Shown: piece by piece, positions 1-64,000 of the stretch
How positions within the stretch are numbered: the stretch's first letter is position 1
Layout: every line of letters begins with the position of its first letter
Origin: a virus
Strand: one strand, 5' to 3'
Virus record (IMG/VR): IMGVR_UViG_3300044684_000278
Coordinates: 32,001-96,000 of that record
DNA length: 64,000 nucleotides
Program-made: the position numbers and the translations under genes
The notes under the pieces: model-generated
Seen by the model: only the letters and a program-made list of their open reading frames with translations
What the model was told of the DNA's origin: nothing
Database searches by the model: none

Positions 1-62
1 GGATTGTTGTTCATAAACTTTAAAGATTTAAGTGAATAGCTTGTCTGTATAGGGTATTATGG

Positions 63-134
63 GTATATTATATTGTAGACTAACTACGGTTTGTCTACAT
101 CTTACCCGTTTATTCTACAAATATAAGATCTACA
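63..134 (+). promoter_or_regulatory. Putative phage promoter (GTATATTAT-N3-GTAG) with four TCTACA/TGTAGA boxes
   Basis: GTATATTAT 63-71, GTAG 75-78; TGTAGA 74-79, TCTACA 94-99, 114-119, 129-134; same motifs recur before other plus-strand units. Confidence 0.5.
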
Positions 135-136
135 AT

Positions 137-451
137 ATGAGTTGCAAACTTTATTATGCAAAAAAAGATAAGAACGGCTTTCCGATACCGGGAACCATGA
201 TGGGATATGATAAGGATCCTTGCAAAGATGACCTTGTACTCATTGAATCTCATGATACTATGTTGGGTGTGGATGCCAATGGAAATACCATTGAGCAGTG
301 CTTTCACCCGGAACACTTACGCTACTTTGTCCGGCTGGATTGTGATGGGCATATACTACCCAACTCCCTGTTTAGCTCTCTAAAACATCCTGGAGGATCC
401 GTAGCTGAATTCAAAAAGACATTTCTGGTGCCTGCTGGGGCTGCCGTATAA
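137..451 (+). CDS. Hypothetical protein with internal repeat (YYAKKDKNGFPIPG / YFVRLDCDGHILPN)
   Basis: ORF 59..451, likely start at ATG 137; first gene of the lysis-region unit. Confidence 0.65.
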   Translation: MSCKLYYAKKDKNGFPIPGTMMGYDKDPCKDDLVLIESHDTMLGVDANGNTIEQCFHPEHLRYFVRLDCDGHILPNSLFSSLKHPGGSVAEFKKTFLVPAGAAV

Positions 452-478
452 GAGCTTAACCTAAACTCCAAGTAACCC

Positions 479-829
479 ATGACCCCTAAACCTAAACCAG
501 ATAGCTTTGAAAACACCTTAGATAAGCTCAAGAGTTACCTCTTCCAGCCATTGCTGTTCATACTGTTCAGCGTAGCCACTTACTTCCTGTCCAGCATCAA
601 TACCAAGCTCCAGAATATGGAGCAGATTGCCATCCAGGTCAATATTGACAAGACCAGGATTGATAACCTGGAACGCACCATCTACGGCCCTAAAACCAGA
701 ACGGCTTCCCTGGACAGTTCCCAGAGAGTAGATAGTCTTTTCAGGAGATGGCCCCAGACAGCCTTCAAGAATGAAGAAGAGTTTGACATCAAGAAATACC
801 TAAAGCCACCCTATAAACGTAACATATGA
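479..829 (+). CDS. Single-TM membrane protein in lysis cassette (holin/antiholin candidate)
   Basis: Hydrophobic segment LLFILFSVATYFLSSI followed by coiled-coil; context. Confidence 0.6.
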   Translation: MTPKPKPDSFENTLDKLKSYLFQPLLFILFSVATYFLSSINTKLQNMEQIAIQVNIDKTRIDNLERTIYGPKTRTASLDSSQRVDSLFRRWPQTAFKNEEEFDIKKYLKPPYKRNI

Positions 830-1218
830 AATTCGGACTTAGCCAACTTACACATCCCACACCTCCCAAGATCAAAGCCTTTGGCAAGGCACTCCGTACA
901 GCTGCTGTAGCTGCTGCCGGTATTGCTGCCACTGCAGGTACCAGTGCTGCTATCAGTATTGGTCTCGTAGCTCTTGGTTTTATCGGGGACTTTATCTGTG
1001 ATCTGTTCAGTGATCCAGCCATAGTGGTTGAAGCACCAGAAGCAAAACCTGCTGAACCTACTGAAGCTCCAGTGGAAACTCCCGTAGAAGTACCGGTGGA
1101 AGCACCAGCTCCGGAACCCGCAGCTGCACCAGTAGAAGATGCTTCATCTCCTGCACCTGCTCCGGAGTCAGATCCTAAACCAGATGAAAGCACTAATGAA
1201 ACTCCTGCTCAGGCTTAA
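826..1218 (+). CDS. Holin-like protein with Pro/Glu/Ala-rich tail
   Basis: N-terminal PTPPKIKAFG plus hydrophobic helices, acidic low-complexity tail; upstream of spanin and endolysin. Confidence 0.55.
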   Translation: MKFGLSQLTHPTPPKIKAFGKALRTAAVAAAGIAATAGTSAAISIGLVALGFIGDFICDLFSDPAIVVEAPEAKPAEPTEAPVETPVEVPVEAPAPEPAAAPVEDASSPAPAPESDPKPDESTNETPAQA

Positions 1219-1729
1219 TATTCTTTTGCTGTTGTGGACTGTGAGTTCCTGTGCGGTCTTTAAGACCAGAACAGTGAACAAGCAGTCACACGACAGCCTG
1301 TCTGTTTCCCGCAGCCACATTGAGTTAAAGCTCAATGAAAAGCTGGTAGATACGGGCAGTGTAAAGAGTATTGTCCTTTTGAGCCATACAGATTCCTCTA
1401 CCACAGAAACAGACATCATCCCGGATGGGGATGTCACCGTGGGAAAAGACGGAGTCTTTCATGGAAAAGCCAAAAGCATACATACCAAAACAACTACGAC
1501 CAATAAGACCAATTCCAATACCCGGACAGAGGAGAAGAAGGGATTAACAAAGACCCTTCAGAAAGATTCCACTAATAACCAGGATCATAAGACAGAAGTC
1601 AAAGACTCGTCCAAGCATATTGTATCCAAACCGGATTTCGGATGGATGATCTATGCCGCAGCTATCCTGGCTGTGCTGGTAATCCTCTTTCTCATCTACC
1701 GGAAGTTCCGTTCTAAGATTCCCCTATGA
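1184..1729 (+). CDS. Unimolecular spanin candidate
   Basis: Lipoprotein signal with lipobox (LLLLWTVSS-C), Thr/Ser-rich periplasmic part, C-terminal TM (WMIYAAAILAVLVILFLIY) then RKFR. Confidence 0.7.
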   Translation: MKALMKLLLRLNILLLLWTVSSCAVFKTRTVNKQSHDSLSVSRSHIELKLNEKLVDTGSVKSIVLLSHTDSSTTETDIIPDGDVTVGKDGVFHGKAKSIHTKTTTTNKTNSNTRTEEKKGLTKTLQKDSTNNQDHKTEVKDSSKHIVSKPDFGWMIYAAAILAVLVILFLIYRKFRSKIPL

Positions 1730-2247
1730 GTTTAACTGATAAGATTGTACAGATAGCCAAATCCTATGTAGGCCAGGAAGAGATCCCTGAGAATGCAGGA
1801 TTTAAGAATCCATCCTTTGAAGCCAAGATGAAGGCTGTTGGATGGTATAAGGGAGCTCCCTGGTGTGCGTTCCTTGCCAAACTGATCTGGACAGAGGCAT
1901 TTGCCCTGGCAGACACCTCAGCATCCGCTTTAATACGTAAGTATTCTAACGGATCTGCTACGGACACCTATCACAATTATGCTGCTTCCAAAGAATTCCA
2001 TGTACAGCAAACTCCTGTAGTGGGAGCTGTAGTGATCTGGAAAGAGGGAAATGGTCCTTCCGGACATGCAGGTGTGGTAACCCGCGTCATAGATGAACAC
2101 ACCATTGAGACCGTAGAGGGCAATACCAACACCAATGGATCCAGAGAAGGATACATTGCTGCAGTGAAGATCCGTAAGATCGGACAGCCCTTCAATCCAC
2201 ATGGTTTAAACCTGGTGGGTTTTATAGTACCAACAAGAATTGCCTAA
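1726..2247 (+). CDS. CHAP-domain endolysin
   Basis: PWCA, GHAGVV and VEGNT motifs of the CHAP family. Confidence 0.88.
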   Translation: MSLTDKIVQIAKSYVGQEEIPENAGFKNPSFEAKMKAVGWYKGAPWCAFLAKLIWTEAFALADTSASALIRKYSNGSATDTYHNYAASKEFHVQQTPVVGAVVIWKEGNGPSGHAGVVTRVIDEHTIETVEGNTNTNGSREGYIAAVKIRKIGQPFNPHGLNLVGFIVPTRIA

Positions 2248-2308
2248 TATCCTATCACCCGCCTTATCACCGGATCCCTTCTGATTTCCGTATCAGAAAG
2301 CCGTGATC

Positions 2309-2341
2309 AAAGGGAAGAGTTTCAACCGCTCTTCCCTTTTT
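2309..2341. terminator. Bidirectional intrinsic terminator between convergent units
   Basis: AAAGGGAAGAG / CTCTTCCCTTT stem with A-run and T-run. Confidence 0.75.
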
Positions 2342-2346
2342 CTATT

Positions 2347-4098
2347 TTACTTGATGGCATGACCACTGCGTCCTACCTTATAGGTACGCTTGCCATCAAA
2401 GACAATGACCTGGTCTCTTTGCTGGTAGAGAGGATTAAAGCCAGTGAATTTGGCTCCGGCCACACCAATAAAGAAAGCCTTGTCCGAATAGGCAGAGCAG
2501 TGATCCTCTGCATCCGTGATGACGATGGCATTGCGTTTATTGGCTTCTATTCTCTGGATCACCCTGCCGGTGGTGGTTCCACCTCCTCCACGGATATTGA
2601 GAATGTCCACGATCTGGTTACCTTCATACTTCACATGATCCTGGAAGGAATACACTTCGTTGAGCATGTTCAGCTCCTTCATCTTAAAGGCAAACGCCTT
2701 GGCAAATAAAAGCTTGGTCATATACCTTCCGTCCTGTCCTTGTACCCCGCAGGATTGCTCCATGGATCCTGAAGCATCAATGAACAGGTCGATCTTACCC
2801 ATCTTCCTGATCTCCTTCACCAGTATATCCTCTGTGAATATTTTACGCAGTACAGGATGCAGTAGTGTGATGTCCTCCAGCCCGTCAAGGGTACCAGCAT
2901 CAAAAATACTCTCAAAGTAAGGCTTGTCCTTGGCAGAGAAGTAAGAGTTGGACTGGTCCAGCAGGTTCTTGATCTTGCTCTTGATAGCATTCAGGTTAAG
3001 CCCTACACTTCTCAGTTCCTGCTCCACCTTCTCCAGGTATTGCCGGTTGGTCTTTTCTGCTGCACGGTTGGCTTCTCCCCATCGGTCAGAGGCCAGCTCC
3101 TTCCACATATCATCCATCTGCTTTTCACTCATCACAGCTCCCAGCATTTCCACGGTCTTGCGTGCATCTTCCAGCACCTCTTCCAGAATCTGCTTGGACC
3201 CTTTGACCTTGTCAAAGCGTTCCATCAGGGTCTTCAGGTGAGCATTCTCACTCTGACGGGTGTTACCCGTACCAGCCTGATTGCCTCCGCCTGTCTGGGA
3301 ATCACTGTGATCCTTTTCCTGCTCCTGCTCATCATCACCTCCTCCGCCATTGCCTTGCGGATCTTCATCATCCTCATCCTCATCCTGACCTCCCTGGGAA
3401 GGTTGATTGCCGGGATTTCCCTGCTGCCCATGATCCTGAGGATCCTGTGGTTGTGGTTGGGGGTTAGGCTGACCTTTTCCAGGACCCTTTCCACCCATTC
3501 CTTTCTGCTGCTTCTGGTCCTGGGGGTCCTTTCCCTGCAGGTTGTTCATCAGGTCATCAAATGCCTGCTTGTCCTCCTGCTGCAGCATGGCCAGGTTCAT
3601 CAGGTAATACTGTATCATGTTCCTGGTATAGACCATGGATTTGATATTGTTCTGACGGGTGATCACCTTGGCAATAGGGTTGTTGGACTTTTCAATCATA
3701 TGGTAGCGGAACTTGTTCTTCTCGGTCCGCTCCTCAAACTTGAGATCCTGGATGTCCTCATAGTTGATATTGTAAATATCATTGAGCACTTCCTTGGGAA
3801 ACTTCTGATAGATCTTCATCATCTCCTCAGTCAGTGTCTGTGGACTCACCAGCTTTTTGTTCATTTTCTCAGCCATCTGCTGTATCCGCTGGTGGGATAC
3901 AGGTGTCTGGATATAGTTATCTACTGCTTTTTGCAGTGCCCGTTCATCCAGGGAATGCAGGTAGGGCTTGATGATCTCACCCCTTACATTGTACTGCACG
4001 TTGGAGAAGAGACGGGGCCTGTTCTCAAAGCCCAGTTCCCCTCTCTTTGCCTTTTCCAGGATGGTATAAGGATTTTTGAATTGTCTCTTCTTGCTCAT
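2347..4098 (-). CDS. vWA (MIDAS) domain protein, partner of MoxR-type AAA+ ATPase (pair 1)
   Basis: DASGSM MIDAS, GGGGT and ITDAE motifs; central Gln/Gly/Asp low-complexity linker. Confidence 0.85.
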   Translation of the reverse strand: MSKKRQFKNPYTILEKAKRGELGFENRPRLFSNVQYNVRGEIIKPYLHSLDERALQKAVDNYIQTPVSHQRIQQMAEKMNKKLVSPQTLTEEMMKIYQKFPKEVLNDIYNINYEDIQDLKFEERTEKNKFRYHMIEKSNNPIAKVITRQNNIKSMVYTRNMIQYYLMNLAMLQQEDKQAFDDLMNNLQGKDPQDQKQQKGMGGKGPGKGQPNPQPQPQDPQDHGQQGNPGNQPSQGGQDEDEDDEDPQGNGGGGDDEQEQEKDHSDSQTGGGNQAGTGNTRQSENAHLKTLMERFDKVKGSKQILEEVLEDARKTVEMLGAVMSEKQMDDMWKELASDRWGEANRAAEKTNRQYLEKVEQELRSVGLNLNAIKSKIKNLLDQSNSYFSAKDKPYFESIFDAGTLDGLEDITLLHPVLRKIFTEDILVKEIRKMGKIDLFIDASGSMEQSCGVQGQDGRYMTKLLFAKAFAFKMKELNMLNEVYSFQDHVKYEGNQIVDILNIRGGGGTTTGRVIQRIEANKRNAIVITDAEDHCSAYSDKAFFIGVAGAKFTGFNPLYQQRDQVIVFDGKRTYKVGRSGHAIK

Positions 4099-4107
4099 GG
4101 GTTATGA

Positions 4108-5265
4108 TTAGATGGTGGCCGCTTGCGGCTGTGTGGTAAGTACATCCTCCAGCAAGTCCTCAATCTCTTTCTCTTTCTGCTTTACAGGATGCCCTTCCAG
4201 GATATGGGCTACCACAGCTTCAACCTCTTCTACCTGGGACTGATCCAGTTTACCTGCAGAAGCATAGCCGGTAAGGAGTGCATCAATCTCTGCCACGGCC
4301 TCATCCACGCTCTGTGCATCATGCAGTGACCACAGCATGTCCGCCTTGCTCATCAGGGCTTTCATTTCCTGGTTCATTAGCTGGGCTGCCAGTTGGTTTC
4401 CGGCTTCCGCATCAATCATGATGGTGGCTACCTTCACCATGGATTTATCCAGGGTATAGTTCCACACGAAAGAGACGGCTTTGATCAGTTCAGGAACGAA
4501 AGTCAGTGTCCGGTCAGAACACCTGTTATAAGCTACGTTCAAGAACTTCTCCAGCTTAGATGTTGGAATGGTTACTCCATCCATTTCTGCCCTGGTAGGG
4601 AGACCGATCTTCATGGTCTCTTTATACTCTTTGGCACCCCGGTCATAGTAACGGATCATGTCTCCGGCTGAGATCCGGTTCACCTGCATTTTCAGCAGGA
4701 ACCTGTCCCAGAAAGGAGAGCCCGCTTCTTCTTTGGGGATCTCGTTACAGGTAGCAATAAAGAGCTTCCATTTGCAGGGGATCTTATGCTTACCATTAAA
4801 GAGGAACTTCTCGTTCATGATAGAGAGCAGTGAATTTCTAATATTACTGCTGGCCTTGTCCACCTCGTTGATGATTACGATCTCTGCCTCTGTGATAGGG
4901 GCAATGATCTCATAACGGGGTTCGGCTCCAAAGAGCTTGGCCATGTCGGGTAATCCTTTGACCTCGCTACTTTTGGTGCCTTCATCTGTTTCCAGGATGT
5001 AGATCTTTTCCATGAACTCCTGCTGTGCCTTCTTCATGGCAGCCACATCTCCTGGAGGTACGTCTTTCAATAACCAGGCTTTGGCAAAATCAATAACGGT
5101 CTTGGTCTTACCGGTTCCAGGAGGGCCTACCAGTAATACCGGCTTTTCTGTTGCTCGGGCAAGGGAGAGCATTCTGAACACTTCTTCTTTGTTGATTAGA
5201 TTGGTGTCAATAGTAAGTACGTTCTGAGCTTTATTTTTAGTAAGGGATTTGATAGCTTTTGCCAT
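4108..5265 (-). CDS. MoxR/RavA-like AAA+ ATPase (pair 1)
   Basis: Walker A GPPGTGKT, Walker B IIINEVDKA, ATCNE, WDRF; likely start MAKAIKS at 5265. Confidence 0.88.
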   Translation of the reverse strand: MAKAIKSLTKNKAQNVLTIDTNLINKEEVFRMLSLARATEKPVLLVGPPGTGKTKTVIDFAKAWLLKDVPPGDVAAMKKAQQEFMEKIYILETDEGTKSSEVKGLPDMAKLFGAEPRYEIIAPITEAEIVIINEVDKASSNIRNSLLSIMNEKFLFNGKHKIPCKWKLFIATCNEIPKEEAGSPFWDRFLLKMQVNRISAGDMIRYYDRGAKEYKETMKIGLPTRAEMDGVTIPTSKLEKFLNVAYNRCSDRTLTFVPELIKAVSFVWNYTLDKSMVKVATIMIDAEAGNQLAAQLMNQEMKALMSKADMLWSLHDAQSVDEAVAEIDALLTGYASAGKLDQSQVEEVEAVVAHILEGHPVKQKEKEIEDLLEDVLTTQPQAATI

Positions 5266-5332
5266 GATTTCTTGTAGTTGTGTTTGATCTGAATTAGTAG
5301 TGGAAACAGGGGAAGCGTCGTCCCCCTGCTGA

Positions 5333-5899
5333 TTAGAGGTTGAGGAAGCTTTGACCGGCTTCCACGTCAGAATCTTGCTGGGACTCTGATGCAACCAGGC
5401 TGTTATCACTAATGCCAGCTGATCCAGCCTGGGTACTACCCACACCTGGTTTTGAGGCTCCCAAAGGAAGTACGACTCCGTTGGATTTGTTAGCCTGGGC
5501 TGGTAGGTCAGCACCACTTCCTGAGGATTGGTTGGTCTGCCCAGCTTCTTTAGCCGCTGCTGGTACATTCCCTGTACTGACGGTTGGCTGTTGGCTATCT
5601 TTTGCAGCATCCACTGATGGAGTTGCTCCAGTTCCTGCTGCAGGTTTGTTTGCTGCTGATTCCGTATTGTTAGCATTGTCTTTGTCTTTTGTGTCATCAA
5701 TAATGCGGAAGATGACTCCTTCCGGCTCTTTACCTACAAGCTTGGGGTGCTTCATGATCACTTTGATCTGGAACTCCTTGGCATTATACTTCTCTTCAAT
5801 GCTACCGAACCCCTGGTCTTCTGCTTTCAGCCAGGTTAAACCGTTACTTAAATCCTCTAATAACTGACTCACAGTCAGATCTACTGGTTTGAATGCCAT
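5333..5899 (-). CDS. Hypothetical protein with Ala/Gln/Ser-rich tail
   Basis: ORF in operon orientation with own ATG; makes the 5700 start of the AAA ORF unlikely. Confidence 0.6.
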   Translation of the reverse strand: MAFKPVDLTVSQLLEDLSNGLTWLKAEDQGFGSIEEKYNAKEFQIKVIMKHPKLVGKEPEGVIFRIIDDTKDKDNANNTESAANKPAAGTGATPSVDAAKDSQQPTVSTGNVPAAAKEAGQTNQSSGSGADLPAQANKSNGVVLPLGASKPGVGSTQAGSAGISDNSLVASESQQDSDVEAGQSFLNL

Positions 5900-5919
5900 G
5901 ATTACAATCTTTTTTGGTT

Positions 5920-6249
5920 TTACTTTTTGTTAATTAGTTCACTAATCTGGTCACAGAGATCAGGGTTTGCATAGAGTGCCCCTGTGACCTTTCTTAAGAA
6001 ATCTTTCTGTTGTTCCTGGGTGGCAGTACGCCAGTCCAGTGATGGTCTGTACAGCTCAAAGAAGTCCTGAAACACCCATTCAGTGAGTTTCTCCTGCTTC
6101 TCGTGCTGAAATAGTCCTCTGCCGTCCTTATGTACCTGTGATTTGGTTACTGTCAGGTACGTTCCATATTTGTTATAATCTTTTCCATGTGATTCACGGA
6201 ATTGAGGTTTGAGCCTTACCCTGTCTCCGGGGTTAAATAGGTATTCCAT
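5920..6249 (-). CDS. Small SH3/KOW-like protein
   Basis: FNPGDRVRLK N-terminus like its neighbours; C-terminus differs from the family helix. Confidence 0.6.
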   Translation of the reverse strand: MEYLFNPGDRVRLKPQFRESHGKDYNKYGTYLTVTKSQVHKDGRGLFQHEKQEKLTEWVFQDFFELYRPSLDWRTATQEQQKDFLRKVTGALYANPDLCDQISELINKK

Positions 6250-6511
6250 GCTCCAGTTGCTTACTTAATTTGTCCAGTGCTTCTTCAATATCTTGTATTG
6301 AGTAGTACAACTCCAGCTCACCTACATATCCTTTCCATCCCGATTGTTCCGGGAAATCAATATAAACCTTCATCCCAAGTGTACTTATAGTTTCATCAGG
6401 AAGTAACTGCCTTATTACACCCACAGATTTTGCAGTAACACTTCCCCAATCGTGATAGGGATTGGTTGCAATAACACGGACTGTGTCTCCCACTTTAAAG
6501 TAAGTTTCCAT
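6233..6511 (-). CDS. SH3/CPH-like head + conserved C-terminal helix family member
   Basis: FKVGDTVRV...WG...IDFPEQSGWKG; tail IQDIEEALDKLSKQL. Confidence 0.75.
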   Translation of the reverse strand: METYFKVGDTVRVIATNPYHDWGSVTAKSVGVIRQLLPDETISTLGMKVYIDFPEQSGWKGYVGELELYYSIQDIEEALDKLSKQLEHGIPI

Positions 6512-6719
6512 CTTTCATCCTTTCTTCTAACTTGGTTAGGGCATTCATTAGATCGTCTATACTAACAGCATCCACTTTTTCAAAAAAAGAAATATCAATC
6601 CAGCTCTTAGGTAAGTTTTCCTTGCACTTGAATGTTAGTTTACCTGAATTATCTGAATATGGATCTTCCCTAAATTTCTTTTGTGGTATGATCCTGTCAC
6701 CTATCTTAAAGTTTTCCAT
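6495..6719 (-). CDS. Conserved C-terminal helix family member
   Basis: FKIGDRI head; tail IDDLMNALTKLEERMK. Confidence 0.7.
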   Translation of the reverse strand: MENFKIGDRIIPQKKFREDPYSDNSGKLTFKCKENLPKSWIDISFFEKVDAVSIDDLMNALTKLEERMKDGNLL

Positions 6720-6999
6720 TTTCCATCCTTTCTATCTTCTCATCCAGGGCCTGGAACAAATCTTCTATGGATGGACCTACAAGCTCGTAGTAGCTACAGG
6801 TCCAGCTACCAGTTCTGCCTTTTGTTTTGAATAACCAGTTACCCTCGGCATTTTTACTAAGCTCAGATATAGTGACACCATTTATCAGCAGATTCTTTAC
6901 TTCAGGATTTTTAATGGTACTAAACCTTTCAAAATATGCATCAGGATTTCTCAGCCTGACTGTATCCCCTACTTTAAAAGGAGCTTCATTGTCTGTCAT
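6706..6999 (-). CDS. Conserved C-terminal helix family member
   Basis: FKVGDTVRL head; tail IEDLFQALDEKIERME; paralog of 6986-7300. Confidence 0.75.
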   Translation of the reverse strand: MTDNEAPFKVGDTVRLRNPDAYFERFSTIKNPEVKNLLINGVTISELSKNAEGNWLFKTKGRTGSWTCSYYELVGPSIEDLFQALDEKIERMENGKL

Positions 7000-7300
7000 T
7001 TTCCATCCTCCTTATTTTATCGTCAAGAGCATTAAATAAATTTTCTATAGTAGGATCAGTAAGCTGATAAAACATGCAGCTAAATCCTCCATTAAATCCA
7101 TATTCAGCAGGATCAAACCTCCATCTTTCTGACCCTTTTGAATAGTAGATTTTTTTTATGGTAACTCCTTCGGTTAAGAGAGATACTTTACGTGCCTCTT
7201 TCTTGATATGAGGAAATTCATTAAAGTATTCATCCGGATTAATTAATCTGACTTTATCTCCTATGTTAAAAGGAGGCTCACCATTTGATTCTGGTTCCAT
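6986..7300 (-). CDS. Conserved C-terminal helix family member
   Basis: FNIGDKVRL head; tail IENLFNALDDKIRRME. Confidence 0.75.
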   Translation of the reverse strand: MEPESNGEPPFNIGDKVRLINPDEYFNEFPHIKKEARKVSLLTEGVTIKKIYYSKGSERWRFDPAEYGFNGGFSCMFYQLTDPTIENLFNALDDKIRRMENDRQ

Positions 7301-8033
7301 TGGCTTGCTGTAATAATTCGTTACACTTCATGAATACATCTTCACAATCCCATTCTGCCTGGTTGTTATACGCAGCAGAGGCCGGGTGGGATGCAAATAG
7401 TTTGTAATGCCTGTCCTCATCAATGAGATCAGCCAGTTCCTGTGCTTTCCTGCCCAGGAAGATGAATACCACACCTGAGTTGATCGTGTTCAGCATGTCC
7501 AGCAGGTAACTCATGAAAGGTCTCCATATGCCCTGATGCTTCCCAGGACTGCCCAGCTCAACGGAGAGTGCTGTGTTTAATAGTAAAACTCCCTGGTTAG
7601 CCCATCGGGTCAGATCAGGATCATTACTGGGAATCTCATTTTCTTCTGAAGGATGCTTGAACGGATCTCCCGCCCACAGGTAGGTGGTCTTGTAAATAGC
7701 TTTCAGTATATACTGCAGGCTGGGCTGGGCCTCACCTGTAAGGGAGCAGGAGAATGCCATTCCGTCGGCAGTTCCAAGTTGTGGGTAGGGATCCTGTCCG
7801 ACGATGACTACTTTAAGATCCTTGTAAGGGCAGTTCTCAAAAGCAGAGAACATATGCTTTAAGGGTGGACCAAAACGTCTTCCCTGGGCCCGTTCATCAT
7901 GCAGGAACTGCAGGATCTTCTCAAAGTCAGAAGCCATCACAAATCCCTTCAGTTTGTCCGCCCATCCACTGGGACGGAGTTTGTCTACAAGCTTCGTCTG
8001 AATTTCTTGTAGATCAATTGTTGGATTACTCAT
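7278..8033 (-). CDS. ung: Uracil-DNA glycosylase (family 1)
   Basis: GQDPY, GVLLLNTAL and HPAS motifs. Confidence 0.93.
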   Translation of the reverse strand: MSNPTIDLQEIQTKLVDKLRPSGWADKLKGFVMASDFEKILQFLHDERAQGRRFGPPLKHMFSAFENCPYKDLKVVIVGQDPYPQLGTADGMAFSCSLTGEAQPSLQYILKAIYKTTYLWAGDPFKHPSEENEIPSNDPDLTRWANQGVLLLNTALSVELGSPGKHQGIWRPFMSYLLDMLNTINSGVVFIFLGRKAQELADLIDEDRHYKLFASHPASAAYNNQAEWDCEDVFMKCNELLQQANGTRIKW

Positions 8034-8082
8034 TTTATAGACTTATTGTTATATTTGGATTACACCATTAGATAGTTACCCT

Positions 8083-8352
8083 ATGTCTGAAATTCACTAC
8101 TTACCCAAGGATGCCGTTGTTCCTGTAGAAGTTGGAGCCGGTCTCCTGTTCCGGCTCCAAAAACTACTACTGTTCCTGGTTCATGATAAAACCAAGGAAG
8201 AGCTGGAAGAACTTAAGGAGCGTGTGGAGAAAAACGATATTCCAGAAGACAGCTGGATGTTCCACTACATCACTATTCATTCCTTCATTACCATCGTGGA
8301 ACACCAGGCGATGACCAAAAAGATCACAGTGACCAAAGACCCGGAAGCTTAA
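8083..8352 (+). CDS. Hypothetical protein
   Basis: 89-aa ORF divergent from ung, fills the gap. Confidence 0.55.
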   Translation: MSEIHYLPKDAVVPVEVGAGLLFRLQKLLLFLVHDKTKEELEELKERVEKNDIPEDSWMFHYITIHSFITIVEHQAMTKKITVTKDPEA

Positions 8353-8744
8353 GCAACCGGGTGGTTCACCTGTTCTCCGATCTCCACGGCTGCTTTGATA
8401 GCCAGGGAGAGTTCCTCTCTGCTGCAATCACCAAAGGACTTGCACTCGAAGTACTCTTTCCCCTGGAGCTTGTAGGTAAAACACAGTCCGGCACGGTCCT
8501 TCACCAGTAGCTTTACTTCATGAAAAGTATAGCCTGTGTGATGGGCCAGCTCCCGGATCATGGCATGTAGCTTGGCCAGTTGCGCCAAAGTACCATCATC
8601 ATGATACTCCTCCGCCCACAGCTCAATGGTCGTGCCTTCCGGAAGGTTGTTTCGGAACTGGTCATACAGAGCAGCATCTGCTGTCTTTACATGAATCAGC
8701 TTCCCGTTCTCTTTTTTCAGTTTACCGTGATAATGCAGTTTCAT
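8349..8744 (-). CDS. NinB/Orf-like protein (tentative)
   Basis: QLAKLHAMIRELAHHTGYTFHEVK and S..D.S.EEL pattern. Confidence 0.45.
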   Translation of the reverse strand: MKLHYHGKLKKENGKLIHVKTADAALYDQFRNNLPEGTTIELWAEEYHDDGTLAQLAKLHAMIRELAHHTGYTFHEVKLLVKDRAGLCFTYKLQGKEYFECKSFGDCSREELSLAIKAAVEIGEQVNHPVA

Positions 8745-9858
8745 ACTTTTCCAGGTCAAATTCTACGTACTTGATTTTGCTCTGATCCAGGTCTTCCAGG
8801 GCCCTGAATACCCACGTCTCATCCACCGTGCCTCTGAAACAGAGCAGGTGAATGGTGGCCATTTCATCCGGCCCAAGTCCCAGGCATCTTCCAAACCGTT
8901 GCATGAACTTCCTTTCATTTCCATATGAGTGAAGGACAATAGCTGCTTTCAGGTCGGGAACCGTGACACCTTCGGAGAGCTGCAGTACGCAACTCAGCCG
9001 GTCAATCATTCCTGCCTTGAAAAGACTCAGATTTTGCTCGCTCGTTGGATTCTTACTGTGATAACTATGCTGACAGAGTTTGTCTGCCTGCTCCTGGGTA
9101 TTGGCAAAGACAATGCACTTCTCCTCTATGTGCTGCATCAGCTTGCGGGCATACCGGATCTTGCTGGGGAGTTCCATCATGGCCTTCATCCGCATTACAG
9201 AGGATACCTGTTTTGCCTTGGCTCCCTCTGCTTCCATCACCCGCTTGCTCCAGTAGTTATAGATGCTTCTCTCTGAGTTGTAGAATACACCCCCGTCTTT
9301 CTTTTTGACAGGTACGTTCTTCACCTCACTCAGGGAGATCATGTGTACCAGGATACGGTAATCATTGAGGACATTATCCTCTACGGCATCATTGGTAATG
9401 TAAGAGTAAACGATAGGACAATAAGCGTCCACCATCTTGTATTTGGCTGAATTCCTGTATCTGGGCGGAGTCCCGGTCAGCCCCAGGATTTTTCCTTTGA
9501 AGCCACTCAGATAATCGTTGTGAGAAGGAAGCAGGCTATGGCACTCATCCAGGATGATGATGTCATAGTCCTGCTCCTGCTTGTCAAGAGATAAATAGGT
9601 ACTGAAAGTGATGTGATCGAGCAGGTGCGGATAGCCGAACTTTACAGCGTCTTCCTTCCAGCCCTGGAATACAGCAAGCTTGGGAGCTACCACAAGGGCT
9701 TTAAGTTTCCCAAGGTTATTGCCATACTCCGCGTTCAACCTGTCCAATCCAATCTTGGTCTTTCCGGTACGCATGGACAGAGCCAGCCCGCAGCGGTAAT
9801 GCTGCAGGGACTCCATCAATGCCTGTTCTTGTACTTCCTCTCTCTTTTCGTTAGACAT
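8722..9858 (-). CDS. Superfamily 2 (DExH) helicase
   Basis: RTGKT, LDECH, GLTGTP, QRFGR motifs. Confidence 0.9.
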   Translation of the reverse strand: MSNEKREEVQEQALMESLQHYRCGLALSMRTGKTKIGLDRLNAEYGNNLGKLKALVVAPKLAVFQGWKEDAVKFGYPHLLDHITFSTYLSLDKQEQDYDIIILDECHSLLPSHNDYLSGFKGKILGLTGTPPRYRNSAKYKMVDAYCPIVYSYITNDAVEDNVLNDYRILVHMISLSEVKNVPVKKKDGGVFYNSERSIYNYWSKRVMEAEGAKAKQVSSVMRMKAMMELPSKIRYARKLMQHIEEKCIVFANTQEQADKLCQHSYHSKNPTSEQNLSLFKAGMIDRLSCVLQLSEGVTVPDLKAAIVLHSYGNERKFMQRFGRCLGLGPDEMATIHLLCFRGTVDETWVFRALEDLDQSKIKYVEFDLEKYETALSR

Positions 9859-10117
9859 GTTCGTCTGATTTAGTCATGAATTCGTGGGCCCAGTCCTGGG
9901 TACACTTGCCACAGGGACATACCCATCCTGCCTCCGTTGCTATAAGCAACCCATCATTAGGACATAACTCTCTTGTTCTTTCCATTGCTGGCTGGAGTTT
10001 GTTAATGATCCTTGGTTTGCCAATGCAGGTGTAGGGATGAAATGCCCCTGAACGCTGGTACTTATTCAGAGCTTCCACTTGCTCCGCTGTGAAGGGAGCC
10101 TTGATCTTGTTTGACAT
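9851..10117 (-). CDS. Small Cys/His zinc-binding hypothetical protein
   Basis: HPYTC...C...WVCPCGKC. Confidence 0.6.
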   Translation of the reverse strand: MSNKIKAPFTAEQVEALNKYQRSGAFHPYTCIGKPRIINKLQPAMERTRELCPNDGLLIATEAGWVCPCGKCTQDWAHEFMTKSDEHV

Positions 10118-10472
10118 ATATTTCCTGGTCTGTTATAACCAGTGGGATGATCTGGTGCGTTTCTATGTTCACCAGACGGAGTTCTCTTCCTTTGAATCTC
10201 CAGTGATTTTTAATAGTTTCTTTCTTTCCTGGGAGTATTGCACTGCGGCCCTGTTTGTTCAGTTCCCGCACACCCTGTTCCACAGTTGTGAACTTCTCCC
10301 AGTGGTCCCGGTACCATACGCCCGTTTCCTTCCCTTCATGGAACCACTTGGCCTCGTCAATGACAGCCTTGTCTGTGAACATATGCTCCAGTCTCCAGGG
10401 CTTGTCTGTCTTTTTATGGTTACCTGTTTTGGGTCTCTCCGGATCCTTCGTTGTATTCTTGTGCGGTTTCAT
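10062..10472 (-). CDS. Hypothetical protein
   Basis: ORF overlapping neighbours in operon. Confidence 0.6.
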   Translation of the reverse strand: MKPHKNTTKDPERPKTGNHKKTDKPWRLEHMFTDKAVIDEAKWFHEGKETGVWYRDHWEKFTTVEQGVRELNKQGRSAILPGKKETIKNHWRFKGRELRLVNIETHQIIPLVITDQEIYVKQDQGSLHSGASGSSE

Positions 10473-10804
10473 ATGATTTCAAAGACTTTTACCCCTGCCT
10501 TGCCAAGAGCTTCCTGACAGGCATCACAGAAGAAACTGTGTCCATGAATTACTGCCCTGTAAGGAGTGGCTCCCTGGGGCAGACTGTTCAAAGCATTTAT
10601 CTCAGCATGAGTCCAGTTACAGCTTGATTCCTTATCGTAGTTCTCTTTGCTCTGGCTTAAGCCCAGACGGTGACAGATACCACCTTCCGGACTGCACCGG
10701 TTGCTTTCCCTGGCAAGCAGGACATTATCTGCTCCGTATAGTTCACAGACTACAACCCGCTTCTGGCAGGTTGATTCTTTAATGGCTTCAGCTGTTGTTT
10801 TCAT
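10469..10804 (-). CDS. Cytidine/dCMP deaminase family protein
   Basis: HAE and CDAC zinc motifs. Confidence 0.8.
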   Translation of the reverse strand: MKTTAEAIKESTCQKRVVVCELYGADNVLLARESNRCSPEGGICHRLGLSQSKENYDKESSCNWTHAEINALNSLPQGATPYRAVIHGHSFFCDACQEALGKAGVKVFEII

Positions 10805-11372
10805 CTTTCTGTAATTTTTCCCTGGCAATTGTTTCTTTCTGATCACGGATGGCCAAGGCCTCTTCCAAAGTGATGGGGGTATAATTAATCATCATGGCAT
10901 CCACATTCACATACTTGTATTGGGATGGCAGGACGATAGCTCCCGGATCGTTATAGGGATAGGAGACATGTGCTTCTGCCAGTACATTCTCGTGAATGTG
11001 TGCATGGATATTGGCCCGGTAAAAGCCAATCTCAGAAGGGTGGATAGGAGCATGTGTTAAGACACAGCCCTTGTAGTCCACCATACCGGTAACACCATCC
11101 ACATACTTCAGAAGCTCAGGTACGTCCTGATACCTGTCATGGTTACCCAGGACAACGATCTTGCGTCCATTCAGACGATCCAGCTGGTAGTAATGATCTT
11201 TGGTCTCCATGGTCACGTCTCCCAGGATATAGGTAGTGTCTTTTTTATTCACCACACGATTCCAGGAGTCAATGATCTTTTCATCATGGTAGAACTCTTC
11301 ACCGAATCCACGGTGAAGAGCCATCCATTTGTGGCCCAGATGGAGACATCCGATAAAGCGGACTACACTCAT
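10788..11372 (-). CDS. Calcineurin-like metallophosphoesterase
   Basis: CLHLGH, LGDV, GNHD, THAP, HAHIH. Confidence 0.85.
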   Translation of the reverse strand: MSVVRFIGCLHLGHKWMALHRGFGEEFYHDEKIIDSWNRVVNKKDTTYILGDVTMETKDHYYQLDRLNGRKIVVLGNHDRYQDVPELLKYVDGVTGMVDYKGCVLTHAPIHPSEIGFYRANIHAHIHENVLAEAHVSYPYNDPGAIVLPSQYKYVNVDAMMINYTPITLEEALAIRDQKETIAREKLQKDENNS

Positions 11373-11373
11373 G

Positions 11374-11754
11374 TTATACCTCCTGGTCTTTTTTGATACG
11401 TTCCTGTAATTCCTCAAGAGCTTCTCCTGCGGAAGGGATCTTACCGGCTATATAGTCGGGAGTTCCGATCACAAGGCCCTCTATTTCGGTTGCATCCTGA
11501 TCCACTACAAGGCCCCAGCCTAAAGTGAGAATGGAATGAATAAGCGTTTTATATGGGTCCGCTACAGTAAGCGCGTCTCCTGAGTCTGCAGCCTGGAGGC
11601 TCAGTTCCTTATCTGCCTGATACATGTTCAGGATAAGACAGGCTACTTCCTCACCGGATTTGCCTGTTTGTTTCATTAAGAATTCTACAAACTCTTTTGT
11701 ACTGATACCGGGTAATCCCTGGGATTCCACTTGTTCTTTGTTGATCTCTGACAT
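11374..11754 (-). CDS. Hypothetical protein
   Basis: ORF in operon. Confidence 0.6.
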   Translation of the reverse strand: MSEINKEQVESQGLPGISTKEFVEFLMKQTGKSGEEVACLILNMYQADKELSLQAADSGDALTVADPYKTLIHSILTLGWGLVVDQDATEIEGLVIGTPDYIAGKIPSAGEALEELQERIKKDQEV

Positions 11755-11758
11755 ATTC

Positions 11759-11977
11759 TTAGGGTACTTGATTTTCTTCCAGCTCCCTGCGGAGCTCTTT
11801 TTGCTGTTGCTTCTTTAAGCCATTTACCTTGGCATGATTAGGACTGCACATATAACAGCTACATGGCTTGGTCTGGTGTTTATAGCACCAGAATCCACAG
11901 GCTGGATCCAGTCCTAATCTTTTCAATCTCTTCAGATGTTTGAGTTTGGTAAGCTCTCTTCTACGGCCCTTATTCAT
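11759..11977 (-). CDS. Small basic Cys-rich protein
   Basis: PCSCYMCS motif. Confidence 0.55.
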   Translation of the reverse strand: MNKGRRRELTKLKHLKRLKRLGLDPACGFWCYKHQTKPCSCYMCSPNHAKVNGLKKQQQKELRRELEENQVP

Positions 11978-12233
11978 TGCTTTGCTGCCTGATTATGCTG
12001 TTGATATTGTCTTCTATAATAAATGATAACACACTGTTTAGGGTGGTATAAAACCTACAGCTACCAAACTTTAGCTTAATCTGTGAGTATTGGAACCCTG
12101 GGATCTTAGTAAGATCCTTGAATATATTATCCAGGAATAAGGTGACTTTCTCATTGTCAAATTCCAGCCCTTGGTCTTCAAAGCCAGGCTCAATAAAGCC
12201 TTTATACTTTTCATTAAACTGTGCTGCTGTCAT
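11970..12233 (-). CDS. Hypothetical protein
   Basis: QIKLKFG..RFY pattern seen in small phage proteins. Confidence 0.6.
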   Translation of the reverse strand: MTAAQFNEKYKGFIEPGFEDQGLEFDNEKVTLFLDNIFKDLTKIPGFQYSQIKLKFGSCRFYTTLNSVLSFIIEDNINSIIRQQSNE

Positions 12234-12238
12234 AACTT

Positions 12239-12997
12239 TTATCCTCTTCCTTTCTGGTCTGGGTAGAGATCTTTTACAAAGTCACTCTGGAAAATTTCTT
12301 TGGTTTTTATGTCCATCATGGTCAGCTTTCCATTCCATCCGGCACCTGTATCCAGATTGGTTACTCCACCTTTAGTAAGTGGTTTGCAATCCTGGTTCTT
12401 GTGATTGTACACTTGTGTGTGTCCAATGTAAATATGCTCCCAGCCATCCACCGATTTTAACTGCTGGCCTTCTGCACAGCTCTGTGCCTGCTTCCATAGT
12501 TCACGGTCCCAGAACAGTTCCCAGGGCTCGTTGGTAAGCTGATCATCCAGGGTTTTCTCCCGGTCAATACCAGCATGTACAAATAATACCTTACCTGTTT
12601 CAAAGTAGGGAACCTGGTCTTTTAAAAAGAAGTTCCTGTGTGTATCAGGAATATCACTTGGATGAAGGGATGCTGTAACACCCACTGCAGTACGCTGGTA
12701 ATTTTTGCCCAGGTTTCTGCAGTAAGATTCCAGAGTACCTAATCCACCCTGCTGCCAGGAAGGATGCTGACCTGTTTGCAGGAACTCAGCCCACCACTGG
12801 TCATGGTTGCCCATAATGGGAATTAGTTTCTTAATGGTTAATAATTCTTCCACGCACTCATATACCTCATTCCACCCATCTGCTACATCTCCCAGTTGAA
12901 TGAGTACGTCTTCTTCTTTATTAAACCCGGATCTTTCCAGGCATTGGACTAATGCTTTGTGGGCTCCATGGATGTCACCCATCACAAATACTTTCAT
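12239..12997 (-). CDS. PPP-family Ser/Thr phosphatase-like metallophosphoesterase
   Basis: GDIHG, GDVAD, GNHD, HAG, GHT, DTGAG. Confidence 0.9.
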   Translation of the reverse strand: MKVFVMGDIHGAHKALVQCLERSGFNKEEDVLIQLGDVADGWNEVYECVEELLTIKKLIPIMGNHDQWWAEFLQTGQHPSWQQGGLGTLESYCRNLGKNYQRTAVGVTASLHPSDIPDTHRNFFLKDQVPYFETGKVLFVHAGIDREKTLDDQLTNEPWELFWDRELWKQAQSCAEGQQLKSVDGWEHIYIGHTQVYNHKNQDCKPLTKGGVTNLDTGAGWNGKLTMMDIKTKEIFQSDFVKDLYPDQKGRG

Positions 12998-13015
12998 AGC
13001 AGTACGGATTATTTC

Positions 13016-13429
13016 TTAGTGTATAAAGTAGCGGAACCTATATTCCATTTTGCCAAATCCCATGTTGCCTTCCAGAGCATTTACATACATGTAAAACCGA
13101 ATTTTATAGGCATTCTTTTCCAGCATGGCCTTCATGATAGGTCTGGCCACCCGGAAGATTTCAAAAGCCCCGTTCATATAGCTTTCTCCATTAAGAGTAA
13201 CTACTATTTCATCCTGGTAGGGAAGAGAGTAACGGTCAGTCTTTACAGATGCATGGATGTCTACTTTGCCAAAGGTTTTGATCAGGCTTTTTTCAATCTT
13301 CTGCTCAAAATCCTTGATAGCATCCAGATAATCTGTCTCTACTTTTACCAGCTTTCCATTTTTGTTTTCAAACTTCTCAGTAAGAAAATCAGCTACCATT
13401 GATTTAGGCTTGGTCCTTGTTTCTGTCAT
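13016..13429 (-). CDS. Hypothetical protein
   Basis: ORF in operon. Confidence 0.55.
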   Translation of the reverse strand: MTETRTKPKSMVADFLTEKFENKNGKLVKVETDYLDAIKDFEQKIEKSLIKTFGKVDIHASVKTDRYSLPYQDEIVVTLNGESYMNGAFEIFRVARPIMKAMLEKNAYKIRFYMYVNALEGNMGFGKMEYRFRYFIH

Positions 13430-13775
13430 TGTGCTTTTTGATTGTGTTCATGATATTACTTGCCAGGAATACGGATGAACGTTTGCTGTCCTCCCAGTCC
13501 TTGATAGTCTTTTTAATATCAGTATAGAGGGCTTCCTCTTTTTTCTGGAGATCTATTTGAATAGGATCTGTTTTTCTTACAACAGCTTTATCAACTGTTA
13601 TATTCAGTCTTCCGGATTCCCAGTCAAAACCTGGATGGATCCCGGTTACATTGACATAAGATCTGCCTCCTATACTGGGATCACTGGTGACCACTACTAC
13701 ATCCAGATCATCCTGATCAAACGGGCTGTTTGCTGAGTAGTGATCAATGAATTTTTTTAGTTCACTTAGTTTCAT
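13404..13775 (-). CDS. Hypothetical protein
   Basis: ORF in operon. Confidence 0.55.
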   Translation of the reverse strand: MKLSELKKFIDHYSANSPFDQDDLDVVVVTSDPSIGGRSYVNVTGIHPGFDWESGRLNITVDKAVVRKTDPIQIDLQKKEEALYTDIKKTIKDWEDSKRSSVFLASNIMNTIKKHNDRNKDQA

Positions 13776-14020
13776 TTCATGATTTCATAAATCAGCTGGT
13801 CTTTGTCATACTGTTCTACCCGTACCATTAACACTGGTGCGGAGAACGTAATCTGTACTTGACCCTCTGTGGTTTCAATAATCAGTGTGTTTTTCTTAAA
13901 GGTGTTGCTCAGGAAGGTCCACTTGTTTTTAAAGTTGATAATGAATTCATCCTTTAAATTCTCCCAGTGGTTGCCTTCCATAAAGAGCAGCTCTTCACCC
14001 TTTTTAACTGTTGCTTTCAT
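13772..14020 (-). CDS. Hypothetical protein
   Basis: ORF in operon. Confidence 0.5.
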   Translation of the reverse strand: MKATVKKGEELLFMEGNHWENLKDEFIINFKNKWTFLSNTFKKNTLIIETTEGQVQITFSAPVLMVRVEQYDKDQLIYEIMK

Positions 14021-14234
14021 CTTCTAACTGATCCAGCATTCCTACGTAATAGTCTCCCCAGTGTAACTTGTAAGGGATTTCATGCTCGGACAGGATCTCG
14101 TCTATATCCACATGACACAGGCAGTGATCCATGTCTTCGTCCAGCACCCCCGGATTTATCTTAAAGTGTTCCTCAAACTCCCTTGGAGTCTGGATCTCTT
14201 TTTCTCCTTTGTTGATTACAATTACTACACACAT
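14004..14234 (-). CDS. Hypothetical acidic protein
   Basis: ORF in operon, HCLC motif. Confidence 0.5.
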   Translation of the reverse strand: MCVVIVINKGEKEIQTPREFEEHFKINPGVLDEDMDHCLCHVDIDEILSEHEIPYKLHWGDYYVGMLDQLEDESNS

Positions 14235-14240
14235 GGCTGA

Positions 14241-14537
14241 TTATTTAGCTAAGAAGCTTCTTACGGTTTTTAGTTGCATTGGTTCCTCTGAGGGTACATA
14301 GTTCACCCAGCTTTCGTAACGTCCGTTACAGCCAGGAGAAGGATGACTCTGTGTCTTTTTACACCACTGACATTCCCTTACCGGGAAGATGTGGTGTGTG
14401 ATAGAGGGTAACCCGTCTATCTGTACTCTCCGGTTTACCCGGTAGTATTTCCACCAGTGCGGACAGATGCTTTTTAAAAGCAGGACCACGATGTTAAGCA
14501 TGGCCCTGCTGATGTTTTTAATTGTCTTCATTATCAA
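14241..14537 (-). CDS. Hypothetical zinc-ribbon protein
   Basis: CPHWW...CQWC. Confidence 0.5.
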   Translation of the reverse strand: MIMKTIKNISRAMLNIVVLLLKSICPHWWKYYRVNRRVQIDGLPSITHHIFPVRECQWCKKTQSHPSPGCNGRYESWVNYVPSEEPMQLKTVRSFLAK

Positions 14538-14937
14538 GTCTTGAAAGTGATAGACCCATCTGTTTGGCTTCTTCAGGGTGTGTTTCCACCCACTGATGAT
14601 GCGGCCAGCAGAGGGCTTTGAAATAACGTTTGTCAGTAAGGAAGGAGCCTATCCTCCCTTTGGCGTGATGGAGCGTAACTTCTGTGCTTGTACACCCTGG
14701 AAACTCACAGGTCTTTCCCTCCAGGAACTTGTCCCGTTTGCGTCTGTATATCTTTAGCTTTTCTTCCTGTCTTTGGCTGACGGGTCGGATCCTGACCTTT
14801 CTTACCACCGGGACTTTTTTCAGGTTCTCCGGCTTTATCCTGTTCCAGCAAAGAAGGCAATACTTCTGTCCCTGGTAGTTCTTCCAGATGAGCTTCTTTT
14901 CCAGGCAGTGGTCACAGATCTTTTCCTTGGCTCTCAT
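14518..14937 (-). CDS. HNH-like / zinc-finger protein
   Basis: CDHC, CLLC, CEFPGC...LHH...LCWPHH. Confidence 0.6.
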   Translation of the reverse strand: MRAKEKICDHCLEKKLIWKNYQGQKYCLLCWNRIKPENLKKVPVVRKVRIRPVSQRQEEKLKIYRRKRDKFLEGKTCEFPGCTSTEVTLHHAKGRIGSFLTDKRYFKALCWPHHQWVETHPEEAKQMGLSLSRLDNEDN

Positions 14938-15473
14938 TACACTAGTTCATAGTAGTTAGCTGGAAGGACTCCTACCTCAATGAGTCTGGCCACGATCTGC
15001 TCCTTGCGGATACCCAGCTGACGGAAGGTCACTGTGCACTTATCCCAGGGATTGATAGCCTTGGGATAATGAGCCAGGGCTTTGGCAAACTCAGATCTGT
15101 GGAAGATGGTAGTAAGGAAGGATCCTATTTTTTCATGTACCAGCTGTTGCTTCCATAGGTTCAATTGATGTTGTGCCTGTTCAAACAGTTCCAGGATGGC
15201 CATCTTTTTTACATAGCTCATCTTGCGGATCTCCTCTTCAGAATAGTTCTTCAGACCATACATAGCATGGTTATAGAGCAGTTTCTGAATAGGAGTTTCA
15301 TCATGGACAACAGTCTGGTAACGAGTTTCTTTGTATTGTGTCCCACTGACCTGTAGTTCTTTCAGTGGACTGTTTTCATCATAGCTGATGCTACGAGATT
15401 TCTGGGTATCCGTGTAATAAACCTGGATCCCTAAGCTGCCTGCCATGACAGCTTTATTTGGATTGTGTTTCAT
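14937..15473 (-). CDS. Hypothetical protein
   Basis: 178-aa ORF in operon. Confidence 0.65.
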   Translation of the reverse strand: MKHNPNKAVMAGSLGIQVYYTDTQKSRSISYDENSPLKELQVSGTQYKETRYQTVVHDETPIQKLLYNHAMYGLKNYSEEEIRKMSYVKKMAILELFEQAQHQLNLWKQQLVHEKIGSFLTTIFHRSEFAKALAHYPKAINPWDKCTVTFRQLGIRKEQIVARLIEVGVLPANYYELV

Positions 15474-15591
15474 AAAGTATCCAATTTGGAGAGGTGAAAT
15501 TAGAGATTATCTACAAAATAAACAAATGTTGGAGAGAAAAAAGGGGACCGGAATACCTCCAGCCCCCTTCCAAGTAAACCAAAACACATGA

Positions 15592-16092
15592 TTACAACAC
15601 AGCTTCTCTCTGCTGTGAGGTTGTGGCCATGGTCTTCAACGCATCCATTGCGGAGAGATTGGCCAGCTCTTTCTGGGCAGCCACAGCTTCCCGTATTTCC
15701 TCAGTGTTGGTATGCGGGATGAATTCATCCACTGCATTGGGATCCTGGGTAAAGAATGTTTCCCTGAAAATAGGCTGATCTCCATAGAGACACTGCACCC
15801 CTGTCTTCCCGGCCATTTTGTAATGACGTTCCGGTTTGGTAGGATCAAATGGTTCCAGAGATTCTTTTACAATAATCCGTCCTGGGATTTCATCACCGGC
15901 ATTAAATCCTGCCTGTTTGAGTTCATCCACTTTACCCTTGATCAGGGCGGATCGTTTAGCTAACTTGAACCAGCCTCCTTCTGTGATCTGGTTCACGACC
16001 TGTTCTACACGGATGTAGCCATACTCCGGGTTGTTCTGTGATAAGCCGATAACGGCTCCCGTTTGATCTGCTGTTACTGTTACTGTGTACAT
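15592..16092 (-). CDS. Hypothetical protein (possible OB-fold nucleic-acid binding)
   Basis: Beta-rich N-terminus YGYIRVEQ...GRIIVKES; flanked by terminators. Confidence 0.6.
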   Translation of the reverse strand: MYTVTVTADQTGAVIGLSQNNPEYGYIRVEQVVNQITEGGWFKLAKRSALIKGKVDELKQAGFNAGDEIPGRIIVKESLEPFDPTKPERHYKMAGKTGVQCLYGDQPIFRETFFTQDPNAVDEFIPHTNTEEIREAVAAQKELANLSAMDALKTMATTSQQREAVL

Positions 16093-16127
16093 AGATCTGA
16101 TTTTTGATTTGATAAATGATTGGAAAT

Positions 16128-16158
16128 AAAAAAGCCCGGACTGTCACAGCCCAGGCTT
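16128..16158 (-). terminator. Intrinsic terminator (one of many G-U-rich minus-strand hairpins)
   Basis: Minus strand AAGCCUGGGCUG-UGA-CAGUCCGGGCUU followed by U-run. Confidence 0.75.
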
Positions 16159-16186
16159 CAACTATATGATTTGAAAGGTAATATGC

Positions 16187-16453
16187 TTAATCTTCGGAGA
16201 TCTCTATATCCAGATCCGGGTCGGAGAGCTTCTCTTCATCCGGGATCAGGGTGAGATCCTCAATAACCGGTTCTTCCGGCAGGTAGTAGTCTTCCACTGG
16301 TGGCATCTTGTTCAGCACAGACCCAAACCATGGGTCTTCCACTGCATCACCAGTATAATAAGCATTCAGATAGTCCAGGTCTTCATCGGACATATCCAGG
16401 TATTGTTCAAGAGAGATTTCTATAGTTCTTCCAGAGGGTAGCTGATAGATCAT
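16187..16453 (-). CDS. Small highly acidic protein
   Basis: MIYQLPSGRTIEISLEQYLDMSDEDL; very D/E-rich. Confidence 0.65.
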   Translation of the reverse strand: MIYQLPSGRTIEISLEQYLDMSDEDLDYLNAYYTGDAVEDPWFGSVLNKMPPVEDYYLPEEPVIEDLTLIPDEEKLSDPDLDIEISED

Positions 16454-16792
16454 GGTTCATATGTTTTAGAGTTACCTAAATGTAACTTCTACAACATGAT
16501 CCGTCAATACCTCTTACTCTCTAATATGGATAATAGAGCTATAAGTGTATAATTAGTGTACGGCTTCCCGTTTTTTGGAGTTCTTGGAGTACAATTTCTT
16601 CTTCCAGAACTCATTGACCTTATTGATGTGCTGCTGCTTTTCAGCCAGCTTCTGTCTCAAAACTGTGTTTTCATTCTTCAGTTTTGTGTTCTCATGCAGG
16701 ACCTCTTTACAGATGATTGCTTTTATCATAGTCTACGCATTAAAAAAGGTATGAGCCGGGCCCATACCTCTGTTATAAATAATAGTTTAGTT

Positions 16793-17185
16793 TCAAAATC
16801 TGATTTCCATGGAGTCCTTCCCGATGTTAACGGATTTAGCCCCGTCTCCAATCTCAACTGATACTCCGTTAATGATGAATTTATACGTGCTGGTATTGTT
16901 CATGACTCCAACCACACTGGATCCGGTAGTGGATGTCCTGTTGGAGTCTGGCTTCATCTGCTCCCGGACCTTTGCTAAACTGTCTGTGGGAGAGATGGCC
17001 CCGGATGGCCTCTTGCCTTTTACAGAGGGGAACTGCAGTCCTTCCTCCCTAAACCGGTTCTTATAGTTGTGTACACTGGATACAGCAATATGGAAGTGCT
17101 GGGCAATGTCCTCAGGATATACACCCTGTACAACCATTGCTTTCATTTCTTCTACCTGATCAGTGGATAGTCTTTTGTTTGCCAT
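16793..17185 (-). CDS. HTH DNA-binding protein divergent from integrase (regulator or recombination directionality factor candidate)
   Basis: PEDIAQHFHIAVSSVHNYK helix-turn-helix. Confidence 0.7.
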   Translation of the reverse strand: MANKRLSTDQVEEMKAMVVQGVYPEDIAQHFHIAVSSVHNYKNRFREEGLQFPSVKGKRPSGAISPTDSLAKVREQMKPDSNRTSTTGSSVVGVMNNTSTYKFIINGVSVEIGDGAKSVNIGKDSMEIRF

Positions 17186-17235
17186 GTTCTTCTTTTTGTA
17201 GATACGGAATCCTTGTTTCCTGTTGGTTAAGATTA

Positions 17236-17263
17236 CAAAATTAGGCTGAATTATCCAAATATA
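17236..17263 (-). promoter_or_regulatory. Bacteroidota sigma70-type -7 elements (TAnnTTTG)
   Basis: Minus-strand TAATTTTG (17236-17243) and TATATTTG (17256-17263) upstream of the HTH gene. Confidence 0.5.
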
Positions 17264-17448
17264 TAGTCAGGATACTGGATAACAGCTTGTTAATATCTAC
17301 AAAATGTGAGCCAAACTCATCCATTATTCTGTAGATTTTTTCTTTAGGGAAAACCACTTAACTTGGACTACAAGTAATACATTTGTAGAAATTCAGGCTT
17401 CCAGGATATAACGTATCCCAGAAACCCTTTACTTTGTCCAGCAGAATT

Positions 17449-17662
17449 CAGTGAGTAATACGTGAGTAGGTCACTTTGGTGAGTAAGAATATCAGCTTCC
17501 AGCAACGGTTTGAAGATGCGGGTTCGAGTCCCGTCCGGTCCGCTTTATAGTTCTTAAGTAGCTGATAATCAAGATATTCTTAGTCCCAAAAGTGAGTCTT
17601 TTGAGTGGTTCCAGTGAGTAATCCGTGAGTAACTCCGGATTGATGAAAAAATCTACTCACTG
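17449..17662 (+). other. attP: attP site: tRNA-Asp 3'-end core with arm-type repeats
   Basis: Core GCGGGTTCGAGTCCCGTCCGGTCCGC 17518-17543 (T-arm plus acceptor only); direct repeats CAGTGAGTAAT(A/C)CGTGAGTA at 17449-17468 and 17612-17631; inverted TACTCACTG 17654-17662; next to integrase. Confidence 0.82.
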
Positions 17663-17703
17663 AATCCGCTGAAACCCAAGCCAGGATTCAATCACATAAG
17701 ACT

Positions 17704-18819
17704 ATGAATATCTTGTTTTATTTAAAGGACTCAAAGAACAAAGCCGGTGAGAAAGCTCTCTATGTCCGGCTCTCCCAAGGCACCCAAATTACAGAATTAT
17801 CCCTGGGTGTCCGCATGAAACCCTCCCAGTTTAAGTCTACATCTTCCAAGCAGTACATGAATGCTGTTCAAGCCAAGCTCCTGGAGATAGAGGGAGAACT
17901 TCTTCTACAAAGTACCTGTACCCCACAAATGATCAAGCATGAGTACTTAAGCCGTACTACGCAGGTATATAACCTCCTTGATGTGTGGGATCAGTACCTG
18001 GTGTATTACCAAAAGAACAAGCTCCAGACCGGAGAGGTCAAGGAGGTGTCCTATGATAAGTTCGTCCTTTCCCAGGATTACATGAAAAAGTACCTCAGAG
18101 AGCTGAAACTTACGGACATCCCTTTGAACATGATCCATTCTGATTTCATCATGGAGTTTTTCAATTTTCTCAGAAGGAGTGTATCCCATAATCATGCTCA
18201 GAAGATGGTCAGCAAGTTCAAGACAGTGATCATCTGGGCCCATTCCAAGGGCTGGATCACCAAGACCCCCTTTACCCAGGTCAAGATCCGGCCAAACAAA
18301 ACCAAGGTGGTCTATCTGGTGGACAGTGAGCTGAAGAGGCTGCACAAGACCAAGTACCATCCCCGGCTGGAGAAGGTGCGTGATGCTTTTCTTTTTCAGT
18401 GTTATACAGGGCTTGCCTACATAGACATGAGCCAGCTTACCCAGGAAATGATTGAGGATAACAAGATCATGATTGACCGTCAGAAGACGGGTGAGCCCTG
18501 CTACATCCCCTTAATGAAGCCAGCCAAGGAAATACTGGAAAAGTACAGGTATAAGCTCCCGGTAAATTCCAACCAGAAAATGAATGCTTACTTAAAAGAA
18601 GTAGGCACCCTGGCAAAAATCAACAAAGAGCTGCATACTCACGTTGGCAGGCATACTTTTGCCACCATTGCCCTAAATAACGGAATGCCCGTGACCACTT
18701 TACAGGTCATACTGGGGCACTCTGACATCAGGACCACAATGAAGTATGCCAAGTTGATCCGGAATACGATAGATCAGGACATGGTCAAGCTGGAAGATAA
18801 GTTATCTGCTATAGTATAA
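17704..18819 (+). CDS. int: Tyrosine recombinase / phage integrase (Bacteroidota type)
   Basis: N-terminal arm-binding region, RDAFLFQCYTGLAYID, HVGRHTFAT, ILGHSDIRTTMKY. Confidence 0.95.
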   Translation: MNILFYLKDSKNKAGEKALYVRLSQGTQITELSLGVRMKPSQFKSTSSKQYMNAVQAKLLEIEGELLLQSTCTPQMIKHEYLSRTTQVYNLLDVWDQYLVYYQKNKLQTGEVKEVSYDKFVLSQDYMKKYLRELKLTDIPLNMIHSDFIMEFFNFLRRSVSHNHAQKMVSKFKTVIIWAHSKGWITKTPFTQVKIRPNKTKVVYLVDSELKRLHKTKYHPRLEKVRDAFLFQCYTGLAYIDMSQLTQEMIEDNKIMIDRQKTGEPCYIPLMKPAKEILEKYRYKLPVNSNQKMNAYLKEVGTLAKINKELHTHVGRHTFATIALNNGMPVTTLQVILGHSDIRTTMKYAKLIRNTIDQDMVKLEDKLSAIV

Positions 18820-18830
18820 AGAAAGGAGGA

Positions 18831-19079
18831 TTAAGTTCCTCCTTTTTGTTTTTGTTCCAGGGTATTCAGGGCTTCCATGATCTGGTCAATGACCGGTGTC
18901 TCACGTTTAAGAAAAGTAAAAGCTTTAACATCCCACATAGGAGATCCGTCACCAGCTTTATAACTCCCAGTATCTTCAATTACTTTGCCCCTGAAGTAGT
19001 TTCCTCTTATTTCTTGAACCCTTACCTTAGTTCCAAGTTTACCTACTACTATATCACCGGGCTTAAATGGCTCATTCAT
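18831..19079 (-). CDS. Conserved C-terminal helix family member
   Basis: FKPGDIV head; tail PVIDQIMEALNTLEQKQK. Confidence 0.7.
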   Translation of the reverse strand: MNEPFKPGDIVVGKLGTKVRVQEIRGNYFRGKVIEDTGSYKAGDGSPMWDVKAFTFLKRETPVIDQIMEALNTLEQKQKGGT

Positions 19080-19330
19080 TCCTCTGCCTTTCCCCACTCT
19101 TTATTGAGCTGGTCAAACTGTTCTTTGGTAAACGCATAGTGATTGGTAAGGCCCCGTTCCCTCTTCCCGTTGATATAATCACACAGGCTCTTGGCCGTGT
19201 ATTCATCCGTGCGGAACTGCCAGTTTATGGCTGCTGCTTCTATTTCTTCCGGGAGGTTGTGTACTATAGTGAAGCTGCTTCCGTCTGATAGCCGGATCTC
19301 CGTTTCAAAAAATTTCATATCATCCATCAT
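19076..19330 (-). CDS. Hypothetical protein
   Basis: 84-aa ORF. Confidence 0.55.
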   Translation of the reverse strand: MMDDMKFFETEIRLSDGSSFTIVHNLPEEIEAAAINWQFRTDEYTAKSLCDYINGKRERGLTNHYAFTKEQFDQLNKEWGKAEE

Positions 19331-19388
19331 ATTGTAATTGTTTATAATATTTTGTATATTAAACTAACCACCTTATCCTCATTGCTTT

Positions 19389-19919
19389 ATGTGCAACTGT
19401 AACAAATTCCTGGTAACACCCGTGAGCTGCAAAAGAGCAGTCTACACAGACTATGTTGCCACCTGCTCTGACTCACCCGGTGCCTTCCTAAAAGAGTCAG
19501 CCTGTCCGCCCTGTACAGACGGGCCGGACATCAATACCCTGGAAATAGACTATCTGAACGCTCAGTGGACCTATCAGATGAGTGCTAACGATACTGGCAG
19601 AACTGCACTGGACTTTTATAACGGGTGGTTTTTACCTTACAAGGCACAACTGGGATTTACAGATAATACGATTTTCCAGATCTATGTAACCTCAGGCAGT
19701 TTCAGCCAACCTTTGGATGTTACTCAATACAGTCAGGGACCAGTTTCTTTTACTGACTCCAGCGGGAACACTTCTTATACGCTCCAGGGATCTGCCGCAC
19801 CAGGCACTGGTATGGCCGTTAATATAAACTCTGGCTGGGGAAACTATTCTATTCTGGCAGTAGGTAATGATGGAAAAACAATCATTTTTAACAATATCAT
19901 AGCCATCTGGGGCTCTTAA
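19389..19919 (+). CDS. Cys-rich N-terminus + beta-rich domain protein (paralog A; possible virion accessory)
   Basis: MCNCNKF...YVA...D...AFLK..CPPC; S/T/G/Y-rich body. Confidence 0.7.
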   Translation: MCNCNKFLVTPVSCKRAVYTDYVATCSDSPGAFLKESACPPCTDGPDINTLEIDYLNAQWTYQMSANDTGRTALDFYNGWFLPYKAQLGFTDNTIFQIYVTSGSFSQPLDVTQYSQGPVSFTDSSGNTSYTLQGSAAPGTGMAVNINSGWGNYSILAVGNDGKTIIFNNIIAIWGS

Positions 19920-19930
19920 TCCATATTACC

Positions 19931-20470
19931 ATGTGTAACTGTAACTGTAATCGTTTCGTCATCAGGAAGAACAACAAGTATCTTCCTACCTTTACTAACT
20001 ATATAGCGGTTCCCACAGATTGTGCGGATGCATATATAAAGCCCGGAGACTGTCCCGGATGTAACCCTTTGCGTTATGCTGTCCGGGAGGATATGGCAAA
20101 CCCCGCGTACCAGGTGGATACCGGTACTGCTGATGGCATTACCATCAATGCCATGGATATTTACTATGGCCTGTCCGGGAAGTATTACACCCAGATCCAG
20201 GTAGACAGCAGTACAGCCTTCACTTTCTACACCTATCCCGGCACTTATGCACCTACCAAAAGAATTGATACAAGCGTACTTTCTCCGGTAGGCACGATCA
20301 CCTATTCAGGTGGGCCTACTATGTCTGCCAGTGACAATGGGGCGGGACAGAGTGTAACCTTAAGCGGGTTTAGTGGGCAGAATGGAAACTTTAGTGTGAT
20401 CATGTATGATCAGAAGCAAGGAAAGGCCATTATCCTCAACAACCTGATCCAGTTTTACCATGAACGTTAA
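19931..20470 (+). CDS. Cys-rich N-terminus + beta-rich domain protein (paralog B)
   Basis: MCNCNCNRF...YIA...D...AYIK..CPGC; similar C-terminal GK.II.NN.I. Confidence 0.7.
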   Translation: MCNCNCNRFVIRKNNKYLPTFTNYIAVPTDCADAYIKPGDCPGCNPLRYAVREDMANPAYQVDTGTADGITINAMDIYYGLSGKYYTQIQVDSSTAFTFYTYPGTYAPTKRIDTSVLSPVGTITYSGGPTMSASDNGAGQSVTLSGFSGQNGNFSVIMYDQKQGKAIILNNLIQFYHER

Positions 20471-20712
20471 ACCTGGGCTATCTTGGCTCCCACAATGAAG
20501 GTCTCCGCTGTATCATTGTCAAACCTGACAAGATAGGCATCAACACCATTCATAGAGACACTTCCTGTGACCACACCCTGGTCCTGCTCAAAGTGTACAT
20601 CCTTATCTTCCCGTACTACTTTTTTTACCCTTTGACCAAGCTTGATCTTGCATCTCGGATCCCCTGAGTGCAGGAGCTCTAAGATGGCAGGGTTGAGGTC
20701 ATGTAAGATCAT
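20467..20712 (-). CDS. Small SH3-like hypothetical protein
   Basis: KLGQRVKK...GVV...YLVRFD. Confidence 0.55.
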   Translation of the reverse strand: MILHDLNPAILELLHSGDPRCKIKLGQRVKKVVREDKDVHFEQDQGVVTGSVSMNGVDAYLVRFDNDTAETFIVGAKIAQV

Positions 20713-20769
20713 AATGATAAGTTGTTAATGAATCCGGACTAATATAAGAATCAGTCCGGATTTTTTTTG

Positions 20770-22023
20770 TTACTTGTTTAATTGTGCATCTGTTTCCGGA
20801 GTCACATTGATATACTTCCCACCTGTACGCTCACAAAGACTTTTCAGCTCATTGTTAGGTCCGTTGTAAAGAGTGATGGCATTGGTCTTCCAGGTAAGCT
20901 TGTCTGTCTTCACGCTATCCTGGCCATCGTTGATCACCAGGATCTCCGGCTGATCTACGGACAGGTCAATGTTCAGATTGAACAGCTTGTGGTTTTCCAT
21001 GATCTCTTTACGGATCCTGTCAATGATGAGTCCCACTTCTGTGTCTCCACCACTGGGGTTATTGTTGAAGTGTTTCCAGAACTCCAGGGCAGTCTCCCGG
21101 TTATAGATATGATACCATTTAAACGTACCATGCTCCAGGTTGTTTTTGGTCAGGAAGAAGCAGAAGAAGATCTCACACTCTTCCTTGATACAGTAAGATA
21201 ACCTGTCGGCCACGATGGACATCACCCACTGTTGTTTCTGTGGGGAGTTCATGGATCCTGAAAAGTCCACCAGCATGATGATCTTCTGCTTGGACTCTTC
21301 ACTTGTTACCGGGGTGTTGACGATCAGGTCCTTGGTTACCAGTTTCTGGTTGAAGTTGGGCATCATACGCTGATACAGCTGGCTGTTTACCAGCTCACCA
21401 TATTCTGCCATCCTTTTCTGCTTATGTACCTGGGAGTTGGTCACCCTTCTCTCATGCACCACCTTCTTGATCTCAAAGCTCTTACCGAAGGCTTCCACCA
21501 TGGCAATCCGCTGCATCATATCCAGCCTTTTATCAAAGTCCTGCATGTCTGCCCGGTTGTCAAAGAGCTCATTTATAGTAGAAGACTCAAACTGCTCCTC
21601 ATCCGGCACGCCAACAAATACCTCTGTGAGGTCTTTCTCCGTCATCTTATCCGGGGAAGGCATAGCTCCGCCCTTTTGTTTCTGCTTCCGCTTCATCAGC
21701 ATGAGCAGGTTCATAGCCTTGTCCAAAGGAGAGATGCCAGGAACAAACTTGGTCCTTAAAGCCTCATAGAATCCTTCCTTGGCGTTTGCCCTTTCCAGCT
21801 CCTCCGGACTTAGCTTAGCCGGATCTTTGTATTTATCTTCCACGATGTCATAGGACATCACCATCTTGTGGTAGAAGAAACGGGCCAGCTCTTTGGCTAC
21901 ATGGGTATTCTGCAGGTCAAGACCCTTGCGGTGGAGAGTGCTCTCCACCACATAGGTCATTGGGGTCCAGTAATACTCATGTTCCCGTATGTAAAAATCT
22001 TCTTGCTTATTTCTCAATAACAT
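20770..22023 (-). CDS. vWA (MIDAS) domain protein (pair 2)
   Basis: DFSGSM, GGDT, INDG. Confidence 0.85.
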   Translation of the reverse strand: MLLRNKQEDFYIREHEYYWTPMTYVVESTLHRKGLDLQNTHVAKELARFFYHKMVMSYDIVEDKYKDPAKLSPEELERANAKEGFYEALRTKFVPGISPLDKAMNLLMLMKRKQKQKGGAMPSPDKMTEKDLTEVFVGVPDEEQFESSTINELFDNRADMQDFDKRLDMMQRIAMVEAFGKSFEIKKVVHERRVTNSQVHKQKRMAEYGELVNSQLYQRMMPNFNQKLVTKDLIVNTPVTSEESKQKIIMLVDFSGSMNSPQKQQWVMSIVADRLSYCIKEECEIFFCFFLTKNNLEHGTFKWYHIYNRETALEFWKHFNNNPSGGDTEVGLIIDRIRKEIMENHKLFNLNIDLSVDQPEILVINDGQDSVKTDKLTWKTNAITLYNGPNNELKSLCERTGGKYINVTPETDAQLNK

Positions 22024-23146
22024 CTTGGATCTCCTTCAGTTTAGATTGTAAGAATTTTTCATAGCCGGATACGCGGCCACTGATCTGTTTCATCAGCTCG
22101 TCATCCACCTTCTTGGCTTTCAGAGTCTGAATATCCGCATGGATCTCTTTCAGTACCACTTTGGCACGACGAACATTGTCCAGGGAATTCAGGGTGACAC
22201 TATTGGCCTCTTTGATGTTACCATCAATCTTAGCTATCAGGTCCTCAATCACCTGTACATTTTTGTACTTGGAGATCTCAGCATCCACCAGGGATTTGTT
22301 CTTGCCAGAGAAATCTGCCATGAACTTCAGGCCACCCATATCACCACCGGTCTTCTCCAGGATACGGGCTGCTTTAATGGCAGTACGCGGAGAAACCACG
22401 GTTCCGTTCTGGGCCAGTTTCTCCATGATATAAGAAAGCTGGCTGAATGGCTTGCCGAACATTTTGTTGAACATGAAGGAATAAGTATCCTTAGTGTATG
22501 CATTCCACTCTACTTTATACTCTAAAGGAAAACGTTCCATGAGGGCCTTCAGTGAGTCGTTCTTGGTGAACTCTTCACGGGTCTTGTTAGTACAGCACAC
22601 GATGAGCTTGGTCTTGATCTCAAATACCTGTGTGCCGTTACGGAACTTGCCGGAGGTCAGGATGTCTTTTAACTGTTCCAGGATATAATCCGGAGCATCC
22701 ATCAACTCTTCAAAGATCACGTACTCAAAGTTCATGAAAGAGTTTTCTACCAGGAATTCCAGGGCACCTGTGTCATTGAACTTCTTGATGTCAATGCCAC
22801 CAAACAGGGAATCGGTAGTAGTACCGCTACCCATTGTCTTTACAAACGGCTCAATACCTTTTGATTCAAAGAAGTATTCAGTGAACTCTGATTTACCGTG
22901 ACCGCCTTTACCAAACAGGATGATATTCTCTCCGGTCAGGAGTGCCAAGTCAAGGGCCTTGTTCAGATCTTCCATGAATACGAACTTGGTAGGATCTGAT
23001 TTGGTTTTTGGAGCAGCAGCAGGAGCTTCTGCAGGAGCAGGAGTTTCTTTTCCGGTTTCAGCTTGAGCTGATTTGTTTTTTAACATGCTTGGTGCTTTGA
23101 TAGCCACACCATTGGTTTTCTTTACTGCTGTTTCAGTGGTACTCAT
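22007..23146 (-). CDS. MoxR-like AAA+ ATPase (pair 2)
   Basis: Walker A GKGGHGKS, variant Walker B VIFEE, CTN, MERFP; likely start MSTTET. Confidence 0.85.
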   Translation of the reverse strand: MSTTETAVKKTNGVAIKAPSMLKNKSAQAETGKETPAPAEAPAAAPKTKSDPTKFVFMEDLNKALDLALLTGENIILFGKGGHGKSEFTEYFFESKGIEPFVKTMGSGTTTDSLFGGIDIKKFNDTGALEFLVENSFMNFEYVIFEELMDAPDYILEQLKDILTSGKFRNGTQVFEIKTKLIVCCTNKTREEFTKNDSLKALMERFPLEYKVEWNAYTKDTYSFMFNKMFGKPFSQLSYIMEKLAQNGTVVSPRTAIKAARILEKTGGDMGGLKFMADFSGKNKSLVDAEISKYKNVQVIEDLIAKIDGNIKEANSVTLNSLDNVRRAKVVLKEIHADIQTLKAKKVDDELMKQISGRVSGYEKFLQSKLKEIQDVIEK

Positions 23147-23180
23147 GATTTTTGTGTTGATTAAATAGTGAATTATTTTG

Positions 23181-23465
23181 TTAACTGTTTTTTGCTTGTA
23201 GCTGTAAAGCCAGCCGGTCAAGGGCTGACTCAATTAGAATAATAGTGTCGGAGAGGGGATCTTTAGCAAGTTCTCTCCAGTAGTAACGACCTTCCTGGCC
23301 GTCCTCCCAGCGGACTCCTGCACCTATATCGGAGATCCATTTTGTGATGATCCCCTTTTTACCCTCTCCTCTCTTGGTTCGGTCGTTGCTGGATTTTATA
23401 CCTTCCTCAGAGATGATAACCTTTGTTCCTACCGGACCAGTACTTTGGGTAAGGTGCTTAGACAT
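23181..23465 (-). CDS. Conserved C-terminal helix family member
   Basis: VGTKV...G...VRWEDG...Y head; tail LIESALDRLALQLQ. Confidence 0.7.
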   Translation of the reverse strand: MSKHLTQSTGPVGTKVIISEEGIKSSNDRTKRGEGKKGIITKWISDIGAGVRWEDGQEGRYYWRELAKDPLSDTIILIESALDRLALQLQAKNS

Positions 23466-23793
23466 AGAACGGACTTAGTTTTTGCTTTTGCTTTTTCTCG
23501 TGCTTATCCAGCTCTATGAGTGTCTGGCGGATCAGCTCCGCACAGTTATCACACTTCTCCTGGAGGATCTTTTCTTCTGAAGGAACATATACCAGCTCCT
23601 TCATGTAATAGGCTTCCCGGTGACCGTTGGACCACAGCACGTAGCATGTGTTTCCACTACTACCATCAAGTGTCCCGATCATACCTTTACCATTTTTAAT
23701 ACGGTCTTCATGGGGAGGTGCGGTGGGACTTAACTCTACCTCAGCCCCCTTCTGGTAGTTTCCTTCGTTTACCTGGACTTTTTGTTTTGTCAT
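23458..23793 (-). CDS. SH3-like protein, divergent family member
   Basis: G...VLWSNG..Y head; tail LIRQTLIELDKHEKK. Confidence 0.6.
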   Translation of the reverse strand: MTKQKVQVNEGNYQKGAEVELSPTAPPHEDRIKNGKGMIGTLDGSSGNTCYVLWSNGHREAYYMKELVYVPSEEKILQEKCDNCAELIRQTLIELDKHEKKQKQKLSPFYV

Positions 23794-24032
23794 GTTTCAA
23801 AAGTTTCAATGGTTTTGATAATGTTTTGGAGGGCATTCCAGAAGGACTTGTCTTCTCTCATCTCTTCCAGCTCCCCATCCGTTGGTTTACGGATGGCCTG
23901 GTTATCCTCAAAGAGCAGGATACTTTTGCAATGGAAGCAGATGCTGACATCACCTTTGGAAGGCCGCACATCTTTCTGATAAGTTTCGTGATTGTTTAAT
24001 TGGGTTGAACAATAGGGACACGGTATACTCAT
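23790..24032 (-). CDS. Zinc-ribbon protein
   Basis: CPYC...CFHC. Confidence 0.6.
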   Translation of the reverse strand: MSIPCPYCSTQLNNHETYQKDVRPSKGDVSICFHCKSILLFEDNQAIRKPTDGELEEMREDKSFWNALQNIIKTIETFET

Positions 24033-24052
24033 AGTTTTTCAGGGAAATGGAA

Positions 24053-24589
24053 TCAGAGTTTTAACTTGTTACGTATGTTTAAGAGTTTCTGTTTGTAGCT
24101 GTCATCCTTTGAATAGAACTTGCTGATATAATTCACCCAGGAAGACTCTGAGGAGATGTTCTCCGGATCTTCTACAAAGCCCTGCCACATGGCATAGTCA
24201 ATACAGCTTTGTCTCCAGTGTGAATAATAAGCATGGTTGTTCTTTTCTCCCAGGGCTGTGGTTGGACGGTGTTCGGCCAGCTTCATTCCGAAGAGATTGT
24301 TGTTTTCATTGAATACCTTAGAGGATCCATTGGCGGATTCCAGTTTCATTTGTGCAATAGCTACTTCCGGGTACTTGACGTGTAGCTGTCTTAAATAATC
24401 ACGAACCTTGATCTCAGAAAAGGGGTCATTGAGATCATAGACGATCTGGGTGCTTACGCTCTGTTGTGTAACTGTCTTAGGTTCCTGGAACCTGGCTGTA
24501 TAGGCTATGTAGCAGAAGCCTATCAGCAAAACAGCAAGAAAGATGATGGTTACAACGTCTCTGATTGATACTTTTTTTAATAGTTGCAT
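24053..24589 (-). CDS. Membrane-anchored glucosaminidase-domain (GH73) peptidoglycan hydrolase
   Basis: N-terminal TM; AIAQMKLES, NNNLFGMK, Y..W..S..DY. Confidence 0.8.
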   Translation of the reverse strand: MQLLKKVSIRDVVTIIFLAVLLIGFCYIAYTARFQEPKTVTQQSVSTQIVYDLNDPFSEIKVRDYLRQLHVKYPEVAIAQMKLESANGSSKVFNENNNLFGMKLAEHRPTTALGEKNNHAYYSHWRQSCIDYAMWQGFVEDPENISSESSWVNYISKFYSKDDSYKQKLLNIRNKLKL

Positions 24590-24608
24590 TAGGGTAGGGT
24601 TAAATAAG

Positions 24609-24767
24609 AGGACCAACCTAACCCCTTAGTTGATCCTTGATCAGGTGCCAGAGGTCAGCCTCAGCTCTTCTATCCGTCATAGCCTTTTGGAGGTAAGAAC
24701 CTCACTCCGGGATATGATCAGATTTACGCTCTGCTTGTGTGGGAGCAAGGGATTCACCTGTTGGTCT
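24609..24767 (-). ncRNA. Candidate structured cis-regulatory RNA upstream of the GH73 gene
   Basis: Nested stems GACCAAC/GUUGGUC, CAGGUG/CACCUG, CAGAG/CUCUG, UCAUA/UAUGA, GAGGU/ACCUC. Confidence 0.5.
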
Positions 24768-24955
24768 TAATAGCAATCCCTGGCACGCTGTTCGTTCCAT
24801 TGCTGCTCTTTGATCTGATCCACTTCTTCTGAAGAGAGATCAGATGAGAATACGTTTGACTGTGTCTGGTATGAATCCCTTACGTAAGCAGGATCTTTTT
24901 TTTGTATGTCTGCTATAGATTCTCCGGCATACTTGCCTCTTGTAAACTTTGTCAT
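24767..24955 (-). CDS. Small protein with F..GKY.G..I.DI...DP.Y motif (DUF3820/ExoX C-terminal-like)
   Basis: Motif recognition. Confidence 0.5.
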   Translation of the reverse strand: MTKFTRGKYAGESIADIQKKDPAYVRDSYQTQSNVFSSDLSSEEVDQIKEQQWNEQRARDCY

Positions 24956-24971
24956 AGTGATTTGATTTTTG

Positions 24972-25042
24972 CACGGGCAGACAGACTCGAACTGCCAATC
25001 TCCTCCTCAAATGGGGTGTCCTATCCATTAGACGATACCCGT
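24972..25042 (-). tRNA. tRNA-like gene with aberrant anticodon arm (Gln/Glu-like; possible pseudo-tRNA)
   Basis: Acceptor ACGGGTA/TGCCCGT, D arm GTCTAATGGATAGGAC, T arm GGCAG-TTCGAGT-CTGTC; anticodon arm shortened (CCCC ATTTGA GGAGG). Confidence 0.6.
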
Positions 25043-25077
25043 GTGTAGTAAGCCCGGATCACTCCGGGACTTAAAGC

Positions 25078-25365
25078 TTATTTTACCTGGAACACAGTGC
25101 CACCAATTCTTACAGAACGGAGGGTACGGGGATCCACGTTTTTGAATGATTTGGATTTGGTCTCCTTAACAGGGAGGTAACCAAGGTTGGTCAGGGTCTG
25201 ACCTTTGGCCACTTTACAGTTCATGGTGCGTTCCTCTTCATTTTTCTTCTGAAAAGTCACGGTCAGGAACCGGCCATTGGACTGGTATCTCATCAGGTCT
25301 ACCAGTGCAGTACGTGATACTTTTTGAATGCTTGGAGCAGCTTGCTCCATTTGTTTGGTTGCCAT
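25078..25365 (-). CDS. Sm/SH3-like beta-barrel protein (WYL_2-like)
   Basis: FLTVTFQKKNEEERTMNC pattern. Confidence 0.55.
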   Translation of the reverse strand: MATKQMEQAAPSIQKVSRTALVDLMRYQSNGRFLTVTFQKKNEEERTMNCKVAKGQTLTNLGYLPVKETKSKSFKNVDPRTLRSVRIGGTVFQVK

Positions 25366-25398
25366 AAGGATTTGAATTATTGATTTTTACTTGGTTGA

Positions 25399-25701
25399 TT
25401 AGTCCTCATCATAGAGGATAGTGAACAACATTTTTTCTTCTAACTTTTCCAGCCCTGCATCCAGTTCACCGAAGATGCTATCCAGGCTGGACATTGACTC
25501 ATTATTGGCCCATTCCACACGGTATCCTTTTCCCAATTTTTCATTATACTTCTTGTCCCAGTCATCTATGTGATAAGTGTACTTGGTTCCGGCAGTACCT
25601 ACTTTTCCGTAGGTTGCCACGAACTGATTTCCACTAATCTCTTCCATTTCATAGAACTTATGACTGGAACCGTCCTTAAAAACGAGTCTTGCTTTTTTCA
25701 T
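25399..25701 (-). CDS. WGR-domain protein with the family-type C-terminal helix
   Basis: SHKFYE, TYGKVGTAG, EKLGKGY; tail LDSIFGELDAGLEKLEEKM. Confidence 0.75.
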   Translation of the reverse strand: MKKARLVFKDGSSHKFYEMEEISGNQFVATYGKVGTAGTKYTYHIDDWDKKYNEKLGKGYRVEWANNESMSSLDSIFGELDAGLEKLEEKMLFTILYDED

Positions 25702-25702
25702 T

Positions 25703-26191
25703 TTACTGCTTGTATATAACTACTGTGACATCACAGTACGGAGCCAGTTCCTTCTGGATGATCTCTTTGATCCGATTCCAATCCCCACCGGCAAGTCCGG
25801 CACCGATCTGTGGTAGCCCTACACGCTTTTGAAAATAGCGTGAGGCCAGCTTACGCATAACCAGGGTCAGTGCCTCATAGTCAATATCTCCCTTGGGATT
25901 GCCATAACCAAACTGGGTGTAGGCATTCACTACATCCAGGAAGGATGTCTTGGGAGAGCTTCGGGCATCCAGTACAAACCGCATGGCTTCTATCTGTCCT
26001 ATCTTATTTACGTCCCCTTTGTACTCCTTGGCTTCCATCGGATAGGTATCCGTAGCAAAGGCAGCTACCATCTGGGTAGCCAGTCCTTTTTTCTGTGTAC
26101 AGAAACAGTTGCAGCCATGGGCTATGGCATCAAAATGACCCTCCCTGGCCAGGGTTATGAGGTTTCCCTCTACTTCATTGTATGTCCCCAT
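25703..26191 (-). CDS. Macro domain protein (ADP-ribose binding/hydrolase)
   Basis: GNLI, AHGCNC, YTQ, PQIGAGLAGGDW. Confidence 0.88.
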   Translation of the reverse strand: MGTYNEVEGNLITLAREGHFDAIAHGCNCFCTQKKGLATQMVAAFATDTYPMEAKEYKGDVNKIGQIEAMRFVLDARSSPKTSFLDVVNAYTQFGYGNPKGDIDYEALTLVMRKLASRYFQKRVGLPQIGAGLAGGDWNRIKEIIQKELAPYCDVTVVIYKQ

Positions 26192-26233
26192 AGTGTAAGT
26201 TGTTCCGGTTGACCTCCACCGGAAGGATTAAGG

Positions 26234-27304
26234 TTAAAATACCAGTTTGTAGGTACGAAGCTGCTTCATGATCAGCTTGTTGTGTGGCACCTGCCATGGA
26301 TCTGATGGTTTGTTCTTCAGTTCCAGTACCATAATGCCTTCTTCCGGCTGGGTGATATTGCAGTCTGCAAAGACTACCCTTGTGGTGTAATCGAAAAGCG
26401 GACTTTCCATGTCATCCCACTGCTCATCTGTCCAGCCTTTAGGTTTACTTGGGTTATGACTCCTGGAAAACATGAAGCTTTCTGCATCACCCTGGATCTC
26501 CACATATTGCTGAAGCTGAATCTTCCCGTCAATCTCTTCAAAGAGCTCATACTTCTTTTTCTCACTTTCCAGGTTCAGGTGGGATCCGCATACCAGAGCG
26601 TCCTCGTTAAAGAGATTCATTTCTTTGATGAGGTTCACCAGCAGGTCAAACGTCTGCATGTTGATCTTCTTGAAGAACTGGTAGATGGACTCTCTGTGCT
26701 CTTTGTTGACCAGCATGTCATCAATCACTTCATCCATAGTGGCCTGATCCAGGTCTATGTAATCCTTACGGTATTTCACGCGGTTCAACCGGTTCATGAG
26801 AAAATTATTAATTCTCATCTCATTCACCGTAAGCAGGAAAATGAACCGGGTTGGATAGTTACCATCCATAAGCAACAGCAGATCATTGCTCTTCTCGTTG
26901 TTGGCATACACTTTTTCAAATTCATCAATGAAGATGATAGCATCCGGGAACTGGGTGATGTAATCAATAAAGTCACTACCAAAGAATGGTTCGGTGATCA
27001 TGATTACCGGTTTGTTTGCTTCTACACAGAACTTCTGTGCAGTAATAGTTTTACCAGAACCTTTCAGACCAGAGAGGATGATACCCATGTTTTTCTCAGA
27101 ATTCTCCTGGTATGATTTCAGCCAGCGGTGTACAATAGAGTGATCTCCATAGATCTTTTTAGGAAGCTTGAATGCTTCTTTCTTTACCAGGTAGTAGCCT
27201 TCTTTCGGGCTAAACTTGAGCATGTAGTTGCCTACCGGTAATTTGTCATGAGTGGCTGTTACGCTTGCTGTCGTGAAGACACCATTTGATTCAATGATTT
27301 TCAT
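26234..27304 (-). CDS. AAA+ ATPase (phage family)
   Basis: GLKGSGKT, FIDEFEK, LLMDG, NRLNR. Confidence 0.85.
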   Translation of the reverse strand: MKIIESNGVFTTASVTATHDKLPVGNYMLKFSPKEGYYLVKKEAFKLPKKIYGDHSIVHRWLKSYQENSEKNMGIILSGLKGSGKTITAQKFCVEANKPVIMITEPFFGSDFIDYITQFPDAIIFIDEFEKVYANNEKSNDLLLLMDGNYPTRFIFLLTVNEMRINNFLMNRLNRVKYRKDYIDLDQATMDEVIDDMLVNKEHRESIYQFFKKINMQTFDLLVNLIKEMNLFNEDALVCGSHLNLESEKKKYELFEEIDGKIQLQQYVEIQGDAESFMFSRSHNPSKPKGWTDEQWDDMESPLFDYTTRVVFADCNITQPEEGIMVLELKNKPSDPWQVPHNKLIMKQLRTYKLVF

Positions 27305-27401
27305 ATAATTATCTGTACGGATTAAGTGGGGTGACAAAGCAATAGCCGGTAGCGGTTACCACCGGCTATAAATAGTTTAAATGATGGTTAGTGTTACAGG
27401 T

Positions 27402-28190
27402 TTAGAGGCTTACCTCTTTAGTCTGTTTTTTCTCTGCAGGTGCAGTGATAAAGTGAGCATACCGGGCAAAGAAATCCTTTACCTTCTGCTCATCTGTGCA
27501 TTCTGCAGCAATAGTTTGTTTCTGCTTTCCGATGTAACGGAGCATGACATTGTGGTCGTAGGCTTTGCCCAAAGATCTTACTGTGTTCACAAACTCCTGG
27601 ATGAAGTACTTTTGACAAGTCCTTCCCATCTCCGGCATGAGTTTCATCACTTCTGATGTCTGGGAAACCAATAGTTCAGCGGGGCCCTCATTCACAACGG
27701 TAAAGGTTCCGGTCTTCAGGGCTGAGTTGATACGGTGACCGAAGAAAAAGCCTGTATTGCTTAAGATACCTGCTGCTATGGTGATCTCTATATCATACTT
27801 GTTATAGATAACCATCAGCTTGCGGTAGTCCGGCTTGATACTGCTCCAGGCATGGATGTAATCATCCAGCTTCCAGGATTTGGAGCTTGAGTTTAAAAGA
27901 GCAATGGTCTTCACCAGGTCCTCATAATTACTGATGCCATGGATGGTCACGTAAGGAATATCTATACCCAGTGCCATACAAGCTTCATACTTGTGCTGAC
28001 CCTCTATGATATAGGTTTCCTTCTTTCCGGTAATAAAGCTCAGTTCTGCTACAATGATTGCCTGAAGCATTCCTATTTCAGAGATGGATTTTTTCAGCTT
28101 GGCAATGTGTGCAGGGGCTGTTTCACGGTTGATCCCAACTAACTTCTTGAAGCCCTTCTTGGAATCCTTTTTGAGAATTTGGATGTTCAT
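27402..28190 (-). CDS. ParB/Srx-like domain protein
   Basis: INR, IIEGQHKY..C..LG. Confidence 0.7.
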   Translation of the reverse strand: MNIQILKKDSKKGFKKLVGINRETAPAHIAKLKKSISEIGMLQAIIVAELSFITGKKETYIIEGQHKYEACMALGIDIPYVTIHGISNYEDLVKTIALLNSSSKSWKLDDYIHAWSSIKPDYRKLMVIYNKYDIEITIAAGILSNTGFFFGHRINSALKTGTFTVVNEGPAELLVSQTSEVMKLMPEMGRTCQKYFIQEFVNTVRSLGKAYDHNVMLRYIGKQKQTIAAECTDEQKVKDFFARYAHFITAPAEKKQTKEVSL

Positions 28191-28198
28191 AGTTTATA

Positions 28199-28714
28199 CT
28201 AATTGTTACTTGTTTGCTTGTCTTTAAGCATTTGGATGAGCTCCTCCTTGGATTTACTCTTCAGGCTATCTTCAGCAGCAGCCTTCTCTCCGGTTACGGT
28301 CTCTTTCAGGGAGGTTTCCTTAATCTCTTCCTTAATCTTTGTCCTTAACAGTAACATGACTTCCGAAGGGATTTGTCTGGCAGAGGAATCACGGGTCACG
28401 AAATTGCCCACGGCTCCCCCAGCTATGATAATTAATGCATCCTTTTTAGAAGGAGTAATAGCCCATAAGATCCATAGAACAGTCATCATAGTAAAACAAA
28501 ACCAGAAGGTCCTGGAGGTATACTTTCTCCAAGTACGAGCTGATGTTTTATCGTCACTGGTACTGACTGAATCCACAGAAATAATAAATGTTACCCCATA
28601 AACAATTGCGGATATGATGCTGAAAGCCAGGAACCAGTTTGAAAAAATATCAAAAGTGTGCTTGGCACTATCTGCCATGGTCAGCCACCAGAATATTTTG
28701 TACCAGTTAGTCAT
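28199..28714 (-). CDS. Membrane protein
   Basis: Two to three TM segments. Confidence 0.65.
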   Translation of the reverse strand: MTNWYKIFWWLTMADSAKHTFDIFSNWFLAFSIISAIVYGVTFIISVDSVSTSDDKTSARTWRKYTSRTFWFCFTMMTVLWILWAITPSKKDALIIIAGGAVGNFVTRDSSARQIPSEVMLLLRTKIKEEIKETSLKETVTGEKAAAEDSLKSKSKEELIQMLKDKQTSNN

Positions 28715-28988
28715 TGGGCAGTGCCTCCTTTCTGTCTTCCTTGTTAAGGGCCTTGTGAATGGCTTCTTCCATGGCAATGCAGTACTCAGTGGCATCAATA
28801 CAGGCCAGGAACAGAGCTACTATGCCTAAATCCATGGTGAGACCAGCTATCTTGTCACAGAGTTTTTCTATGAAATGGGTAGCAGTCCAATGCCATCCGT
28901 AAATAAATTGAAACAGGATTGTTTCAGCAATGTTGAAGTAGAGGCCCCACCTGACAAGCCAGGACCCTATTTTTAGTTTTTTCTTCAT
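28707..28988 (-). CDS. Small membrane protein
   Basis: Two hydrophobic segments. Confidence 0.55.
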   Translation of the reverse strand: MKKKLKIGSWLVRWGLYFNIAETILFQFIYGWHWTATHFIEKLCDKIAGLTMDLGIVALFLACIDATEYCIAMEEAIHKALNKEDRKEALPND

Positions 28989-29515
28989 GATACGGTTACT
29001 TGATTAAGTTCTTTCCACCGGGCAACGACAGACCTGCCAAGGTCCGTGTCCCACAGGACTGAATAATGAATATTGTCTTTTGCAGTATCCTGGTCTTTCT
29101 TACAGCACGCTTCCCTTCCCTGTTCCGGTTTAAGTCCCAGGTCATGCAGACCACAGAGGTTATCCTCTGTAAGCATGACACATTTTCCACTTGGATTCAG
29201 TGGAGCGTACCTGCCTCCGGTATGTTCGGACTTGTATTTCTTCTCCTCACCGGTTGCCCTGGCAATCATGGAGAGCATCATACTGAACATATCTGCCAGT
29301 TCACTATCTCCAAGACCCATATCTTCCGGGTAAATAGCCATGGTCAGCACATGTATATCATGCTTACCTTCTCCAATACCATGGTAGACATCACGCTGGA
29401 TGAGTCCTGCATATCCGGCATCCAGAAGCTTTGAAAATTCTTCCGGAGTACCCCAGCAGGGACGTTTATAACACATAGCTACTCCCTTAGAGCAGCCCGT
29501 ACAGGTAACTCCCAT
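28985..29515 (-). CDS. YkgJ-like Cys-cluster protein
   Basis: CTGC...C..PC; C.ML...LC..H..KP pattern. Confidence 0.6.
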   Translation of the reverse strand: MGVTCTGCSKGVAMCYKRPCWGTPEEFSKLLDAGYAGLIQRDVYHGIGEGKHDIHVLTMAIYPEDMGLGDSELADMFSMMLSMIARATGEEKKYKSEHTGGRYAPLNPSGKCVMLTEDNLCGLHDLGLKPEQGREACCKKDQDTAKDNIHYSVLWDTDLGRSVVARWKELNQVTVS

Positions 29516-29559
29516 TACATTTAATAAGTTTAACGGTAAGACTTACAAACCTGTGAGGT

Positions 29560-29820
29560 TTACTTCAGTATCACAGTGACACTGGTAGACCTCTGGTCCA
29601 ATTGTGATCGGGTTATGATACCGGCTGCTTTCAATTCCTTCAGCCAGCGTTTAATGGTTGAATGACCCGCATTCAGCTCATCAGATAGACGGTTGATACC
29701 TGGATTACAGGTGTTGGTGACGCTGTCTTTGTAACAGCATAATAGTGCATAGAGGCTTTTTGCTCCTGGAGACAAGGAAGGATCAGCCAATACTTCTTTA
29801 CTGACCTTGCCAAAACCCAT
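29560..29820 (-). CDS. Winged HTH protein (HTH_36-like)
   Basis: LSPGAKSLYALL, CNPGINRLS, TIKRWLKELKAAGII. Confidence 0.75.
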   Translation of the reverse strand: MGFGKVSKEVLADPSLSPGAKSLYALLCCYKDSVTNTCNPGINRLSDELNAGHSTIKRWLKELKAAGIITRSQLDQRSTSVTVILK

Positions 29821-29844
29821 AAAAGTGTGATTAAAATGGGTGAC

Positions 29845-30471
29845 CTATTGATCACCCATGTCTGGATCTTTTCCAAAAAGTTTTCCCAGCAGCTCATTGA
29901 GGTTGCCTTTGACACCGGACTTCTTCATACCCTGAATTTCAGAATCAATCTGGTCCATTTTGTCTTTGGGGCAAACCTTTTCTATGAACTTATCCCAGGT
30001 AAAATTGCTGTCCTTGATAGCTCTGATGGCCATTTGGATAGGAGCATACCGTGTTTTGGTAAACATATCCTCAATAACCATTCTCAGCCCTCTGACGAAT
30101 TTATCCTGAGCATCCTCTTCCTTCTTGTCTCCCTCGGGCTTCTTTTCGGATTTTTTGTTCTCCATTGCCTCAAGCTCTTCATAGAGCCCCAGCACTTCTG
30201 AACGGACATCCCTGAAGATCAATAGACAATAGGTCTGCTCTTCCGGGGTTCTCAGATGAGAAAAGGCCAGGTCAAGAGTGCCTGTTGCAGTGGTCAGCTC
30301 ATCCGGAGCCTCATCCGGGCTGTCATACAGGTCTTTAACCAGCATCCTGGCGGACAATGCCTCAAACAGGATGGCATTACTCACAAAGTTTCTCTGATAG
30401 AAAGAGAGACCCAGGGAATCTTCCCAGTTCTCTGCTTTGTGGTTCAATTTGGGTAGGATTAGCTTTTGCAT
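29845..30471 (-). CDS. Hypothetical protein
   Basis: 208-aa ORF. Confidence 0.65.
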   Translation of the reverse strand: MQKLILPKLNHKAENWEDSLGLSFYQRNFVSNAILFEALSARMLVKDLYDSPDEAPDELTTATGTLDLAFSHLRTPEEQTYCLLIFRDVRSEVLGLYEELEAMENKKSEKKPEGDKKEEDAQDKFVRGLRMVIEDMFTKTRYAPIQMAIRAIKDSNFTWDKFIEKVCPKDKMDQIDSEIQGMKKSGVKGNLNELLGKLFGKDPDMGDQ

Positions 30472-30505
30472 TTCTTTTAAAGATTGGGTAAAAATAATAA
30501 GATTC

Positions 30506-30562
30506 TGTAGAATACCAAAAAACTTCTACAGTTTAAACCTAAAAAATGTAGAGTGGTCTACA
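30506..30562. promoter_or_regulatory. Operator-like cluster of four TGTAGA/TCTACA boxes
   Basis: 30506, 30525, 30547, 30557, forming inverted pairs. Confidence 0.55.
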
Positions 30563-30568
30563 AAATGG

Positions 30569-30904
30569 TCATTTCAGCTTTTCAGCTAATTGGTCAAGTG
30601 CTTTTTCCAGGTCTTCCATGGAAGGTGGATTCTCATAGTAGGACAGCTCATAGAGTCCTTTTTTCTCACTTATGTAGTAGCTGCAATAATCGTTGGTATC
30701 ATCCCATTTAACTAAGGCTACGTCAGTATTAATTTGTGTAAGAGTTCCTCTTGGTTTAAAACCGGTATACTTTTCTTCCCAGAGGCCACCTTTTCTTTTT
30801 CCCCAGTCAGGGCCGGGCATGACACGTAATCCGACCTTTGCGTTCAACGGGGTAATGGGTTCTCCGTGATATATTACCTTGTCACAGGATTTAGGAAAGT
30901 ACAT
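30569..30904 (-). CDS. MIB/HERC2-like head + family C-terminal helix
   Basis: VGLRVMPGPDW...VKWD...Y; tail MEDLEKALDQLAEKLK. Confidence 0.75.
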   Translation of the reverse strand: MYFPKSCDKVIYHGEPITPLNAKVGLRVMPGPDWGKRKGGLWEEKYTGFKPRGTLTQINTDVALVKWDDTNDYCSYYISEKKGLYELSYYENPPSMEDLEKALDQLAEKLK

Positions 30905-31205
30905 ATAAACTCCTTTCAAATTTTTCTTCCAATTTATCAAGGGCTTCTGTGAATTCATCCAGGGATGGCATATCCTCAACATAATACAGGTCATAAGAAT
31001 CCTTAGCTCCTGCACGGTAATCATTATCTATACAGTTATCTTCCCATTCTACAGTGACCCAACCAATAGATCCATACCTTTCCAACTCTACCAGCTTACC
31101 TATACCGGTTTTATCACCATCCTGGTCGCCCCATTCCCAGTCTTTACCCCGTTTTACACGAGCTCCTTTTTTATAGTTTTCAACTGTTACCGGTATCTCC
31201 ATCAT
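30891..31205 (-). CDS. MIB/HERC2 domain + family C-terminal helix
   Basis: GARVKRGKDWEWGDQDG...GWVTVEW...YRAGAKDSYDL is the Mib_Herc2 signature; tail LDEFTEALDKLEEKF. Confidence 0.82.
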   Translation of the reverse strand: MMEIPVTVENYKKGARVKRGKDWEWGDQDGDKTGIGKLVELERYGSIGWVTVEWEDNCIDNDYRAGAKDSYDLYYVEDMPSLDEFTEALDKLEEKFERSLYVLS

Positions 31206-31497
31206 TCCTCCTTTTCAGCTGGGAAGCAAGCCTGTTCAGAGCAGCTTCAATATCCTTAAACTCTACTTCGGGGTAGATCAGAGGAATCTTTCCAGACTTT
31301 ATCTGGTACCCTGGCCATATCCCTTTGGCAAGCTGTGGAAATCCTTTCCATTTTACCTGGATGATTTCTGAGTACTTGTGGATCTCTACAATCCTGCCCT
31401 TTTTTACTCCCTTAAACCGGGAATCGTGAGGTCCCCAGTCAGGGCCTGGAATTACTATGTCTCCAATTTTGGCAGTATTAACGTTAACTGGTTTCAT
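31180..31497 (-). CDS. MIB/HERC2-like head + family C-terminal helix
   Basis: IGDIVIPGPDW...VKW; tail FKDIEAALNRLASQLK. Confidence 0.72.
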   Translation of the reverse strand: MKPVNVNTAKIGDIVIPGPDWGPHDSRFKGVKKGRIVEIHKYSEIIQVKWKGFPQLAKGIWPGYQIKSGKIPLIYPEVEFKDIEAALNRLASQLKRRNDGDTGNS

Positions 31498-31798
31498 GAT
31501 TTATCCTTTCTTGCTTTTCAATGAGTTTCTCCACTTCCTGGAATAAGGTTGTTAAATCCTCTGTAGTTGAATCATAGACTGCCAGTTCGTATTTTCCCGC
31601 CGCTCCAATTCGGTAAGAATAGTTGAATCCTCCTGGTTTCCACCTCACATCAGCATACCATCCGGCAATGTCATCACATACTTCGGTAATAATACCATAC
31701 TGACTAACACCAACGTGATGATTCTCCGAATGATTCCAATCAGGGCCTTTGCAGACTTTCATGCCTACAAAAGCATTTTCATGCGTCACCTTTTCCAT
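31484..31798 (-). CDS. MIB/HERC2-like head + divergent C-terminal helix
   Basis: VGMKVCKGPDW...VRW...YRIGAAGKYEL; tail LTTLFQEVEKLIEK. Confidence 0.75.
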   Translation of the reverse strand: MEKVTHENAFVGMKVCKGPDWNHSENHHVGVSQYGIITEVCDDIAGWYADVRWKPGGFNYSYRIGAAGKYELAVYDSTTEDLTTLFQEVEKLIEKQERINHETS

Positions 31799-32400
31799 AG
31801 AACTTTACTCATCAGATACAGTGTTTCTATAAATATCCTGGGGATACTCAGCAGGAACTTCTTGATCTTCCTGGGAAGACGTAGCAGCCAGGCTATCAGG
31901 TTACCATGCTTTTTACCCAGCATGATGTCTGCCTGGATCTGGTCCAGTCCATCCATGATCTGCTCAATGGTCTCCTGTTTCTTCTCCACTGTAGATTCAG
32001 ATACATCTTCTGCCGGAAGGGTAGCACCTGTGTAAACAGGTTTTGAGAAAGAGGAAGATTTACCATGTGCAGCCAGGAAGTTATCTTTGTATTCCTGCCA
32101 TTGGTCCACGGTTGGGAATCCTTTTCCAGGAGAAAGTTCCTGTTCATAAACATGCCTTAAATCATGCCGTGAACTGAGTCCTGTTCTATATTTAGCTGAC
32201 TTTCCATTATCCCATTCTACTTCACAGTACAAGCCGTTCTTAAACACAATAACAATAGTCCCCATGGTTCCGGGAAGCATCTCATATATAGTAAAGGGAA
32301 AGTCAAAAGTGGTATCCCTGCACCAATCGGGACCACCCGCCATTACTCTTAGTCCGACCCTTACTTCATCATAGCGTACAGGATCTCCTGGTTTTAACAT
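31786..32400 (-). CDS. MIB/HERC2-like head, linker, family helix and extra tail
   Basis: VGLRVMAGGPDW...VEWDNG...YRTG...DL; IEQIMDGLDQI. Confidence 0.72.
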   Translation of the reverse strand: MLKPGDPVRYDEVRVGLRVMAGGPDWCRDTTFDFPFTIYEMLPGTMGTIVIVFKNGLYCEVEWDNGKSAKYRTGLSSRHDLRHVYEQELSPGKGFPTVDQWQEYKDNFLAAHGKSSSFSKPVYTGATLPAEDVSESTVEKKQETIEQIMDGLDQIQADIMLGKKHGNLIAWLLRLPRKIKKFLLSIPRIFIETLYLMSKVLWKR

Positions 32401-32726
32401 TGGTTTCCTCCTTTCTGATCTGCCACTTTAAGCAGGAGCAGATCCAGATTAAAATAGATTTGTTCAATAACAGGGAGCTGCTTCACCAGATTCCTGGGAA
32501 GTTCTTTGATGGATACCTTGAAGTACTTATTCTTCCTGTTATTCTTACAGCCCCAGGCATACTTGATTTCTTCAAACCTGAGTTTTTTGTTGTGTGTGAT
32601 CTCTTTAACTGTCAGCACCTGTCCCGGCTTTACCCAGGACTGCTCACAGTCATTTAGTATTTTGATTTTGCAGCCTATAAGGGACTGGCTGATTTCAGGA
32701 TGGATAAGATCTTCATAAGTAGCCAT
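32394..32726 (-). CDS. Conserved C-terminal helix family member
   Basis: Tail PVIEQIYFNLDLLLLKV; paralog of 32729-33037. Confidence 0.65.
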   Translation of the reverse strand: MATYEDLIHPEISQSLIGCKIKILNDCEQSWVKPGQVLTVKEITHNKKLRFEEIKYAWGCKNNRKNKYFKVSIKELPRNLVKQLPVIEQIYFNLDLLLLKVADQKGGNQC

Positions 32727-32728
32727 AT

Positions 32729-33037
32729 TTAACTCAGTTTATCTTCCAGCCGCTCCAGATGAAGTAGTATATCATCCATCAGCGGTGAGAGTGCTTTATC
32801 AATATGTTTTAACTCATAGATCATCTCCTGACCTTCCAGTACCTGGAATAATTTTCTACTGGAGTTATTGGCACATGACCAGTAGCGGCCTCCCATTTCC
32901 TTGATACCAAGGTTCTTTGACCGGTATGAGGAAACCGTATAGATCTGTCCGTTCTTCAGGTGATTAAACCCGTTGTTGTTCACGATCAGGATCTGTTTGC
33001 CTACCAATTCTCTGCAGGCATCAGGGAAATAGCTCAT
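32729..33037 (-). CDS. Conserved C-terminal helix family member
   Basis: Tail PLMDDILLHLERLEDKLS. Confidence 0.68.
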   Translation of the reverse strand: MSYFPDACRELVGKQILIVNNNGFNHLKNGQIYTVSSYRSKNLGIKEMGGRYWSCANNSSRKLFQVLEGQEMIYELKHIDKALSPLMDDILLHLERLEDKLS

Positions 33038-33348
33038 GGTGATTGAATTTGTAATTTGTTTTCCAGTTTGTCCAGGGCTTTCATAATCAGTTCAATATCA
33101 GCATGAAGAGAAAGAGCATGTTCTGCTATGATTACCATAGATGCATTAGGTCTTATCGCAAGTCCATAGTACCATTCATTACGGTCTTCATGCCAGTATG
33201 TTGCCATCACCTGATAAACCCTGTTAGCTACCCCGTTCACTGCTGCATATCTGTTTGTACTGGGATAATAATATCCAAAGCCGTTACAGCCATCTTTTTT
33301 GCAAGCCCTGACTTTGTCCAGGGGCTTGAATTTGGGTTCTGGTCTCAT
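33034..33348 (-). CDS. Conserved C-terminal helix family member
   Basis: PKFKPLDKV head; tail IELIMKALDKLENKLQ. Confidence 0.72.
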   Translation of the reverse strand: MRPEPKFKPLDKVRACKKDGCNGFGYYYPSTNRYAAVNGVANRVYQVMATYWHEDRNEWYYGLAIRPNASMVIIAEHALSLHADIELIMKALDKLENKLQIQSP

Positions 33349-33444
33349 AAAACCTAATAAAATGGTAAAGCATGACAGACCAAACCTGGAGAGGAGTAAG
33401 CATTACTGCCCCTGTGTCTCCATTAAGCCTGCCATGCTTATGTC

Positions 33445-33861
33445 CTACTTAATCCACAGTTGCCCTTCAACCTGTTTTTCATTAGGTTCATTGGCAGCCT
33501 TGCGTGATTTCTCTTTCATGGCCTCCAGTTTCCGGTTGATCAGATACTTGGCCACCGGTTCATAGGCACGTAAGAGCACATAGTGAACCAGCCCCTGGAT
33601 AGAGCACATTATAAAGGCCGTAAACAGAAAGTTATACAGCCAGTAGTGTGATACTACCACCACAGGGAGATCGCTCGTCAGAAGCAGGATAAACACGCAC
33701 CAGTGCCCAAAGCACCACGGGCAGTGAATCAGGTCTTCAATCTTTGTATGAAACTTGCTGATCCACTCACGGAATGGTTTGAAAATACCGGTGGATGTGA
33801 CGGTGAAGGAAACAGAGGCACAGCATAGTGCCCCCATTACCAGGAATAGGAATTCTTTCAT
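33445..33861 (-). CDS. DUF1360-like membrane protein
   Basis: IFKPFREW...LIHCPWCFGHW with TM helices. Confidence 0.7.
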   Translation of the reverse strand: MKEFLFLVMGALCCASVSFTVTSTGIFKPFREWISKFHTKIEDLIHCPWCFGHWCVFILLLTSDLPVVVVSHYWLYNFLFTAFIMCSIQGLVHYVLLRAYEPVAKYLINRKLEAMKEKSRKAANEPNEKQVEGQLWIK

Positions 33862-33862
33862 A

Positions 33863-34165
33863 TTATAATACCTCATCAGCTTCTTCAAGCCCGTCTTCCG
33901 AAATCCGGTCACCATCCTGCAGGTCCGAGTCTTCAGGCACTTCCCTTAAGATCTCAAAGTCTGCTCCCCCACACCCACAGCCTGAGTACACCACCAGCCT
34001 TACCTTGCGGGTCTTTGGCATATAAGCTCCCAGAATGTCCTCTATACTCACCTCTTCTGCCTTTTTGATCACAGGAGCTTTTTCCTGTTCCTTGTGGAAC
34101 TCTTCTCTCAGTTGGGCCAGGTTGTCCTTCTCCTGACCGGCTTTACGGTTTTTAAGCTTTTGCAT
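33863..34165 (-). CDS. Small protein with CGCGG motif
   Basis: ORF overlapping the end of the ATPase gene. Confidence 0.6.
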   Translation of the reverse strand: MQKLKNRKAGQEKDNLAQLREEFHKEQEKAPVIKKAEEVSIEDILGAYMPKTRKVRLVVYSGCGCGGADFEILREVPEDSDLQDGDRISEDGLEEADEVL

Positions 34166-35321
34166 AACTTGAGTTTATTAATTTGATTGATTCTTCCAGG
34201 TCTGCTGCAGTAACTCCCTTAGGAGTTTTCTTGGTAGTAGTCATCCTGGTCAGGGCTTTGCGTACAGCACCTTTGGCAATGGCTTCCACCATAGCTCCCG
34301 ATACTTTACTCTTACAGGGAAGACTAAATAACATATCAGCTCCTTTGATGGCCAGGTCTTCTACCTTGTCATGGCATTTTACCTTCTTAAGGTGGATCTC
34401 AAAGATCTCCTTGGTATCCGGATGATCCGGACGGTTGATGCCAATCTTCAAGTCTATCCTTCCTTCCCGGACAATAGCCTCATCCAGCGCATTAGGGAGA
34501 TTAGTGGCCAAAATGAAAATCGGGTTGTGCTCTTTTTCCAGTCCGTCCATTTCTGAAAGGAACGTAGGCACAATGGTCATCTCCACGTCTGATGATTTAC
34601 CGCTGCCTCTCTGACGGAGCAGGGCTTCTGCTTCATCCATGAAAACAACAGCACGCTGGCCGGTCTTTTTACAGTACTGGCGGGTAGCATGAAACATGTG
34701 GGCTACTTTCTGCTCTGCCTCACCTACGAACTTGCTCAGCATCTCTGCCCCTTTTACGTAAACAAAGGCTGCGGGATCCACTTTTGTGGAACCAAGGATC
34801 GTAGAGGCAATGGCTTTACCGATCAGGGTCTTGCCACATCCCGGAGGACCATAGAGTACCAGGCCGGGAAAATCTCCCAGACCCATCTCTTTTGCCAGCT
34901 CCTGGTGTTTCAGGGGCAGCTCAATGGCTTCACGGATGTTGCTTAACTGTGATTTAAGTCCACCGATCTCATTCCAGTCAATCAGGTTGAAATGAGGAAT
35001 GTCAGTTACTTTCTCCAGCTCTTTGGGAACCACGGCAATGATGGCGGATCCAATACAGATCACCTCTGTTCCCGGCTCAAGAATTTGGGTAATAGGGTCT
35101 CCGAAGATAGGCTCTTCATTCAGGAACATAACCGTTCCGTTTACCCGGTAATACTGGGCATTGTTATGAACAAAAGGGCCAGCTACAATGGTGTGTACTT
35201 CTTTTTTCTCACCAAGGAACTGCTCCAGCATCTGCTCATATTTATCAACCTGCTCTCTGAGGGCTGATAATTCGTCTGTTGGGGCTACGGGAGCCTCAAA
35301 TGTTGCTTCTTCCTGAAACAT
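34152..35321 (-). CDS. ARC/Mpa/PAN-like proteasomal-type AAA+ ATPase
   Basis: N-terminal coiled coil, OB-like LEPGTEV, IGGL, GPPGCGKT, pore loop KFVG, DEAEALLRQRGSGKSSDVEMTIVPTFLSEMDG, REGRID; likely start MFQEE. Confidence 0.82.
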   Translation of the reverse strand: MFQEEATFEAPVAPTDELSALREQVDKYEQMLEQFLGEKKEVHTIVAGPFVHNNAQYYRVNGTVMFLNEEPIFGDPITQILEPGTEVICIGSAIIAVVPKELEKVTDIPHFNLIDWNEIGGLKSQLSNIREAIELPLKHQELAKEMGLGDFPGLVLYGPPGCGKTLIGKAIASTILGSTKVDPAAFVYVKGAEMLSKFVGEAEQKVAHMFHATRQYCKKTGQRAVVFMDEAEALLRQRGSGKSSDVEMTIVPTFLSEMDGLEKEHNPIFILATNLPNALDEAIVREGRIDLKIGINRPDHPDTKEIFEIHLKKVKCHDKVEDLAIKGADMLFSLPCKSKVSGAMVEAIAKGAVRKALTRMTTTKKTPKGVTAADLEESIKLINSSYAKA

Positions 35322-35549
35322 GTTAAAGTAGGATTTATGAGTAAATAATTGTTGATGGATTAAAAAGGCCAGGACAGGAATATCCCAGGCCGTCTTACTA
35401 ACCACATAATGTTTTTGTTACGTTACTACAAAAAAAGCCGAACTTGTAGAGGTTTATTCTACAAATCCGGCTCTAACTTAGAGATATATGAGGAGTGTGG
35501 ACAACCTGAGTTCTCCACAACGTTAAGTGGTGGTGTGGGTCAACTCAGG

Positions 35550-35930
35550 CTAAATCTGCTCTGCAGACCCCTCTTTCTGTGAACAAAGATTGTCTATAAC
35601 TTTTTGAGTTTGCTTGTGCTTATAGTACACAATGGCCCTTCTAAGGGTCAGATCCAGCATATGGTAGAAGTCAAACTCCCCATACTGGATCTCTGCATCA
35701 GTGATCGTAAGCCTGACTGCCGGGTAACTAAGCAGCACATGGATATGCCCCACATGTCCCAGTATTTCATTTACCGTGCATTCAGTGGTGACATACGTAT
35801 CCAGGAAGCATTCCCTTCTCAGGAAATCCTGTGCATGTGTGTACGGGATCCTTTCACGGGGATGTCCGGGATAACCCATGGCTATCAGGTCTTCAGCAAC
35901 GTCAAGTGGTACGAATAGAGGCTTGTTCAT
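35550..35930 (-). CDS. Hypothetical protein
   Basis: 126-aa ORF. Confidence 0.55.
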   Translation of the reverse strand: MNKPLFVPLDVAEDLIAMGYPGHPRERIPYTHAQDFLRRECFLDTYVTTECTVNEILGHVGHIHVLLSYPAVRLTITDAEIQYGEFDFYHMLDLTLRRAIVYYKHKQTQKVIDNLCSQKEGSAEQI

Positions 35931-35947
35931 TTTATAGTGTTTAATTG

Positions 35948-36223
35948 TTAATCTTCCATGGAGTCCAGGAGCTTCTTGGATGGATCATAGGTTTCCTGTT
36001 TGTAAACCTGAAGCATACTGTTTATGAACTCCTCATCCTCAAAATACTCATCACGGCTGGACTCCGAAGTAGTCCGGTGGTATAGACACGGATTGATCTC
36101 CACATTATCATTTTCCAGAGTAGTAGAGATCTTGATGCCATATGGCTTCTCTTCTTCTGTATTGTACTCCTTCTCAACGGTTACCTGGATGTCGGTCCCA
36201 GGGATGGTAACTAATTTTTTCAT
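35948..36223 (-). CDS. Hypothetical acidic protein
   Basis: Likely start MKKLV. Confidence 0.55.
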   Translation of the reverse strand: MKKLVTIPGTDIQVTVEKEYNTEEEKPYGIKISTTLENDNVEINPCLYHRTTSESSRDEYFEDEEFINSMLQVYKQETYDPSKKLLDSMED

Positions 36224-36287
36224 TTCAGACGGTATTAAAAGGGGCTTTGATGTGATCTCAGCCCCCAACAGTTAAACAAGTGGTTGA

Positions 36288-37235
36288 TTATTTTTTGTTG
36301 TCCTGGTTTACAGTAACCTCAGACTTGGCAGCTTCAACAGCTTTAGCCAATTGGCCAGGGAAAGCTTTGATCTGCTCTTTTAGTTCAGCAATCAGTGCTT
36401 CCTGGGTAGAGATGGTACCTTTTAAGTAATCCACATCTTTTTCCAACAAGGCAATCTTAGCATCTTTCTCTGCTTTCAGAGAAGAGATCTTAGAGCCTTC
36501 TGAAGCAAACACTTCAGATTTAGCGGCTTTTACGGCAGCTTCGATCTGAGCCTGTACGTCTTTAGCCTCAGTAGCTTTGAAGTCTTTAAGCGTAGTGTAC
36601 TCTTTAGCGTCCACCAGCACTTTTTCATAAATGGTAGCAATCTTTTCAGCGGCCTTCAGGTTCTCATCCCTTAAAGCAATACCGTTGTCATAACGGGTCT
36701 GCTCCATTTTACGGCTGTGCTCCAAAGCAAGTTTGGCAATTTCCTCACCAGACTTCACACGGGTTTCTTCTACACGGGCATTGGAAGCAGCAATCTTCTC
36801 TTCATTTTCAGCAACGATCTGATCCAGGCGGGCATTGAGGGCATCAATTTTCTCCTGGTTCTCAATCTCTGCTTTCTTCAGGCCGAAGCTCAGGTCATCA
36901 GCAGCTACCTGGGCACGTTTTTCCAGGTCAGCAAATAGTTTTTCCAGGTTAAGGGCTTCAGTACCTTCTTCAGATACAAAATCCAGCTCCATTTTACGCT
37001 TAGCCAGGTCAAACTGGTTTTGTAACTCCTGGAGAGCTTTGGTATGTTCCTGTTCACGTTTAACAGCATTGTCTTTTACGGTCTGGGCCTGACGAGCAAG
37101 GTCCAATAAGGCACGCTCAATCTGAGAAGAGCTTAGTGGGCCGTTCTGATACGCAGCCAGACGTAATTGTAGTTCTGCAGCTAGTTCTACTAATTGTGAT
37201 TTGTTTTTGCTGTTTAATTGTGCTTCTGTAAACAT
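36288..37235 (-). CDS. Long coiled-coil protein
   Basis: A/E/K/L heptad composition over 315 aa. Confidence 0.75.
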   Translation of the reverse strand: MFTEAQLNSKNKSQLVELAAELQLRLAAYQNGPLSSSQIERALLDLARQAQTVKDNAVKREQEHTKALQELQNQFDLAKRKMELDFVSEEGTEALNLEKLFADLEKRAQVAADDLSFGLKKAEIENQEKIDALNARLDQIVAENEEKIAASNARVEETRVKSGEEIAKLALEHSRKMEQTRYDNGIALRDENLKAAEKIATIYEKVLVDAKEYTTLKDFKATEAKDVQAQIEAAVKAAKSEVFASEGSKISSLKAEKDAKIALLEKDVDYLKGTISTQEALIAELKEQIKAFPGQLAKAVEAAKSEVTVNQDNKK

Positions 37236-37273
37236 GATAGTTTTTGATAAATGGATAAATGGATTTGGGTGAA

Positions 37274-37639
37274 TTAACTCTTTTGAGCTCTAAGCTCTTT
37301 TAGTGTGACCTGCTGCACTCCGCATTGGAATGCTTCCTGGGACGTAGGTGGCCCGAGCTGTGATATTTTACCAAAAATGGGATGCTCACAATCAAACACC
37401 TGCTCGATCTGGGTACGGATTTCATTGCTGTAGTAGCCTGCCCAATAAGCCAGGTTAGATTTGGCTGCCTTCATGCCTTCCTGGTAGTCTTGAATGGTTC
37501 CTTTCAAACGGGAAGCTTTGATGATGACTGTAGCATAGTCAATCAGGAATCGTTCTGCTTCTTCTGGGTCTGTAATCATACAGGCAGCTCCCATGATCTG
37601 ATCCGTGGTGGAATTGCTGTCAAAATCAAATTTTCTCAT
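37274..37639 (-). CDS. Hypothetical protein
   Basis: NLAYWAGYY...HPIFG. Confidence 0.6.
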   Translation of the reverse strand: MRKFDFDSNSTTDQIMGAACMITDPEEAERFLIDYATVIIKASRLKGTIQDYQEGMKAAKSNLAYWAGYYSNEIRTQIEQVFDCEHPIFGKISQLGPPTSQEAFQCGVQQVTLKELRAQKS

Positions 37640-37730
37640 AGTCCGGATAGTAGGGTAATAAGTGCGTCCAGTCCTACTATGGCTGCTAAAGCCAGGAAGT
37701 AGAACAGGTAATGGTATTTTCTAACGGTTT

Positions 37731-38015
37731 TCATAACCATTTGGGTGGTTTGGGCTGTCTATACTCTATCCACTCTTTAATGAACATAAAGGGCATCATG
37801 ATGATTACGCCTGCAATCAATACCCAGGAAAAAGCGGATATGACTAAGTTTTCCTTAACATCCTCCCAGGAGTAGAAAGAGCCTCTCTCATCTCTGCTTT
37901 TTGCACGTACAAAAAAGTACACAATAGCAACTCCCAACAGGTAGATAAGGACATAGAACCACCAGTGATGATGTGTCACTGGTGGTGTCTGGTTAATTAC
38001 TTTCACAAGCTTCAT
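37731..38015 (-). CDS. Small membrane protein
   Basis: Two TM segments. Confidence 0.55.
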   Translation of the reverse strand: MKLVKVINQTPPVTHHHWWFYVLIYLLGVAIVYFFVRAKSRDERGSFYSWEDVKENLVISAFSWVLIAGVIIMMPFMFIKEWIEYRQPKPPKWL

Positions 38016-38017
38016 GA

Positions 38018-38365
38018 TTATTTGCCTGCGTAATATTGTTCACGGGTAATAGTAGTGATGGCATATCCTTCCAGGTGTTTTTGCACCATGTCTTCAGGAC
38101 CCCACCAGCATTCACAGCCCCATACATCCTCACCGCTGTCCAGGGTGATTTTAGGATTCTTGATCCCGTTCTCATGAAGCATTCCCATCATGGGATTACG
38201 CTCATCTGCAGGAGGAACCTCTTCTCCCTGGTAGATGCCAAAGCCAAACAAAGTGGCTGTTTTGTCTTTCTGGTTCGTGCTGACTATTGCACCGGCACGG
38301 TCACCAACATTTAATCTTGCCATTTCTTCAATCAGTTGTTTCTGTGACTTTTCCCAATAGAGCAT
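38018..38365 (-). CDS. Hypothetical protein
   Basis: NPKITLDSG..WGCECWWG. Confidence 0.6.
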   Translation of the reverse strand: MLYWEKSQKQLIEEMARLNVGDRAGAIVSTNQKDKTATLFGFGIYQGEEVPPADERNPMMGMLHENGIKNPKITLDSGEDVWGCECWWGPEDMVQKHLEGYAITTITREQYYAGK

Positions 38366-38636
38366 CTATGGGATTTCTATAGTACCTGTGGTACCTGATT
38401 ACGTTAAACTCCGGGTTATGCTCCGGATCTTCCTTATAGGCAGGGTTATCTATCCATCTCCATCCGCTGTCCAGTGGAAATCCAAAGATTCCCTCCTCGT
38501 CCCATATACACTGCACATCAGAGATCCTGAATCTCCATAGGAAGACCAGCAGGGAAACAATCAGAATCATTGCTCCGAAAAGGAGCTGGGCAATGACCAC
38601 TATGACCATCACCACAATTCTCCAGAGCCATTTCAT
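38328..38636 (-). CDS. Membrane protein
   Basis: N-terminal hydrophobic segment. Confidence 0.55.
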   Translation of the reverse strand: MKWLWRIVVMVIVVIAQLLFGAMILIVSLLVFLWRFRISDVQCIWDEEGIFGFPLDSGWRWIDNPAYKEDPEHNPEFNVIRYHRYYRNPIDALLGKVTETTD

Positions 38637-38965
38637 TAGTATCCCCGCATCTGTGCCAGGAACCTTCTCAGTTCAGGGACGTTATCCATGGTAGCGGCAT
38701 CAAAGTTTGCATACCGGTCACGGACCACATTCTGAATGATTTGTTTGTCCTGAGGATCCTTTGCCTTTTCGTATTGCTCTTTATAAGAGGCCAGGTCCTG
38801 GATCTTTCCATCCACGTAACTCTGGGTGTGTTCAAACACGTTACGTTTAACGTTCTCCTGCCTGGGAGCCCAGAAAGCAAATGATCCGAGTTCAATGGCT
38901 GAAACAATCCATGTAAATGCTATCAGGGCCACTATGACTCCAATAGCTTTAAAAGCGGTCTTCAT
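38636..38965 (-). CDS. Membrane-anchored protein
   Basis: N-terminal TM; coupled to lipoprotein gene. Confidence 0.65.
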   Translation of the reverse strand: MKTAFKAIGVIVALIAFTWIVSAIELGSFAFWAPRQENVKRNVFEHTQSYVDGKIQDLASYKEQYEKAKDPQDKQIIQNVVRDRYANFDAATMDNVPELRRFLAQMRGY

Positions 38966-39483
38966 TATATGTTAAGCTTGAATGGTGATACGATAACACG
39001 CGGCTCTATATAAACCGGCTTACGCTGGTTAGTTTCAGGGTCAATCATTATTAACCAGGTTCCTTCTGCATCATTGGGCATAAACAGACCATTGGGCTCC
39101 GATTGAGGTAGTGATCCAAAGCTCTCCTGGTATCCTCCTGGATAAACCTGCTTCTGAGGATTGGAGAACTGTGCAGCGTAAGGAATACCGTATCCAATGC
39201 ACTTACCAAAGAAGATCAGCTTCCCGGTCATCTCTGAATACAGGTAAGCATAGCAAACCAGATTGGGATTATCCCTTAACTCATAGAGATCAGCAATCTG
39301 CTTTTTCTCTGTAAAGTTGTGGATGGCAGGCATACCTACCTGGCGGGTAGCTTCCTGCTGCAGTTGTTCCTGCCGGTTCTGGTCTATACGGTCCGCATTC
39401 GGCTGGGCAGGTACATTGGTACAAGAGAATAGCCCTGTGATAGCTACACAGGTTAACAGGCTGAGAATAGCTCTTTTTTTCAT
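38965..39483 (-). CDS. Lipoprotein
   Basis: Lipobox LFS-C. Confidence 0.7.
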   Translation of the reverse strand: MKKRAILSLLTCVAITGLFSCTNVPAQPNADRIDQNRQEQLQQEATRQVGMPAIHNFTEKKQIADLYELRDNPNLVCYAYLYSEMTGKLIFFGKCIGYGIPYAAQFSNPQKQVYPGGYQESFGSLPQSEPNGLFMPNDAEGTWLIMIDPETNQRKPVYIEPRVIVSPFKLNI

Positions 39484-39775
39484 GTTTTGAATTGATGTAT
39501 AAAAGTGTGAATAATAGGTTACAGTAGTTGATTATCAGGGGTAGAGTTACAGACATGTTTAAAAAAACCGGGAAGGATTGCTCCCGCCCGGTCCATCAAC
39601 ATAAACACATAAAACAACTCTTTATATCTTCCTAATGGTATAGCCAAACTTGCTGAGCAAGCTGTTGACATTTTCCAGTGTAGGCAGGGACATGCTCTGA
39701 AGTGCAGAACAAATTCCACGGATAAGTACGGATTCTTTCACCTTCTGATCCTTGTCAGAATGGGTGATAGTGTGA

Positions 39776-40072
39776 TTATTTACGGGCATAGGTTTCTTTA
39801 AGATGACTCATACCTTTTTTAATCAACTCATCCAATGGACTCAGACCAATGGTATGGATCATCAGCCCCAGGGATTCTGTTATAAATCCAAAGGCTCCTG
39901 CTTCCACCTTCATGATCTTATATCCTACTACAGCTATAAGTGCTCCCACACTCATACGATGGTAAAATGTGTGATCTTCTCCCAGGAGATGATTACAGAT
40001 TTTACGGGTAGGACTGAAGTCCTGGACCCTGTTATTAAGGTAAAGCACGTTCCGTAAGATGTATTTGTGCAT
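39776..40072 (-). CDS. Hypothetical membrane-associated protein
   Basis: 98-aa ORF. Confidence 0.5.
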   Translation of the reverse strand: MHKYILRNVLYLNNRVQDFSPTRKICNHLLGEDHTFYHRMSVGALIAVVGYKIMKVEAGAFGFITESLGLMIHTIGLSPLDELIKKGMSHLKETYARK

Positions 40073-40107
40073 AACTTGTTGGTTGGTTGGTTGTCACAAT
40101 GGATTAA

Positions 40108-40719
40108 TTATAATTTGCCAAAAAGCTCCTTGAGGTTATTGAAGCAAATACCTTGATTTTCTTTCTGTTTCATGGTATGGCTGGTATAGGTCACCTCATC
40201 TTCTTTGGGTAGCCTGAAGGTCTTTCCAGGCTGATATACTTCCAGGAGACCAAATACATAGTCCAGCCGCTCCCGGATAAAACCAGTGCAACCTCTGTCA
40301 AAGACTGGATTCCATTCACCCTTTTCAACAAGAAGGTTTAGCTGCTCAGGGTTCATGGGAAAGAAATTATCACAGTGCTCAATGACCGTATTGATAATAC
40401 CACGGGAATCTATGTACAGGTCCTGCAGCTTGATCACAATATGATCATCACCTGCTTTTTCCACGTCTGATCCGTCTTTCAGGAAATTCTTCATGGCTTT
40501 ACGGGCACCCTCAGTGAATTTGTGGGTATCATCATAGAACAGTCCTATGATCTCAGGCTCCTGGCCCATCTCTTTTAGCTTGTTATAAAGCAGTCCTGCA
40601 AACACACCACAGCCCCCGGAATTGATGTCCGTAGGTGTCCATGCGTCTACAAAGGGTAAGGCTTCCTGTAAAAATGCTACAAAATGCAATGTTTCTTGTG
40701 GGTTAGTTAGTTGATACAT
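40108..40719 (-). CDS. Hypothetical protein, possible papain/transglutaminase-like Cys-His-Asp fold
   Basis: INSGGCGVFA...HIV...YIDS. Confidence 0.5.
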   Translation of the reverse strand: MYQLTNPQETLHFVAFLQEALPFVDAWTPTDINSGGCGVFAGLLYNKLKEMGQEPEIIGLFYDDTHKFTEGARKAMKNFLKDGSDVEKAGDDHIVIKLQDLYIDSRGIINTVIEHCDNFFPMNPEQLNLLVEKGEWNPVFDRGCTGFIRERLDYVFGLLEVYQPGKTFRLPKEDEVTYTSHTMKQKENQGICFNNLKELFGKL

Positions 40720-40828
40720 TGTCTTAAATGGTTTTTATGGATGAATGGATGAATTAGTTCAAATGAAAAACCCTGGCAGCCGTTACACATGCCAGGGAAT
40801 AAACAGAAATTATGGTCAGTTAAAGCGT

Positions 40829-41110
40829 TTACTGTTTGTACTTGCGAAACCGCTCGTTCACTTCCTTGTAGGCATCTTCAGCACGCTGGATGCTCTCCTC
40901 AATCCTCTTTATACGGGCACGGTGTTTATCCTCTTCCCGGATAAACTGATTGGTTTTGTGAATAATGTAGATAATGGTAAGCAGGTAAGCTATGGCCATC
41001 ATATCCCAGGGAACCTGGCTGCCTGAATACAGGATCAGTCCTGCATATACTCCCCAGATGATATGGGCTAATAACAGGGATCCCCAGGCTTCTTTAAAGA
41101 ATCTTTTCAT
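40829..41110 (-). CDS. Small membrane protein
   Basis: Two TM segments plus coiled coil. Confidence 0.55.
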   Translation of the reverse strand: MKRFFKEAWGSLLLAHIIWGVYAGLILYSGSQVPWDMMAIAYLLTIIYIIHKTNQFIREEDKHRARIKRIEESIQRAEDAYKEVNERFRKYKQ

Positions 41111-41135
41111 GGTTAATTAGGATTTGGATTATAAG

Positions 41136-41208
41136 TGCGGAGAGAAAGATTCGAACTGACGACCTTCCGGGTATAAGCCGGATGCTCTATCCACTGAGCT
41201 ATCTCCGC
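41136..41208 (-). tRNA. tRNA-Ile(UAU)
   Basis: GCGGAGA/TCTCCGC acceptor, TCCGG-CTTATAC-CCGGA anticodon arm; two T-stem mismatches. Confidence 0.8.
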
Positions 41209-41252
41209 ATGTAGTAAGAGCCAGAAGTTAATCCGGCTCTTAAATAAGTTAA

Positions 41253-41612
41253 TTATTCAGCTGAGTTGAATTCAGCAAGAATACCAGAGAAGTAAGCTAT
41301 TGAGTCCTCTGTGGCTGCTTCTACAGCAATAGCATTCTCCAGATTTTCCTGGGCACGCACAATACCTTGTACATAGGCTTTATTATCACTAAACAAGTTA
41401 GTGGGATACTTAGCTGCAGCCAATGCTTCTTCTGCTGACTCCACTGCGTTCTCGTCATCAACGAGTTTGGCTTTCAGAGCGGCTACCTGGCCTTCCAAGG
41501 CAGATACAGCTTTACGGGCAATTTTACCAGCTAATGCTTCAGTGTCATCACCTTTTAAACGGTTAAGAATTCCAGCTACTAAAATGGTCTTTTTTGATGT
41601 GTTTTTTGACAT
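41253..41612 (-). CDS. Ala-rich coiled-coil protein
   Basis: 119-aa ORF. Confidence 0.65.
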   Translation of the reverse strand: MSKNTSKKTILVAGILNRLKGDDTEALAGKIARKAVSALEGQVAALKAKLVDDENAVESAEEALAAAKYPTNLFSDNKAYVQGIVRAQENLENAIAVEAATEDSIAYFSGILAEFNSAE

Positions 41613-41617
41613 GGTTT

Positions 41618-43009
41618 TTACGGATTAAGGATTATTATTTTTGTTACTTGTTTCTTTTTGGTTAGTACTACGGGACTTTGATGACTAACCTGTGGCTGTC
41701 CCAGGGCTGCAGGTGTTTTTACGGGTAATGTGACAGGAGTGTTATCGGGCTGAGGGGATGGATTAACAGGGTAACAGAATGAATCCAATATTCTGATGTT
41801 TGCTGATTCATATATACCCAGATCTGCAGGCGTGATTTCTACATTGGTATTTTTATCAAACCATTTTCTGTCATTGCCTAAGAAGGATAGAGTCAGGTTG
41901 TCGGAAAATAGTGCATAAGAATCAGTATACATAACCCGTCTTTCATTTAATCCCCACTTATGACCTAATTCAAACAACTTTTCCTGCACTCTTCTGGAGA
42001 GATCAGGGTTATTTCCAGTCCAGATCTTGAAGTGGTTTGGCAGCTTTGATACCGGCTTCTCATCCTGGATGATTTCAGCCCACTGATAACCTGTAAATAT
42101 TTGTATCTCTTTCAAGGTACTTCCTTCTACTGTACAGATAACACTTTTTAAACTTTCCACTTTCGGGACTCCAACAATTGTATAGGTATCACCTGAAATA
42201 AATCCCTTTACTTTAGTACCAATAGGATATTTTCTCTTAGCTTCAGCTAACAGCTCTTCTTTTGGATCAGGTCTTACTTCCTGGGATAGTTGTTCTACTT
42301 TCTTAGCCCAGCCTTTATCTGATTGCCATACTACTCCTCCCCAACCATCTGTAATAAAAGATGAATTGTTGCTATCATGATAACCCCATACTTCTTTGTG
42401 TGTACACGGCTCTTTTGGATGGCCACTGACAGAGTAATACTTTGTACCCTCAGGATAGTTCTTTTCAGCCTCAATGAGTAATGCCTGATGATGCAGTGTT
42501 TTAGCACCACGTTTGGCATATCCTGGTTTAACAAGTTGAGGCTTATCATACTCTTCAAACTCTGATTCCAACATTGTCAGGGAAGAATGAAATGAGCATT
42601 CAACTTCTATTCTATGACACGGGTAGTCAGAATTATAATCATGGTATCTTATAACTTTTCCTGTTTTACCTTCTTCATCAAAATGCCAAAAGCAATAAGG
42701 ACCTTTTTTAAAAGTAACAGTATCCCCGATCTTAAATCTTAGCTCTGGTTCCTTTTTTTCTCCCTTAGCAGGTTGAATAATCTCAGCCCAGTATCCCATA
42801 CTATAGATCCTGGCTGTTTTCCTGTCTTCTGGGTTAGGAGCTACATCAACATATACATCCTGTCCTACCCAGTCAGAGGGGACATTTCTGAGACTCTTAA
42901 AGGGATTATCTGCTACTGTAAACTCTCTACCTTTTACAAGGTCTTTGAAACGGGCACCAGGGACAAATCCTTTTTGTTCAGCCCTGGCCGTAAATTCACT
43001 TTTTCTCAT
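41618..43009 (-). CDS. Mosaic multi-module protein with repeated (L..EA.K.YP.GT...WAEII) modules
   Basis: Three related modules plus an FKIGDTV SH3-like module. Confidence 0.7.
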   Translation of the reverse strand: MRKSEFTARAEQKGFVPGARFKDLVKGREFTVADNPFKSLRNVPSDWVGQDVYVDVAPNPEDRKTARIYSMGYWAEIIQPAKGEKKEPELRFKIGDTVTFKKGPYCFWHFDEEGKTGKVIRYHDYNSDYPCHRIEVECSFHSSLTMLESEFEEYDKPQLVKPGYAKRGAKTLHHQALLIEAEKNYPEGTKYYSVSGHPKEPCTHKEVWGYHDSNNSSFITDGWGGVVWQSDKGWAKKVEQLSQEVRPDPKEELLAEAKRKYPIGTKVKGFISGDTYTIVGVPKVESLKSVICTVEGSTLKEIQIFTGYQWAEIIQDEKPVSKLPNHFKIWTGNNPDLSRRVQEKLFELGHKWGLNERRVMYTDSYALFSDNLTLSFLGNDRKWFDKNTNVEITPADLGIYESANIRILDSFCYPVNPSPQPDNTPVTLPVKTPAALGQPQVSHQSPVVLTKKKQVTKIIILNP

Positions 43010-43464
43010 GTTCCTCCTTTCTATGGACTCATTTGATACTCATCAAAATCCATGACCAGGAAATAGGCCAGGATCAGTGTTAAAACAATAGCAAGCCACA
43101 TTTCAGGCTGACCTCTTAAGATCAGGATGACGGGCAATAGGGTAAGGATGGCTATAATACGGAGTATAATAATCACCATAAGTGTTCTTTTACCCCTCAT
43201 AACCTATCCCTTTCTTGAAATTCATCCCGGAAGCTATCCAGGCTGGTAGCTATCCATAAAAGCATAAGCAGGATCAGGTACAGAAAAGTAGCTGTAATAA
43301 TATCCCCGGCAGACAGCTTGATCTGTAAAAACAGGGGAACAAGAAGTGCTATGGATATATAAAAGATCGTGCAGTAGCAAAATAACGTATTGAATGTTCT
43401 CATAATGCCAGGATATGTCCAAGGGTTAAGAGTAGCCCCAGGATGTATACGATAAAGAATGTTT

Positions 43465-43806
43465 TCATGATTGTTTCAGTTTTTCAGAGAGCTGGTCTAA
43501 TGCAGTCTCTATTTTGTCAATGATATGTGGATTTGTTAGCTGACTGATGTTAACGGGTCTGTTTACTTTGTCATAAGCCTCTCTTTCATAATCTTCAGCA
43601 TATCTCCAGGAATAGGATTTCCCTGCAGCACGGTAATTCAAAGGATCAAAACAGATTCTTGTGTTACCATTTGTGTCATCTCCTCTTAAGTCTATTTCTG
43701 GCCGTAACCAGTCACAGTCCTCCCGTTGCTTAAAGACATAATTCTTTTTCCATGCTGGAAACGGTGTGTCTTCCAACAAGACAATATAATCTCCCTGCTT
43801 AAACAT
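43465..43806 (-). CDS. Conserved C-terminal helix family member
   Basis: FKQGDYIV head; tail IIDKIETALDQLSEKLK. Confidence 0.75.
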   Translation of the reverse strand: MFKQGDYIVLLEDTPFPAWKKNYVFKQREDCDWLRPEIDLRGDDTNGNTRICFDPLNYRAAGKSYSWRYAEDYEREAYDKVNRPVNISQLTNPHIIDKIETALDQLSEKLKQS

Positions 43807-44143
43807 CTTTCCCCCCTTTTAACTTGTCAGTTAGTTTATCCAAAGCCTGATCAAGCAGGTCTATTACTGGAGTATAGTCCACTTCTGAAACACGGACTGG
43901 GCCTCCATTCTTATTGTAAGCCTCTATCTCTTCTGTGGTAGCTGGACGAAGATCTTTCAGACAGAAGTTAACACACCAGCGATTGTCCTCCAAGATAGTG
44001 ATGAGATTCTTTTTAGCATAATCCCAGTCAAAATTGGGTGGCCAGGTACATTTACAGATTGTACCCACAAGGTGTGAGTAACTAAACTGATCATAGTTAG
44101 CAGACTTAATGACTACAATATCTCCGTTTTTTACTGTTTCCAT
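43799..44143 (-). CDS. Conserved C-terminal helix family member
   Basis: VKNGDIVV head; tail PVIDLLDQALDKLTDKLK. Confidence 0.75.
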   Translation of the reverse strand: METVKNGDIVVIKSANYDQFSYSHLVGTICKCTWPPNFDWDYAKKNLITILEDNRWCVNFCLKDLRPATTEEIEAYNKNGGPVRVSEVDYTPVIDLLDQALDKLTDKLKGGKDV

Positions 44144-44190
44144 ACTGGTTCAGATTAAAGCCTGGAAGATGTCCCCCAGGCTTAATAGAG

Positions 44191-44367
44191 TTACACTTTC
44201 CGGACGGACAGCCGGTTGATACTTGGTCTGTCAGCAATACACAGATCACTGAACATGCTGCTGATTTCATCATGGATAGATTCCTGTGATAATTTGTTTT
44301 TTACCAGTACTTTACCGGTAATTCCAATGCCCAGTACCTTGACTGGTTTTCCATTTTGGTTTTTCAT
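44191..44367 (-). CDS. Small ORF below the track cutoff (58 aa, MKNQNGKPVKVLG...)
   Basis: ATG 44367 to TAA 44191, followed by a hairpin. Confidence 0.45.
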   Translation of the reverse strand: MKNQNGKPVKVLGIGITGKVLVKNKLSQESIHDEISSMFSDLCIADRPSINRLSVRKV

Positions 44368-44433
44368 TGTTAATACGGATTGAGTTTTGAACTATTCCAC
44401 TATCTGCTACTTTGAATACACAGATGTTGGGTT

Positions 44434-44586
44434 ACAGTAGTAAGAGACACAGTATCACTATACTGGAAGGCTGTGTCTTTTCTCCAGCTCAACTTACTAC
44501 TGTCATCACCTATTAGTGGGTGAAGATCTTTGTCATCCCGGACCTCGTCCGGATCCTGCTATAGAGCCAGGAGAATGAATCATGAC
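44434..44586. ncRNA. Candidate structured RNA / REP-like palindrome cluster
   Basis: 11-bp stem 44434-44444/44493-44503, 8-bp stem 44445-44452/44471-44478, further hairpins 44506-44523 and 44538-44552. Confidence 0.5.
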
Positions 44587-44597
44587 TTTACCGGTGC

Positions 44598-45365
44598 TCA
44601 TGCTGCCTGATATGAATTGGCAAGGATCATATTGACCAGTGACTGGTGTCCGGCACCAAGTCTGTCAATACTTTCTTCGGGTTTGTCCTTTTGTTTGATG
44701 TAGATCATGGCTGCCTTGTAATCCACACGAATGTTCTCAAGGGTAAAATTCTCATCAAAGCCGTGCATTTGCTTGTTGAACAGTTCTATAAGCTTTGGGG
44801 TGGTACTATGCTCTATTTGCTGTATAAGTCTTTCTACGTACATAATATCATAGATCCGGTACATCTCCAGAAGCTTCAGTGTGTCAGCTTCATTGAGTAC
44901 TCCAGGATCTATACCCAGTGTCTTACGGAACTTTAAATACCGGACAATATCACTGAACAGCCTGGTATCCTTACTCATAAAGATCGGGAACGGCCCAGGT
45001 GTCAGGTTTTCATCCAGTAAGTAGTTTACATCCTTCACCTTCCCATTTTCCATGGTGATGTTGATGATGTCTCCTATACCATACATGAATTTCAGGGTAC
45101 CATCCAGGTTGTTTTCTGTGAAGGTATGATCCATCAGGAATTGCAGGGTCTCCTGGTCATTGAATGGCACGCCCATATGTTTTGCCATGAGCTTCATATA
45201 GAGCTGCATAGTGACAACCCATACGAGTTTCATGATAAATGACTTTCCTGTGCCGTTCTTTCCTACCAGGATGGCAAGCTCACGATACTCCATTTCTGAC
45301 ATATCCATCTTGAGTGGCTGTGTCAGGTTTACTGCTATTGTCTTTAAATGTCCTAATGAACTCAT
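44598..45365 (-). CDS. ABC-type (AAA_15/21-like) ATPase lacking Walker B
   Basis: GKNGTGKS, FMS..R, signature-like LGAGHQS; stop follows about 12 residues later. Confidence 0.65.
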   Translation of the reverse strand: MSSLGHLKTIAVNLTQPLKMDMSEMEYRELAILVGKNGTGKSFIMKLVWVVTMQLYMKLMAKHMGVPFNDQETLQFLMDHTFTENNLDGTLKFMYGIGDIINITMENGKVKDVNYLLDENLTPGPFPIFMSKDTRLFSDIVRYLKFRKTLGIDPGVLNEADTLKLLEMYRIYDIMYVERLIQQIEHSTTPKLIELFNKQMHGFDENFTLENIRVDYKAAMIYIKQKDKPEESIDRLGAGHQSLVNMILANSYQAA

Positions 45366-45646
45366 AGTGGTTAAAATGATAAAGTTAAGAGCTTCCCATT
45401 GGCTCAGGACCTCCGGGAAACTCAAATGTTTTAAACAAGCTCTTCTATTTTCTCTTCTGTGGGTTGATTAAGCTTGATCTGCTTTTTCAGGTTCTTTCCC
45501 ATGATCAGGCTGTCATATGCCATCTTGCAAAGACCTCCTACAAAGAACAATACTGCAGCTACTGCAAGAGCTACCAGTAGATAATGAAATGCGTTCATAG
45601 TAATAACGGATTAGTGGGTTAGTGATTCTGTTAATAACTTGATTTT

Positions 45647-45761
45647 TGGCTGGGATGCCCGGACTCGAACCGGGGACCTTCTGGTAACGTCGGCAATCAT
45701 CTGCAATAGATGAACATCGGAAATGCCAGTTGCTCTATCCCTCTTTCTGAGCTACATCCCA
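45647..45761 (-). ncRNA. tRNA-like RNA with a 41-nt anticodon loop
   Basis: TGGGATG/CATCCCA-G-CCA, GCTC/GAGC D stem, CCCGG-TTCGAGT-CCGGG T arm; insert contains a TCATCT/AGATGA hairpin. Confidence 0.72.
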
Positions 45762-45792
45762 GTGTATGATAAAGCCAGGCTGATGTTCCTGG

Positions 45793-46191
45793 CTAAAAGA
45801 TTTTATGGATAAACGGGTTCAGCTCCTCAAGCTGGCTAACATTGAGCTTCTTAAACCACCTGTAGTATTTGATATACCAGTAACAGAAGTATGGATTAAG
45901 GAAGGTATAAAATGCATAATGGAGATGAGGGCCGTTCCATGGACCCCCTTTACCAAGAATAAAACACCCTGATTCCTGGTTAAAAGAGAATCCTCCGGTT
46001 CCGTAGATGAATGCTTTGTTATCCGGGATTGATCCACCCTGTGTAGCCTTATAGAAGGTTTTGTATTTAAGGGTATTATAGACAATCCTGTAAAACTTCA
46101 TGTCATTCCACAATACGTATGTGGAACAAAGGATTAATAACAGCAGGACAATACCTGATGCCATCAGGAAGGATAAAATGTAGTGATACAT
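45793..46191 (-). CDS. Membrane-anchored hypothetical protein
   Basis: N-terminal TM. Confidence 0.55.
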   Translation of the reverse strand: MYHYILSFLMASGIVLLLLILCSTYVLWNDMKFYRIVYNTLKYKTFYKATQGGSIPDNKAFIYGTGGFSFNQESGCFILGKGGPWNGPHLHYAFYTFLNPYFCYWYIKYYRWFKKLNVSQLEELNPFIHKIF

Positions 46192-46256
46192 GTTGATTAA
46201 AATAAAAGCCCAGGATGTAGAAACACCCCAGGCTAAACCGTCCGACTAAAATGAGT

Positions 46257-46556
46257 TTATACAGCAAGTTTCACAGTGCTGGTTCCTTTGCTTATTTCAG
46301 CCCCGTCATTCCCTATCTTAATGGTGTATCCATAAACAGATAGTTCAAATACCGGTGTCTGAGAAACAGGTTTTACTTCTGATTTCCTGTGGATCTGTGT
46401 ATAATAAGCAGCTTCACAAGCTCCAGCACTTCTGCCTAATAATTTGGCAGTTTCTCTGAATGCTTCATCTTTTGTTCTGCATTTCTGCAGCTGTTCTAAC
46501 AGTACAGTCCTCTCCTGGGAAGACCAAGTGTTACGATTTAAGGGTTTTCCTGACAT
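46257..46556 (-). CDS. Myb/SANT-like HTH protein
   Basis: WSSQE..LL...AKLLGRSAGAC. Confidence 0.6.
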   Translation of the reverse strand: MSGKPLNRNTWSSQERTVLLEQLQKCRTKDEAFRETAKLLGRSAGACEAAYYTQIHRKSEVKPVSQTPVFELSVYGYTIKIGNDGAEISKGTSTVKLAV

Positions 46557-46586
46557 GGATTATTATAAATGAATGAGTTAATGAGT

Positions 46587-46823
46587 TTATTTGATGCCGT
46601 GGTTCATATACATGAATACAGCATAGAAATAGACAAATACCATCAGGGTGAGTGTGATCAGCAGCCCGATGTTGTCCATTTGATCGAGGAAGTCATAGTC
46701 TTTCTCCATCAGTCCCCGTTTCTGGGTCTTGCGGATGAACCAACGATATAGTTTAATATCAAACACCGGATATAGCAGTGAGATAGGAAAAACAATGAGG
46801 ATGGTTAGGATTAGGGTTTTCAT
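46587..46823 (-). CDS. Small membrane protein
   Basis: Two TM segments. Confidence 0.5.
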   Translation of the reverse strand: MKTLILTILIVFPISLLYPVFDIKLYRWFIRKTQKRGLMEKDYDFLDQMDNIGLLITLTLMVFVYFYAVFMYMNHGIK

Positions 46824-47089
46824 GATAAAACCTCCTCCGCATTAGATGTCAGTATTACTTCACTCATGGAGTCTTCAGTCCCGTTATCTACGTAGATGTA
46901 GAGCTTATCTGCTTCAATGTCTCCTACATAGGCTGTATCTCCTGAGAATCCTGTGTCTCTTAAGAGCTTAAAGGTATCCGGATCGTTTTCTTCCATCCTG
47001 TCCATGGATAATGGTGCCAATGGAAGAACCTGACCAAATGTTTTAATGTTTTCTTTTGCTACCTCTTTGGTGAATTTACGGTAGATCAT
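46820..47089 (-). CDS. Hypothetical acidic protein
   Basis: 89-aa ORF. Confidence 0.5.
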   Translation of the reverse strand: MIYRKFTKEVAKENIKTFGQVLPLAPLSMDRMEENDPDTFKLLRDTGFSGDTAYVGDIEADKLYIYVDNGTEDSMSEVILTSNAEEVLS

Positions 47090-47122
47090 AATGATATGGA
47101 TTATGTAAATGGATTGGGTTAA

Positions 47123-47437
47123 TTACTTATTTAGTTTCTTTTCAAGCTTGTTGAGGGCTGATTCTAACTGGTCTATAAGGGAAGACTCGTCCAGGACGAG
47201 CTTATCAAATTTAATCTGGGAAGCATTTTTATGACCATCCCAGATTAACTTAGCCCCAAGAGGTCTGCCGTCAGCTACTGAGTTCCAGACCCCTTTTATA
47301 GTGCCGTATTTCTTATCCTCCCAGTATTCCCAGTTGATAGCAGCATCAGTATGAAACGTTCCGTCTACTATTTCCTTGCGTGGTCTTACTCTTTTACCAG
47401 GAACACAGGTTTCCAATGTCAATAGTTGCTCTTCCAT
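47123..47437 (-). CDS. Conserved C-terminal helix family member
   Basis: LLT.ETCVPG.RV head; tail LIDQLESALNKLEKKLNK. Confidence 0.75.
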   Translation of the reverse strand: MEEQLLTLETCVPGKRVRPRKEIVDGTFHTDAAINWEYWEDKKYGTIKGVWNSVADGRPLGAKLIWDGHKNASQIKFDKLVLDESSLIDQLESALNKLEKKLNK

Positions 47438-47440
47438 AAG

Positions 47441-47743
47441 TTACTTACTTAGTTTCTGCTCCAGTGTGTCCAGAGCTGATTGTATGTTATTCCAGGAGAT
47501 GGGCACTGTTATAAGGGCAAGATCGTAGAACTCAAGATTGTGATATTCCTCTGCATCAGGTTTGTTGTCCCATACTACGTGTGCATAATTATTCTTATCA
47601 GGCATGTGAATAACAGTTCCTTCTGCATTGGGCCCTCCAATCTTTTTTATATACCTTTCAAAAGCAGGTTGATTCAGGTGGTGACTTGGCTTAACCCGTG
47701 TTCCTGGAACACAGGTTTCCTTAGTAAGCAATACTTCACTCAT
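47441..47743 (-). CDS. Conserved C-terminal helix family member
   Basis: LLTKETCVPGTRV...VVWD head; tail WNNIQSALDTLEQKLSK. Confidence 0.75.
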   Translation of the reverse strand: MSEVLLTKETCVPGTRVKPSHHLNQPAFERYIKKIGGPNAEGTVIHMPDKNNYAHVVWDNKPDAEEYHNLEFYDLALITVPISWNNIQSALDTLEQKLSK

Positions 47744-47745
47744 GG

Positions 47746-48060
47746 TTATAACTGCAACAGCCTGATTAGTTCTCTGAGATCCTCCCCGTACTCCATATTC
47801 CTGGTTAAGGTGATTACATCATCCTTATTCCTATCCGGGCTGGATCCTTCTCTAAGGAAAGCATAATACTCTCCCTTGCCTTTATCATTACACAGTGATA
47901 AAGACAATGCTTTAAAATGATGGAGATTCGTAGCTCCTGGAAAATCAGGAGTAAAGGTTTGATCTACCAGCACCAGCATATAGGACTCCTGGATAAGACT
48001 GGGAACATGCTTGAATCCCAGCTCGTGTAATAGTTTACCGGTGATCTTTGTCTTTTTCAT
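47746..48060 (-). CDS. Hypothetical protein
   Basis: ITGKLLHELGF N-terminus. Confidence 0.55.
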   Translation of the reverse strand: MKKTKITGKLLHELGFKHVPSLIQESYMLVLVDQTFTPDFPGATNLHHFKALSLSLCNDKGKGEYYAFLREGSSPDRNKDDVITLTRNMEYGEDLRELIRLLQL

Positions 48061-48429
48061 AGCGGTATGTTTAAAACTATTTTTGGATTACAAACCAGGT
48101 AGTTATTTTAAGGGCTTTTCTCCTGCTATCTGGTATACCTCTATACAACCCGTAAACCCTGCTCCAGCTGATAGCTTCATAGAGTAAGGAAAGCAGGGCT
48201 CTGTCTTTAAATACAATCCTGTAAAGGTGAGCACATTCTCTGGGATGTGAGTTATGTTTATCCTGAAGGCTCTCCAAAGAGGGAGCATAGACACCAGAGA
48301 TAAGCTTGAGAACTATTAATAGGCTTACAATTAGTAATGTGGTCATGTTTTTATGAATTAATTAAACATCATTGTTTAAAGCAAATAAAAAGTTTCCCAT
48401 TGATATTATCTCCGGGAAACTCATAATCC

Positions 48430-49629
48430 TTATACCACTGCTCTTGCCTTTTTGATACGTTGAGTGATCACATCACTACCCAGCTTGGACACAATAAGTC
48501 CAGCTATGGTTTCCGGATCACGCTGATACTTGTCATTGAGGTATACAATACCCTTATTGACAAACACCCAGCTTTCACACTCTCCGGTGCGGATTTCCAG
48601 ATCCTCCAGGTTAAGTACAGCCAGACATTTTCTGATCTCTGTCAAATCCCGTATTGTGGTAGGTAAAAACAGCTCATTACTGCCGTTTATCAATTCCACA
48701 AGACTTACAACCAACCCCATATCCAGTAATTTCTTATACCAGGATACAGGAATAGTGATAGCATCAGGACCAGAAAGACACAGTCCGCCCATTCTCTTAA
48801 TAGTAGAAGTGGTAAACTCAACACCCTGCTGGATCAGCTCAGTAAGTGCTTTAATAATACCATCAGTTGGAGTGTAATAACTTTCAATATATCCGTGATC
48901 ATCACTGTTGATCAGGATAGCCTTCAGGATGTCAGCAGGTATTTCTCCCTCTCTTATGAATTGGGTAAGCTGTTCTGCTATTTGATCGTGAGAAGTCAAC
49001 CGGTCCTCGTTGATGTAGATATTATCAAAAGTAATATCAAACATACCCTGGCTGCGGGACTCTCCGTTGTAACATTTAATCCCTTTACGGAATACATTGA
49101 TCGGACCCTGCTGCTCTTTCAGATAAATAGCTCCATACTTGTTATAGTAATCAGGTGTGCGGTTAAAGGAGAAGAAGTTATCAAAGTTATCCATCACTCC
49201 CTGGAGCTCACCATTCATTGGAATATAAATGGTGGTGGATTCAGTGTCAGTGGGCACTGGAGTGTACTTAATAACGTCAATGTTGTGATCTCCCTCATCA
49301 ATGGCATTTGATAAGATCTCTCTTACAGCCATCCAACCAGTCCACTGTGGCCCCATTTCAGAGGTAAGACTGGTACGCAGGCCATCCACAGTGATTACTT
49401 TAACAGGTTTGTCTCTGTGCAGTACAACCTCAAAATCAATTTTGATCTCTTTGTTACCTGAGTAGATAACAGGAGTACAGTCGTTACGTGTCAGCCAGGC
49501 TAATGCATACTTCCATCCAGATCCGAACATACCTATTTTACCGGTCTGTTCTCTTTTGGTAGAGCTACCAATTAGCATTAAGTCTTCTGCTACAATAAGT
49601 CCTTTGTTGGTGATTCTTAAAAAGTTCAT
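48430..49629 (-). CDS. GHKL (HATPase_c)-like ATPase, permuted motif order
   Basis: NKG...IGSSTKR...IGMFGSGWKYA precedes AVREILSNAIDEG. Confidence 0.65.
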   Translation of the reverse strand: MNFLRITNKGLIVAEDLMLIGSSTKREQTGKIGMFGSGWKYALAWLTRNDCTPVIYSGNKEIKIDFEVVLHRDKPVKVITVDGLRTSLTSEMGPQWTGWMAVREILSNAIDEGDHNIDVIKYTPVPTDTESTTIYIPMNGELQGVMDNFDNFFSFNRTPDYYNKYGAIYLKEQQGPINVFRKGIKCYNGESRSQGMFDITFDNIYINEDRLTSHDQIAEQLTQFIREGEIPADILKAILINSDDHGYIESYYTPTDGIIKALTELIQQGVEFTTSTIKRMGGLCLSGPDAITIPVSWYKKLLDMGLVVSLVELINGSNELFLPTTIRDLTEIRKCLAVLNLEDLEIRTGECESWVFVNKGIVYLNDKYQRDPETIAGLIVSKLGSDVITQRIKKARAVV

Positions 49630-49819
49630 GTTTTAATGTGTTTATGAGTTTGAGCGGTGCTATGACCCTAAACCTGGTGGAAACCAGACCTAACAGCAGC
49701 TTATAGCCCTGTTATGCACTCCTGTAATGAAAAAGCCAGAGAATTAACTCTGGCCGTGGATCCTTTCTTACTCCAGGATATAGAGCTATACAGAGGAATC
49801 AATCCCCTGTATAGAGTAA

Positions 49820-50035
49820 TTACTCCTTACACTGTATAATAATAACAGGAGGCATTGCTTCACCCTGTGCAGTGTAATAAAATCCTTTAGAGAGACAATC
49901 CAGATGAACTGGTATTGCTTGCATATTGTTGCCATCCTGTGTACCTGCTATTGGTATCAGTACAGAATCAGTTTCTGATCTGCTACCACAAACAGGACAG
50001 TTTTTGTGGTCTTGAGGAAAAGGGAATACTTTCAT
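49820..50035 (-). CDS. Small zinc-binding protein
   Basis: CPVC...HLDC. Confidence 0.5.
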   Translation of the reverse strand: MKVFPFPQDHKNCPVCGSRSETDSVLIPIAGTQDGNNMQAIPVHLDCLSKGFYYTAQGEAMPPVIIIQCKE

Positions 50036-50258
50036 AGTTATAGCTATTTAATCCAGTTGTGAGAGATGATATATGATGGTTTGAGTGGTTTCTGAGGGAG
50101 AGAGAAAGTGTGTGTGAGATATCTCCTCATGACACAGACACACACAAATCCCAAATAAATTCCAGTACTTAGTGTACTGAATCCACTAAGAAATGATTTA
50201 TCATCCCATCTGAGTATCAGATAGTTATAACAAATCATTCCCGAGCGGATAGTTTTAC

Positions 50259-50546
50259 TTAGTGTGATGAGTCTTCATCAGCAACTTTTTGATCAACTTC
50301 TTCTTTCATACCAGGTACGGTATCATGGATGTGTTTGATCAGCACATCATTGGTCGTAATGAGCATGTCCAGCTCACCAGTAATAGCATCAAACATTTTC
50401 TTTTCCTCTTCTGATACAGTAGGAGGACAGGTGATTCCTGCTCTGAGCATCTGCAATGCTTCCTGGTTTGCTTCCAGAGAAGTATACAATGCTTCAATTA
50501 AACCAGCTACTACGGCTGCACTGTGTTGGGTTTCTGTCTGTGACAT
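50259..50546 (-). CDS. Hypothetical protein
   Basis: 95-aa ORF. Confidence 0.55.
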   Translation of the reverse strand: MSQTETQHSAAVVAGLIEALYTSLEANQEALQMLRAGITCPPTVSEEEKKMFDAITGELDMLITTNDVLIKHIHDTVPGMKEEVDQKVADEDSSH

Positions 50547-50577
50547 GGATATATGGATTAATGAATAAGCATGATAG

Positions 50578-50666
50578 TTTTAAGTAGCTCACTGGTGGAC
50601 CCCCAACTATACTATAGTATATAAAACATTGGTATAGTTAGTGGCTCATATATGAGCTACTTAAAA
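50578..50666. repeat. Long imperfect inverted repeat
   Basis: TTTTAAGTAGCTCA / TGAGCTACTTAAAA (14 bp) enclosing AACTATAC / GTATAGTT. Confidence 0.65.
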
Positions 50667-50676
50667 TGATGAGTGG

Positions 50677-51009
50677 TTAGATCCTCTTGATCACAATGGC
50701 ACGTTTATAATCAGTATAGCCCCTTACCGTGTCCCTGTACTCAATGAGAATAGTCGTATCATGAGTTACTTCACAAGGCTCACAGAGTTTATACTCACCA
50801 TCATAAGAATGAGATCCCCTGCTCAGCATGATCGTGTCACCCTTATCTAAACTCTCATCACCAGCATTAAAAGTCATGACAGTGTTGTCCTTCATCTTAA
50901 GCTTTACTTTGTTATTACTGCAAGAGGCAAGTGATGCCAGCATACCCATTAACAGTACCCAGAATACAATCCTGGCTACAGTACGGTCTGATAATTCTGT
51001 TTGTTTCAT
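50677..51009 (-). CDS. Lipoprotein
   Basis: Lipobox LAS-C. Confidence 0.65.
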   Translation of the reverse strand: MKQTELSDRTVARIVFWVLLMGMLASLASCSNNKVKLKMKDNTVMTFNAGDESLDKGDTIMLSRGSHSYDGEYKLCEPCEVTHDTTILIEYRDTVRGYTDYKRAIVIKRI

Positions 51010-51139
51010 GGTCGGTTTATTGTGGATGGTTTAAAAATCTATTCATGACTAATCTGCTGATGGGTGATACATGATCCCACCAGCAGATTTAGTTTACTGA
51101 TTGATGATAATGACTTGACTGAAAAAAGCAAATGGACTA

Positions 51140-51442
51140 TTATATAGTCCAGATGCTTTTACGTTTAGAAGGATCCTGAATCCAGTAAGCCTGGTCACGC
51201 TCTGACCATTGAAGCTGCATTCCGGGCTTCACACGCAGTGTTTCATCATCAACGGGCTCAATGACCTCATCCATGGTCTTCTGGAAGAATGTTACGATTC
51301 TGCCATCAGACAGTTTAGCCTTGAAGCCCACGTTGCCATTCTGGAATGGCTGAGCTTTAACATCAGATACTTTGAATGATAGGTCTGCCAGTTGTTTCAG
51401 AGCTTCTGCTCCAGCTGCTTTAAGAAATTCTAATGCTTTCAT
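51140..51442 (-). CDS. Hypothetical protein, first gene of the minus-strand block
   Basis: Likely start MKALEF. Confidence 0.6.
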   Translation of the reverse strand: MKALEFLKAAGAEALKQLADLSFKVSDVKAQPFQNGNVGFKAKLSDGRIVTFFQKTMDEVIEPVDDETLRVKPGMQLQWSERDQAYWIQDPSKRKSIWTI

Positions 51443-51775
51443 TTTTAAGATTTTTAAGATTATGATGGGGGTAACCCCCTTGCCAGGATGAAGGCGGGGG
51501 TGGTTTGGTGGGCACTCCATCACACATCACAACACAGATCCAAAAAATATGGGGGAAAAAAATTTGCAGAAGTGGTTTCACTATGCCTATATTAGCCTAT
51601 GTCGGACGGCAATTCACAACTCTTGACTTCTTACCAGACCCGGAGAGATATAACTTCACCGGGTTTCTTTTTTAAGCAAATCCCCTTATCTCCCAGGCTT
51701 TAACACGTAAAGTATTTACCAGATCCCGTATATTTAACCTTCATCACTTTCTTTGCACCCATAAACCAACGTACT

Positions 51776-52414
51776 ATGAACAAAGTGAGCAAGGACTACT
51801 ATGCTCTGAATCTGACAGACAAGCAGACAGACCGTCTGATCACAAAAGTAGAAGCAGACATCACAATACTCATGCAGGAGATCTCCACAAAGACCGGCCC
51901 ACTCCGGGAGGCAGAGCAGTATTACATGGAATTAAAGCGGGAACATGATGCTATCCAGGATGAGCTCAATGACTCCAAATCCTTACTGGAGGCTCTGACC
52001 CGGTTCAAGACCAATGCCAGGGGAAGTAAGGAGATCCGGGTGTTGAGAACTACTTCCGTGACGGAGAGCAAAGAGAAAAAACGCAGGCATTTCAAGTGGA
52101 TCCAGATGGCTATAGAAGTGCTGACCAAAGAAGACAAGTACATGAGCCATGAAGAGCTCTGGAAGAAAATGCTCACATCCTTCCCGGAGATTGAGAAAGC
52201 CTTTAACGGGGACAAGCAGAAACTCAACCAGGTAAAGAACACCACCTTCCATAATTTCAACAGGGCCTGTGAGGAATCCAGGAAGAATAACTCCGGGAAG
52301 CTAATTGACTACCAGAAGAAGATCGGACTCTTTGGCTGGACCCTGGATAACCTGGCTCCGGATCCCCAGCACATTAAAGAGTTCATGCACGGAGGTATGA
52401 GAGCAGCCGTGTAA
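51776..52414 (+). CDS. Coiled-coil + probable winged-helix protein
   Basis: N-terminal heptads; WIQMAIEVL...MSHEELW. Confidence 0.65.
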   Translation: MNKVSKDYYALNLTDKQTDRLITKVEADITILMQEISTKTGPLREAEQYYMELKREHDAIQDELNDSKSLLEALTRFKTNARGSKEIRVLRTTSVTESKEKKRRHFKWIQMAIEVLTKEDKYMSHEELWKKMLTSFPEIEKAFNGDKQKLNQVKNTTFHNFNRACEESRKNNSGKLIDYQKKIGLFGWTLDNLAPDPQHIKEFMHGGMRAAV

Positions 52415-52433
52415 AAAATACTTTGCAGTTCCT

Positions 52434-52459
52434 AAACTTTTTAGTATATTATTAGTAGG
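52434..52459 (+). promoter_or_regulatory. Putative phage promoter AAACTTT-N3-GTATATTAT-N2-GTAGG
   Basis: Near-identical to 54940-54967 and 63-78. Confidence 0.55.
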
Positions 52460-52520
52460 ATCAGTAAGCAATGGAGCTTCTGATTATTGCAGCAGGAACT
52501 GGCTAAGCAGTTTACACGTT

Positions 52521-53012
52521 ATGAAAACTACAGAATTAACAGGATACCGTATCCTGTCTTTCGTAGATCCACAATCAGGATCTTCTGAGAATATCTCAAA
52601 CTTTCGGCCTTATGCAATCCAAAGGGATTCAGATGGTGAGATCTTCACAATAGGTGACAGGTTCATTAACAAAAATGTGAAGCCTGGAACAAAGGCTCCT
52701 CATGGAGAGATTACCGGGTTTGAACTGCTGGAAGGCACAGTATTCATTAGACATACCTGGTCAGGAATAGGATTTTCTTTGAACAGTATAGAAAAAGACA
52801 TCACCCTTCCCTCCAGGTTTCAGATTAATGACAAGGTTGTCTTTATCATACAGGGAAAGGATTCCAATTTTGGCTGTTTTGATGCAGTAGTAAAAGGGGT
52901 TCATTTCTATAAAGGAAAAGTAAAGTATGACCTGGAACTGCAGTTTGGACAAGACGATTTCACCAGGATCTATAATATTGATTCCTGTTTTGTGGAGCCT
53001 ATAAAAAATTAA
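52521..53012 (+). CDS. Hypothetical two-module protein
   Basis: 163-aa ORF. Confidence 0.6.
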   Translation: MKTTELTGYRILSFVDPQSGSSENISNFRPYAIQRDSDGEIFTIGDRFINKNVKPGTKAPHGEITGFELLEGTVFIRHTWSGIGFSLNSIEKDITLPSRFQINDKVVFIIQGKDSNFGCFDAVVKGVHFYKGKVKYDLELQFGQDDFTRIYNIDSCFVEPIKN

Positions 53013-53055
53013 TACAGTCCCTGGAATTTTCTAAAATAATTAGCATATTTGCATC

Positions 53056-53133
53056 ATGATTTTTAACAACCCATTTCATCAGCAGCCCAACTTCTGGAAT
53101 CCCTTCCAGGGGCCTGGAGATGGTATGTGGTAA
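53056..53133 (+). CDS. Leader peptide MIFNNPFHQQPNFWNPFQGPGDGMW of a putative tRNA-operon attenuator
   Basis: ATG 53056 to TAA 53133; 14 of 25 codons are N/P/Q/H/W; preceded by CATATTTG (-7-like). Confidence 0.75.
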   Translation: MIFNNPFHQQPNFWNPFQGPGDGMW

Positions 53134-53161
53134 TCAAGACAAATAAACATATTCATTAACT

Positions 53162-53196
53162 GAGCTCCTGGAATGCAAACCCCCAGGAGCTTTTTT
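53162..53196 (+). terminator. Attenuator terminator hairpin upstream of the tRNA cluster
   Basis: GAGCTCCTGG / CCAGGAGCTT followed by T-run. Confidence 0.85.
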
Positions 53197-53201
53197 ATTT
53201 T

Positions 53202-53274
53202 CTGGATGTAGTGAAGTTGGTATCATGCCTGGTTTGGGACCAGGAGACCGCAAGTTCGAGTCTTGCCATCCAGA
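53202..53274 (+). tRNA. tRNA-Pro(UGG)
   Basis: Cloverleaf; CCTGG-TTTGGGA-CCAGG. Confidence 0.92.
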
Positions 53275-53281
53275 CTATTAC

Positions 53282-53356
53282 GGGACCTTAGCTCAGAGGT
53301 AGAGCAGCACCCTGTTAAGGTGATGGTCACAGGTTCAATCCCTGTAGGTCCCGCCA
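53282..53356 (+). tRNA. tRNA-Asn(GUU)
   Basis: Cloverleaf; loop CTGTTAA; encoded CCA. Confidence 0.93.
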
Positions 53357-53359
53357 TAT

Positions 53360-53431
53360 TTTCCTGTAGTGTAGCTGGCAACACAAGAGATTTTGGCTCT
53401 CTTATCACTGGTTCGAACCCAGTCAGGAAAT
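53360..53431 (+). tRNA. tRNA-Gln(UUG)
   Basis: Cloverleaf; AGAGA-TTTTGGC-TCTCT. Confidence 0.9.
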
Positions 53432-53433
53432 CT

Positions 53434-53509
53434 GTGTCTGTAGCTTAATTGGTAGAGCACTGGTTTGTGGCACCAGCAGGTACGGGTTCAACTCCCGTCA
53501 GACACCCCA
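53434..53509 (+). tRNA. tRNA-His(GUG)
   Basis: Cloverleaf; loop TTGTGGC; C73 plus CCA; no genomic G-1. Confidence 0.92.
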
Positions 53510-53510
53510 T

Positions 53511-53583
53511 ATCCGTGTAGCTCAATTGGTAGAGCAGCGGTCTCCAAAACCGTGTGTTGGTGGTTCGAATCCATCCATGGGTG
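53511..53583 (+). tRNA. tRNA-Trp(CCA)
   Basis: Cloverleaf; loop CTCCAAA. Confidence 0.92.
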
Positions 53584-53588
53584 CATCA

Positions 53589-53659
53589 GCCTTCTTCGTC
53601 CAATGGTAGGACTACGCACTTGTAATGCGTGTATGCTGGTTCGAGTCCGGCAGAAGGCT
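53589..53659 (+). tRNA. tRNA-Thr(UGU)
   Basis: Cloverleaf; ACGCA-CTTGTAA-TGCGT. Confidence 0.92.
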
Positions 53660-53714
53660 CCTTGATTATTCCAGGGACATGTTTTACTTTTACGCCCGTA
53701 AACCTAACGGTCCC

Positions 53715-54164
53715 ATGAAAACGAAAATCATCCTGCTGCTTTCCCTGCTGTTTATCTCCCTGAGTTCTTACTGCCAGCTTTCCAACCTTACAGATCCGAT
53801 CCGTAAAGATGAAGCTTATTGCCGGGCCCTCATGAAAAATGAAAAGGCTGCCTGGGAGGACTATGGTGAATCAGGAAAGACCGTCCATTATTCCTATCCG
53901 GATTACCTGATCACATTTACCTTCATCAAGAACCGGTGCGTTAATGTGCGCATTGACTTCGTGGTGAACGAAGATGTTGTGGATAAAACCATGTATCATT
54001 GGCTTTATGAAAAAAACTATGAGTCAGCCTTTGGCGGAACTTTGTGGGGCAAGATGCTGCCACAGCCTGGAAGATCAGATGCTTCATTTCCAGTAGCCGT
54101 ACAAAAACTGGACAAGTCCTCCTGGTGGCTTTATGACGTGCTGTACTATTCAGACAGTCACTAA
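53715..54164 (+). CDS. Secreted protein (Sec signal), moron-like
   Basis: MKTKIILLLSLLFISLSSYC-Q Bacteroidota-style signal peptide. Confidence 0.7.
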   Translation: MKTKIILLLSLLFISLSSYCQLSNLTDPIRKDEAYCRALMKNEKAAWEDYGESGKTVHYSYPDYLITFTFIKNRCVNVRIDFVVNEDVVDKTMYHWLYEKNYESAFGGTLWGKMLPQPGRSDASFPVAVQKLDKSSWWLYDVLYYSDSH

Positions 54165-54667
54165 TGGGGCTTAGGCAACTTCCCGGTTATAATAGCTTCA
54201 ATGATACCCTGTTCCGTTTTGACCAGGTAGTCATACATGATCACATTGAGCTTATTGAGTTCCTTATTAGTCCTTTTTAATCCCTCGATCACCAGCTGCT
54301 GTTCTCCAATACTTTGCCTCATCGTTATATAAGTCTGCAGGAATGCATATGCACTTACAGGCTGGAAATGCCCGTCCTTAGCCAGCCGCACCATCTCCTG
54401 GATCCAGGGGGTCTCATCATACGTCAACGGGTTCACCAGGTCTATCTGGAACACCAGGTTGAATTTCTCTATAAAAGTTTCACTGATTTTTTTTGTCCCA
54501 CTCATGTAAGCTGCCAAGGTTGAAGCCGATACACCTACTTTTTTTGCTATGTCTGCATTATTGCGAGCTTTCTTTTTGCGGATCAGGAAATCAACAGCCT
54601 GAGTAAGAGCTTCATGGGAGTGTACCTTGAACAGCTGGTGGTACGTTTTCACTACTTTGTCTGTCAC
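54161..54667 (-). CDS. XRE-family HTH regulator (repressor candidate)
   Basis: NADIAKKVGVSASTLAAYMSG; TATATTTG -7 element at 54706-54713 on the minus strand. Confidence 0.75.
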   Translation of the reverse strand: MTDKVVKTYHQLFKVHSHEALTQAVDFLIRKKKARNNADIAKKVGVSASTLAAYMSGTKKISETFIEKFNLVFQIDLVNPLTYDETPWIQEMVRLAKDGHFQPVSAYAFLQTYITMRQSIGEQQLVIEGLKRTNKELNKLNVIMYDYLVKTEQGIIEAIITGKLPKPH

Positions 54668-54731
54668 GGGTTACTTATTCTTTTGAGGTTTGATACAATT
54701 GTTACCAAATATACCGCTCTCCAAAACCAGT

Positions 54732-54967
54732 TCTACAGCAATAACAAATCTTTTAATCTGCTTTTAACCCTACCTACTTAGTAAATAATTTACCAACCTC
54801 ATTTTGTGTTCCCCATAACAATCTCTACAGCATACTTTTGCACTGCCTCGTGAAAACCAGTATTCCTATGGGACTTATAGACACTGTAGAATAAGTAGAG
54901 TTGCAACCTACCTAATTCTCTAATAAATTTGTAGAGTTTAAACTTTATAAGTATATTATAGTGTAGG
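54732..54967. promoter_or_regulatory. Divergent control region with four TCTACA/TGTAGA boxes and a GTATATTAT promoter
   Basis: Boxes at 54732, 54824, 54885, 54930; AAACTTT..GTATATTAT..GTAGG 54940-54967. Confidence 0.55.
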
Positions 54968-54990
54968 GAGTCCCCCTAAAACCAACTAAC

Positions 54991-55428
54991 ATGACAAAAC
55001 AATCCGTACCCACTGAAGCTCCCTCAAGGGAGGATAAGATCACAGCTTTGAAAGAGCAGATCGAGCTAAAAGAATACCAGGTGAAACTGCAGGAGCTTAA
55101 CACCAAGCTGGCTGTTTTCCGTGCAGATGAACTGGAAGCCTTTGCTAAAATTGCCCACTATTCCAAAAGTGCCCAGCCGGGACAGGGTGACGTGGTAGAA
55201 CATACCGTCACAGAAGCAGACCTCCAGAACAACCCTGAGATGATCGAGATGGGCATCAAAGTGGGTGACAGGATAGGCATACCTACTGCAGCCTATGACG
55301 CTTTCCTGAATAAAGTTGACCAGACAGGTCAGGACCTCCAAAAAGAATACATCAGTGAAGAAGCCAAAGCCGAAGCCACTGAAAAAGTTGAGGCCACTGA
55401 GCGCAAGCTGAAGGTGGTCAAAGACTAA
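54991..55428 (+). CDS. Hypothetical protein (coiled-coil N-terminus)
   Basis: 145-aa ORF. Confidence 0.65.
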   Translation: MTKQSVPTEAPSREDKITALKEQIELKEYQVKLQELNTKLAVFRADELEAFAKIAHYSKSAQPGQGDVVEHTVTEADLQNNPEMIEMGIKVGDRIGIPTAAYDAFLNKVDQTGQDLQKEYISEEAKAEATEKVEATERKLKVVKD

Positions 55429-55525
55429 AGAGCTTTCCCGGAGCCAGGGGGAAACAACCAACTGAGCATGTTTAAAGGAGTTAAGGATTAAACAGATACT
55501 TATCTCCTGGTTACCGGGAAAATAC

Positions 55526-55681
55526 TGTAGGGTGGTGAAATTGGCAGACACACCGGATTGTCTATCCGGCATTTGATACACAGTGCGTTCTTTAAAAGCT
55601 ATCATCCATTAATATGCATTTGTTGTTTTATTCCCTCTCCCTGTATCAAATATGCTGGTTCGAGTCCAGCCCCTACAGCCA
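55526..55681 (+). ncRNA. tRNA-like RNA with GUC loop and ~80-nt variable arm
   Basis: TGTAGGG/CCCTACA-G-CCA; CCGGA-TTGTCTA-TCCGG; ATTTGATACA/TGTATCAAAT 10-bp stem; GCTGG-TTCGAGT-CCAGC. Confidence 0.75.
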
Positions 55682-55735
55682 AAGCGGATCAAACGTGTAG
55701 TAACCGCAGGAGTCCGGACTCCACTACACTCAAAT

Positions 55736-55807
55736 AGCGGGGTAGAGCAGCGGTAGCTCGTGGGTCTCATAATCCCAAGGTCGTGAGTTCGAATCTCACC
55801 CCCGCTA
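55736..55807 (+). tRNA. tRNA-Met(CAU), initiator-like
   Basis: GAGC/GCTC D stem typical of fMet, loop CTCATAA; A1-U72 paired. Confidence 0.85.
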
Positions 55808-55832
55808 CACCAAACCAAGAACCAATGACGTA

Positions 55833-56195
55833 ATGGCCACTGTAAACCAAGTTGAGAAACGTGTGAAAATGAATACGTGGGAGATCATAAAATACCAGAT
55901 CCTGACCCACTGTTACTTAAATAAGATCCAGGTGAGTGATGCTGACCTGGAATGCCTGACCCTTCTGAGCGTGCTGGGAGAACAAGAGCTGACTACTTTC
56001 TGCACAGAAGTACACAACAGGAAGATCTTCCGGTCTCCCCAGACCGTGAGGAACGCTTTAAGTAAAGCAGAGAAGAAACATCTCATCGTAAAAGAGGGCC
56101 GCACCAAGAAACGGATCCATATCAACCCCCGTATCAGCGTGCAGACCGCAGGTAACATTATGTTGGACTATAAATTCCTGGCCCTTGCGTCCTAA
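55833..56195 (+). CDS. Winged-helix-like protein
   Basis: SPQTVRNALSKAEKKHLIVK. Confidence 0.65.
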   Translation: MATVNQVEKRVKMNTWEIIKYQILTHCYLNKIQVSDADLECLTLLSVLGEQELTTFCTEVHNRKIFRSPQTVRNALSKAEKKHLIVKEGRTKKRIHINPRISVQTAGNIMLDYKFLALAS

Positions 56196-56592
56196 GAAAG
56201 CTAAAGAGCTGCTGCCCCAGGTGGCGGAGGAACTGGGTCTCCCGGTCAAGATGGTGGAAGATATTCACAACCATTACTGGCGGGAAGTATGGGAGCAACT
56301 GACCTCCCCCAGGAGTATCAAGGTCCATGTAACCAACCTGGGTGATTTCAATACCAAGCACTGGTTGCTTGATAAAGAGATCCGCAAGCTGGAAGCATTC
56401 GGAGACCATACGAAACTCAAAGGGAACCAACGCTTTGCAGCGGGCATCCGGGTGAGTGAGAAACTTCAGATCCTCTACATGCTTAAAGAGATGGTGGAGG
56501 ATGAGAACCAGAGAAGAGAATTTATATACGAGCACAAGAGAGTCACCCATGAAGCTAAAGAAGAAGAACCTGATACAGATCTGGAAGAGTAA
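56185..56592 (+). CDS. HU/IHF-like DNA-binding protein
   Basis: KELLPQVAEELGL...VHVTNLGDF; IHF-like genes occur near TerL in crAss-like phages. Confidence 0.65.
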   Translation: MRPKKAKELLPQVAEELGLPVKMVEDIHNHYWREVWEQLTSPRSIKVHVTNLGDFNTKHWLLDKEIRKLEAFGDHTKLKGNQRFAAGIRVSEKLQILYMLKEMVEDENQRREFIYEHKRVTHEAKEEEPDTDLEE

Positions 56593-56905
56593 AGGCCAGA
56601 TCCTGGAAGGCATCCGAAACTCTGTATTTAAGAATGAAGATGTGGAGGAGGTAGCCAGGCACCGGATGATCATCTGCAAATCCTGTCCCTTGTTTGACGA
56701 AAAGGGCGAAGGATGTATGGTACCGGGAACGCAGCCCTGCTGTAACGAACAGAAAGGTGGTTGCGGATGCTCTTTGAACTGGAAGACCAAGTCACTTTCC
56801 AGTGAGTGCCCCAAAGGACTCTGGAAGGCCCTGCTCACCCTGCAGGAAGAAGACTTACTCCAAGCATCCCTGAACCATGAAGCAAAAGATCGTAACAACC
56901 AATGA
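56549..56905 (+). CDS. Cys-rich zinc-binding protein
   Basis: R..ICKSCP...CC...CGC...K...CPKG.W. Confidence 0.65.
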   Translation: MKLKKKNLIQIWKSKGQILEGIRNSVFKNEDVEEVARHRMIICKSCPLFDEKGEGCMVPGTQPCCNEQKGGCGCSLNWKTKSLSSECPKGLWKALLTLQEEDLLQASLNHEAKDRNNQ

Positions 56906-57218
56906 AGATATTCAACTGTCTATTGTCCACCCAGTGTTTAAAACACTTCGGGTAAAGATGAAAGACGAAGAGGGCAATGTCCAGTATGCAGAGAAGGAGA
57001 AGCTTGTCAAGCAGCTGGCCGTAAGGAAATGGTTCAAGAAAGATGGGTTGACCTCTGTAGAGCAGTATGTGACCACCAACAACCGGATCGCCAAGAACCG
57101 CAGTGTGGTTTACGACAGATACAGCAACCGCTATTTTGCAACCTTCCACAGTCCTGATGAACTCTGGGGGTATATCAACGAAAAGAAACAGAAACCAATA
57201 GGATTTACAAGAGCATGA
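56877..57218 (+). CDS. Hypothetical protein
   Basis: 113-aa ORF in operon. Confidence 0.6.
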   Translation: MKQKIVTTNEDIQLSIVHPVFKTLRVKMKDEEGNVQYAEKEKLVKQLAVRKWFKKDGLTSVEQYVTTNNRIAKNRSVVYDRYSNRYFATFHSPDELWGYINEKKQKPIGFTRA

Positions 57219-58066
57219 GCATCATATTCCGACCCGAAAACCACGAATACATCAGCCTGGATCCGGCTGAACACATTGACTGGATCTCTGTCACCAGCTT
57301 CATTGGCAACTTCAAGTTGCCCTTTGATGCCAAGGGGCAGGCAGCCAAGAGTGCCAGGAACAAAAAGTCCAAGTGGTATGGACTGACACAGGAAGAGATC
57401 CTCCAGGCGTGGAGCAACGAAAGCAAAAGAGCTACCGACCTGGGAACCTGGTACCACGATCAAAGGGAGCAGGACATCTGTGAGTTTGAGCATATGGAAA
57501 GGGAGGGCATTACAGTACCTGTATTTAAACCAGTCTACGAGAATGGTGTCAAATACGCCCCCGAACAGAAGCTTGAGAACGGGATCTACCCGGAACACCT
57601 GGTCTATTTGAAGTCCATGGGACTGATCGGGCAGAGTGACCTGGTAGAAGTGATTGACGGAAAAGTGAACATCACAGACTACAAGACCAATAAAGAGATC
57701 AAAGAGAAGGGATACACTTCCTGGGATGGAGTGGTTTCCAAGATGCAGGCACCGGTTAATCACCTGGATGACTGCAACTTAAATCACTACACCCTGCAGC
57801 TGAGTATCTACATGTACATGATCCTGAAGCATAACCCGAAGCTGAAAGCAGGTAAGCTGATCCTGCATCACATCATCTTTGAGGAAGTGGGACGTGATAA
57901 ATTTGATAACCCTATTGCCGCTCGTGACGTAAACGGGGATCCAATAGTCAAAGAGATCGTGCAGTACGAGATTCCTTATCTCAAACATGAGGTGATCTCC
58001 CTGATGAACTGGTTAAAAGAAAACAGACATAAAATAAAATCAAAAAAGAAAGAAGCAGTATGCTAA
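57215..58066 (+). CDS. PD-(D/E)XK nuclease (Cas4/lambda-exo-like)
   Basis: SVT, GT..H, E, GQSD, DYKT, QLSIY. Confidence 0.88.
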   Translation: MSIIFRPENHEYISLDPAEHIDWISVTSFIGNFKLPFDAKGQAAKSARNKKSKWYGLTQEEILQAWSNESKRATDLGTWYHDQREQDICEFEHMEREGITVPVFKPVYENGVKYAPEQKLENGIYPEHLVYLKSMGLIGQSDLVEVIDGKVNITDYKTNKEIKEKGYTSWDGVVSKMQAPVNHLDDCNLNHYTLQLSIYMYMILKHNPKLKAGKLILHHIIFEEVGRDKFDNPIAARDVNGDPIVKEIVQYEIPYLKHEVISLMNWLKENRHKIKSKKKEAVC

Positions 58067-58281
58067 ACACAAGTACCACCAATGAGAACTACAATTCTGT
58101 TGCTTACGAACTAACTGCAGAAGAACCACAATCTGTCCTGGATATTCAGGGACCTAATGGAAGCATCTTCCGAATTGATGACAATGGAGACATCTACGTC
58201 CGTGGAAAACTCACTACCAATGATATGGAAGTGGTTGACGGGTTCAAGGATTTCCTCCGAGAAGTTAATGAAGCAGAATAA
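58060..58281 (+). CDS. Hypothetical protein
   Basis: 73-aa ORF. Confidence 0.5.
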   Translation: MLNTSTTNENYNSVAYELTAEEPQSVLDIQGPNGSIFRIDDNGDIYVRGKLTTNDMEVVDGFKDFLREVNEAE

Positions 58282-58284
58282 TCC

Positions 58285-58557
58285 ATGACTATGAAAGCCC
58301 TTATAGAAAATATAAAGAAGCGTTATATACAAAGATCAATCATTCGTATGGCAGACAAACATTTTTGGACTGCCTATGAATATGAGAAAGAAATTGCTTA
58401 TTATAATTCTGTAGGGGCTTATCATTTACTACGTGATGAGCTCCTGAGAAGGTATTATTTCCACTGCAGGTACTACAACCGCCTGATCAACTTAGCCAGC
58501 AAATATGGGAATCAAAGAATGGTTCAAAAGAAAACCAGAGATTTCAGCACCAACTGA
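58285..58557 (+). CDS. Hypothetical protein
   Basis: 90-aa ORF. Confidence 0.5.
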   Translation: MTMKALIENIKKRYIQRSIIRMADKHFWTAYEYEKEIAYYNSVGAYHLLRDELLRRYYFHCRYYNRLINLASKYGNQRMVQKKTRDFSTN

Positions 58558-58855
58558 TTTATTGGAAGGCCGCTCCTATACGGAGCTGGATCAGGTGAGG
58601 ATAGCCCTTTGGATCGCTCTTTGCAAATGTTTCAATCCCAGATTGGTCTGGAGAACAACTCAGGACCATGATGGATCTATTAGCCCAGGGTGGTTCATCC
58701 TGGGCTATAAATTTCACCCGGACCGGCAGATCCGGTTCTTTGTTCCCATTGAAGACTGGGACAAGACAAATTATGCCACTACCCGCAAGCGGGCACCTAA
58801 ACACAATGGTCTCACTCCTGCTGATAATATTCAGCGGATCCGTAACCTAAGCTAA
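58505..58855 (+). CDS. Hypothetical protein (WDGH/DUF6835-like pattern)
   Basis: ELDQVR.ALW...HDG...GWFI.G...QI. Confidence 0.5.
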   Translation: MGIKEWFKRKPEISAPTDLLEGRSYTELDQVRIALWIALCKCFNPRLVWRTTQDHDGSISPGWFILGYKFHPDRQIRFFVPIEDWDKTNYATTRKRAPKHNGLTPADNIQRIRNLS

Positions 58856-58857
58856 CC

Positions 58858-59058
58858 ATGATGATCGTAGAAGAAGCTTTTGAGATTGGAGGTTTTGTCT
58901 ATCTCAAAACAGATCCCGAACAGTTAATCAGAGTTGTCACCGGTATCACCATCCGTCCTGGTGGCCTCTTAGAGTACAAAGTATCCAACGCAGATAACGA
59001 GACCACCCACTACGAGATTGAGCTCTCACTGGAGCCCAACATCCTTGCCAAGTGCTAA
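58858..59058 (+). CDS. Small SH3-like protein
   Basis: FEIGGFVYLKTDPEQ. Confidence 0.55.
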   Translation: MMIVEEAFEIGGFVYLKTDPEQLIRVVTGITIRPGGLLEYKVSNADNETTHYEIELSLEPNILAKC

Positions 59059-59071
59059 CCATAGACTATAC

Positions 59072-59584
59072 ATGATCAGACTATTTGATGTACAGAACGG
59101 GAAAGTCATCCCCACTGAACACTGTTACACCCTATACTTTTTACGAAACATTATGAACGAATACCCGGAGGATTATCTCTCCATCTACCAGTATTTGTTC
59201 TATATGACCTGTCCCAACCCGGAGCTGAATCCCTTCTTTCATACCCCGGAATCAGATAAGGAGGAGCTCATCCTCCAGGAGGTGGGAGCAGAATTTTCCA
59301 CGGAAGACGAAACCATACAGCACGCCCTGGAAGTCACTGCCAAACTATACGAGACAGAGACCTCCCGTGCCTACTATGCCATGAAGAAAGCCCTGGACAA
59401 TATGTCCAGAGTGCTGGCCACAGAAGTGCCTACGTTTGGACGTGATGGTTCTGCAACAGATTTGCTTCGCATCATGGAAAAGTTTGATGCAGTCCGTCAG
59501 TCATTTAAGGGTGTATACAAGGATCTGCAGGAAGAACAGCAGACCAATGTCAGGGGGGGACAACGACTATCCTATGACAGTTGA
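59072..59584 (+). CDS. Conserved protein upstream of TerL (small terminase candidate)
   Basis: Position, helical composition, C-terminal VRGG. Confidence 0.55.
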   Translation: MIRLFDVQNGKVIPTEHCYTLYFLRNIMNEYPEDYLSIYQYLFYMTCPNPELNPFFHTPESDKEELILQEVGAEFSTEDETIQHALEVTAKLYETETSRAYYAMKKALDNMSRVLATEVPTFGRDGSATDLLRIMEKFDAVRQSFKGVYKDLQEEQQTNVRGGQRLSYDS

Positions 59585-59607
59585 TACACCAAAGACCCTA
59601 ACCCTTA

Positions 59608-61839
59608 ATGACACCAAACCCAACAACCACCACACCCTACATTACTGTACCTGTTTACGACAATGACGTTAAGATCTGGACCTCAAGAGACTTTCAAACA
59701 AGAGAAGACTATACGGCCTTCGTTAAGAGCGTCTTTAAAGAACCTGGCCTCTATGAGTTTGATGAGACCTCTTTCCTCTTTAATGAGCAGGCCCGCTATT
59801 TTGAACAGCACGGGGTCTACCCAGGCAACCTCTCTCCCTTCAGAAGCAAGGACTTCATCAAGTACTGGGACGATCAGAAAGACAAGTGCAGAAAGGGCGT
59901 TATTTATCAGCATGGAGGAAAGACCTGGTACCTGACCAGGGACTACTACATGTGGCTGAACTTTCTTCCCATCTATGACAAGGAAGAAAAGAAGTTCGGC
60001 TTTGCCAAGGTCCGGGATGCACAGTACCACATGGCTCTTTACGAGCTGCTGGCGGAGCTGCACTACAAGCATTCCTGCATCCTTAAGAAACGTCAGATTG
60101 CCTCCTCTTATTTCCACATTGCCAAACTCCTCAACCAGTACTGGTTTGAGCAGGGTGCCGTCATGAAACTGGGTGCCAGCCTCAAAGATTATATCAATGA
60201 GAAGGGCTCCTGGAAGTTTCTGGACGAGTACCGTAACTTCCTCAACGAACATACGGCCTGGTACCGCCCTAATGAGCCCGACAAGGTCTTATCATGGCAA
60301 CAACGTATCAAAGTAAGGATCGGAGGCCGCGATACCTACAAGGGCTTAAAAAGCGTGTTTACGGGCATGTCCTTTGAGAAGGATGCCACTAATGGTGTAG
60401 GTGGTCCGGTAACCTACTTCTTCCATGAGGAAGCGGGTATCGCACCCAAGATGGACGAGACCTACGGGTATATGCGTCCTGCCATGAAATCCGGTATGAT
60501 TACTACCGGTATGTTCATAGCGGCAGGCTCCGTGGGTGATCTGGACCAGTGCGGTCCCTTGAAAAAATACATCCTGAACCCGGATGCCAACGATTTCTAT
60601 TCAGTAGAGACTGACCTACTGGATGATAAGGGCACGCTGGGCCGATCCGGGCTCTTTATTCCGGAGCAGTGGAGTATGCCTCCTTACATAGATGAATTTG
60701 GCAACAGCCTCGTTAAAGAGGCCCTGGATGCCCTGGATGCTTACTTTGCCCAATGCAAGCGTGATCTTGATCCTGCAGCCTACCAGCTGGAGCTCTCCCA
60801 GCACCCCCGCAACATTGCAGAAGCCTTTGCCTCCCGTAAGGAAGCCCTCTTCCCCATACACCTGGTGAGCCAGCAGCTCAGAAGGATCGAGGAGAAGCAA
60901 TACCCCTGTGAATACCTGGAGCTCTTTGAAACAGAGGGCGGGAAGATAGATGCCAGGGCTTCCCGAAAGATCCCCATCATGGAGTTCCCGATCTCTAAAA
61001 AGACGGAAGACAAAGAAGGCGTGATCTGTGTGTGGGAACGTCCCATGCAGAATGCTCCCTGGGGAACGTACTATGCTTCTGTGGATCCAGTGGGAGAAGG
61101 AAAGACCACAACCTCCGAGTCTCTCTGCTCCATCATCGTTTACAAGAATGCTATTGAAGTCACTAAAGATGAAGGCAACGGAAAAGTCTCCACCTACGTG
61201 GAAGGAGATAAAATAGTAGCCACCTGGTGCGGAAGGTTTGATGACTTAAAGAAAACCCATGAAAGATTGGAGTACATCATCCGCTGGTACAATGCCTGGA
61301 CCCTGGTGGAGAACAACGTCTCCCTGTTCATCCAGTACATGATCTCCAAGCGTATGCAACGCTTCCTGGTGCCCAAGGATCAGATCCTGTTCTTAAAGGA
61401 ACTGGGTTCCAACATGAACGTATACGCGGACTATGGCTGGAAGAATACTGGCACCATGTTCAAGAACCACCTGCTCTCTTATGGCATCCAGTTCATGGAA
61501 GAGGAGCTGGATCATGAATTTGACGAGAATGGAAAGATCCTGAGCACTGTCCGTGGTGTGGAAAGGATCCCTGATCCCATGATCCTCACGGAGGCCGGAG
61601 CCTACCATCACGGCCTCAACGTGGACCGCCTGGTATCCTACTGTTCCCTGGTAGCTTTTGTTCATATACAGCGGGCCAGCCGTGGTATGCAAAAACGTGT
61701 AGAAGTGACCCAGGATAAATTGGAGAATTCCTCTAAAATGAGTAAATTAAATATGAGCCCCTTCCGTCACATTGGAGGCTCTACCTCTACAAACAACAGC
61801 AGCTTTTTCAAGAGAAATCCCTTCAAGAATCTCCGCTAA
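59608..61839 (+). CDS. terL: Terminase large subunit (crAss-like)
   Basis: Walker A-like LKKRQIASS, Walker B FFHEEAG, nuclease SVDPV...VENN...DR; 743 aa. Confidence 0.9.
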   Translation: MTPNPTTTTPYITVPVYDNDVKIWTSRDFQTREDYTAFVKSVFKEPGLYEFDETSFLFNEQARYFEQHGVYPGNLSPFRSKDFIKYWDDQKDKCRKGVIYQHGGKTWYLTRDYYMWLNFLPIYDKEEKKFGFAKVRDAQYHMALYELLAELHYKHSCILKKRQIASSYFHIAKLLNQYWFEQGAVMKLGASLKDYINEKGSWKFLDEYRNFLNEHTAWYRPNEPDKVLSWQQRIKVRIGGRDTYKGLKSVFTGMSFEKDATNGVGGPVTYFFHEEAGIAPKMDETYGYMRPAMKSGMITTGMFIAAGSVGDLDQCGPLKKYILNPDANDFYSVETDLLDDKGTLGRSGLFIPEQWSMPPYIDEFGNSLVKEALDALDAYFAQCKRDLDPAAYQLELSQHPRNIAEAFASRKEALFPIHLVSQQLRRIEEKQYPCEYLELFETEGGKIDARASRKIPIMEFPISKKTEDKEGVICVWERPMQNAPWGTYYASVDPVGEGKTTTSESLCSIIVYKNAIEVTKDEGNGKVSTYVEGDKIVATWCGRFDDLKKTHERLEYIIRWYNAWTLVENNVSLFIQYMISKRMQRFLVPKDQILFLKELGSNMNVYADYGWKNTGTMFKNHLLSYGIQFMEEELDHEFDENGKILSTVRGVERIPDPMILTEAGAYHHGLNVDRLVSYCSLVAFVHIQRASRGMQKRVEVTQDKLENSSKMSKLNMSPFRHIGGSTSTNNSSFFKRNPFKNLR

Positions 61840-61863
61840 GAAGCCACCCTATAGAAACGAACC

Positions 61864-64000
61864 ATGCAGATATACAATGCCCTTGATTTAAAAAAGGGAG
61901 CCAAGACTGAGCTTAAAAGAATGGGTACCCTCACCCAGCCCGTACAGTTCCTGCCCCAGAAGGATAAGGATATTGAATGGAGTTCCTGGAATATGGACTG
62001 GCTGGAGTTCCAGGGAATGAAGCAGCTGAGGCGTAATGCCAAACGGCTAATGAAGAACTACAAGCTGGCCAAAGGTATTATTGATAAGTCCGACTACATC
62101 GTAGAGGATGACAATGAATACGGGGAGATGATTGACATTCTCACCAAAGAAGATGAATCTGCCCTGGAGCTGAAGTTCTACCCCATCATCCCCAATGTGA
62201 TCAACGTATTATGCACAGAGTTCTCCAAACGGGTCAGCAAGATCCAGTTCCGTGCCGTGGATGACATCTCCTACAATGAGATGCTGGAAGAGAAGCGGGC
62301 CATGATCGAGCAGACGCTGCTTGCGGAAGCAGAGCAGAAGATGCGGATCAAGCTCATGAACATGGGCCTGGCCGAAGACTCTGAGCAGGGCAAGCAGATG
62401 ATGGACCCACAGAACCTCAAGTCCCTTCCGGAGATCGAGCAGTTCTTCCAGAAAGACTACAGGTCTCTGCAGGAAGAGTGGGCTACCCACCAGTTTAAAA
62501 TAGACGAGCAGCGTTTCAAGATGCAGGAGCTGGAAGAGCGCGGCTTCAGGGACATGCTGATCACAGACCGTGAGTTCTGGCATTTCCAGATGTATGAGGA
62601 TGACTATGAAGTGGAGCTGTGGAACCCACTGCTTACCTTCTATCACAAGTCTCCTGATGTACGCTACGTATCCAATGGGAACTACGTGGGCAAGATGGAT
62701 ATGATGTCCATCCCAGATGTGATTGACAAATATGGCTGGATGATGACCCAGGACCAGTTAGAGTCCCTGGAGGCCATCTACCCGGTACGATCTGCCGGTT
62801 ATAACATGCCGGGTGTGCAGAATGATGGCAGCTTCTATGATGCTACCCGTTCCCACGAATGGAACACCCAGATGCCATCCCTGGGCATGAGGCAGTTCAC
62901 TTCCATGTATGACAATGCCATGCCTAACGGGGACATCGTCAACTGGATCCTGGGAGAGAGTGAAGACCTCTTTGACCACGGTAACTCCTGGCTTTTAAGG
63001 GTCACCACCGTATACTGGAAAAGCCAGCGTAAGGTGGGCCACCTGACCAAGATCACCGAAGACGGCCAGCTGATCCAGGACATTGTCACTGAGGATTACA
63101 AGGTGACCGACAAGCCTGTGTACAACACGGCTGTTTATAAAACAAAGACAAAAGACAACCTCATATTTGGGGAACACATAGACTGGATCTGGATCAACGA
63201 GGTATGGGGCGGGGTCAAGATCGGCCCTAACCGTCCGGCCTACTGGGGCACCAGCAATCCTGGGGGGATCAACCCGATCTACCTGGGCCTGAAAGGTGGC
63301 CAGCCAGGAAGACTTCCTTTCCAGTTCAAGGGGGACGATAACCTTTACGGATGCAAGCTTCCGGTTGAAGGTGCTGTCTTCTCTGACCGCAACACCAAAT
63401 CTGTCGCTCTGGTAGATACCATGAAGCCGTATCAGATTGCCTATAACGTAGTAAATAATCAGATTGCTGACATACTCGTGGATGAACTGGGTACCGTGAT
63501 CCTTTTGGATCAGAATGCCCTTCCACGCCACTCTCTGGGAGAAGACTGGGGCAAGAACAACCTGGCCAAGGCTTATGTAGCCATGAAGAATTTCCAGATG
63601 CTGCCACTGGATACAACCATTACAAACACGGAAAATGCCCTCAACTTTCAACACTATAGTGTCCTCAACCTGGAACAGACTCAGAGGCTTATGTCTCGTG
63701 TTCAGCTTGCAACTTATTTTAAGAACCAGGCGTTTGAAGTCATCGGGATCAACCCACAAAGAATGGGGCAGCAGATCTCTCAGGAGACAGCAACAGGTGT
63801 GGAACAAGCCCTGAATGCCAGCTATGCCCAGACAGAGATTTACTTTACCCAGCACAGTGACTATTTGATGCCAAGGGTCCACCAGATGCGGACCGACCTG
63901 GCCCAGTACTACCACTCTACCAAGCCTTCCATAAGGCTGCAGTATATCACCTCCAATGATGAGAAGGTGAACTTCCAGATCAACGGGACCAAGCTCCTGA
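61864..64000 (+). CDS. Portal protein (crAss-like), truncated at window end
   Basis: ORF from ATG 61864 (MQIYNALDLKKGAK...QPVQFLP..K...W) apparently open to the end; absent from the track, consistent with no stop; follows TerL. Confidence 0.82.
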   Translation, partial: MQIYNALDLKKGAKTELKRMGTLTQPVQFLPQKDKDIEWSSWNMDWLEFQGMKQLRRNAKRLMKNYKLAKGIIDKSDYIVEDDNEYGEMIDILTKEDESALELKFYPIIPNVINVLCTEFSKRVSKIQFRAVDDISYNEMLEEKRAMIEQTLLAEAEQKMRIKLMNMGLAEDSEQGKQMMDPQNLKSLPEIEQFFQKDYRSLQEEWATHQFKIDEQRFKMQELEERGFRDMLITDREFWHFQMYEDDYEVELWNPLLTFYHKSPDVRYVSNGNYVGKMDMMSIPDVIDKYGWMMTQDQLESLEAIYPVRSAGYNMPGVQNDGSFYDATRSHEWNTQMPSLGMRQFTSMYDNAMPNGDIVNWILGESEDLFDHGNSWLLRVTTVYWKSQRKVGHLTKITEDGQLIQDIVTEDYKVTDKPVYNTAVYKTKTKDNLIFGEHIDWIWINEVWGGVKIGPNRPAYWGTSNPGGINPIYLGLKGGQPGRLPFQFKGDDNLYGCKLPVEGAVFSDRNTKSVALVDTMKPYQIAYNVVNNQIADILVDELGTVILLDQNALPRHSLGEDWGKNNLAKAYVAMKNFQMLPLDTTITNTENALNFQHYSVLNLEQTQRLMSRVQLATYFKNQAFEVIGINPQRMGQQISQETATGVEQALNASYAQTEIYFTQHSDYLMPRVHQMRTDLAQYYHSTKPSIRLQYITSNDEKVNFQINGTKLL

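What the first reader, a model, noticed from the sequence alone, without database searches (positions are those of the whole stretch)
6233..47743. About 20 small proteins with variable heads share one C-terminal amphipathic helix: candidate modular adaptor system
Seen: genes at 6233, 6495, 6706, 6986, 18831, 23181, 23458, 25399, 30569, 30891, 31180, 31484, 31786, 32394, 32729, 33034, 43465, 43799, 47123 and 47441 carry a C-terminal helix of consensus hydrophobic-[DE]-x-hydrophobic-x-x-A-L-[DN]-x-L-x-x-K-L (e.g. IQDIEEALDKLSKQL, MEDLEKALDQLAEKL, IDLLDQALDKLTDKL, IDQLESALNKLEKKL); a few are weaker matches. The heads are diverse beta-barrel types (F.xGD.V KOW/SH3-like, MIB/HERC2, WGR). They form tandem overlapping arrays, three of which lie beside AAA+ machines (MoxR-vWA pair 1, MoxR-vWA pair 2, ARC/Mpa-like ATPase). 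Inference: variable target-binding domain plus constant docking helix is the logic of F-box/SOCS-box adaptors, so these may deliver host (defence) proteins to one phage unfoldase or scaffold. The helix loosely resembles the Pup helix (TDDLLDEIDDVL) that binds the Mpa coiled coil. A simple homo/hetero-oligomerisation helix is the alternative.
Basis: partly seen in the sequence, partly recalled or inferred. Interest (0 to 1): 0.9.

Follow-up and report, generated by a model that had tools for sequence, protein, structure and literature searches.

The report
Phage SH3-like proteins sharing one tail helix
An uncultured phage distantly related to crAss-like phages encodes a dozen small beta-barrel proteins that have drifted apart almost everywhere except a 15-residue helix at their end; the helix looks like a common handle whose binding partner is still unknown.

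Summary
The shared C-terminal helix is real for 12 of the 20 listed genes. Leave-one-out profile scores are 16-28 bits, against a best of 9.0 in 3,800 composition-matched shuffles. Three more genes are borderline and five are not separable from chance. Conservation is at protein level: third-codon identity is 0.35.

The heads are less diverse than claimed. Most are SH3-fold barrels (MIB_HERC2, Tudor or KOW-like), and seven link up by profile comparison. This is mainly one old, expanded paralog family, not shuffled unrelated domains. The one clearly different head (WGR) has only a borderline helix.

The helix is a two-heptad amphipathic helix. It is 45% identical between copies, against 21% for the heads.

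Outside this phage and its near-twin, I found the motif on only three small proteins.

The proposed AAA+ link is weak:
- Adjacency is marginal (4 of 7 clusters, permutation P=0.047).
- No vWA partner, proteasome or ClpP gene was detected.
- The "Mpa-like" ATPase scores higher against VAT/Cdc48.

Co-assembly of the copies with each other is nearly as likely.

The scan has noted analogous tags, with different sequences, in other phages.

The parts
6233..6511 (-). Clear member, 92 aa. SH3-like head of class A; helix ends 6 residues before the stop.
   Evidence: Leave-one-out score 26.2 bits. The head is related to 6706 and 6986.
6495..6719 (-). Clear member, 74 aa.
   Evidence: Leave-one-out score 20.5 bits. 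Head-only hhalign to the MIB group gives 45% probability. The twin genome's counterpart is 48% identical.
18831..19079 (-). Clear member, 82 aa counted from the ATG. It stands alone, convergent with the integrase gene.
   Evidence: Leave-one-out score 23.2 bits. The 82-aa form is on record as P0050.
23181..23465 (-). Clear member, 94 aa, MIB-like head. It overlaps the start of the MoxR gene at 22007-23233.
   Evidence: Leave-one-out score 16.0 bits. The head group 23181/23458 links to the MIB group at 86.5% hhalign probability.
30569..30904 (-). Clear member with a MIB_HERC2-like head. The start codon is uncertain: 111 aa from this ATG, and the database form has 83 aa.
   Evidence: Leave-one-out score 28.2 bits. 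Pfam MIB_HERC2 scores 13.9 bits, below the cut-off.
30891..31205 (-). Clear member, 104 aa, canonical MIB_HERC2 head.
   Evidence: Pfam PF06701 scores 62.4 bits against a cut-off of 33.5. Leave-one-out score 16.5 bits.
31180..31497 (-). Clear member, 105 aa, MIB-like head, basic (pI 9.8).
   Evidence: Leave-one-out score 17.4 bits. The head links are and the pI.
33034..33348 (-). Clear member, 104 aa. Its head could not be linked to any other. The gene is absent from the twin genome.
   Evidence: Leave-one-out score 22.1 bits. It has no counterpart in G001.
43465..43806 (-). Clear member, 113 aa, head class F.
   Evidence: Leave-one-out score 23.1 bits. It aligns with 43799.
43799..44143 (-). 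Clear member, 114 aa, head class F. Predicted as a beta barrel, a short helix and then the terminal helix at residues 91-109.
   Evidence: Leave-one-out score 22.0 bits. The AF2 model has pLDDT 71.3. Its best structural neighbours are Tudor, PWWP, KOW and CPH barrels at Z up to 5.4.
47123..47437 (-). Clear member, 104 aa. Predicted as a beta barrel plus a helix at residues 85-103.
   Evidence: Leave-one-out score 25.4 bits. The AF2 model has pLDDT 68.8. The head group links to the MIB group at 85% hhalign probability.
47441..47743 (-). Clear member, 100 aa, paralog of 47123.
   Evidence: It was not a seed and still scores 16.2 bits. The head relation to 47123 has E=1e-6.
6706..6999 (-). Borderline member, 97 aa. 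It has a variant tail that keeps the A-L-D core.
   Evidence: It scores 9.0 bits, equal to the best composition-matched shuffle.
6986..7300 (-). Borderline member, 104 aa, paralog of 6706.
   Evidence: It scores 4.3 bits. Head E=3e-14 to 6706. There is a weak Pfam hit to the Mind bomb SH3 repeat (E=0.0088).
25399..25701 (-). WGR-domain protein, 100 aa, with only a borderline match to the helix.
   Evidence: WGR scores 29.7 bits against a cut-off of 22. The helix scores 8.9 bits.
23458..23793 (-). Head relative of 23181. Its tail is not the motif.
   Evidence: The tail scores 2.7 bits.
31484..31798 (-). MIB_HERC2 protein whose tail helix does not match the motif.
   Evidence: Pfam scores 41.8 bits. 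The motif score is below 0.
31786..32400 (-). 204-aa MIB-like protein. It has a weak internal helix-like stretch followed by a hydrophobic and basic C-terminal extension.
   Evidence: The motif scores 2.7 bits, 49 residues before the end. Pfam MIB_HERC2 scores 21.1 bits, below the cut-off.
32394..32726 (-). The motif is not supported.
   Evidence: It scores 1.3 bits. It is a paralog of 32729.
32729..33037 (-). The motif is not supported.
   Evidence: It scores 5.5 bits, within the range of the shuffles.
34152..35405 (-). Context only: a classical-clade AAA ATPase, two genes upstream of the largest array.
   Evidence: Pfam AAA scores 106.7 bits. In the PDB, VAT/Cdc48 score about 252 bits and Mpa about 169.
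22007..23233 (-). Context only: a MoxR-type AAA+ gene.
   Evidence: bpMoxR scores 58.5 bits.
4108..5700 (-). Context only: a MoxR-type AAA+ gene.
   Evidence: bpMoxR scores 89.3 bits.

Best explanation
This is one old paralog family of roughly 100-residue SH3-fold proteins (MIB_HERC2, Tudor or KOW-like barrels). This phage has expanded it to 12 clear copies, or 15 counting borderline ones, spread over the minus-strand early and accessory block.

The barrels have diverged until most are unrecognisable to each other and range from pI 4.4 to 9.8. The last 15-19 residues stay fixed as a two-heptad amphipathic helix: h-[DE]-x-h-x-x-A-L-[DN]-x-L-x-x-K-L, usually preceded by Pro.

I read the helix as a constant docking handle. 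It would plug every copy into one shared binding site, on a phage or host protein not yet identified, while each barrel binds a different ligand.

Shown: the motif, its position, protein-level selection, the head relationships and the rarity of the motif elsewhere.

Inferred: that the helix acts between molecules, that its reader is a separate common partner, and that the heads bind different targets.

A host hub protein or a virion or scaffold site are others.
For: - The helix is far more conserved than the heads: 45% against 21% mean pairwise identity, with A7, L8 and L11 invariant in 12 of 12 copies.
- Polar positions outside the a/d core are also held: D/N/T at position 9 in 12 of 12 and K/Q/R at position 14 in 12 of 12. 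A bare heptad pattern does not require that.
- Selection acts on the protein. Third-codon identity is 0.35, and the same codon is used in 37% of identical-residue pairs.
- The helix sits at a fixed place, 0-11 residues from the end, behind head classes that head-only profiles cannot link: 6233 class, 43465/43799, 18831 and 33034.
- In the near-twin genome (mostly 95-99% DNA identity over the window), the tail is better kept than the head in 4 of 5 counterpart pairs: 65 vs 60, 76 vs 57, 73 vs 56 and 100 vs 92%. One pair is reversed, 81 vs 99%.
- The helix is net acidic (mean -1.6), with acidic e positions. That does not look self-complementary.
- From general knowledge: constant terminal modules on expanded, variable families usually anchor to a shared machine. 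Examples are poxvirus ANK/PRANC proteins, F-box proteins, the SspB tail and phage fibre N-termini.
Against: - No partner was identified.
- No other protein in the 136-kb genome carries the helix.
- The a/d pattern (I/L at positions 1, 4, 8, 11 and 15) is exactly what a self-associating mini coiled coil looks like. The acidic N-half and basic C-half could pair antiparallel.
- Of the 7 foreign small proteins with such tails, only 3 score above the shuffles and 4 keep just a heptad-like tail. This fits an ancestral oligomerisation helix.
- The family is no more variable between the two strains than other small genes: 4 of 16 against 10 of 46 fall below 90%, Fisher P=0.74. There is therefore no special arms-race signal.
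- Everything rests on one phage lineage, because the second genome is a near-twin.
Confidence: 0.42

Rival explanations
1. Co-assembly helix. The tail is a short coiled-coil or helix-bundle element. Through it the copies form homo-oligomers and mixed oligomers, giving multi-headed complexes. The sequence is frozen because every copy must stay compatible with all the others.
For: - The heptad a/d positions are hydrophobic in 12 of 12 copies.
- The N-half is acidic and the C-half basic, which suits antiparallel pairing.
- Foreign, apparently single-copy relatives keep at least a heptad-like tail.
- No distinct helix-bearing hub exists in the genome.
- Genes overlap in arrays by 4-26 nt, which implies co-expression.
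Against: - Two heptads are short for a stable two-stranded coiled coil.
- Both e positions are mostly acidic and position 7 (g) is an invariant Ala. This is not the usual charge pairing of parallel dimers.
- From general knowledge: paralogs that only self-associate usually diverge at their interfaces. They do not stay near-identical.
Confidence: 0.3
2. The helix docks the heads onto a phage AAA+ machine, as SspB or Pup tails dock on ClpX or Mpa, and so delivers host proteins for unfolding. The machine would be the classical AAA ATPase at 34152-35405 or one of the MoxR ATPases.
For: - Four of 7 family clusters lie within two or fewer intervening genes of one of the four AAA+ genes, against 1.7 expected (permutation P=0.047).
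- The largest array sits two genes downstream of the classical AAA gene.
- By my reading of the printed sequence, that ATPase has a short heptad-like stretch and a beta-rich segment before the AAA core. In PAN and Mpa, such a region is where adaptors dock (recalled).
Against: - The adjacency test is marginal and post hoc, and rests on one genome.
- The ATPase scores higher against VAT/Cdc48 than against Mpa.
- Its N-terminal 135 residues have no significant PDB match (best E=0.031).
- No Proteasome or CLP_protease gene is in the genome.
- The MoxR neighbours show no vWA domain.
- In phages, MoxR pairs have been proposed as virion-assembly chaperones (passage in PMC7824862).
Confidence: 0.1
3. 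Intramolecular element. The helix is simply part of the fold. It packs on the barrel of its own chain, and it is conserved because it covers a conserved hydrophobic patch.
For: - Many SH3-like domains (PWWP, extended Tudor, eL21) carry C-terminal helices. Such folds are among the weak structural neighbours.
- Both AF2 models place a confident helix right after the barrel: the last blocks of the models have pLDDT 86 and 85-92.
Against: - The barrels it would pack on are not conserved (21% identity), yet the helix is.
- Other phage MIB_HERC2 proteins do without it: P0117, P0120 and the 108-aa protein in L034.
Confidence: 0.12

Closest known systems
Lineage-specific expansions of one small domain in large phages, for example the ~35-copy zinc ribbon of Bacillus phage G (Iyer et al. 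2021, PMC7824862; passages seen)
   Same: Many diverged copies of one small domain lie in a single phage genome, partly in tandem overlapping arrays. The function is unknown.
   Different: Here the domain is an SH3-fold barrel, and the most conserved part is a terminal helix outside the domain. The genome is 136 kb, not jumbo-sized.
Eukaryotic MIB_HERC2 / CPH domains of E3 ligases (Pfam PF06701)
   Same: Two members pass Pfam's cut-off, and five more link by head-only profile or phmmer comparison. These domains serve as protein-binding modules (recalled).
   Different: The phage proteins are single domains with no ligase part, and they carry a C-terminal helix absent from the eukaryotic fragments examined. 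None of 52 fragments scored above -2.8 bits.
Adaptor families with a constant docking module: F-box and SOCS-box proteins, poxvirus ANK/PRANC proteins, the SspB tail that binds ClpX (all recalled)
   Same: The logic is the same: a variable binding head plus a short constant C-terminal element shared by many paralogs.
   Different: No F-box, SOCS-box or PRANC domain was detected. No receptor is known. The resemblance is functional analogy only.
Pup-Mpa/ARC pupylation-proteasome system (recalled)
   Same: A helix that could in principle bind the coiled coil of a ring ATPase. An AAA ATPase with an N-terminal heptad-like stretch lies nearby.
   Different: None of the 20 proteins ends in a Pup-type Gly-Gly-Gln/Glu. 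The genome has no Proteasome-family gene. The ATPase scores higher against VAT/Cdc48.
Terminal targeting tags: the T4 capsid-targeting sequence and encapsulin cargo-loading peptides (recalled)
   Same: A short shared terminal peptide on otherwise different small proteins.
   Different: The T4 tag is N-terminal and is cleaved. These genes lie in the early and accessory block, not the head module. Nothing here links the helix to the capsid.
C-terminal mini-zippers such as the LacI tetramerisation helix (recalled)
   Same: A short heptad helix at the very end of a globular protein.
   Different: Those are single proteins. Here about 12 paralogs keep the same helix, polar positions included.

Membership tests
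Pfam MIB_HERC2 (PF06701) | Whole-protein score above the gathering cut-off of 33.5 bits | tested here: met
   Met for 30891 (62.4 bits) and 31484 (41.8 bits). Below the cut-off for 31786 (21.1) and 30569 (13.9). No hit for the other 16. Head-only hhalign links 23181/23458 and 47123/47441 to the group at 85-86% probability.
Pfam WGR (PF05406) | Score above the cut-off of 22 bits | tested here: met
   25399-25701 scores 29.7 bits. Its helix match is only borderline at 8.9 bits.
SH3-like barrel superfold (Tudor, KOW, PWWP, CPH) | Structural match of the head to solved SH3-like barrels | tested here: inconclusive
   For the 47123 model, the best Foldseek E-value is 0.12, with CPH, KOW, MIB_HERC2 and Tudor among the hits. 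For the 43799 model, the top VIA-align Z is 5.0-5.4, with FTR, Tudor, PWWP and uL24. All hits are below the level the tool calls reliable.
Two-heptad amphipathic (coiled-coil type) helix | Hydrophobic residues at a and d positions over two or more heptads, and a predicted helix | tested here: met
   Positions 1, 4, 8 and 11 are hydrophobic in 12 of 12 copies, and position 15 in 11 of 12. AF2 predicts helices at 85-103 and 91-109.
Pup-Mpa/ARC system | Pup-type C-terminal Gly-Gly-Gln/Glu on the helix-bearing protein (feature recalled) | tested here: not met
   None of the 20 translated proteins ends that way.
Pup-Mpa/ARC system | A 20S proteasome gene in the same genome | tested here: not met
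   PF00227 finds nothing in the 136,320-bp record at E<=1. The same search rings in 11 of 14 control genomes.
Pup-Mpa/ARC system | An ATPase of the Mpa/ARC type (coiled coil plus double OB plus AAA) | tested here: inconclusive
   The AAA core scores about 252 bits against VAT/Cdc48 and about 169 against Mpa. The N-terminal 135 residues have no significant match.
F-box / SOCS-box adaptors | A recognisable F-box or SOCS-box domain | tested here: not met
   No such Pfam family appears at E<=0.1 in any of the 20 proteins.
MoxR-vWA chaperone pair | A MoxR AAA+ gene next to a vWA-domain gene | tested here: inconclusive
   MoxR is met: bpMoxR scores 89.3 and 58.5 bits. The neighbours 2347-4098 and 20770-22023 show no vWA family in Pfam at E<=1 or in PHROGs. 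VWA_2 matches only a 1801-aa ORF elsewhere in the genome. A divergent vWA domain is not excluded.
T4-type capsid-targeting sequence | An N-terminal tag removed by the prohead protease (recalled) | tested here: not met
   The shared element is C-terminal. Cleavage cannot be tested here.

The most novel reading that the evidence does not exclude
The helix is a docking tag. It recruits a library of a dozen SH3-fold target-binding heads to the phage's own ring ATPase, whose N-terminal heptad stretch would be the dock. This would give a phage-encoded, SspB- or Pup-like substrate-delivery system that unfolds or remodels chosen host proteins without any protease of its own.
Probability: 0.1. Interest if true: 0.85.

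Novelty: new variant of a known kind. Interest (0 to 1): 0.5.

Why it matters
Phages carry many small early proteins of unknown function. A family with a fixed handle and drifting binding heads offers a practical way in. One bait, the helix, should pull down the common partner, and each head should then identify a different target.

If the partner is a host hub or a phage unfoldase, this would be a prokaryotic-virus counterpart of the F-box and PRANC adaptor families. If the helix only bundles the copies together, the family is an ordinary expanded oligomeric family. Even then it would document MIB_HERC2-type domains as stand-alone phage proteins.

My searches found no paper on that: 'mib-herc2' with 'bacteriophage' returned 0 papers, and the search turned up nothing relevant among its titles and abstract starts.

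Tried and rejected
DNA-level explanations. I considered a conserved promoter or ribosome-binding site, or recent gene conversion. Both are rejected: third-codon identity is 0.35 and Leu codons vary freely.

Special hypervariability of the family between the two strains. Rejected: 4 of 16 family genes fall below 90%, against 10 of 46 other small genes (Fisher P=0.74). That gene list had dropped 6495, 6706, 18831 and 47441 because of overlaps.

Complex prediction. One job ran, with two copies of 30891-31205 using alignment A3. The verdict was 'no answer' (score 0.01 against a mark of 0.42). I count it neither for nor against binding.

Searches for more carriers of the helix:
- The search for homologous proteins with A2 returned only the phage itself and its twin (5 hits among 417 candidates).
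- The same tool with A6 added only eukaryote-type MIB fragments. None of 52 scored above -2.8 bits for the helix.
- No ORF scored above 6.4 bits in 36 loci (191,557 bases), which comprise 21 terminase loci (20 relatives plus the twin's own), 2 viral MIB_HERC2 loci and 13 metagenome loci.
- None scored above 1.0 bit in 5 loci of one MAG (81,384 bases).
- The A1 profile found nothing in 5 other viral records.

Other searches without result:
- The terminase found no relative in genome contigs.
- The helix profile against the PDB gave nothing convincing. The best hits were E=0.0018, on a fragment of a designed coronavirus construct, and E=0.0051, on VicH. Both are generic heptad helices.
- The ESM Atlas gave only unnamed viral clusters at 0.83.
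- BFVD gave only uncharacterised phage proteins, best E=3.2e-3.
- Supplementary files of papers were not consulted.

Full report
WHERE THE WINDOW LIES. The window is bases 32001-96000 of a 136,320-bp IMG/VR phage record with direct terminal repeats. The record carries a large terminase, a portal and an integrase. The terminase is only about 25% identical to those of crAss-like phages of Bacteroidota. IMG/VR holds 20 terminase relatives at 58-71% identity, all on fragments of at most 31.8 kb. It also holds one near-twin, G001 (136,295 bp). G001 is mostly 95-99% identical in DNA across the window, with mosaic replaced segments.

THE OBSERVATION. All 20 listed ORFs exist on the minus strand.

A loose regular expression and then a profile picked out 11 tails. 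All share the pattern h-x-x-h-x-x-A-L-[DNT]-x-L. I tested the motif in three ways.
- Leave-one-out: each left-out tail scored 16.0-28.2 bits against the profile built from the other ten.
- Shuffles: the best of 8,400 shuffled tails of all 840 six-frame ORFs scored 7.4. The best of 3,800 shuffles of the candidate tails themselves scored 9.0.
- Non-seed genes: 47441 scored 16.2.

This gives twelve solid members. Genes 6706 (9.0) and 25399 (8.9) sit exactly at the shuffle ceiling. Gene 6986 (4.3) is carried only by its clear paralogy to 6706. Genes 32729, 23458, 32394, 31484 and 31786 cannot be told from chance by the motif. No ORF elsewhere in the genome scores above 5.1.

The helix always lies 0-11 residues from the stop codon. 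In the 12-sequence alignment, A, L and L are invariant. Position 9 is D8/N3/T1 and position 14 is K8/Q3/R1. A Pro commonly sits one or two residues before the helix.

PROTEIN OR DNA SIGNAL? The signal is at the protein level. Over the 15 helix codons, pairwise identity is 0.50, 0.75 and 0.35 at codon positions 1, 2 and 3. Only 164 of 444 identical-residue pairs use the same codon. This rules out a nucleotide element and recent gene conversion.

THE HEADS. Pfam confirms MIB_HERC2 for 30891 and 31484. The hits for 31786 and 30569 fall below the cut-off. Pfam confirms WGR for 25399. The rest have no family.

With the tails cut off, phmmer gives five small groups. Head-only hhalign joins 23181/23458 and 47123/47441 to the MIB group at 85-86% probability. 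It gives 45% for 6495. It leaves the 6233 class, 32394/32729, 43465/43799, 18831 and 33034 unlinked.

All heads nevertheless open with the same K-x-G-D-x-V type strand. AF2 models of 47123 (pLDDT 68.8) and 43799 (pLDDT 71.3) are beta barrels followed by a 19-residue terminal helix. Their structural neighbours are weak but uniform. For 47123 they are CPH, KOW, MIB_HERC2 and Tudor, along with ribosomal SH3-like proteins. For 43799 they are Tudor, PWWP, uL24 and NusG-KOW, with Z at most 5.4.

I conclude that this is mainly one SH3-fold family that has diverged very far, not a portable helix attached to unrelated folds. The only clearly different fold, WGR, has only a borderline helix.

DISTRIBUTION. 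A full HMMER scan of 1.84 billion representatives with the 12-sequence profile gave 127 hits at E<=0.001. Most are long proteins with several MIB_HERC2 repeats that match the head only.

I fetched 20 of the small hits and scored their tails.
- Five are the window's own proteins.
- Three come from the twin.
- Three foreign proteins carry the motif above the shuffle ceiling: P0067 (20.9 bits), P0049 (18.3) and P0122 (13.2).
- Four have only a heptad-like tail (-0.1 to 4.5 bits).
- Five have none.

The three foreign carriers sit on contigs of 81,590, 29,298 and 2,558 bp.

Word-based searches added no further carriers. Neither did 41 fetched loci or five other viral records. In two other phages, MIB_HERC2 occurs without the helix. 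One is a 108-aa protein and the other is the N-terminus of a 428-aa protein.

THE TWIN GENOME. G001 keeps ten tails scoring at least 15 bits. Several members are replaced or strongly diverged. The counterpart of 6495 is 48% identical, that of 30891 is 58% and that of 43799 is 57%. Gene 30569 is exchanged for a different MIB gene, and 33034 is missing.

The tail is better kept than the head in 4 of 5 pairs. This turnover is not special to the family, however. Four of 16 family genes fall below 90%, against 10 of 46 other small genes (P=0.74).

THE AAA+ LINK. Two bpMoxR genes and two further AAA genes are real. The supposed vWA partners show no vWA domain.

The ATPase at 34152-35405 belongs to the classical clade. 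It scores about 252 bits against VAT/Cdc48 and about 169 against Mpa. Its N-terminal 135 residues match nothing significantly. By eye they contain a short heptad stretch and a beta-rich segment.

The genome has no Proteasome or CLP_protease match. Four of 7 family clusters lie within two genes of an AAA+ gene, against 1.7 expected (P=0.047). That test is post hoc and rests on one genome. Iyer et al. 2021 propose that phage MoxR-vWA pairs act as virion-assembly chaperones (passage seen).

MECHANISM. The helix is amphipathic, with I/L at positions a and d over two heptads. It has an invariant Ala at a g position, acidic e positions, an acidic N-half, a basic C-half and a mean net charge of -1.6. 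It is 45% identical between copies, against 21% for the heads.

A dozen paralogs keep core and polar positions alike while their barrels drift and range from pI 4.4 to 9.8. That argues for one shared intermolecular constraint. I split my odds as follows.
- 0.42 for a separate common reader. This includes about 0.1 for the phage ATPase; the rest goes to a host hub, another phage protein or a virion site.
- 0.30 for co-assembly of the copies with each other.
- 0.12 for a purely intramolecular role.

The one complex-prediction job gave no answer and counts for nothing.

COMPARISON WITH WHAT IS KNOWN. The finding works like adaptor families that have a constant docking module: F-box proteins, poxvirus PRANC proteins and the SspB tail (all recalled). 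It is not a member of any of them (see Membership tests). As a genomic phenomenon, it is a lineage-specific expansion of a small domain, as described for large phages (PMC7824862).

The scan's notes list analogous shared terminal tags in other uncultured phages: e1-5665326, e1-5355048 and e1-5779871. A look-up with the 30891 protein found no look-alike in another genome, so I treat those tags as different sequences. I did not test those notes.

VERDICT. The 'diverse heads' claim is overstated. The adaptor-to-AAA+ reading is unproven and currently weak. The family is an undescribed variant of a known kind, of moderate interest.

Noticed in passing
window 30554-30921, 33051-33360 and 42082-44295, against G001: The near-twin genome is mostly 95-99% identical across the window, but it has cassette-like replacements and single-gene indels in the accessory block. 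The 399-aa gene at 48430-49629 has no counterpart, and 41618-43009 is only 52% identical.
   Followed up: partly
window 31786-32400 (-): This 204-aa MIB-like protein has a weak helix-like stretch that is internal. A roughly 40-residue hydrophobic and basic C-terminal extension follows. It could be a membrane-associated or hub-like odd member of the array.
   Followed up: no
window 5920-6249 (-): This 109-aa protein, directly downstream of array 1, opens with the same SH3-like first strand as the family but ends in a different helical tail. It is probably a further diverged relative.
   Followed up: no
window 7278-8033 (-): The gene heading array 1 belongs to the uracil-DNA glycosylase superfamily (Pfam UDG 48.2 bits, phrog_12143).
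   Followed up: no
window 34152-35405 (-): The first 28 codons of the AAA ATPase ORF look hydrophobic and out of place. The true start may be the Met at codon 29.
   Followed up: no
G000:C1:123696-124085 (+), outside the window: The genome's only VWA_2 match lies inside a 1801-aa ORF in the structural half, not next to either MoxR gene.
   Followed up: no
window 33445-33915 (-): This 156-aa protein lies between the AAA gene and the largest array. It has hydrophobic, Cys- and Trp-rich segments and a weak DUF1360 hit (E=0.0075). It is possibly a membrane protein.
   Followed up: no

Follow-up and report, generated by a model that had tools for sequence, protein, structure and literature searches.

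The reason why phages carry tRNA genes is an old question. The function of these genes is described as having long been unclear (PMC10264068), and phage tRNAs are reported to be able to evade the retron and PARIS defenses, which act on host tRNAs (PMC11555353, PMC11464382). In a 64,000-nt stretch of DNA from a large uncultured phage (positions 32,001 to 96,000 of IMG/VR record IMGVR_UViG_3300044684_000278; hereinafter the window), an array of six tRNA genes is preceded by a short ORF and an intrinsic terminator, an arrangement that the first-pass annotation had read as that of a leader-peptide attenuator. We propose, with a probability of about 0.58, that it is a ribosome-mediated (leader-peptide) transcription attenuator that gates the phage tRNA array. 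The elements of the locus are as follows:

53044-53051 (+): -7-like promoter box CATATTTG, a motif match at 7 of the 8 positions of TAnnTTTG
53056-53133 (+): leader ORF with an ATG start, 25 codons followed by TAA, MIFNNPFHQQPNFWNPFQGPGDGMW
53057-53136 (+): helix 1:2 (anti-antiterminator), predicted by folding, with its 5' strand at 53057-53099 and its 3' strand at 53104-53136
53059-53094 (+): control codons 2-13 (I F N N P F H Q Q P N F), as delimited by a ribosome-footprint folding scan
53104-53173 (+): antiterminator 2:3, predicted by folding, UUCCAGGGGC (53104-53113) with GCUCCUGGAA (53164-53173)
53162-53201 (+): intrinsic terminator 3:4, predicted by folding (-16.5 kcal/mol), a 10-bp stem and an 11-nt loop followed by TTTTTTATTTT
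53202-53275 (+): tRNA-Pro (anticodon tgg/UGG), by ARAGORN and Rfam RF00005
53282-53356 (+): tRNA-Asn (gtt/GUU), by ARAGORN and Rfam RF00005
53360-53432 (+): tRNA-Gln (ttg/UUG), by ARAGORN and Rfam RF00005
53434-53509 (+): tRNA-His (gtg/GUG), by ARAGORN and Rfam RF00005
53511-53584 (+): tRNA-Trp (cca/CCA), by ARAGORN and Rfam RF00005
53589-53661 (+): tRNA-Thr (tgt/UGU), by ARAGORN and Rfam RF00005
53715-54164 (+): downstream co-oriented gene (ORF), 149 aa, with a signal-peptide-like N-terminus

The six tRNAs score 58-68 bits each against RF00005. The protein encoded downstream has a single distant homolog (P0003) and, in its 179-aa reading, no Pfam or PHROG match. Between the array and this gene the consensus terminator scan lists only two weak, low-ranked hairpins of 5-6 pairs (53643-53660 and 53659-53677); the gene may be co-transcribed with the array and thus possibly be gated by the same switch.

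Codon content of the leader ORF

The ORF is present, with its ATG, where the first-pass annotation had placed it, and its composition bears out the earlier count of array amino acids: four Asn, four Pro, three Gln, two Trp, and one His make up 14 of the 25 codons, to which four Phe are added. Among the ATG ORFs of 15-45 codons in all six frames of the entire genome, this share of array amino acids is matched by only 2 of 910, the leader itself being among them, and the comparison is conservative because the leader's stop codon is included in the denominator. When the ORF is shuffled with its dinucleotides preserved and stop codons barred, 15 of 20000 versions attain the 14 matches to its own six tRNAs, and 1286 of the 38760 random six-amino-acid sets match the leader equally well. 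The leader-array match is significant under four different null models, and stop-free mono- and dinucleotide shuffles rule out base composition, viz., the G-poor control region, as the source of the codon bias. Lys and Leu, the two commonest amino acids of the phage (7.8% and 8.3%, respectively), are both missing from the leader. Taken alone, the control region shows a modest excess, with 206 of 20000 shuffles doing as well.

At the level of individual codons the match is loose, several leader codons being wobble rather than Watson-Crick partners of the array anticodons. The Gln codons are all CAG, the usual Gln codon of this phage (79%), vis-à-vis a tRNA with the anticodon UUG, and the Pro codons are CCC, CCC, CCT, and CCA vis-à-vis UGG. 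The two sets of amino acids also fail to coincide entirely: the four Phe codons have no tRNA-Phe in the array, and the tRNA-Thr has no Thr codon in the leader.

Similar leaders were sought at other tRNA genes. None of the three single tRNAs of the window phage (Met, Ile, and Ser) has a matching ORF. No upstream ORF with at least half matching codons was found at any of the eight tRNA blocks of an unrelated contig with 44 tRNAs (L039), or at any of the six tRNA blocks of the crAss-like phage cr111_1, which was rejected as an analog, its tRNA blocks lying directly after protein genes.

Alternative folds ahead of the array

Folding recovers an intrinsic terminator between the ORF and the first tRNA, its stem formed by GAGCUCCUGG (53162-53171) and CCAGGAGCUU (53183-53192); the T-run stretch TTTTTTATTTT ends at 53201, and tRNA-Pro begins at 53202. 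This agrees with the first-pass claim of an intrinsic terminator 5 nt before six tRNAs. The hairpin is absent from the consensus terminator scan, presumably because of the 3-8 nt loop rule of that scan, the loop here being 11 nt. Upstream of it, helix 1:2 has an inner hairpin (CUGGAA at 53094-53099 with UUCCAG at 53104-53109) that extends outward to 53057/53136, and the leader part folded by itself reaches -27.6 kcal/mol. The competing antiterminator is extended by pairing of 53114-53128 with 53147-53162, and it shares segment 3 with the terminator, such that the two are mutually exclusive; all three of the mutually exclusive pairings that had been claimed (1:2, 2:3, and 3:4) are thus recovered at the positions originally given.

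These structures exceed chance expectation. The leader fold has a z-score of -3.87, and none of 200 shuffles folds equally well; the 2:3 duplex energy is attained by 12 of 1000 sequences generated by dinucleotide shuffling of the 105 nt upstream. When the strongest upstream competitor of each of the 113 terminator-like hairpins of the genome is expressed per arm nucleotide, the leader terminator ranks first (-1.82; the next being -1.48). In raw duplex energy, the upstream competitor is matched or exceeded at 11 of the 112 other hairpins, each of which has arms of 15-24 nt. The second-ranked terminator (39569-39590) was considered as another attenuator and rejected as an ordinary end-of-gene terminator.

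The effect that had been ascribed to a stalled ribosome masking segment 1 is reproduced by folding. Left unmasked, the leader is predicted to adopt 1:2 plus the terminator (-44.6 kcal/mol). Masking of its first 36-48 nt, at a stage when segment 4 has yet to emerge, shifts the prediction to the extended antiterminator, whose energy lies between -25.4 and -25.8 kcal/mol (-25.4 kcal/mol for a 42-nt mask). Helix 1:2 overlaps the ORF, such that the position of the ribosome would pick the fold. In a scan with a sliding 30-nt ribosome footprint, the modeled probability that segment 3 is paired stays at 1.00 while the A-site lies on codons 2-12, falls to 0.79 on codon 13, and amounts to 0.25-0.51 on codons 14-17. 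The equilibrium in the ribosome-free state is ambiguous, with a predicted antiterminator probability of 0.58 for a transcript that ends before segment 4.

As to how transcripts would enter the leader, the box at 53044-53051 was scored against TAnnTTTG, which we take to be the relevant promoter motif; it has no clear -33 element, and the intergenic enrichment of TAnnTTTG is mild, 11 of its 57 sites falling in the 11% of the genome that lies between genes. The consensus scan also lists a sigma-70-like site at 53009-53037; past 53037, nothing promoter-like is listed before the tRNAs. Given that the array lies 5 nt past the T-run with no listed promoter-like site in between, array transcripts must cross the terminator. 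On the strength of the motif match, the box is a candidate for the transcription start, and the ORF would then possibly have a leaderless start.

A diverged allele in a nearly identical phage

A search of viral contigs with the TerL protein yielded 21 loci, of which only the one on contig L019 has an array; one other has a single tRNA-Asp and 19 have no tRNA. The L019 TerL is 100% identical to that of the window phage, and the two genomes are 98-99% identical outside a mosaic block, whereas within the cassette the identity falls to about 70% (57 of 84 columns, about 68%, in the leader ORF, and 51 of 74 in tRNA-Pro, the cassette being equally diverged). It is at the promoter box, and not at the gene before it, that homology starts: over the stretch running from the box up to the ATG, identity is 10 of 12 columns, as against 63 of 173 for the upstream 144 nt. 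The L019 box, TAGATTTG, stands in the same place and matches the motif at 8 of 8 positions.

The L019 leader has 26 codons (MILTTTYCHQHPFFWNQIQGPGNSVW), with the ATG, the TAA, and the frame kept through -1/+4 indels that add a net 3 nt. All three helices are retained at matching positions, and one terminator pair shows a compensatory change from U-A in the window to C-G in L019, and with it a G-U pair of the 2:3 helix becomes G-C. The attenuator architecture stands in both phages; covariation is limited to this one pair among 26 consensus pairs because there are only two exemplars. None of 1000 dinucleotide shuffles attains the 2:3 duplex energy of L019. In the footprint scan its segment 3 is predicted to be paired with a probability of 0.98-0.99 at A-site codons 2-13, and beyond the control codons the values for both phages lie at 0.25-0.55. 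The ribosome-free antiterminator probability, for a transcript ending before segment 4, is 0.97 in L019; since this equilibrium favors the antiterminator even with no ribosome, the off state would rely on kinetic trapping of helix 1:2.

The L019 array comprises eight tRNAs, Pro-Phe-Tyr-Asn-Gln-His-Trp-Thr, i.e., with Phe and Tyr added, and its leader contains all eight of these amino acids (17 of 26 codons), a match attained by 4 of 20000 stop-free dinucleotide shuffles and by 135 of 125970 random sets. Here too the match includes wobble-only codons (Thr as ACC, ACT, and ACA vis-à-vis the anticodon UGU), and the control region alone is equaled by 1084 of 20000 shuffles; the leader has no Lys and one Leu. 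The presence of a tRNA-Phe in this array goes part of the way toward explaining the Phe codons of the window leader, which the first-pass annotation had flagged as a caveat, but the window leader still lacks a Thr codon. The expectation, also raised there, that leader codons would co-vary with tRNA content is not supported between the two phages: the window leader fits the eight tRNAs of L019 (18 of 25; 1752 of 125970 random sets are as good) better than its own six (14 of 25).

The leaders differ at 12 of 25 aligned residues. Their best conserved part is the C-terminal half (FWN..QGPG...W), with 24 of 28 columns identical at 53091-53118. In the control region L019 has eight new residues, seven by substitution and one by insertion (L, T, T, T, Y, C, H, and F), of which six belong to the array set, a turnover more in keeping with codon sensing than with a functional peptide.

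No relative of the cassette beyond L019 was found in the viral, metagenome, and genome contigs searched. Among the viral contigs, queries with the leader core, a tRNA-Gln 25-mer, the stop/spacer pattern, and the downstream protein each recovered the L019 contig only; the T-run/tRNA junction recovered it along with two unrelated coding-region matches devoid of tRNAs, and the upstream protein and a tRNA-Pro 41-mer returned no relatives or matches. The metagenome search gave 28 loci, none of them homologous, five of which carry tRNAs (1, 1, 1, 1, and 44 genes) with none adjoining the match, and two queries of genome contigs found no relatives (0 and 0). Searches of GenBank phages by DNA gave generic tRNA matches only, and the TerL is at most 25% identical to those of Crassvirales and of Flavobacterium and Cellulophaga phages in GenBank; the entire records of three TerL relatives have 0, 1, and 0 tRNAs. 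Four DNA sequencing runs contained no new variants of the cassette, only the probable source contig and short tRNA-Trp-like fragments from other organisms.

The proposed circuit, its rivals, and known systems

In the attenuator that we propose, transcription would reach the leader ORF either from the box 4 nt before the ATG or from the upstream gene. Smooth translation of the ORF, or a lack of translation, would let the long 1:2 helix form, behind the ribosome in the former case; with segment 2 held in this helix, segment 3 would pair with segment 4, and RNA polymerase would halt at the T-run 5 nt before tRNA-Pro. A ribosome lingering on codons 2-12 (F N N P F H Q Q P N) would instead cover the 5' strand of 1:2, allowing 2:3 to form and block the terminator, such that the six tRNAs, and perhaps the downstream gene, would be transcribed. 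The new tRNAs would then quicken decoding and close the switch, amounting to a negative feedback. The trigger may be a shortage of the array tRNAs through host tRNA decay, tRNA cleavage, or the codon demand of the phage itself; a link to anticodon-nuclease defense is conjecture on our part.

The anatomy could also be read as that of a plain terminator or insulator, either leaky or bypassed on schedule through an antitermination factor of the phage, with the ORF and the 2:3 pairing being incidental and sensing nothing. The promoter is a candidate by motif match, there are but two exemplars, both segment 2 and segment 4 belong to a CCAGG type of sequence that recurs locally, the codon excess of the control region is modest, and the array that the window leader fits best is not its own, all of which would suit such an element. 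We nevertheless deem it unlikely, since an incidental ORF and pairing sit poorly with the retention of frame, start, and stop at about 68% identity through compensating indels, with a whole-ORF codon match seen in just 15 and 4 of 20000 shuffles in the two phages and an antiterminator seen in just 12 and 0 of 1000, with a competitor pairing that ranks first of 113 per arm nucleotide, and with conservation that begins exactly at the promoter box rather than at the upstream gene.

If the ORF is translated and the switch works, the information that it conveys might still concern ribosome traffic or transcription-translation coupling in general, e.g., upon host shut-off or exposure to translation inhibitors, and not particular tRNAs. 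The structural logic would work for stalling anywhere within codons 2-12, leader and array show no clean covariation in content, and several codons are not Watson-Crick cognates of the array anticodons; against this, the amino-acid match is significant in both phages, six of the eight new control-region residues of L019 fall within its array set, and Lys and Leu, so common elsewhere in the phage, are nearly missing from both leaders, making such a general gauge of translation, in our estimate, distinctly improbable. The conserved C-terminal half could also mark an independent micropeptide gene or small RNA that has its own promoter-like box and terminator and merely lies ahead of the array, but that half is the very stretch occupied by segments 1 and 2, such that RNA pairing accounts for its conservation (24 of 28 columns). 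Such a peptide would moreover differ at nearly half of its aligned residues (12 of 25) between the two phages and would leave the array without another transcription route, and we give this reading very little credence.

Returning to the leader-peptide attenuator, we tentatively entertain, at somewhat less than even odds, a wider reading wherein the cassette is a self-contained, ribosome-read tRNA supply circuit that is exchangeable between phages and maybe common in large phages. Its multi-amino-acid leader would report that the codon families read by the downstream tRNAs are being decoded slowly; the circuit would open upon host tRNA degradation, anticodon-nuclease cleavage, or excess phage demand, and shut once phage tRNAs accumulate. 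The mosaic block shared with L019 suggests that the promoter, leader, terminator, and first tRNA might move together. If this is true, tRNAs in this phage would be made on demand and not constitutively, and the leader codons would indicate which tRNA species the phage monitors, turning the question of why phages carry such genes into one testable with reporters; a compact part of about 150 nt would sense decoding speed for several codon families together. A literature search of titles and abstract beginnings, with about 1.7 million PubMed Central articles outside its range, returned no leader-peptide attenuation of tRNA genes, in line with the first-pass statement that no described multi-amino-acid attenuator controlling phage tRNA genes was known to it.

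Known regulatory leaders resemble the cassette in parts. Over 52950-53210, the only Rfam families that match at E <= 1 are His_leader (RF00514; 22.3 bits, E = 0.11) and PyrG_leader (RF02371; 23.7 bits), with scores below the respective gathering cut-offs of 49 and 65; these are terminator/antiterminator leaders like the cassette, and the likeness is one of architecture and not of membership in a known Rfam leader family. The T-box riboswitches are likewise terminator/antiterminator leaders responsive to tRNA status. However, they have no ORF and recognize uncharged tRNA by direct contact with a specifier codon and the T-box sequence, and we reject a T-box identity as there is no match at E <= 1 in 52950-53210 or at the gathering score anywhere in the window. 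As regards inducible arrays, the trn operon of Anabaena PCC 7120 (PMC8421152; PMC10272220) is reported to be an array of accessory tRNAs, off by default and induced by translational stress, and, as per the 2023 paper, under the control of the repressor TrcR. It would be comparable to the cassette as an array that responds to translational stress; a word search of the main texts of these two papers finds no mention of attenuation, leader, or terminator.

The closest likeness in terms of mechanism is to the leader-peptide attenuators of enterobacteria. The phage cassette shares with these a short ORF rich in regulatory codons, the alternative helices 1:2, 2:3, and 3:4, an intrinsic terminator directly before the first regulated gene, and, as proposed here, the sensing of more than one amino acid. 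Multivalent leaders of this type are those of thr (Thr and Ile) and ilvGMEDA (Ile, Leu, and Val), and further cases include trpL, hisL, and pheL (for pheL, see PMC3082878). Attenuation by the pheM leader also controls pheST, which encodes the phenylalanyl-tRNA synthetase of Escherichia coli; as in the phage, a component of the translation apparatus would be governed by the supply of charged tRNA, but pheST is cellular, specifies a synthetase, and senses one amino acid. In contrast to the enterobacterial systems, the genes regulated in the phage would be tRNAs and not biosynthetic enzymes; no codon is repeated in a long run in its leaders, which represent five to eight amino acids; the stop codon lies after segment 2 and not between segments 1 and 2; the setting is a phage whose host is probably a member of Bacteroidota; and the ORF lacks a Shine-Dalgarno sequence and may have a leaderless start. 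The output of the phage switch would ease a shortage of tRNA and not of an amino acid, and, if our proposal is correct, Yanofsky-type attenuation would extend from amino-acid supply to tRNA supply.

Genome setting and anatomy of the leader region

The source IMG/VR virus record (136,320 bp, with direct terminal repeats, and estimated to be complete; the window is its bases 32001-96000) is found in DNA runs labeled as soil and rhizosphere metagenomes. Its TerL (59608-61839) and portal map to PHROG head-and-packaging families, and because the GenBank matches of TerL (tblastn, at most 25% identity) are mainly to crAss-like, Bacteroides, Flavobacterium, Cellulophaga, and Azobacteroides phages, the phage likely infects Bacteroidota. 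It encodes nine tRNAs, viz., a six-gene array (Pro, Asn, Gln, His, Trp, Thr) and single Met, Ile, and Ser genes. The short ORF, terminator, and array are each located where the first-pass annotation had placed them:

53056-53133, + strand: leader ORF, 25 codons
53162-53192, + strand: terminator hairpin, 10 bp, -16.5 kcal/mol, followed by TTTTTTATTTT, ending 5 nt before tRNA-Pro
53202-53661, + strand: six-tRNA array (tRNA gene calls)

We consider an attenuator preceding the tRNA array to be the best explanation of this organization (probability about 0.58); specific sensing of a lack of those same tRNAs is plausible, with odds somewhat below even. The pairing strands, segments 1-4 in order, can form an anti-antiterminator (helix 1:2), an antiterminator (2:3), or the terminator (3:4). 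The unconstrained fold of 53056-53200 combines helix 1:2 over the entire ORF with the terminator (-44.6 kcal/mol; z = -3.87, equalled by 0/200 shuffles).

A third copy of CTGGAAT occurs at 53021-53028 (+), ahead of the promoter-like -7-like box (53044-53051) and ~72 nt upstream of segment 1, which in turn precedes segment 3 by ~74 nt; the copy is not present in L019, a related phage locus with its own leader and array. Five of the 11 intergenic sites with the motif TAnnTTTG extend as TTTGTAGA (window 17378-17389 and 54924-54935, both +; genome positions 116009, 26557, and 16676), unlike TTTGCATCA at the leader, and this extension may represent an extended phage promoter consensus.

Codon content and predicted RNA switching

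Codons for the array amino acids make up 14/25 of the leader, against 24% in the phage's long ORFs (33% for the array set plus Phe and Tyr). The proposed enrichment is indeed above chance: the leader's share is reached by 2/910 short ATG ORFs genome-wide, the leader itself counted, and the match is attained in 15/20000 stop-free dinucleotide shuffles of the ORF, with 1286/38760 random six-amino-acid sets doing as well. Base composition or hairpin-forming words are thus ruled out by the shuffles as its cause. The control codons alone show a weaker excess (206/20000 shuffles). The fit is by amino acid and not by Watson-Crick cognate, every Gln codon being CAG versus the anticodon UUG; CAG constitutes 79% of the phage's Gln codons.

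The mutually exclusive pairings were borne out by folding with the leader start masked, which swaps the terminator route for the antiterminator: when the first 36-48 nt are kept from pairing and the RNA stops short of segment 4, the most stable structure is an extended antiterminator (-25.4 to -25.8 kcal/mol) pairing 53104-13 with 53164-73 and 53114-28 with 53147-62. With the ribosome modeled as a 30-nt footprint sliding over the leader, the probability of segment 3 being paired is 1.00 at A-site codons 2-12 and 0.25-0.51 at codons 14-17, thus placing the control window at I F N N P F H Q Q P N. When the 105 nt upstream are dinucleotide-shuffled, 12/1000 shuffles give a duplex as strong as 2:3. 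Among 113 terminator-like hairpins detected genome-wide, the leader terminator has the strongest upstream competitor when energy is normalized to arm nucleotides; without this normalization, 11 others, with 15-24-nt arms, have a competitor at least as strong. The truncated L019 leader favors the antiterminator at equilibrium even without a ribosome, so that the off state must depend on helix 1:2 having formed earlier, while the RNA is still being transcribed.

The leader cassette of a close relative

A TerL search of IMG/VR recovered 21 loci, with the array present in L019 only. Its record (136,295 bp) has a TerL 100% identical to that of the window and 98.6-99.2% identity on both sides of a mosaic block (~52454-53278 in the window, 2854-3671 in L019), with the stretch 51437-52454 at 88.7%. 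The upstream gene in the block is not alignable, and homology returns at 53047 (73.5% identity), inside the -7-like box. Unrelated sequence in L019 takes the place of the gene at 52521-53012 (163 aa), which has no Pfam or PHROG match; a further unaligned gap spans window 51020-51437. The leader and tRNA-Pro are ~70% identical and equally diverged (identical columns: ORF 57/84, tRNA-Pro 51/74), and L019 has additional tRNA-Phe and tRNA-Tyr genes.

The L019 leader retains the ATG, TAA, and frame despite -1 and +4 indels (26 codons: MILTTTYCHQHPFFWNQIQGPGNSVW), and its helices 1:2, 2:3, and 3:4 (-31.7, -30.1, and -20.8 kcal/mol) coincide in position with those of the window; its antiterminator is reached by 0/1000 shuffles. 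A single terminator pair differs, U-A in the window being C-G in L019, and the same change turns a G-U of helix 2:3 into G-C. The ORF, all helices, and one compensatory terminator change are seen in this one relative. Co-variation of leader and array is not demonstrated, because the window leader is a better match to the eight tRNAs of L019 than to the six that follow it, having four Phe codons with no tRNA-Phe in the array and zero Thr codons.

The L019 array reads Pro-Phe-Tyr-Asn-Gln-His-Trp-Thr, and its leader includes all eight amino acids (17/26 codons), a match reached by 135/125970 random sets and 4/20000 shuffles. Six of the eight control-region residues new relative to the window are array amino acids; by this comparison the peptide sequence drifts with its codon class retained. 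The simplest account is that the window cassette derives from, or formerly was, one whose array included tRNA-Phe; the mosaic boundary falls directly before tRNA-Asn, a position that would be compatible with exchange or deletion. At L019 3236-3346, an in-frame ATG 10 codons upstream, with no counterpart in the window, would give a 36-codon leader ORF that overlaps the -7-like box.

Other tRNA loci and known attenuators

An upstream ORF with at least half matching codons occurs at 0/8 tRNA blocks of L039, an unrelated metagenome contig (13,863 bp, found by a chance pattern match) whose 44 tRNA genes in ~6 kb form a long array, and at 0/6 blocks of the crAss-like phage cr111_1. The phage's single Met, Ile, and Ser tRNAs are preceded by protein genes, with no codon-matched upstream ORF. 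Each has an upstream GC-rich hairpin, with no T-run, followed by (T)ACTACA(C/T) ending 0-6 nt before the tRNA 5' end, which could act as a signal for processing or as one specific to the phage:

41209-41245, - strand: hairpin and motif before Ile tRNA
25043-25075, - strand: hairpin and motif before Ser tRNA
55695-55735, + strand: hairpin and motif before Met tRNA

A 153-nt tRNA-like RNA with a long internal insert (55526-55678, +; 39 bits on RF00005, cut-off 29) lies ~57 nt upstream of tRNA-Met (55736) and went undetected when the whole window was scanned in gathering mode; the record of L019 carries this element too, along with one of 112 nt (G004:1560-1671).

In the literature searched (titles and abstract starts), no description of leader-peptide attenuation of tRNA genes was found, and phage tRNAs as counter-defence are a topic of published papers; the switch proposed here might serve such a purpose. 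The closest published parallel there, the trn tRNA operon of Anabaena (PMC8421152, PMC10272220), is induced by stress; by word search, neither main text has any word starting with attenuat-, leader, or terminator. The leader has no Rfam match at gathering score; the sole matches at E ≤ 1 are His_leader (22.3 bits versus 49) and PyrG_leader (23.7 bits versus 65), with no T-box at that threshold. These scores, together with structural features shared with Yanofsky-type attenuators, point to an element that would work like a member of that class while belonging to no curated family.
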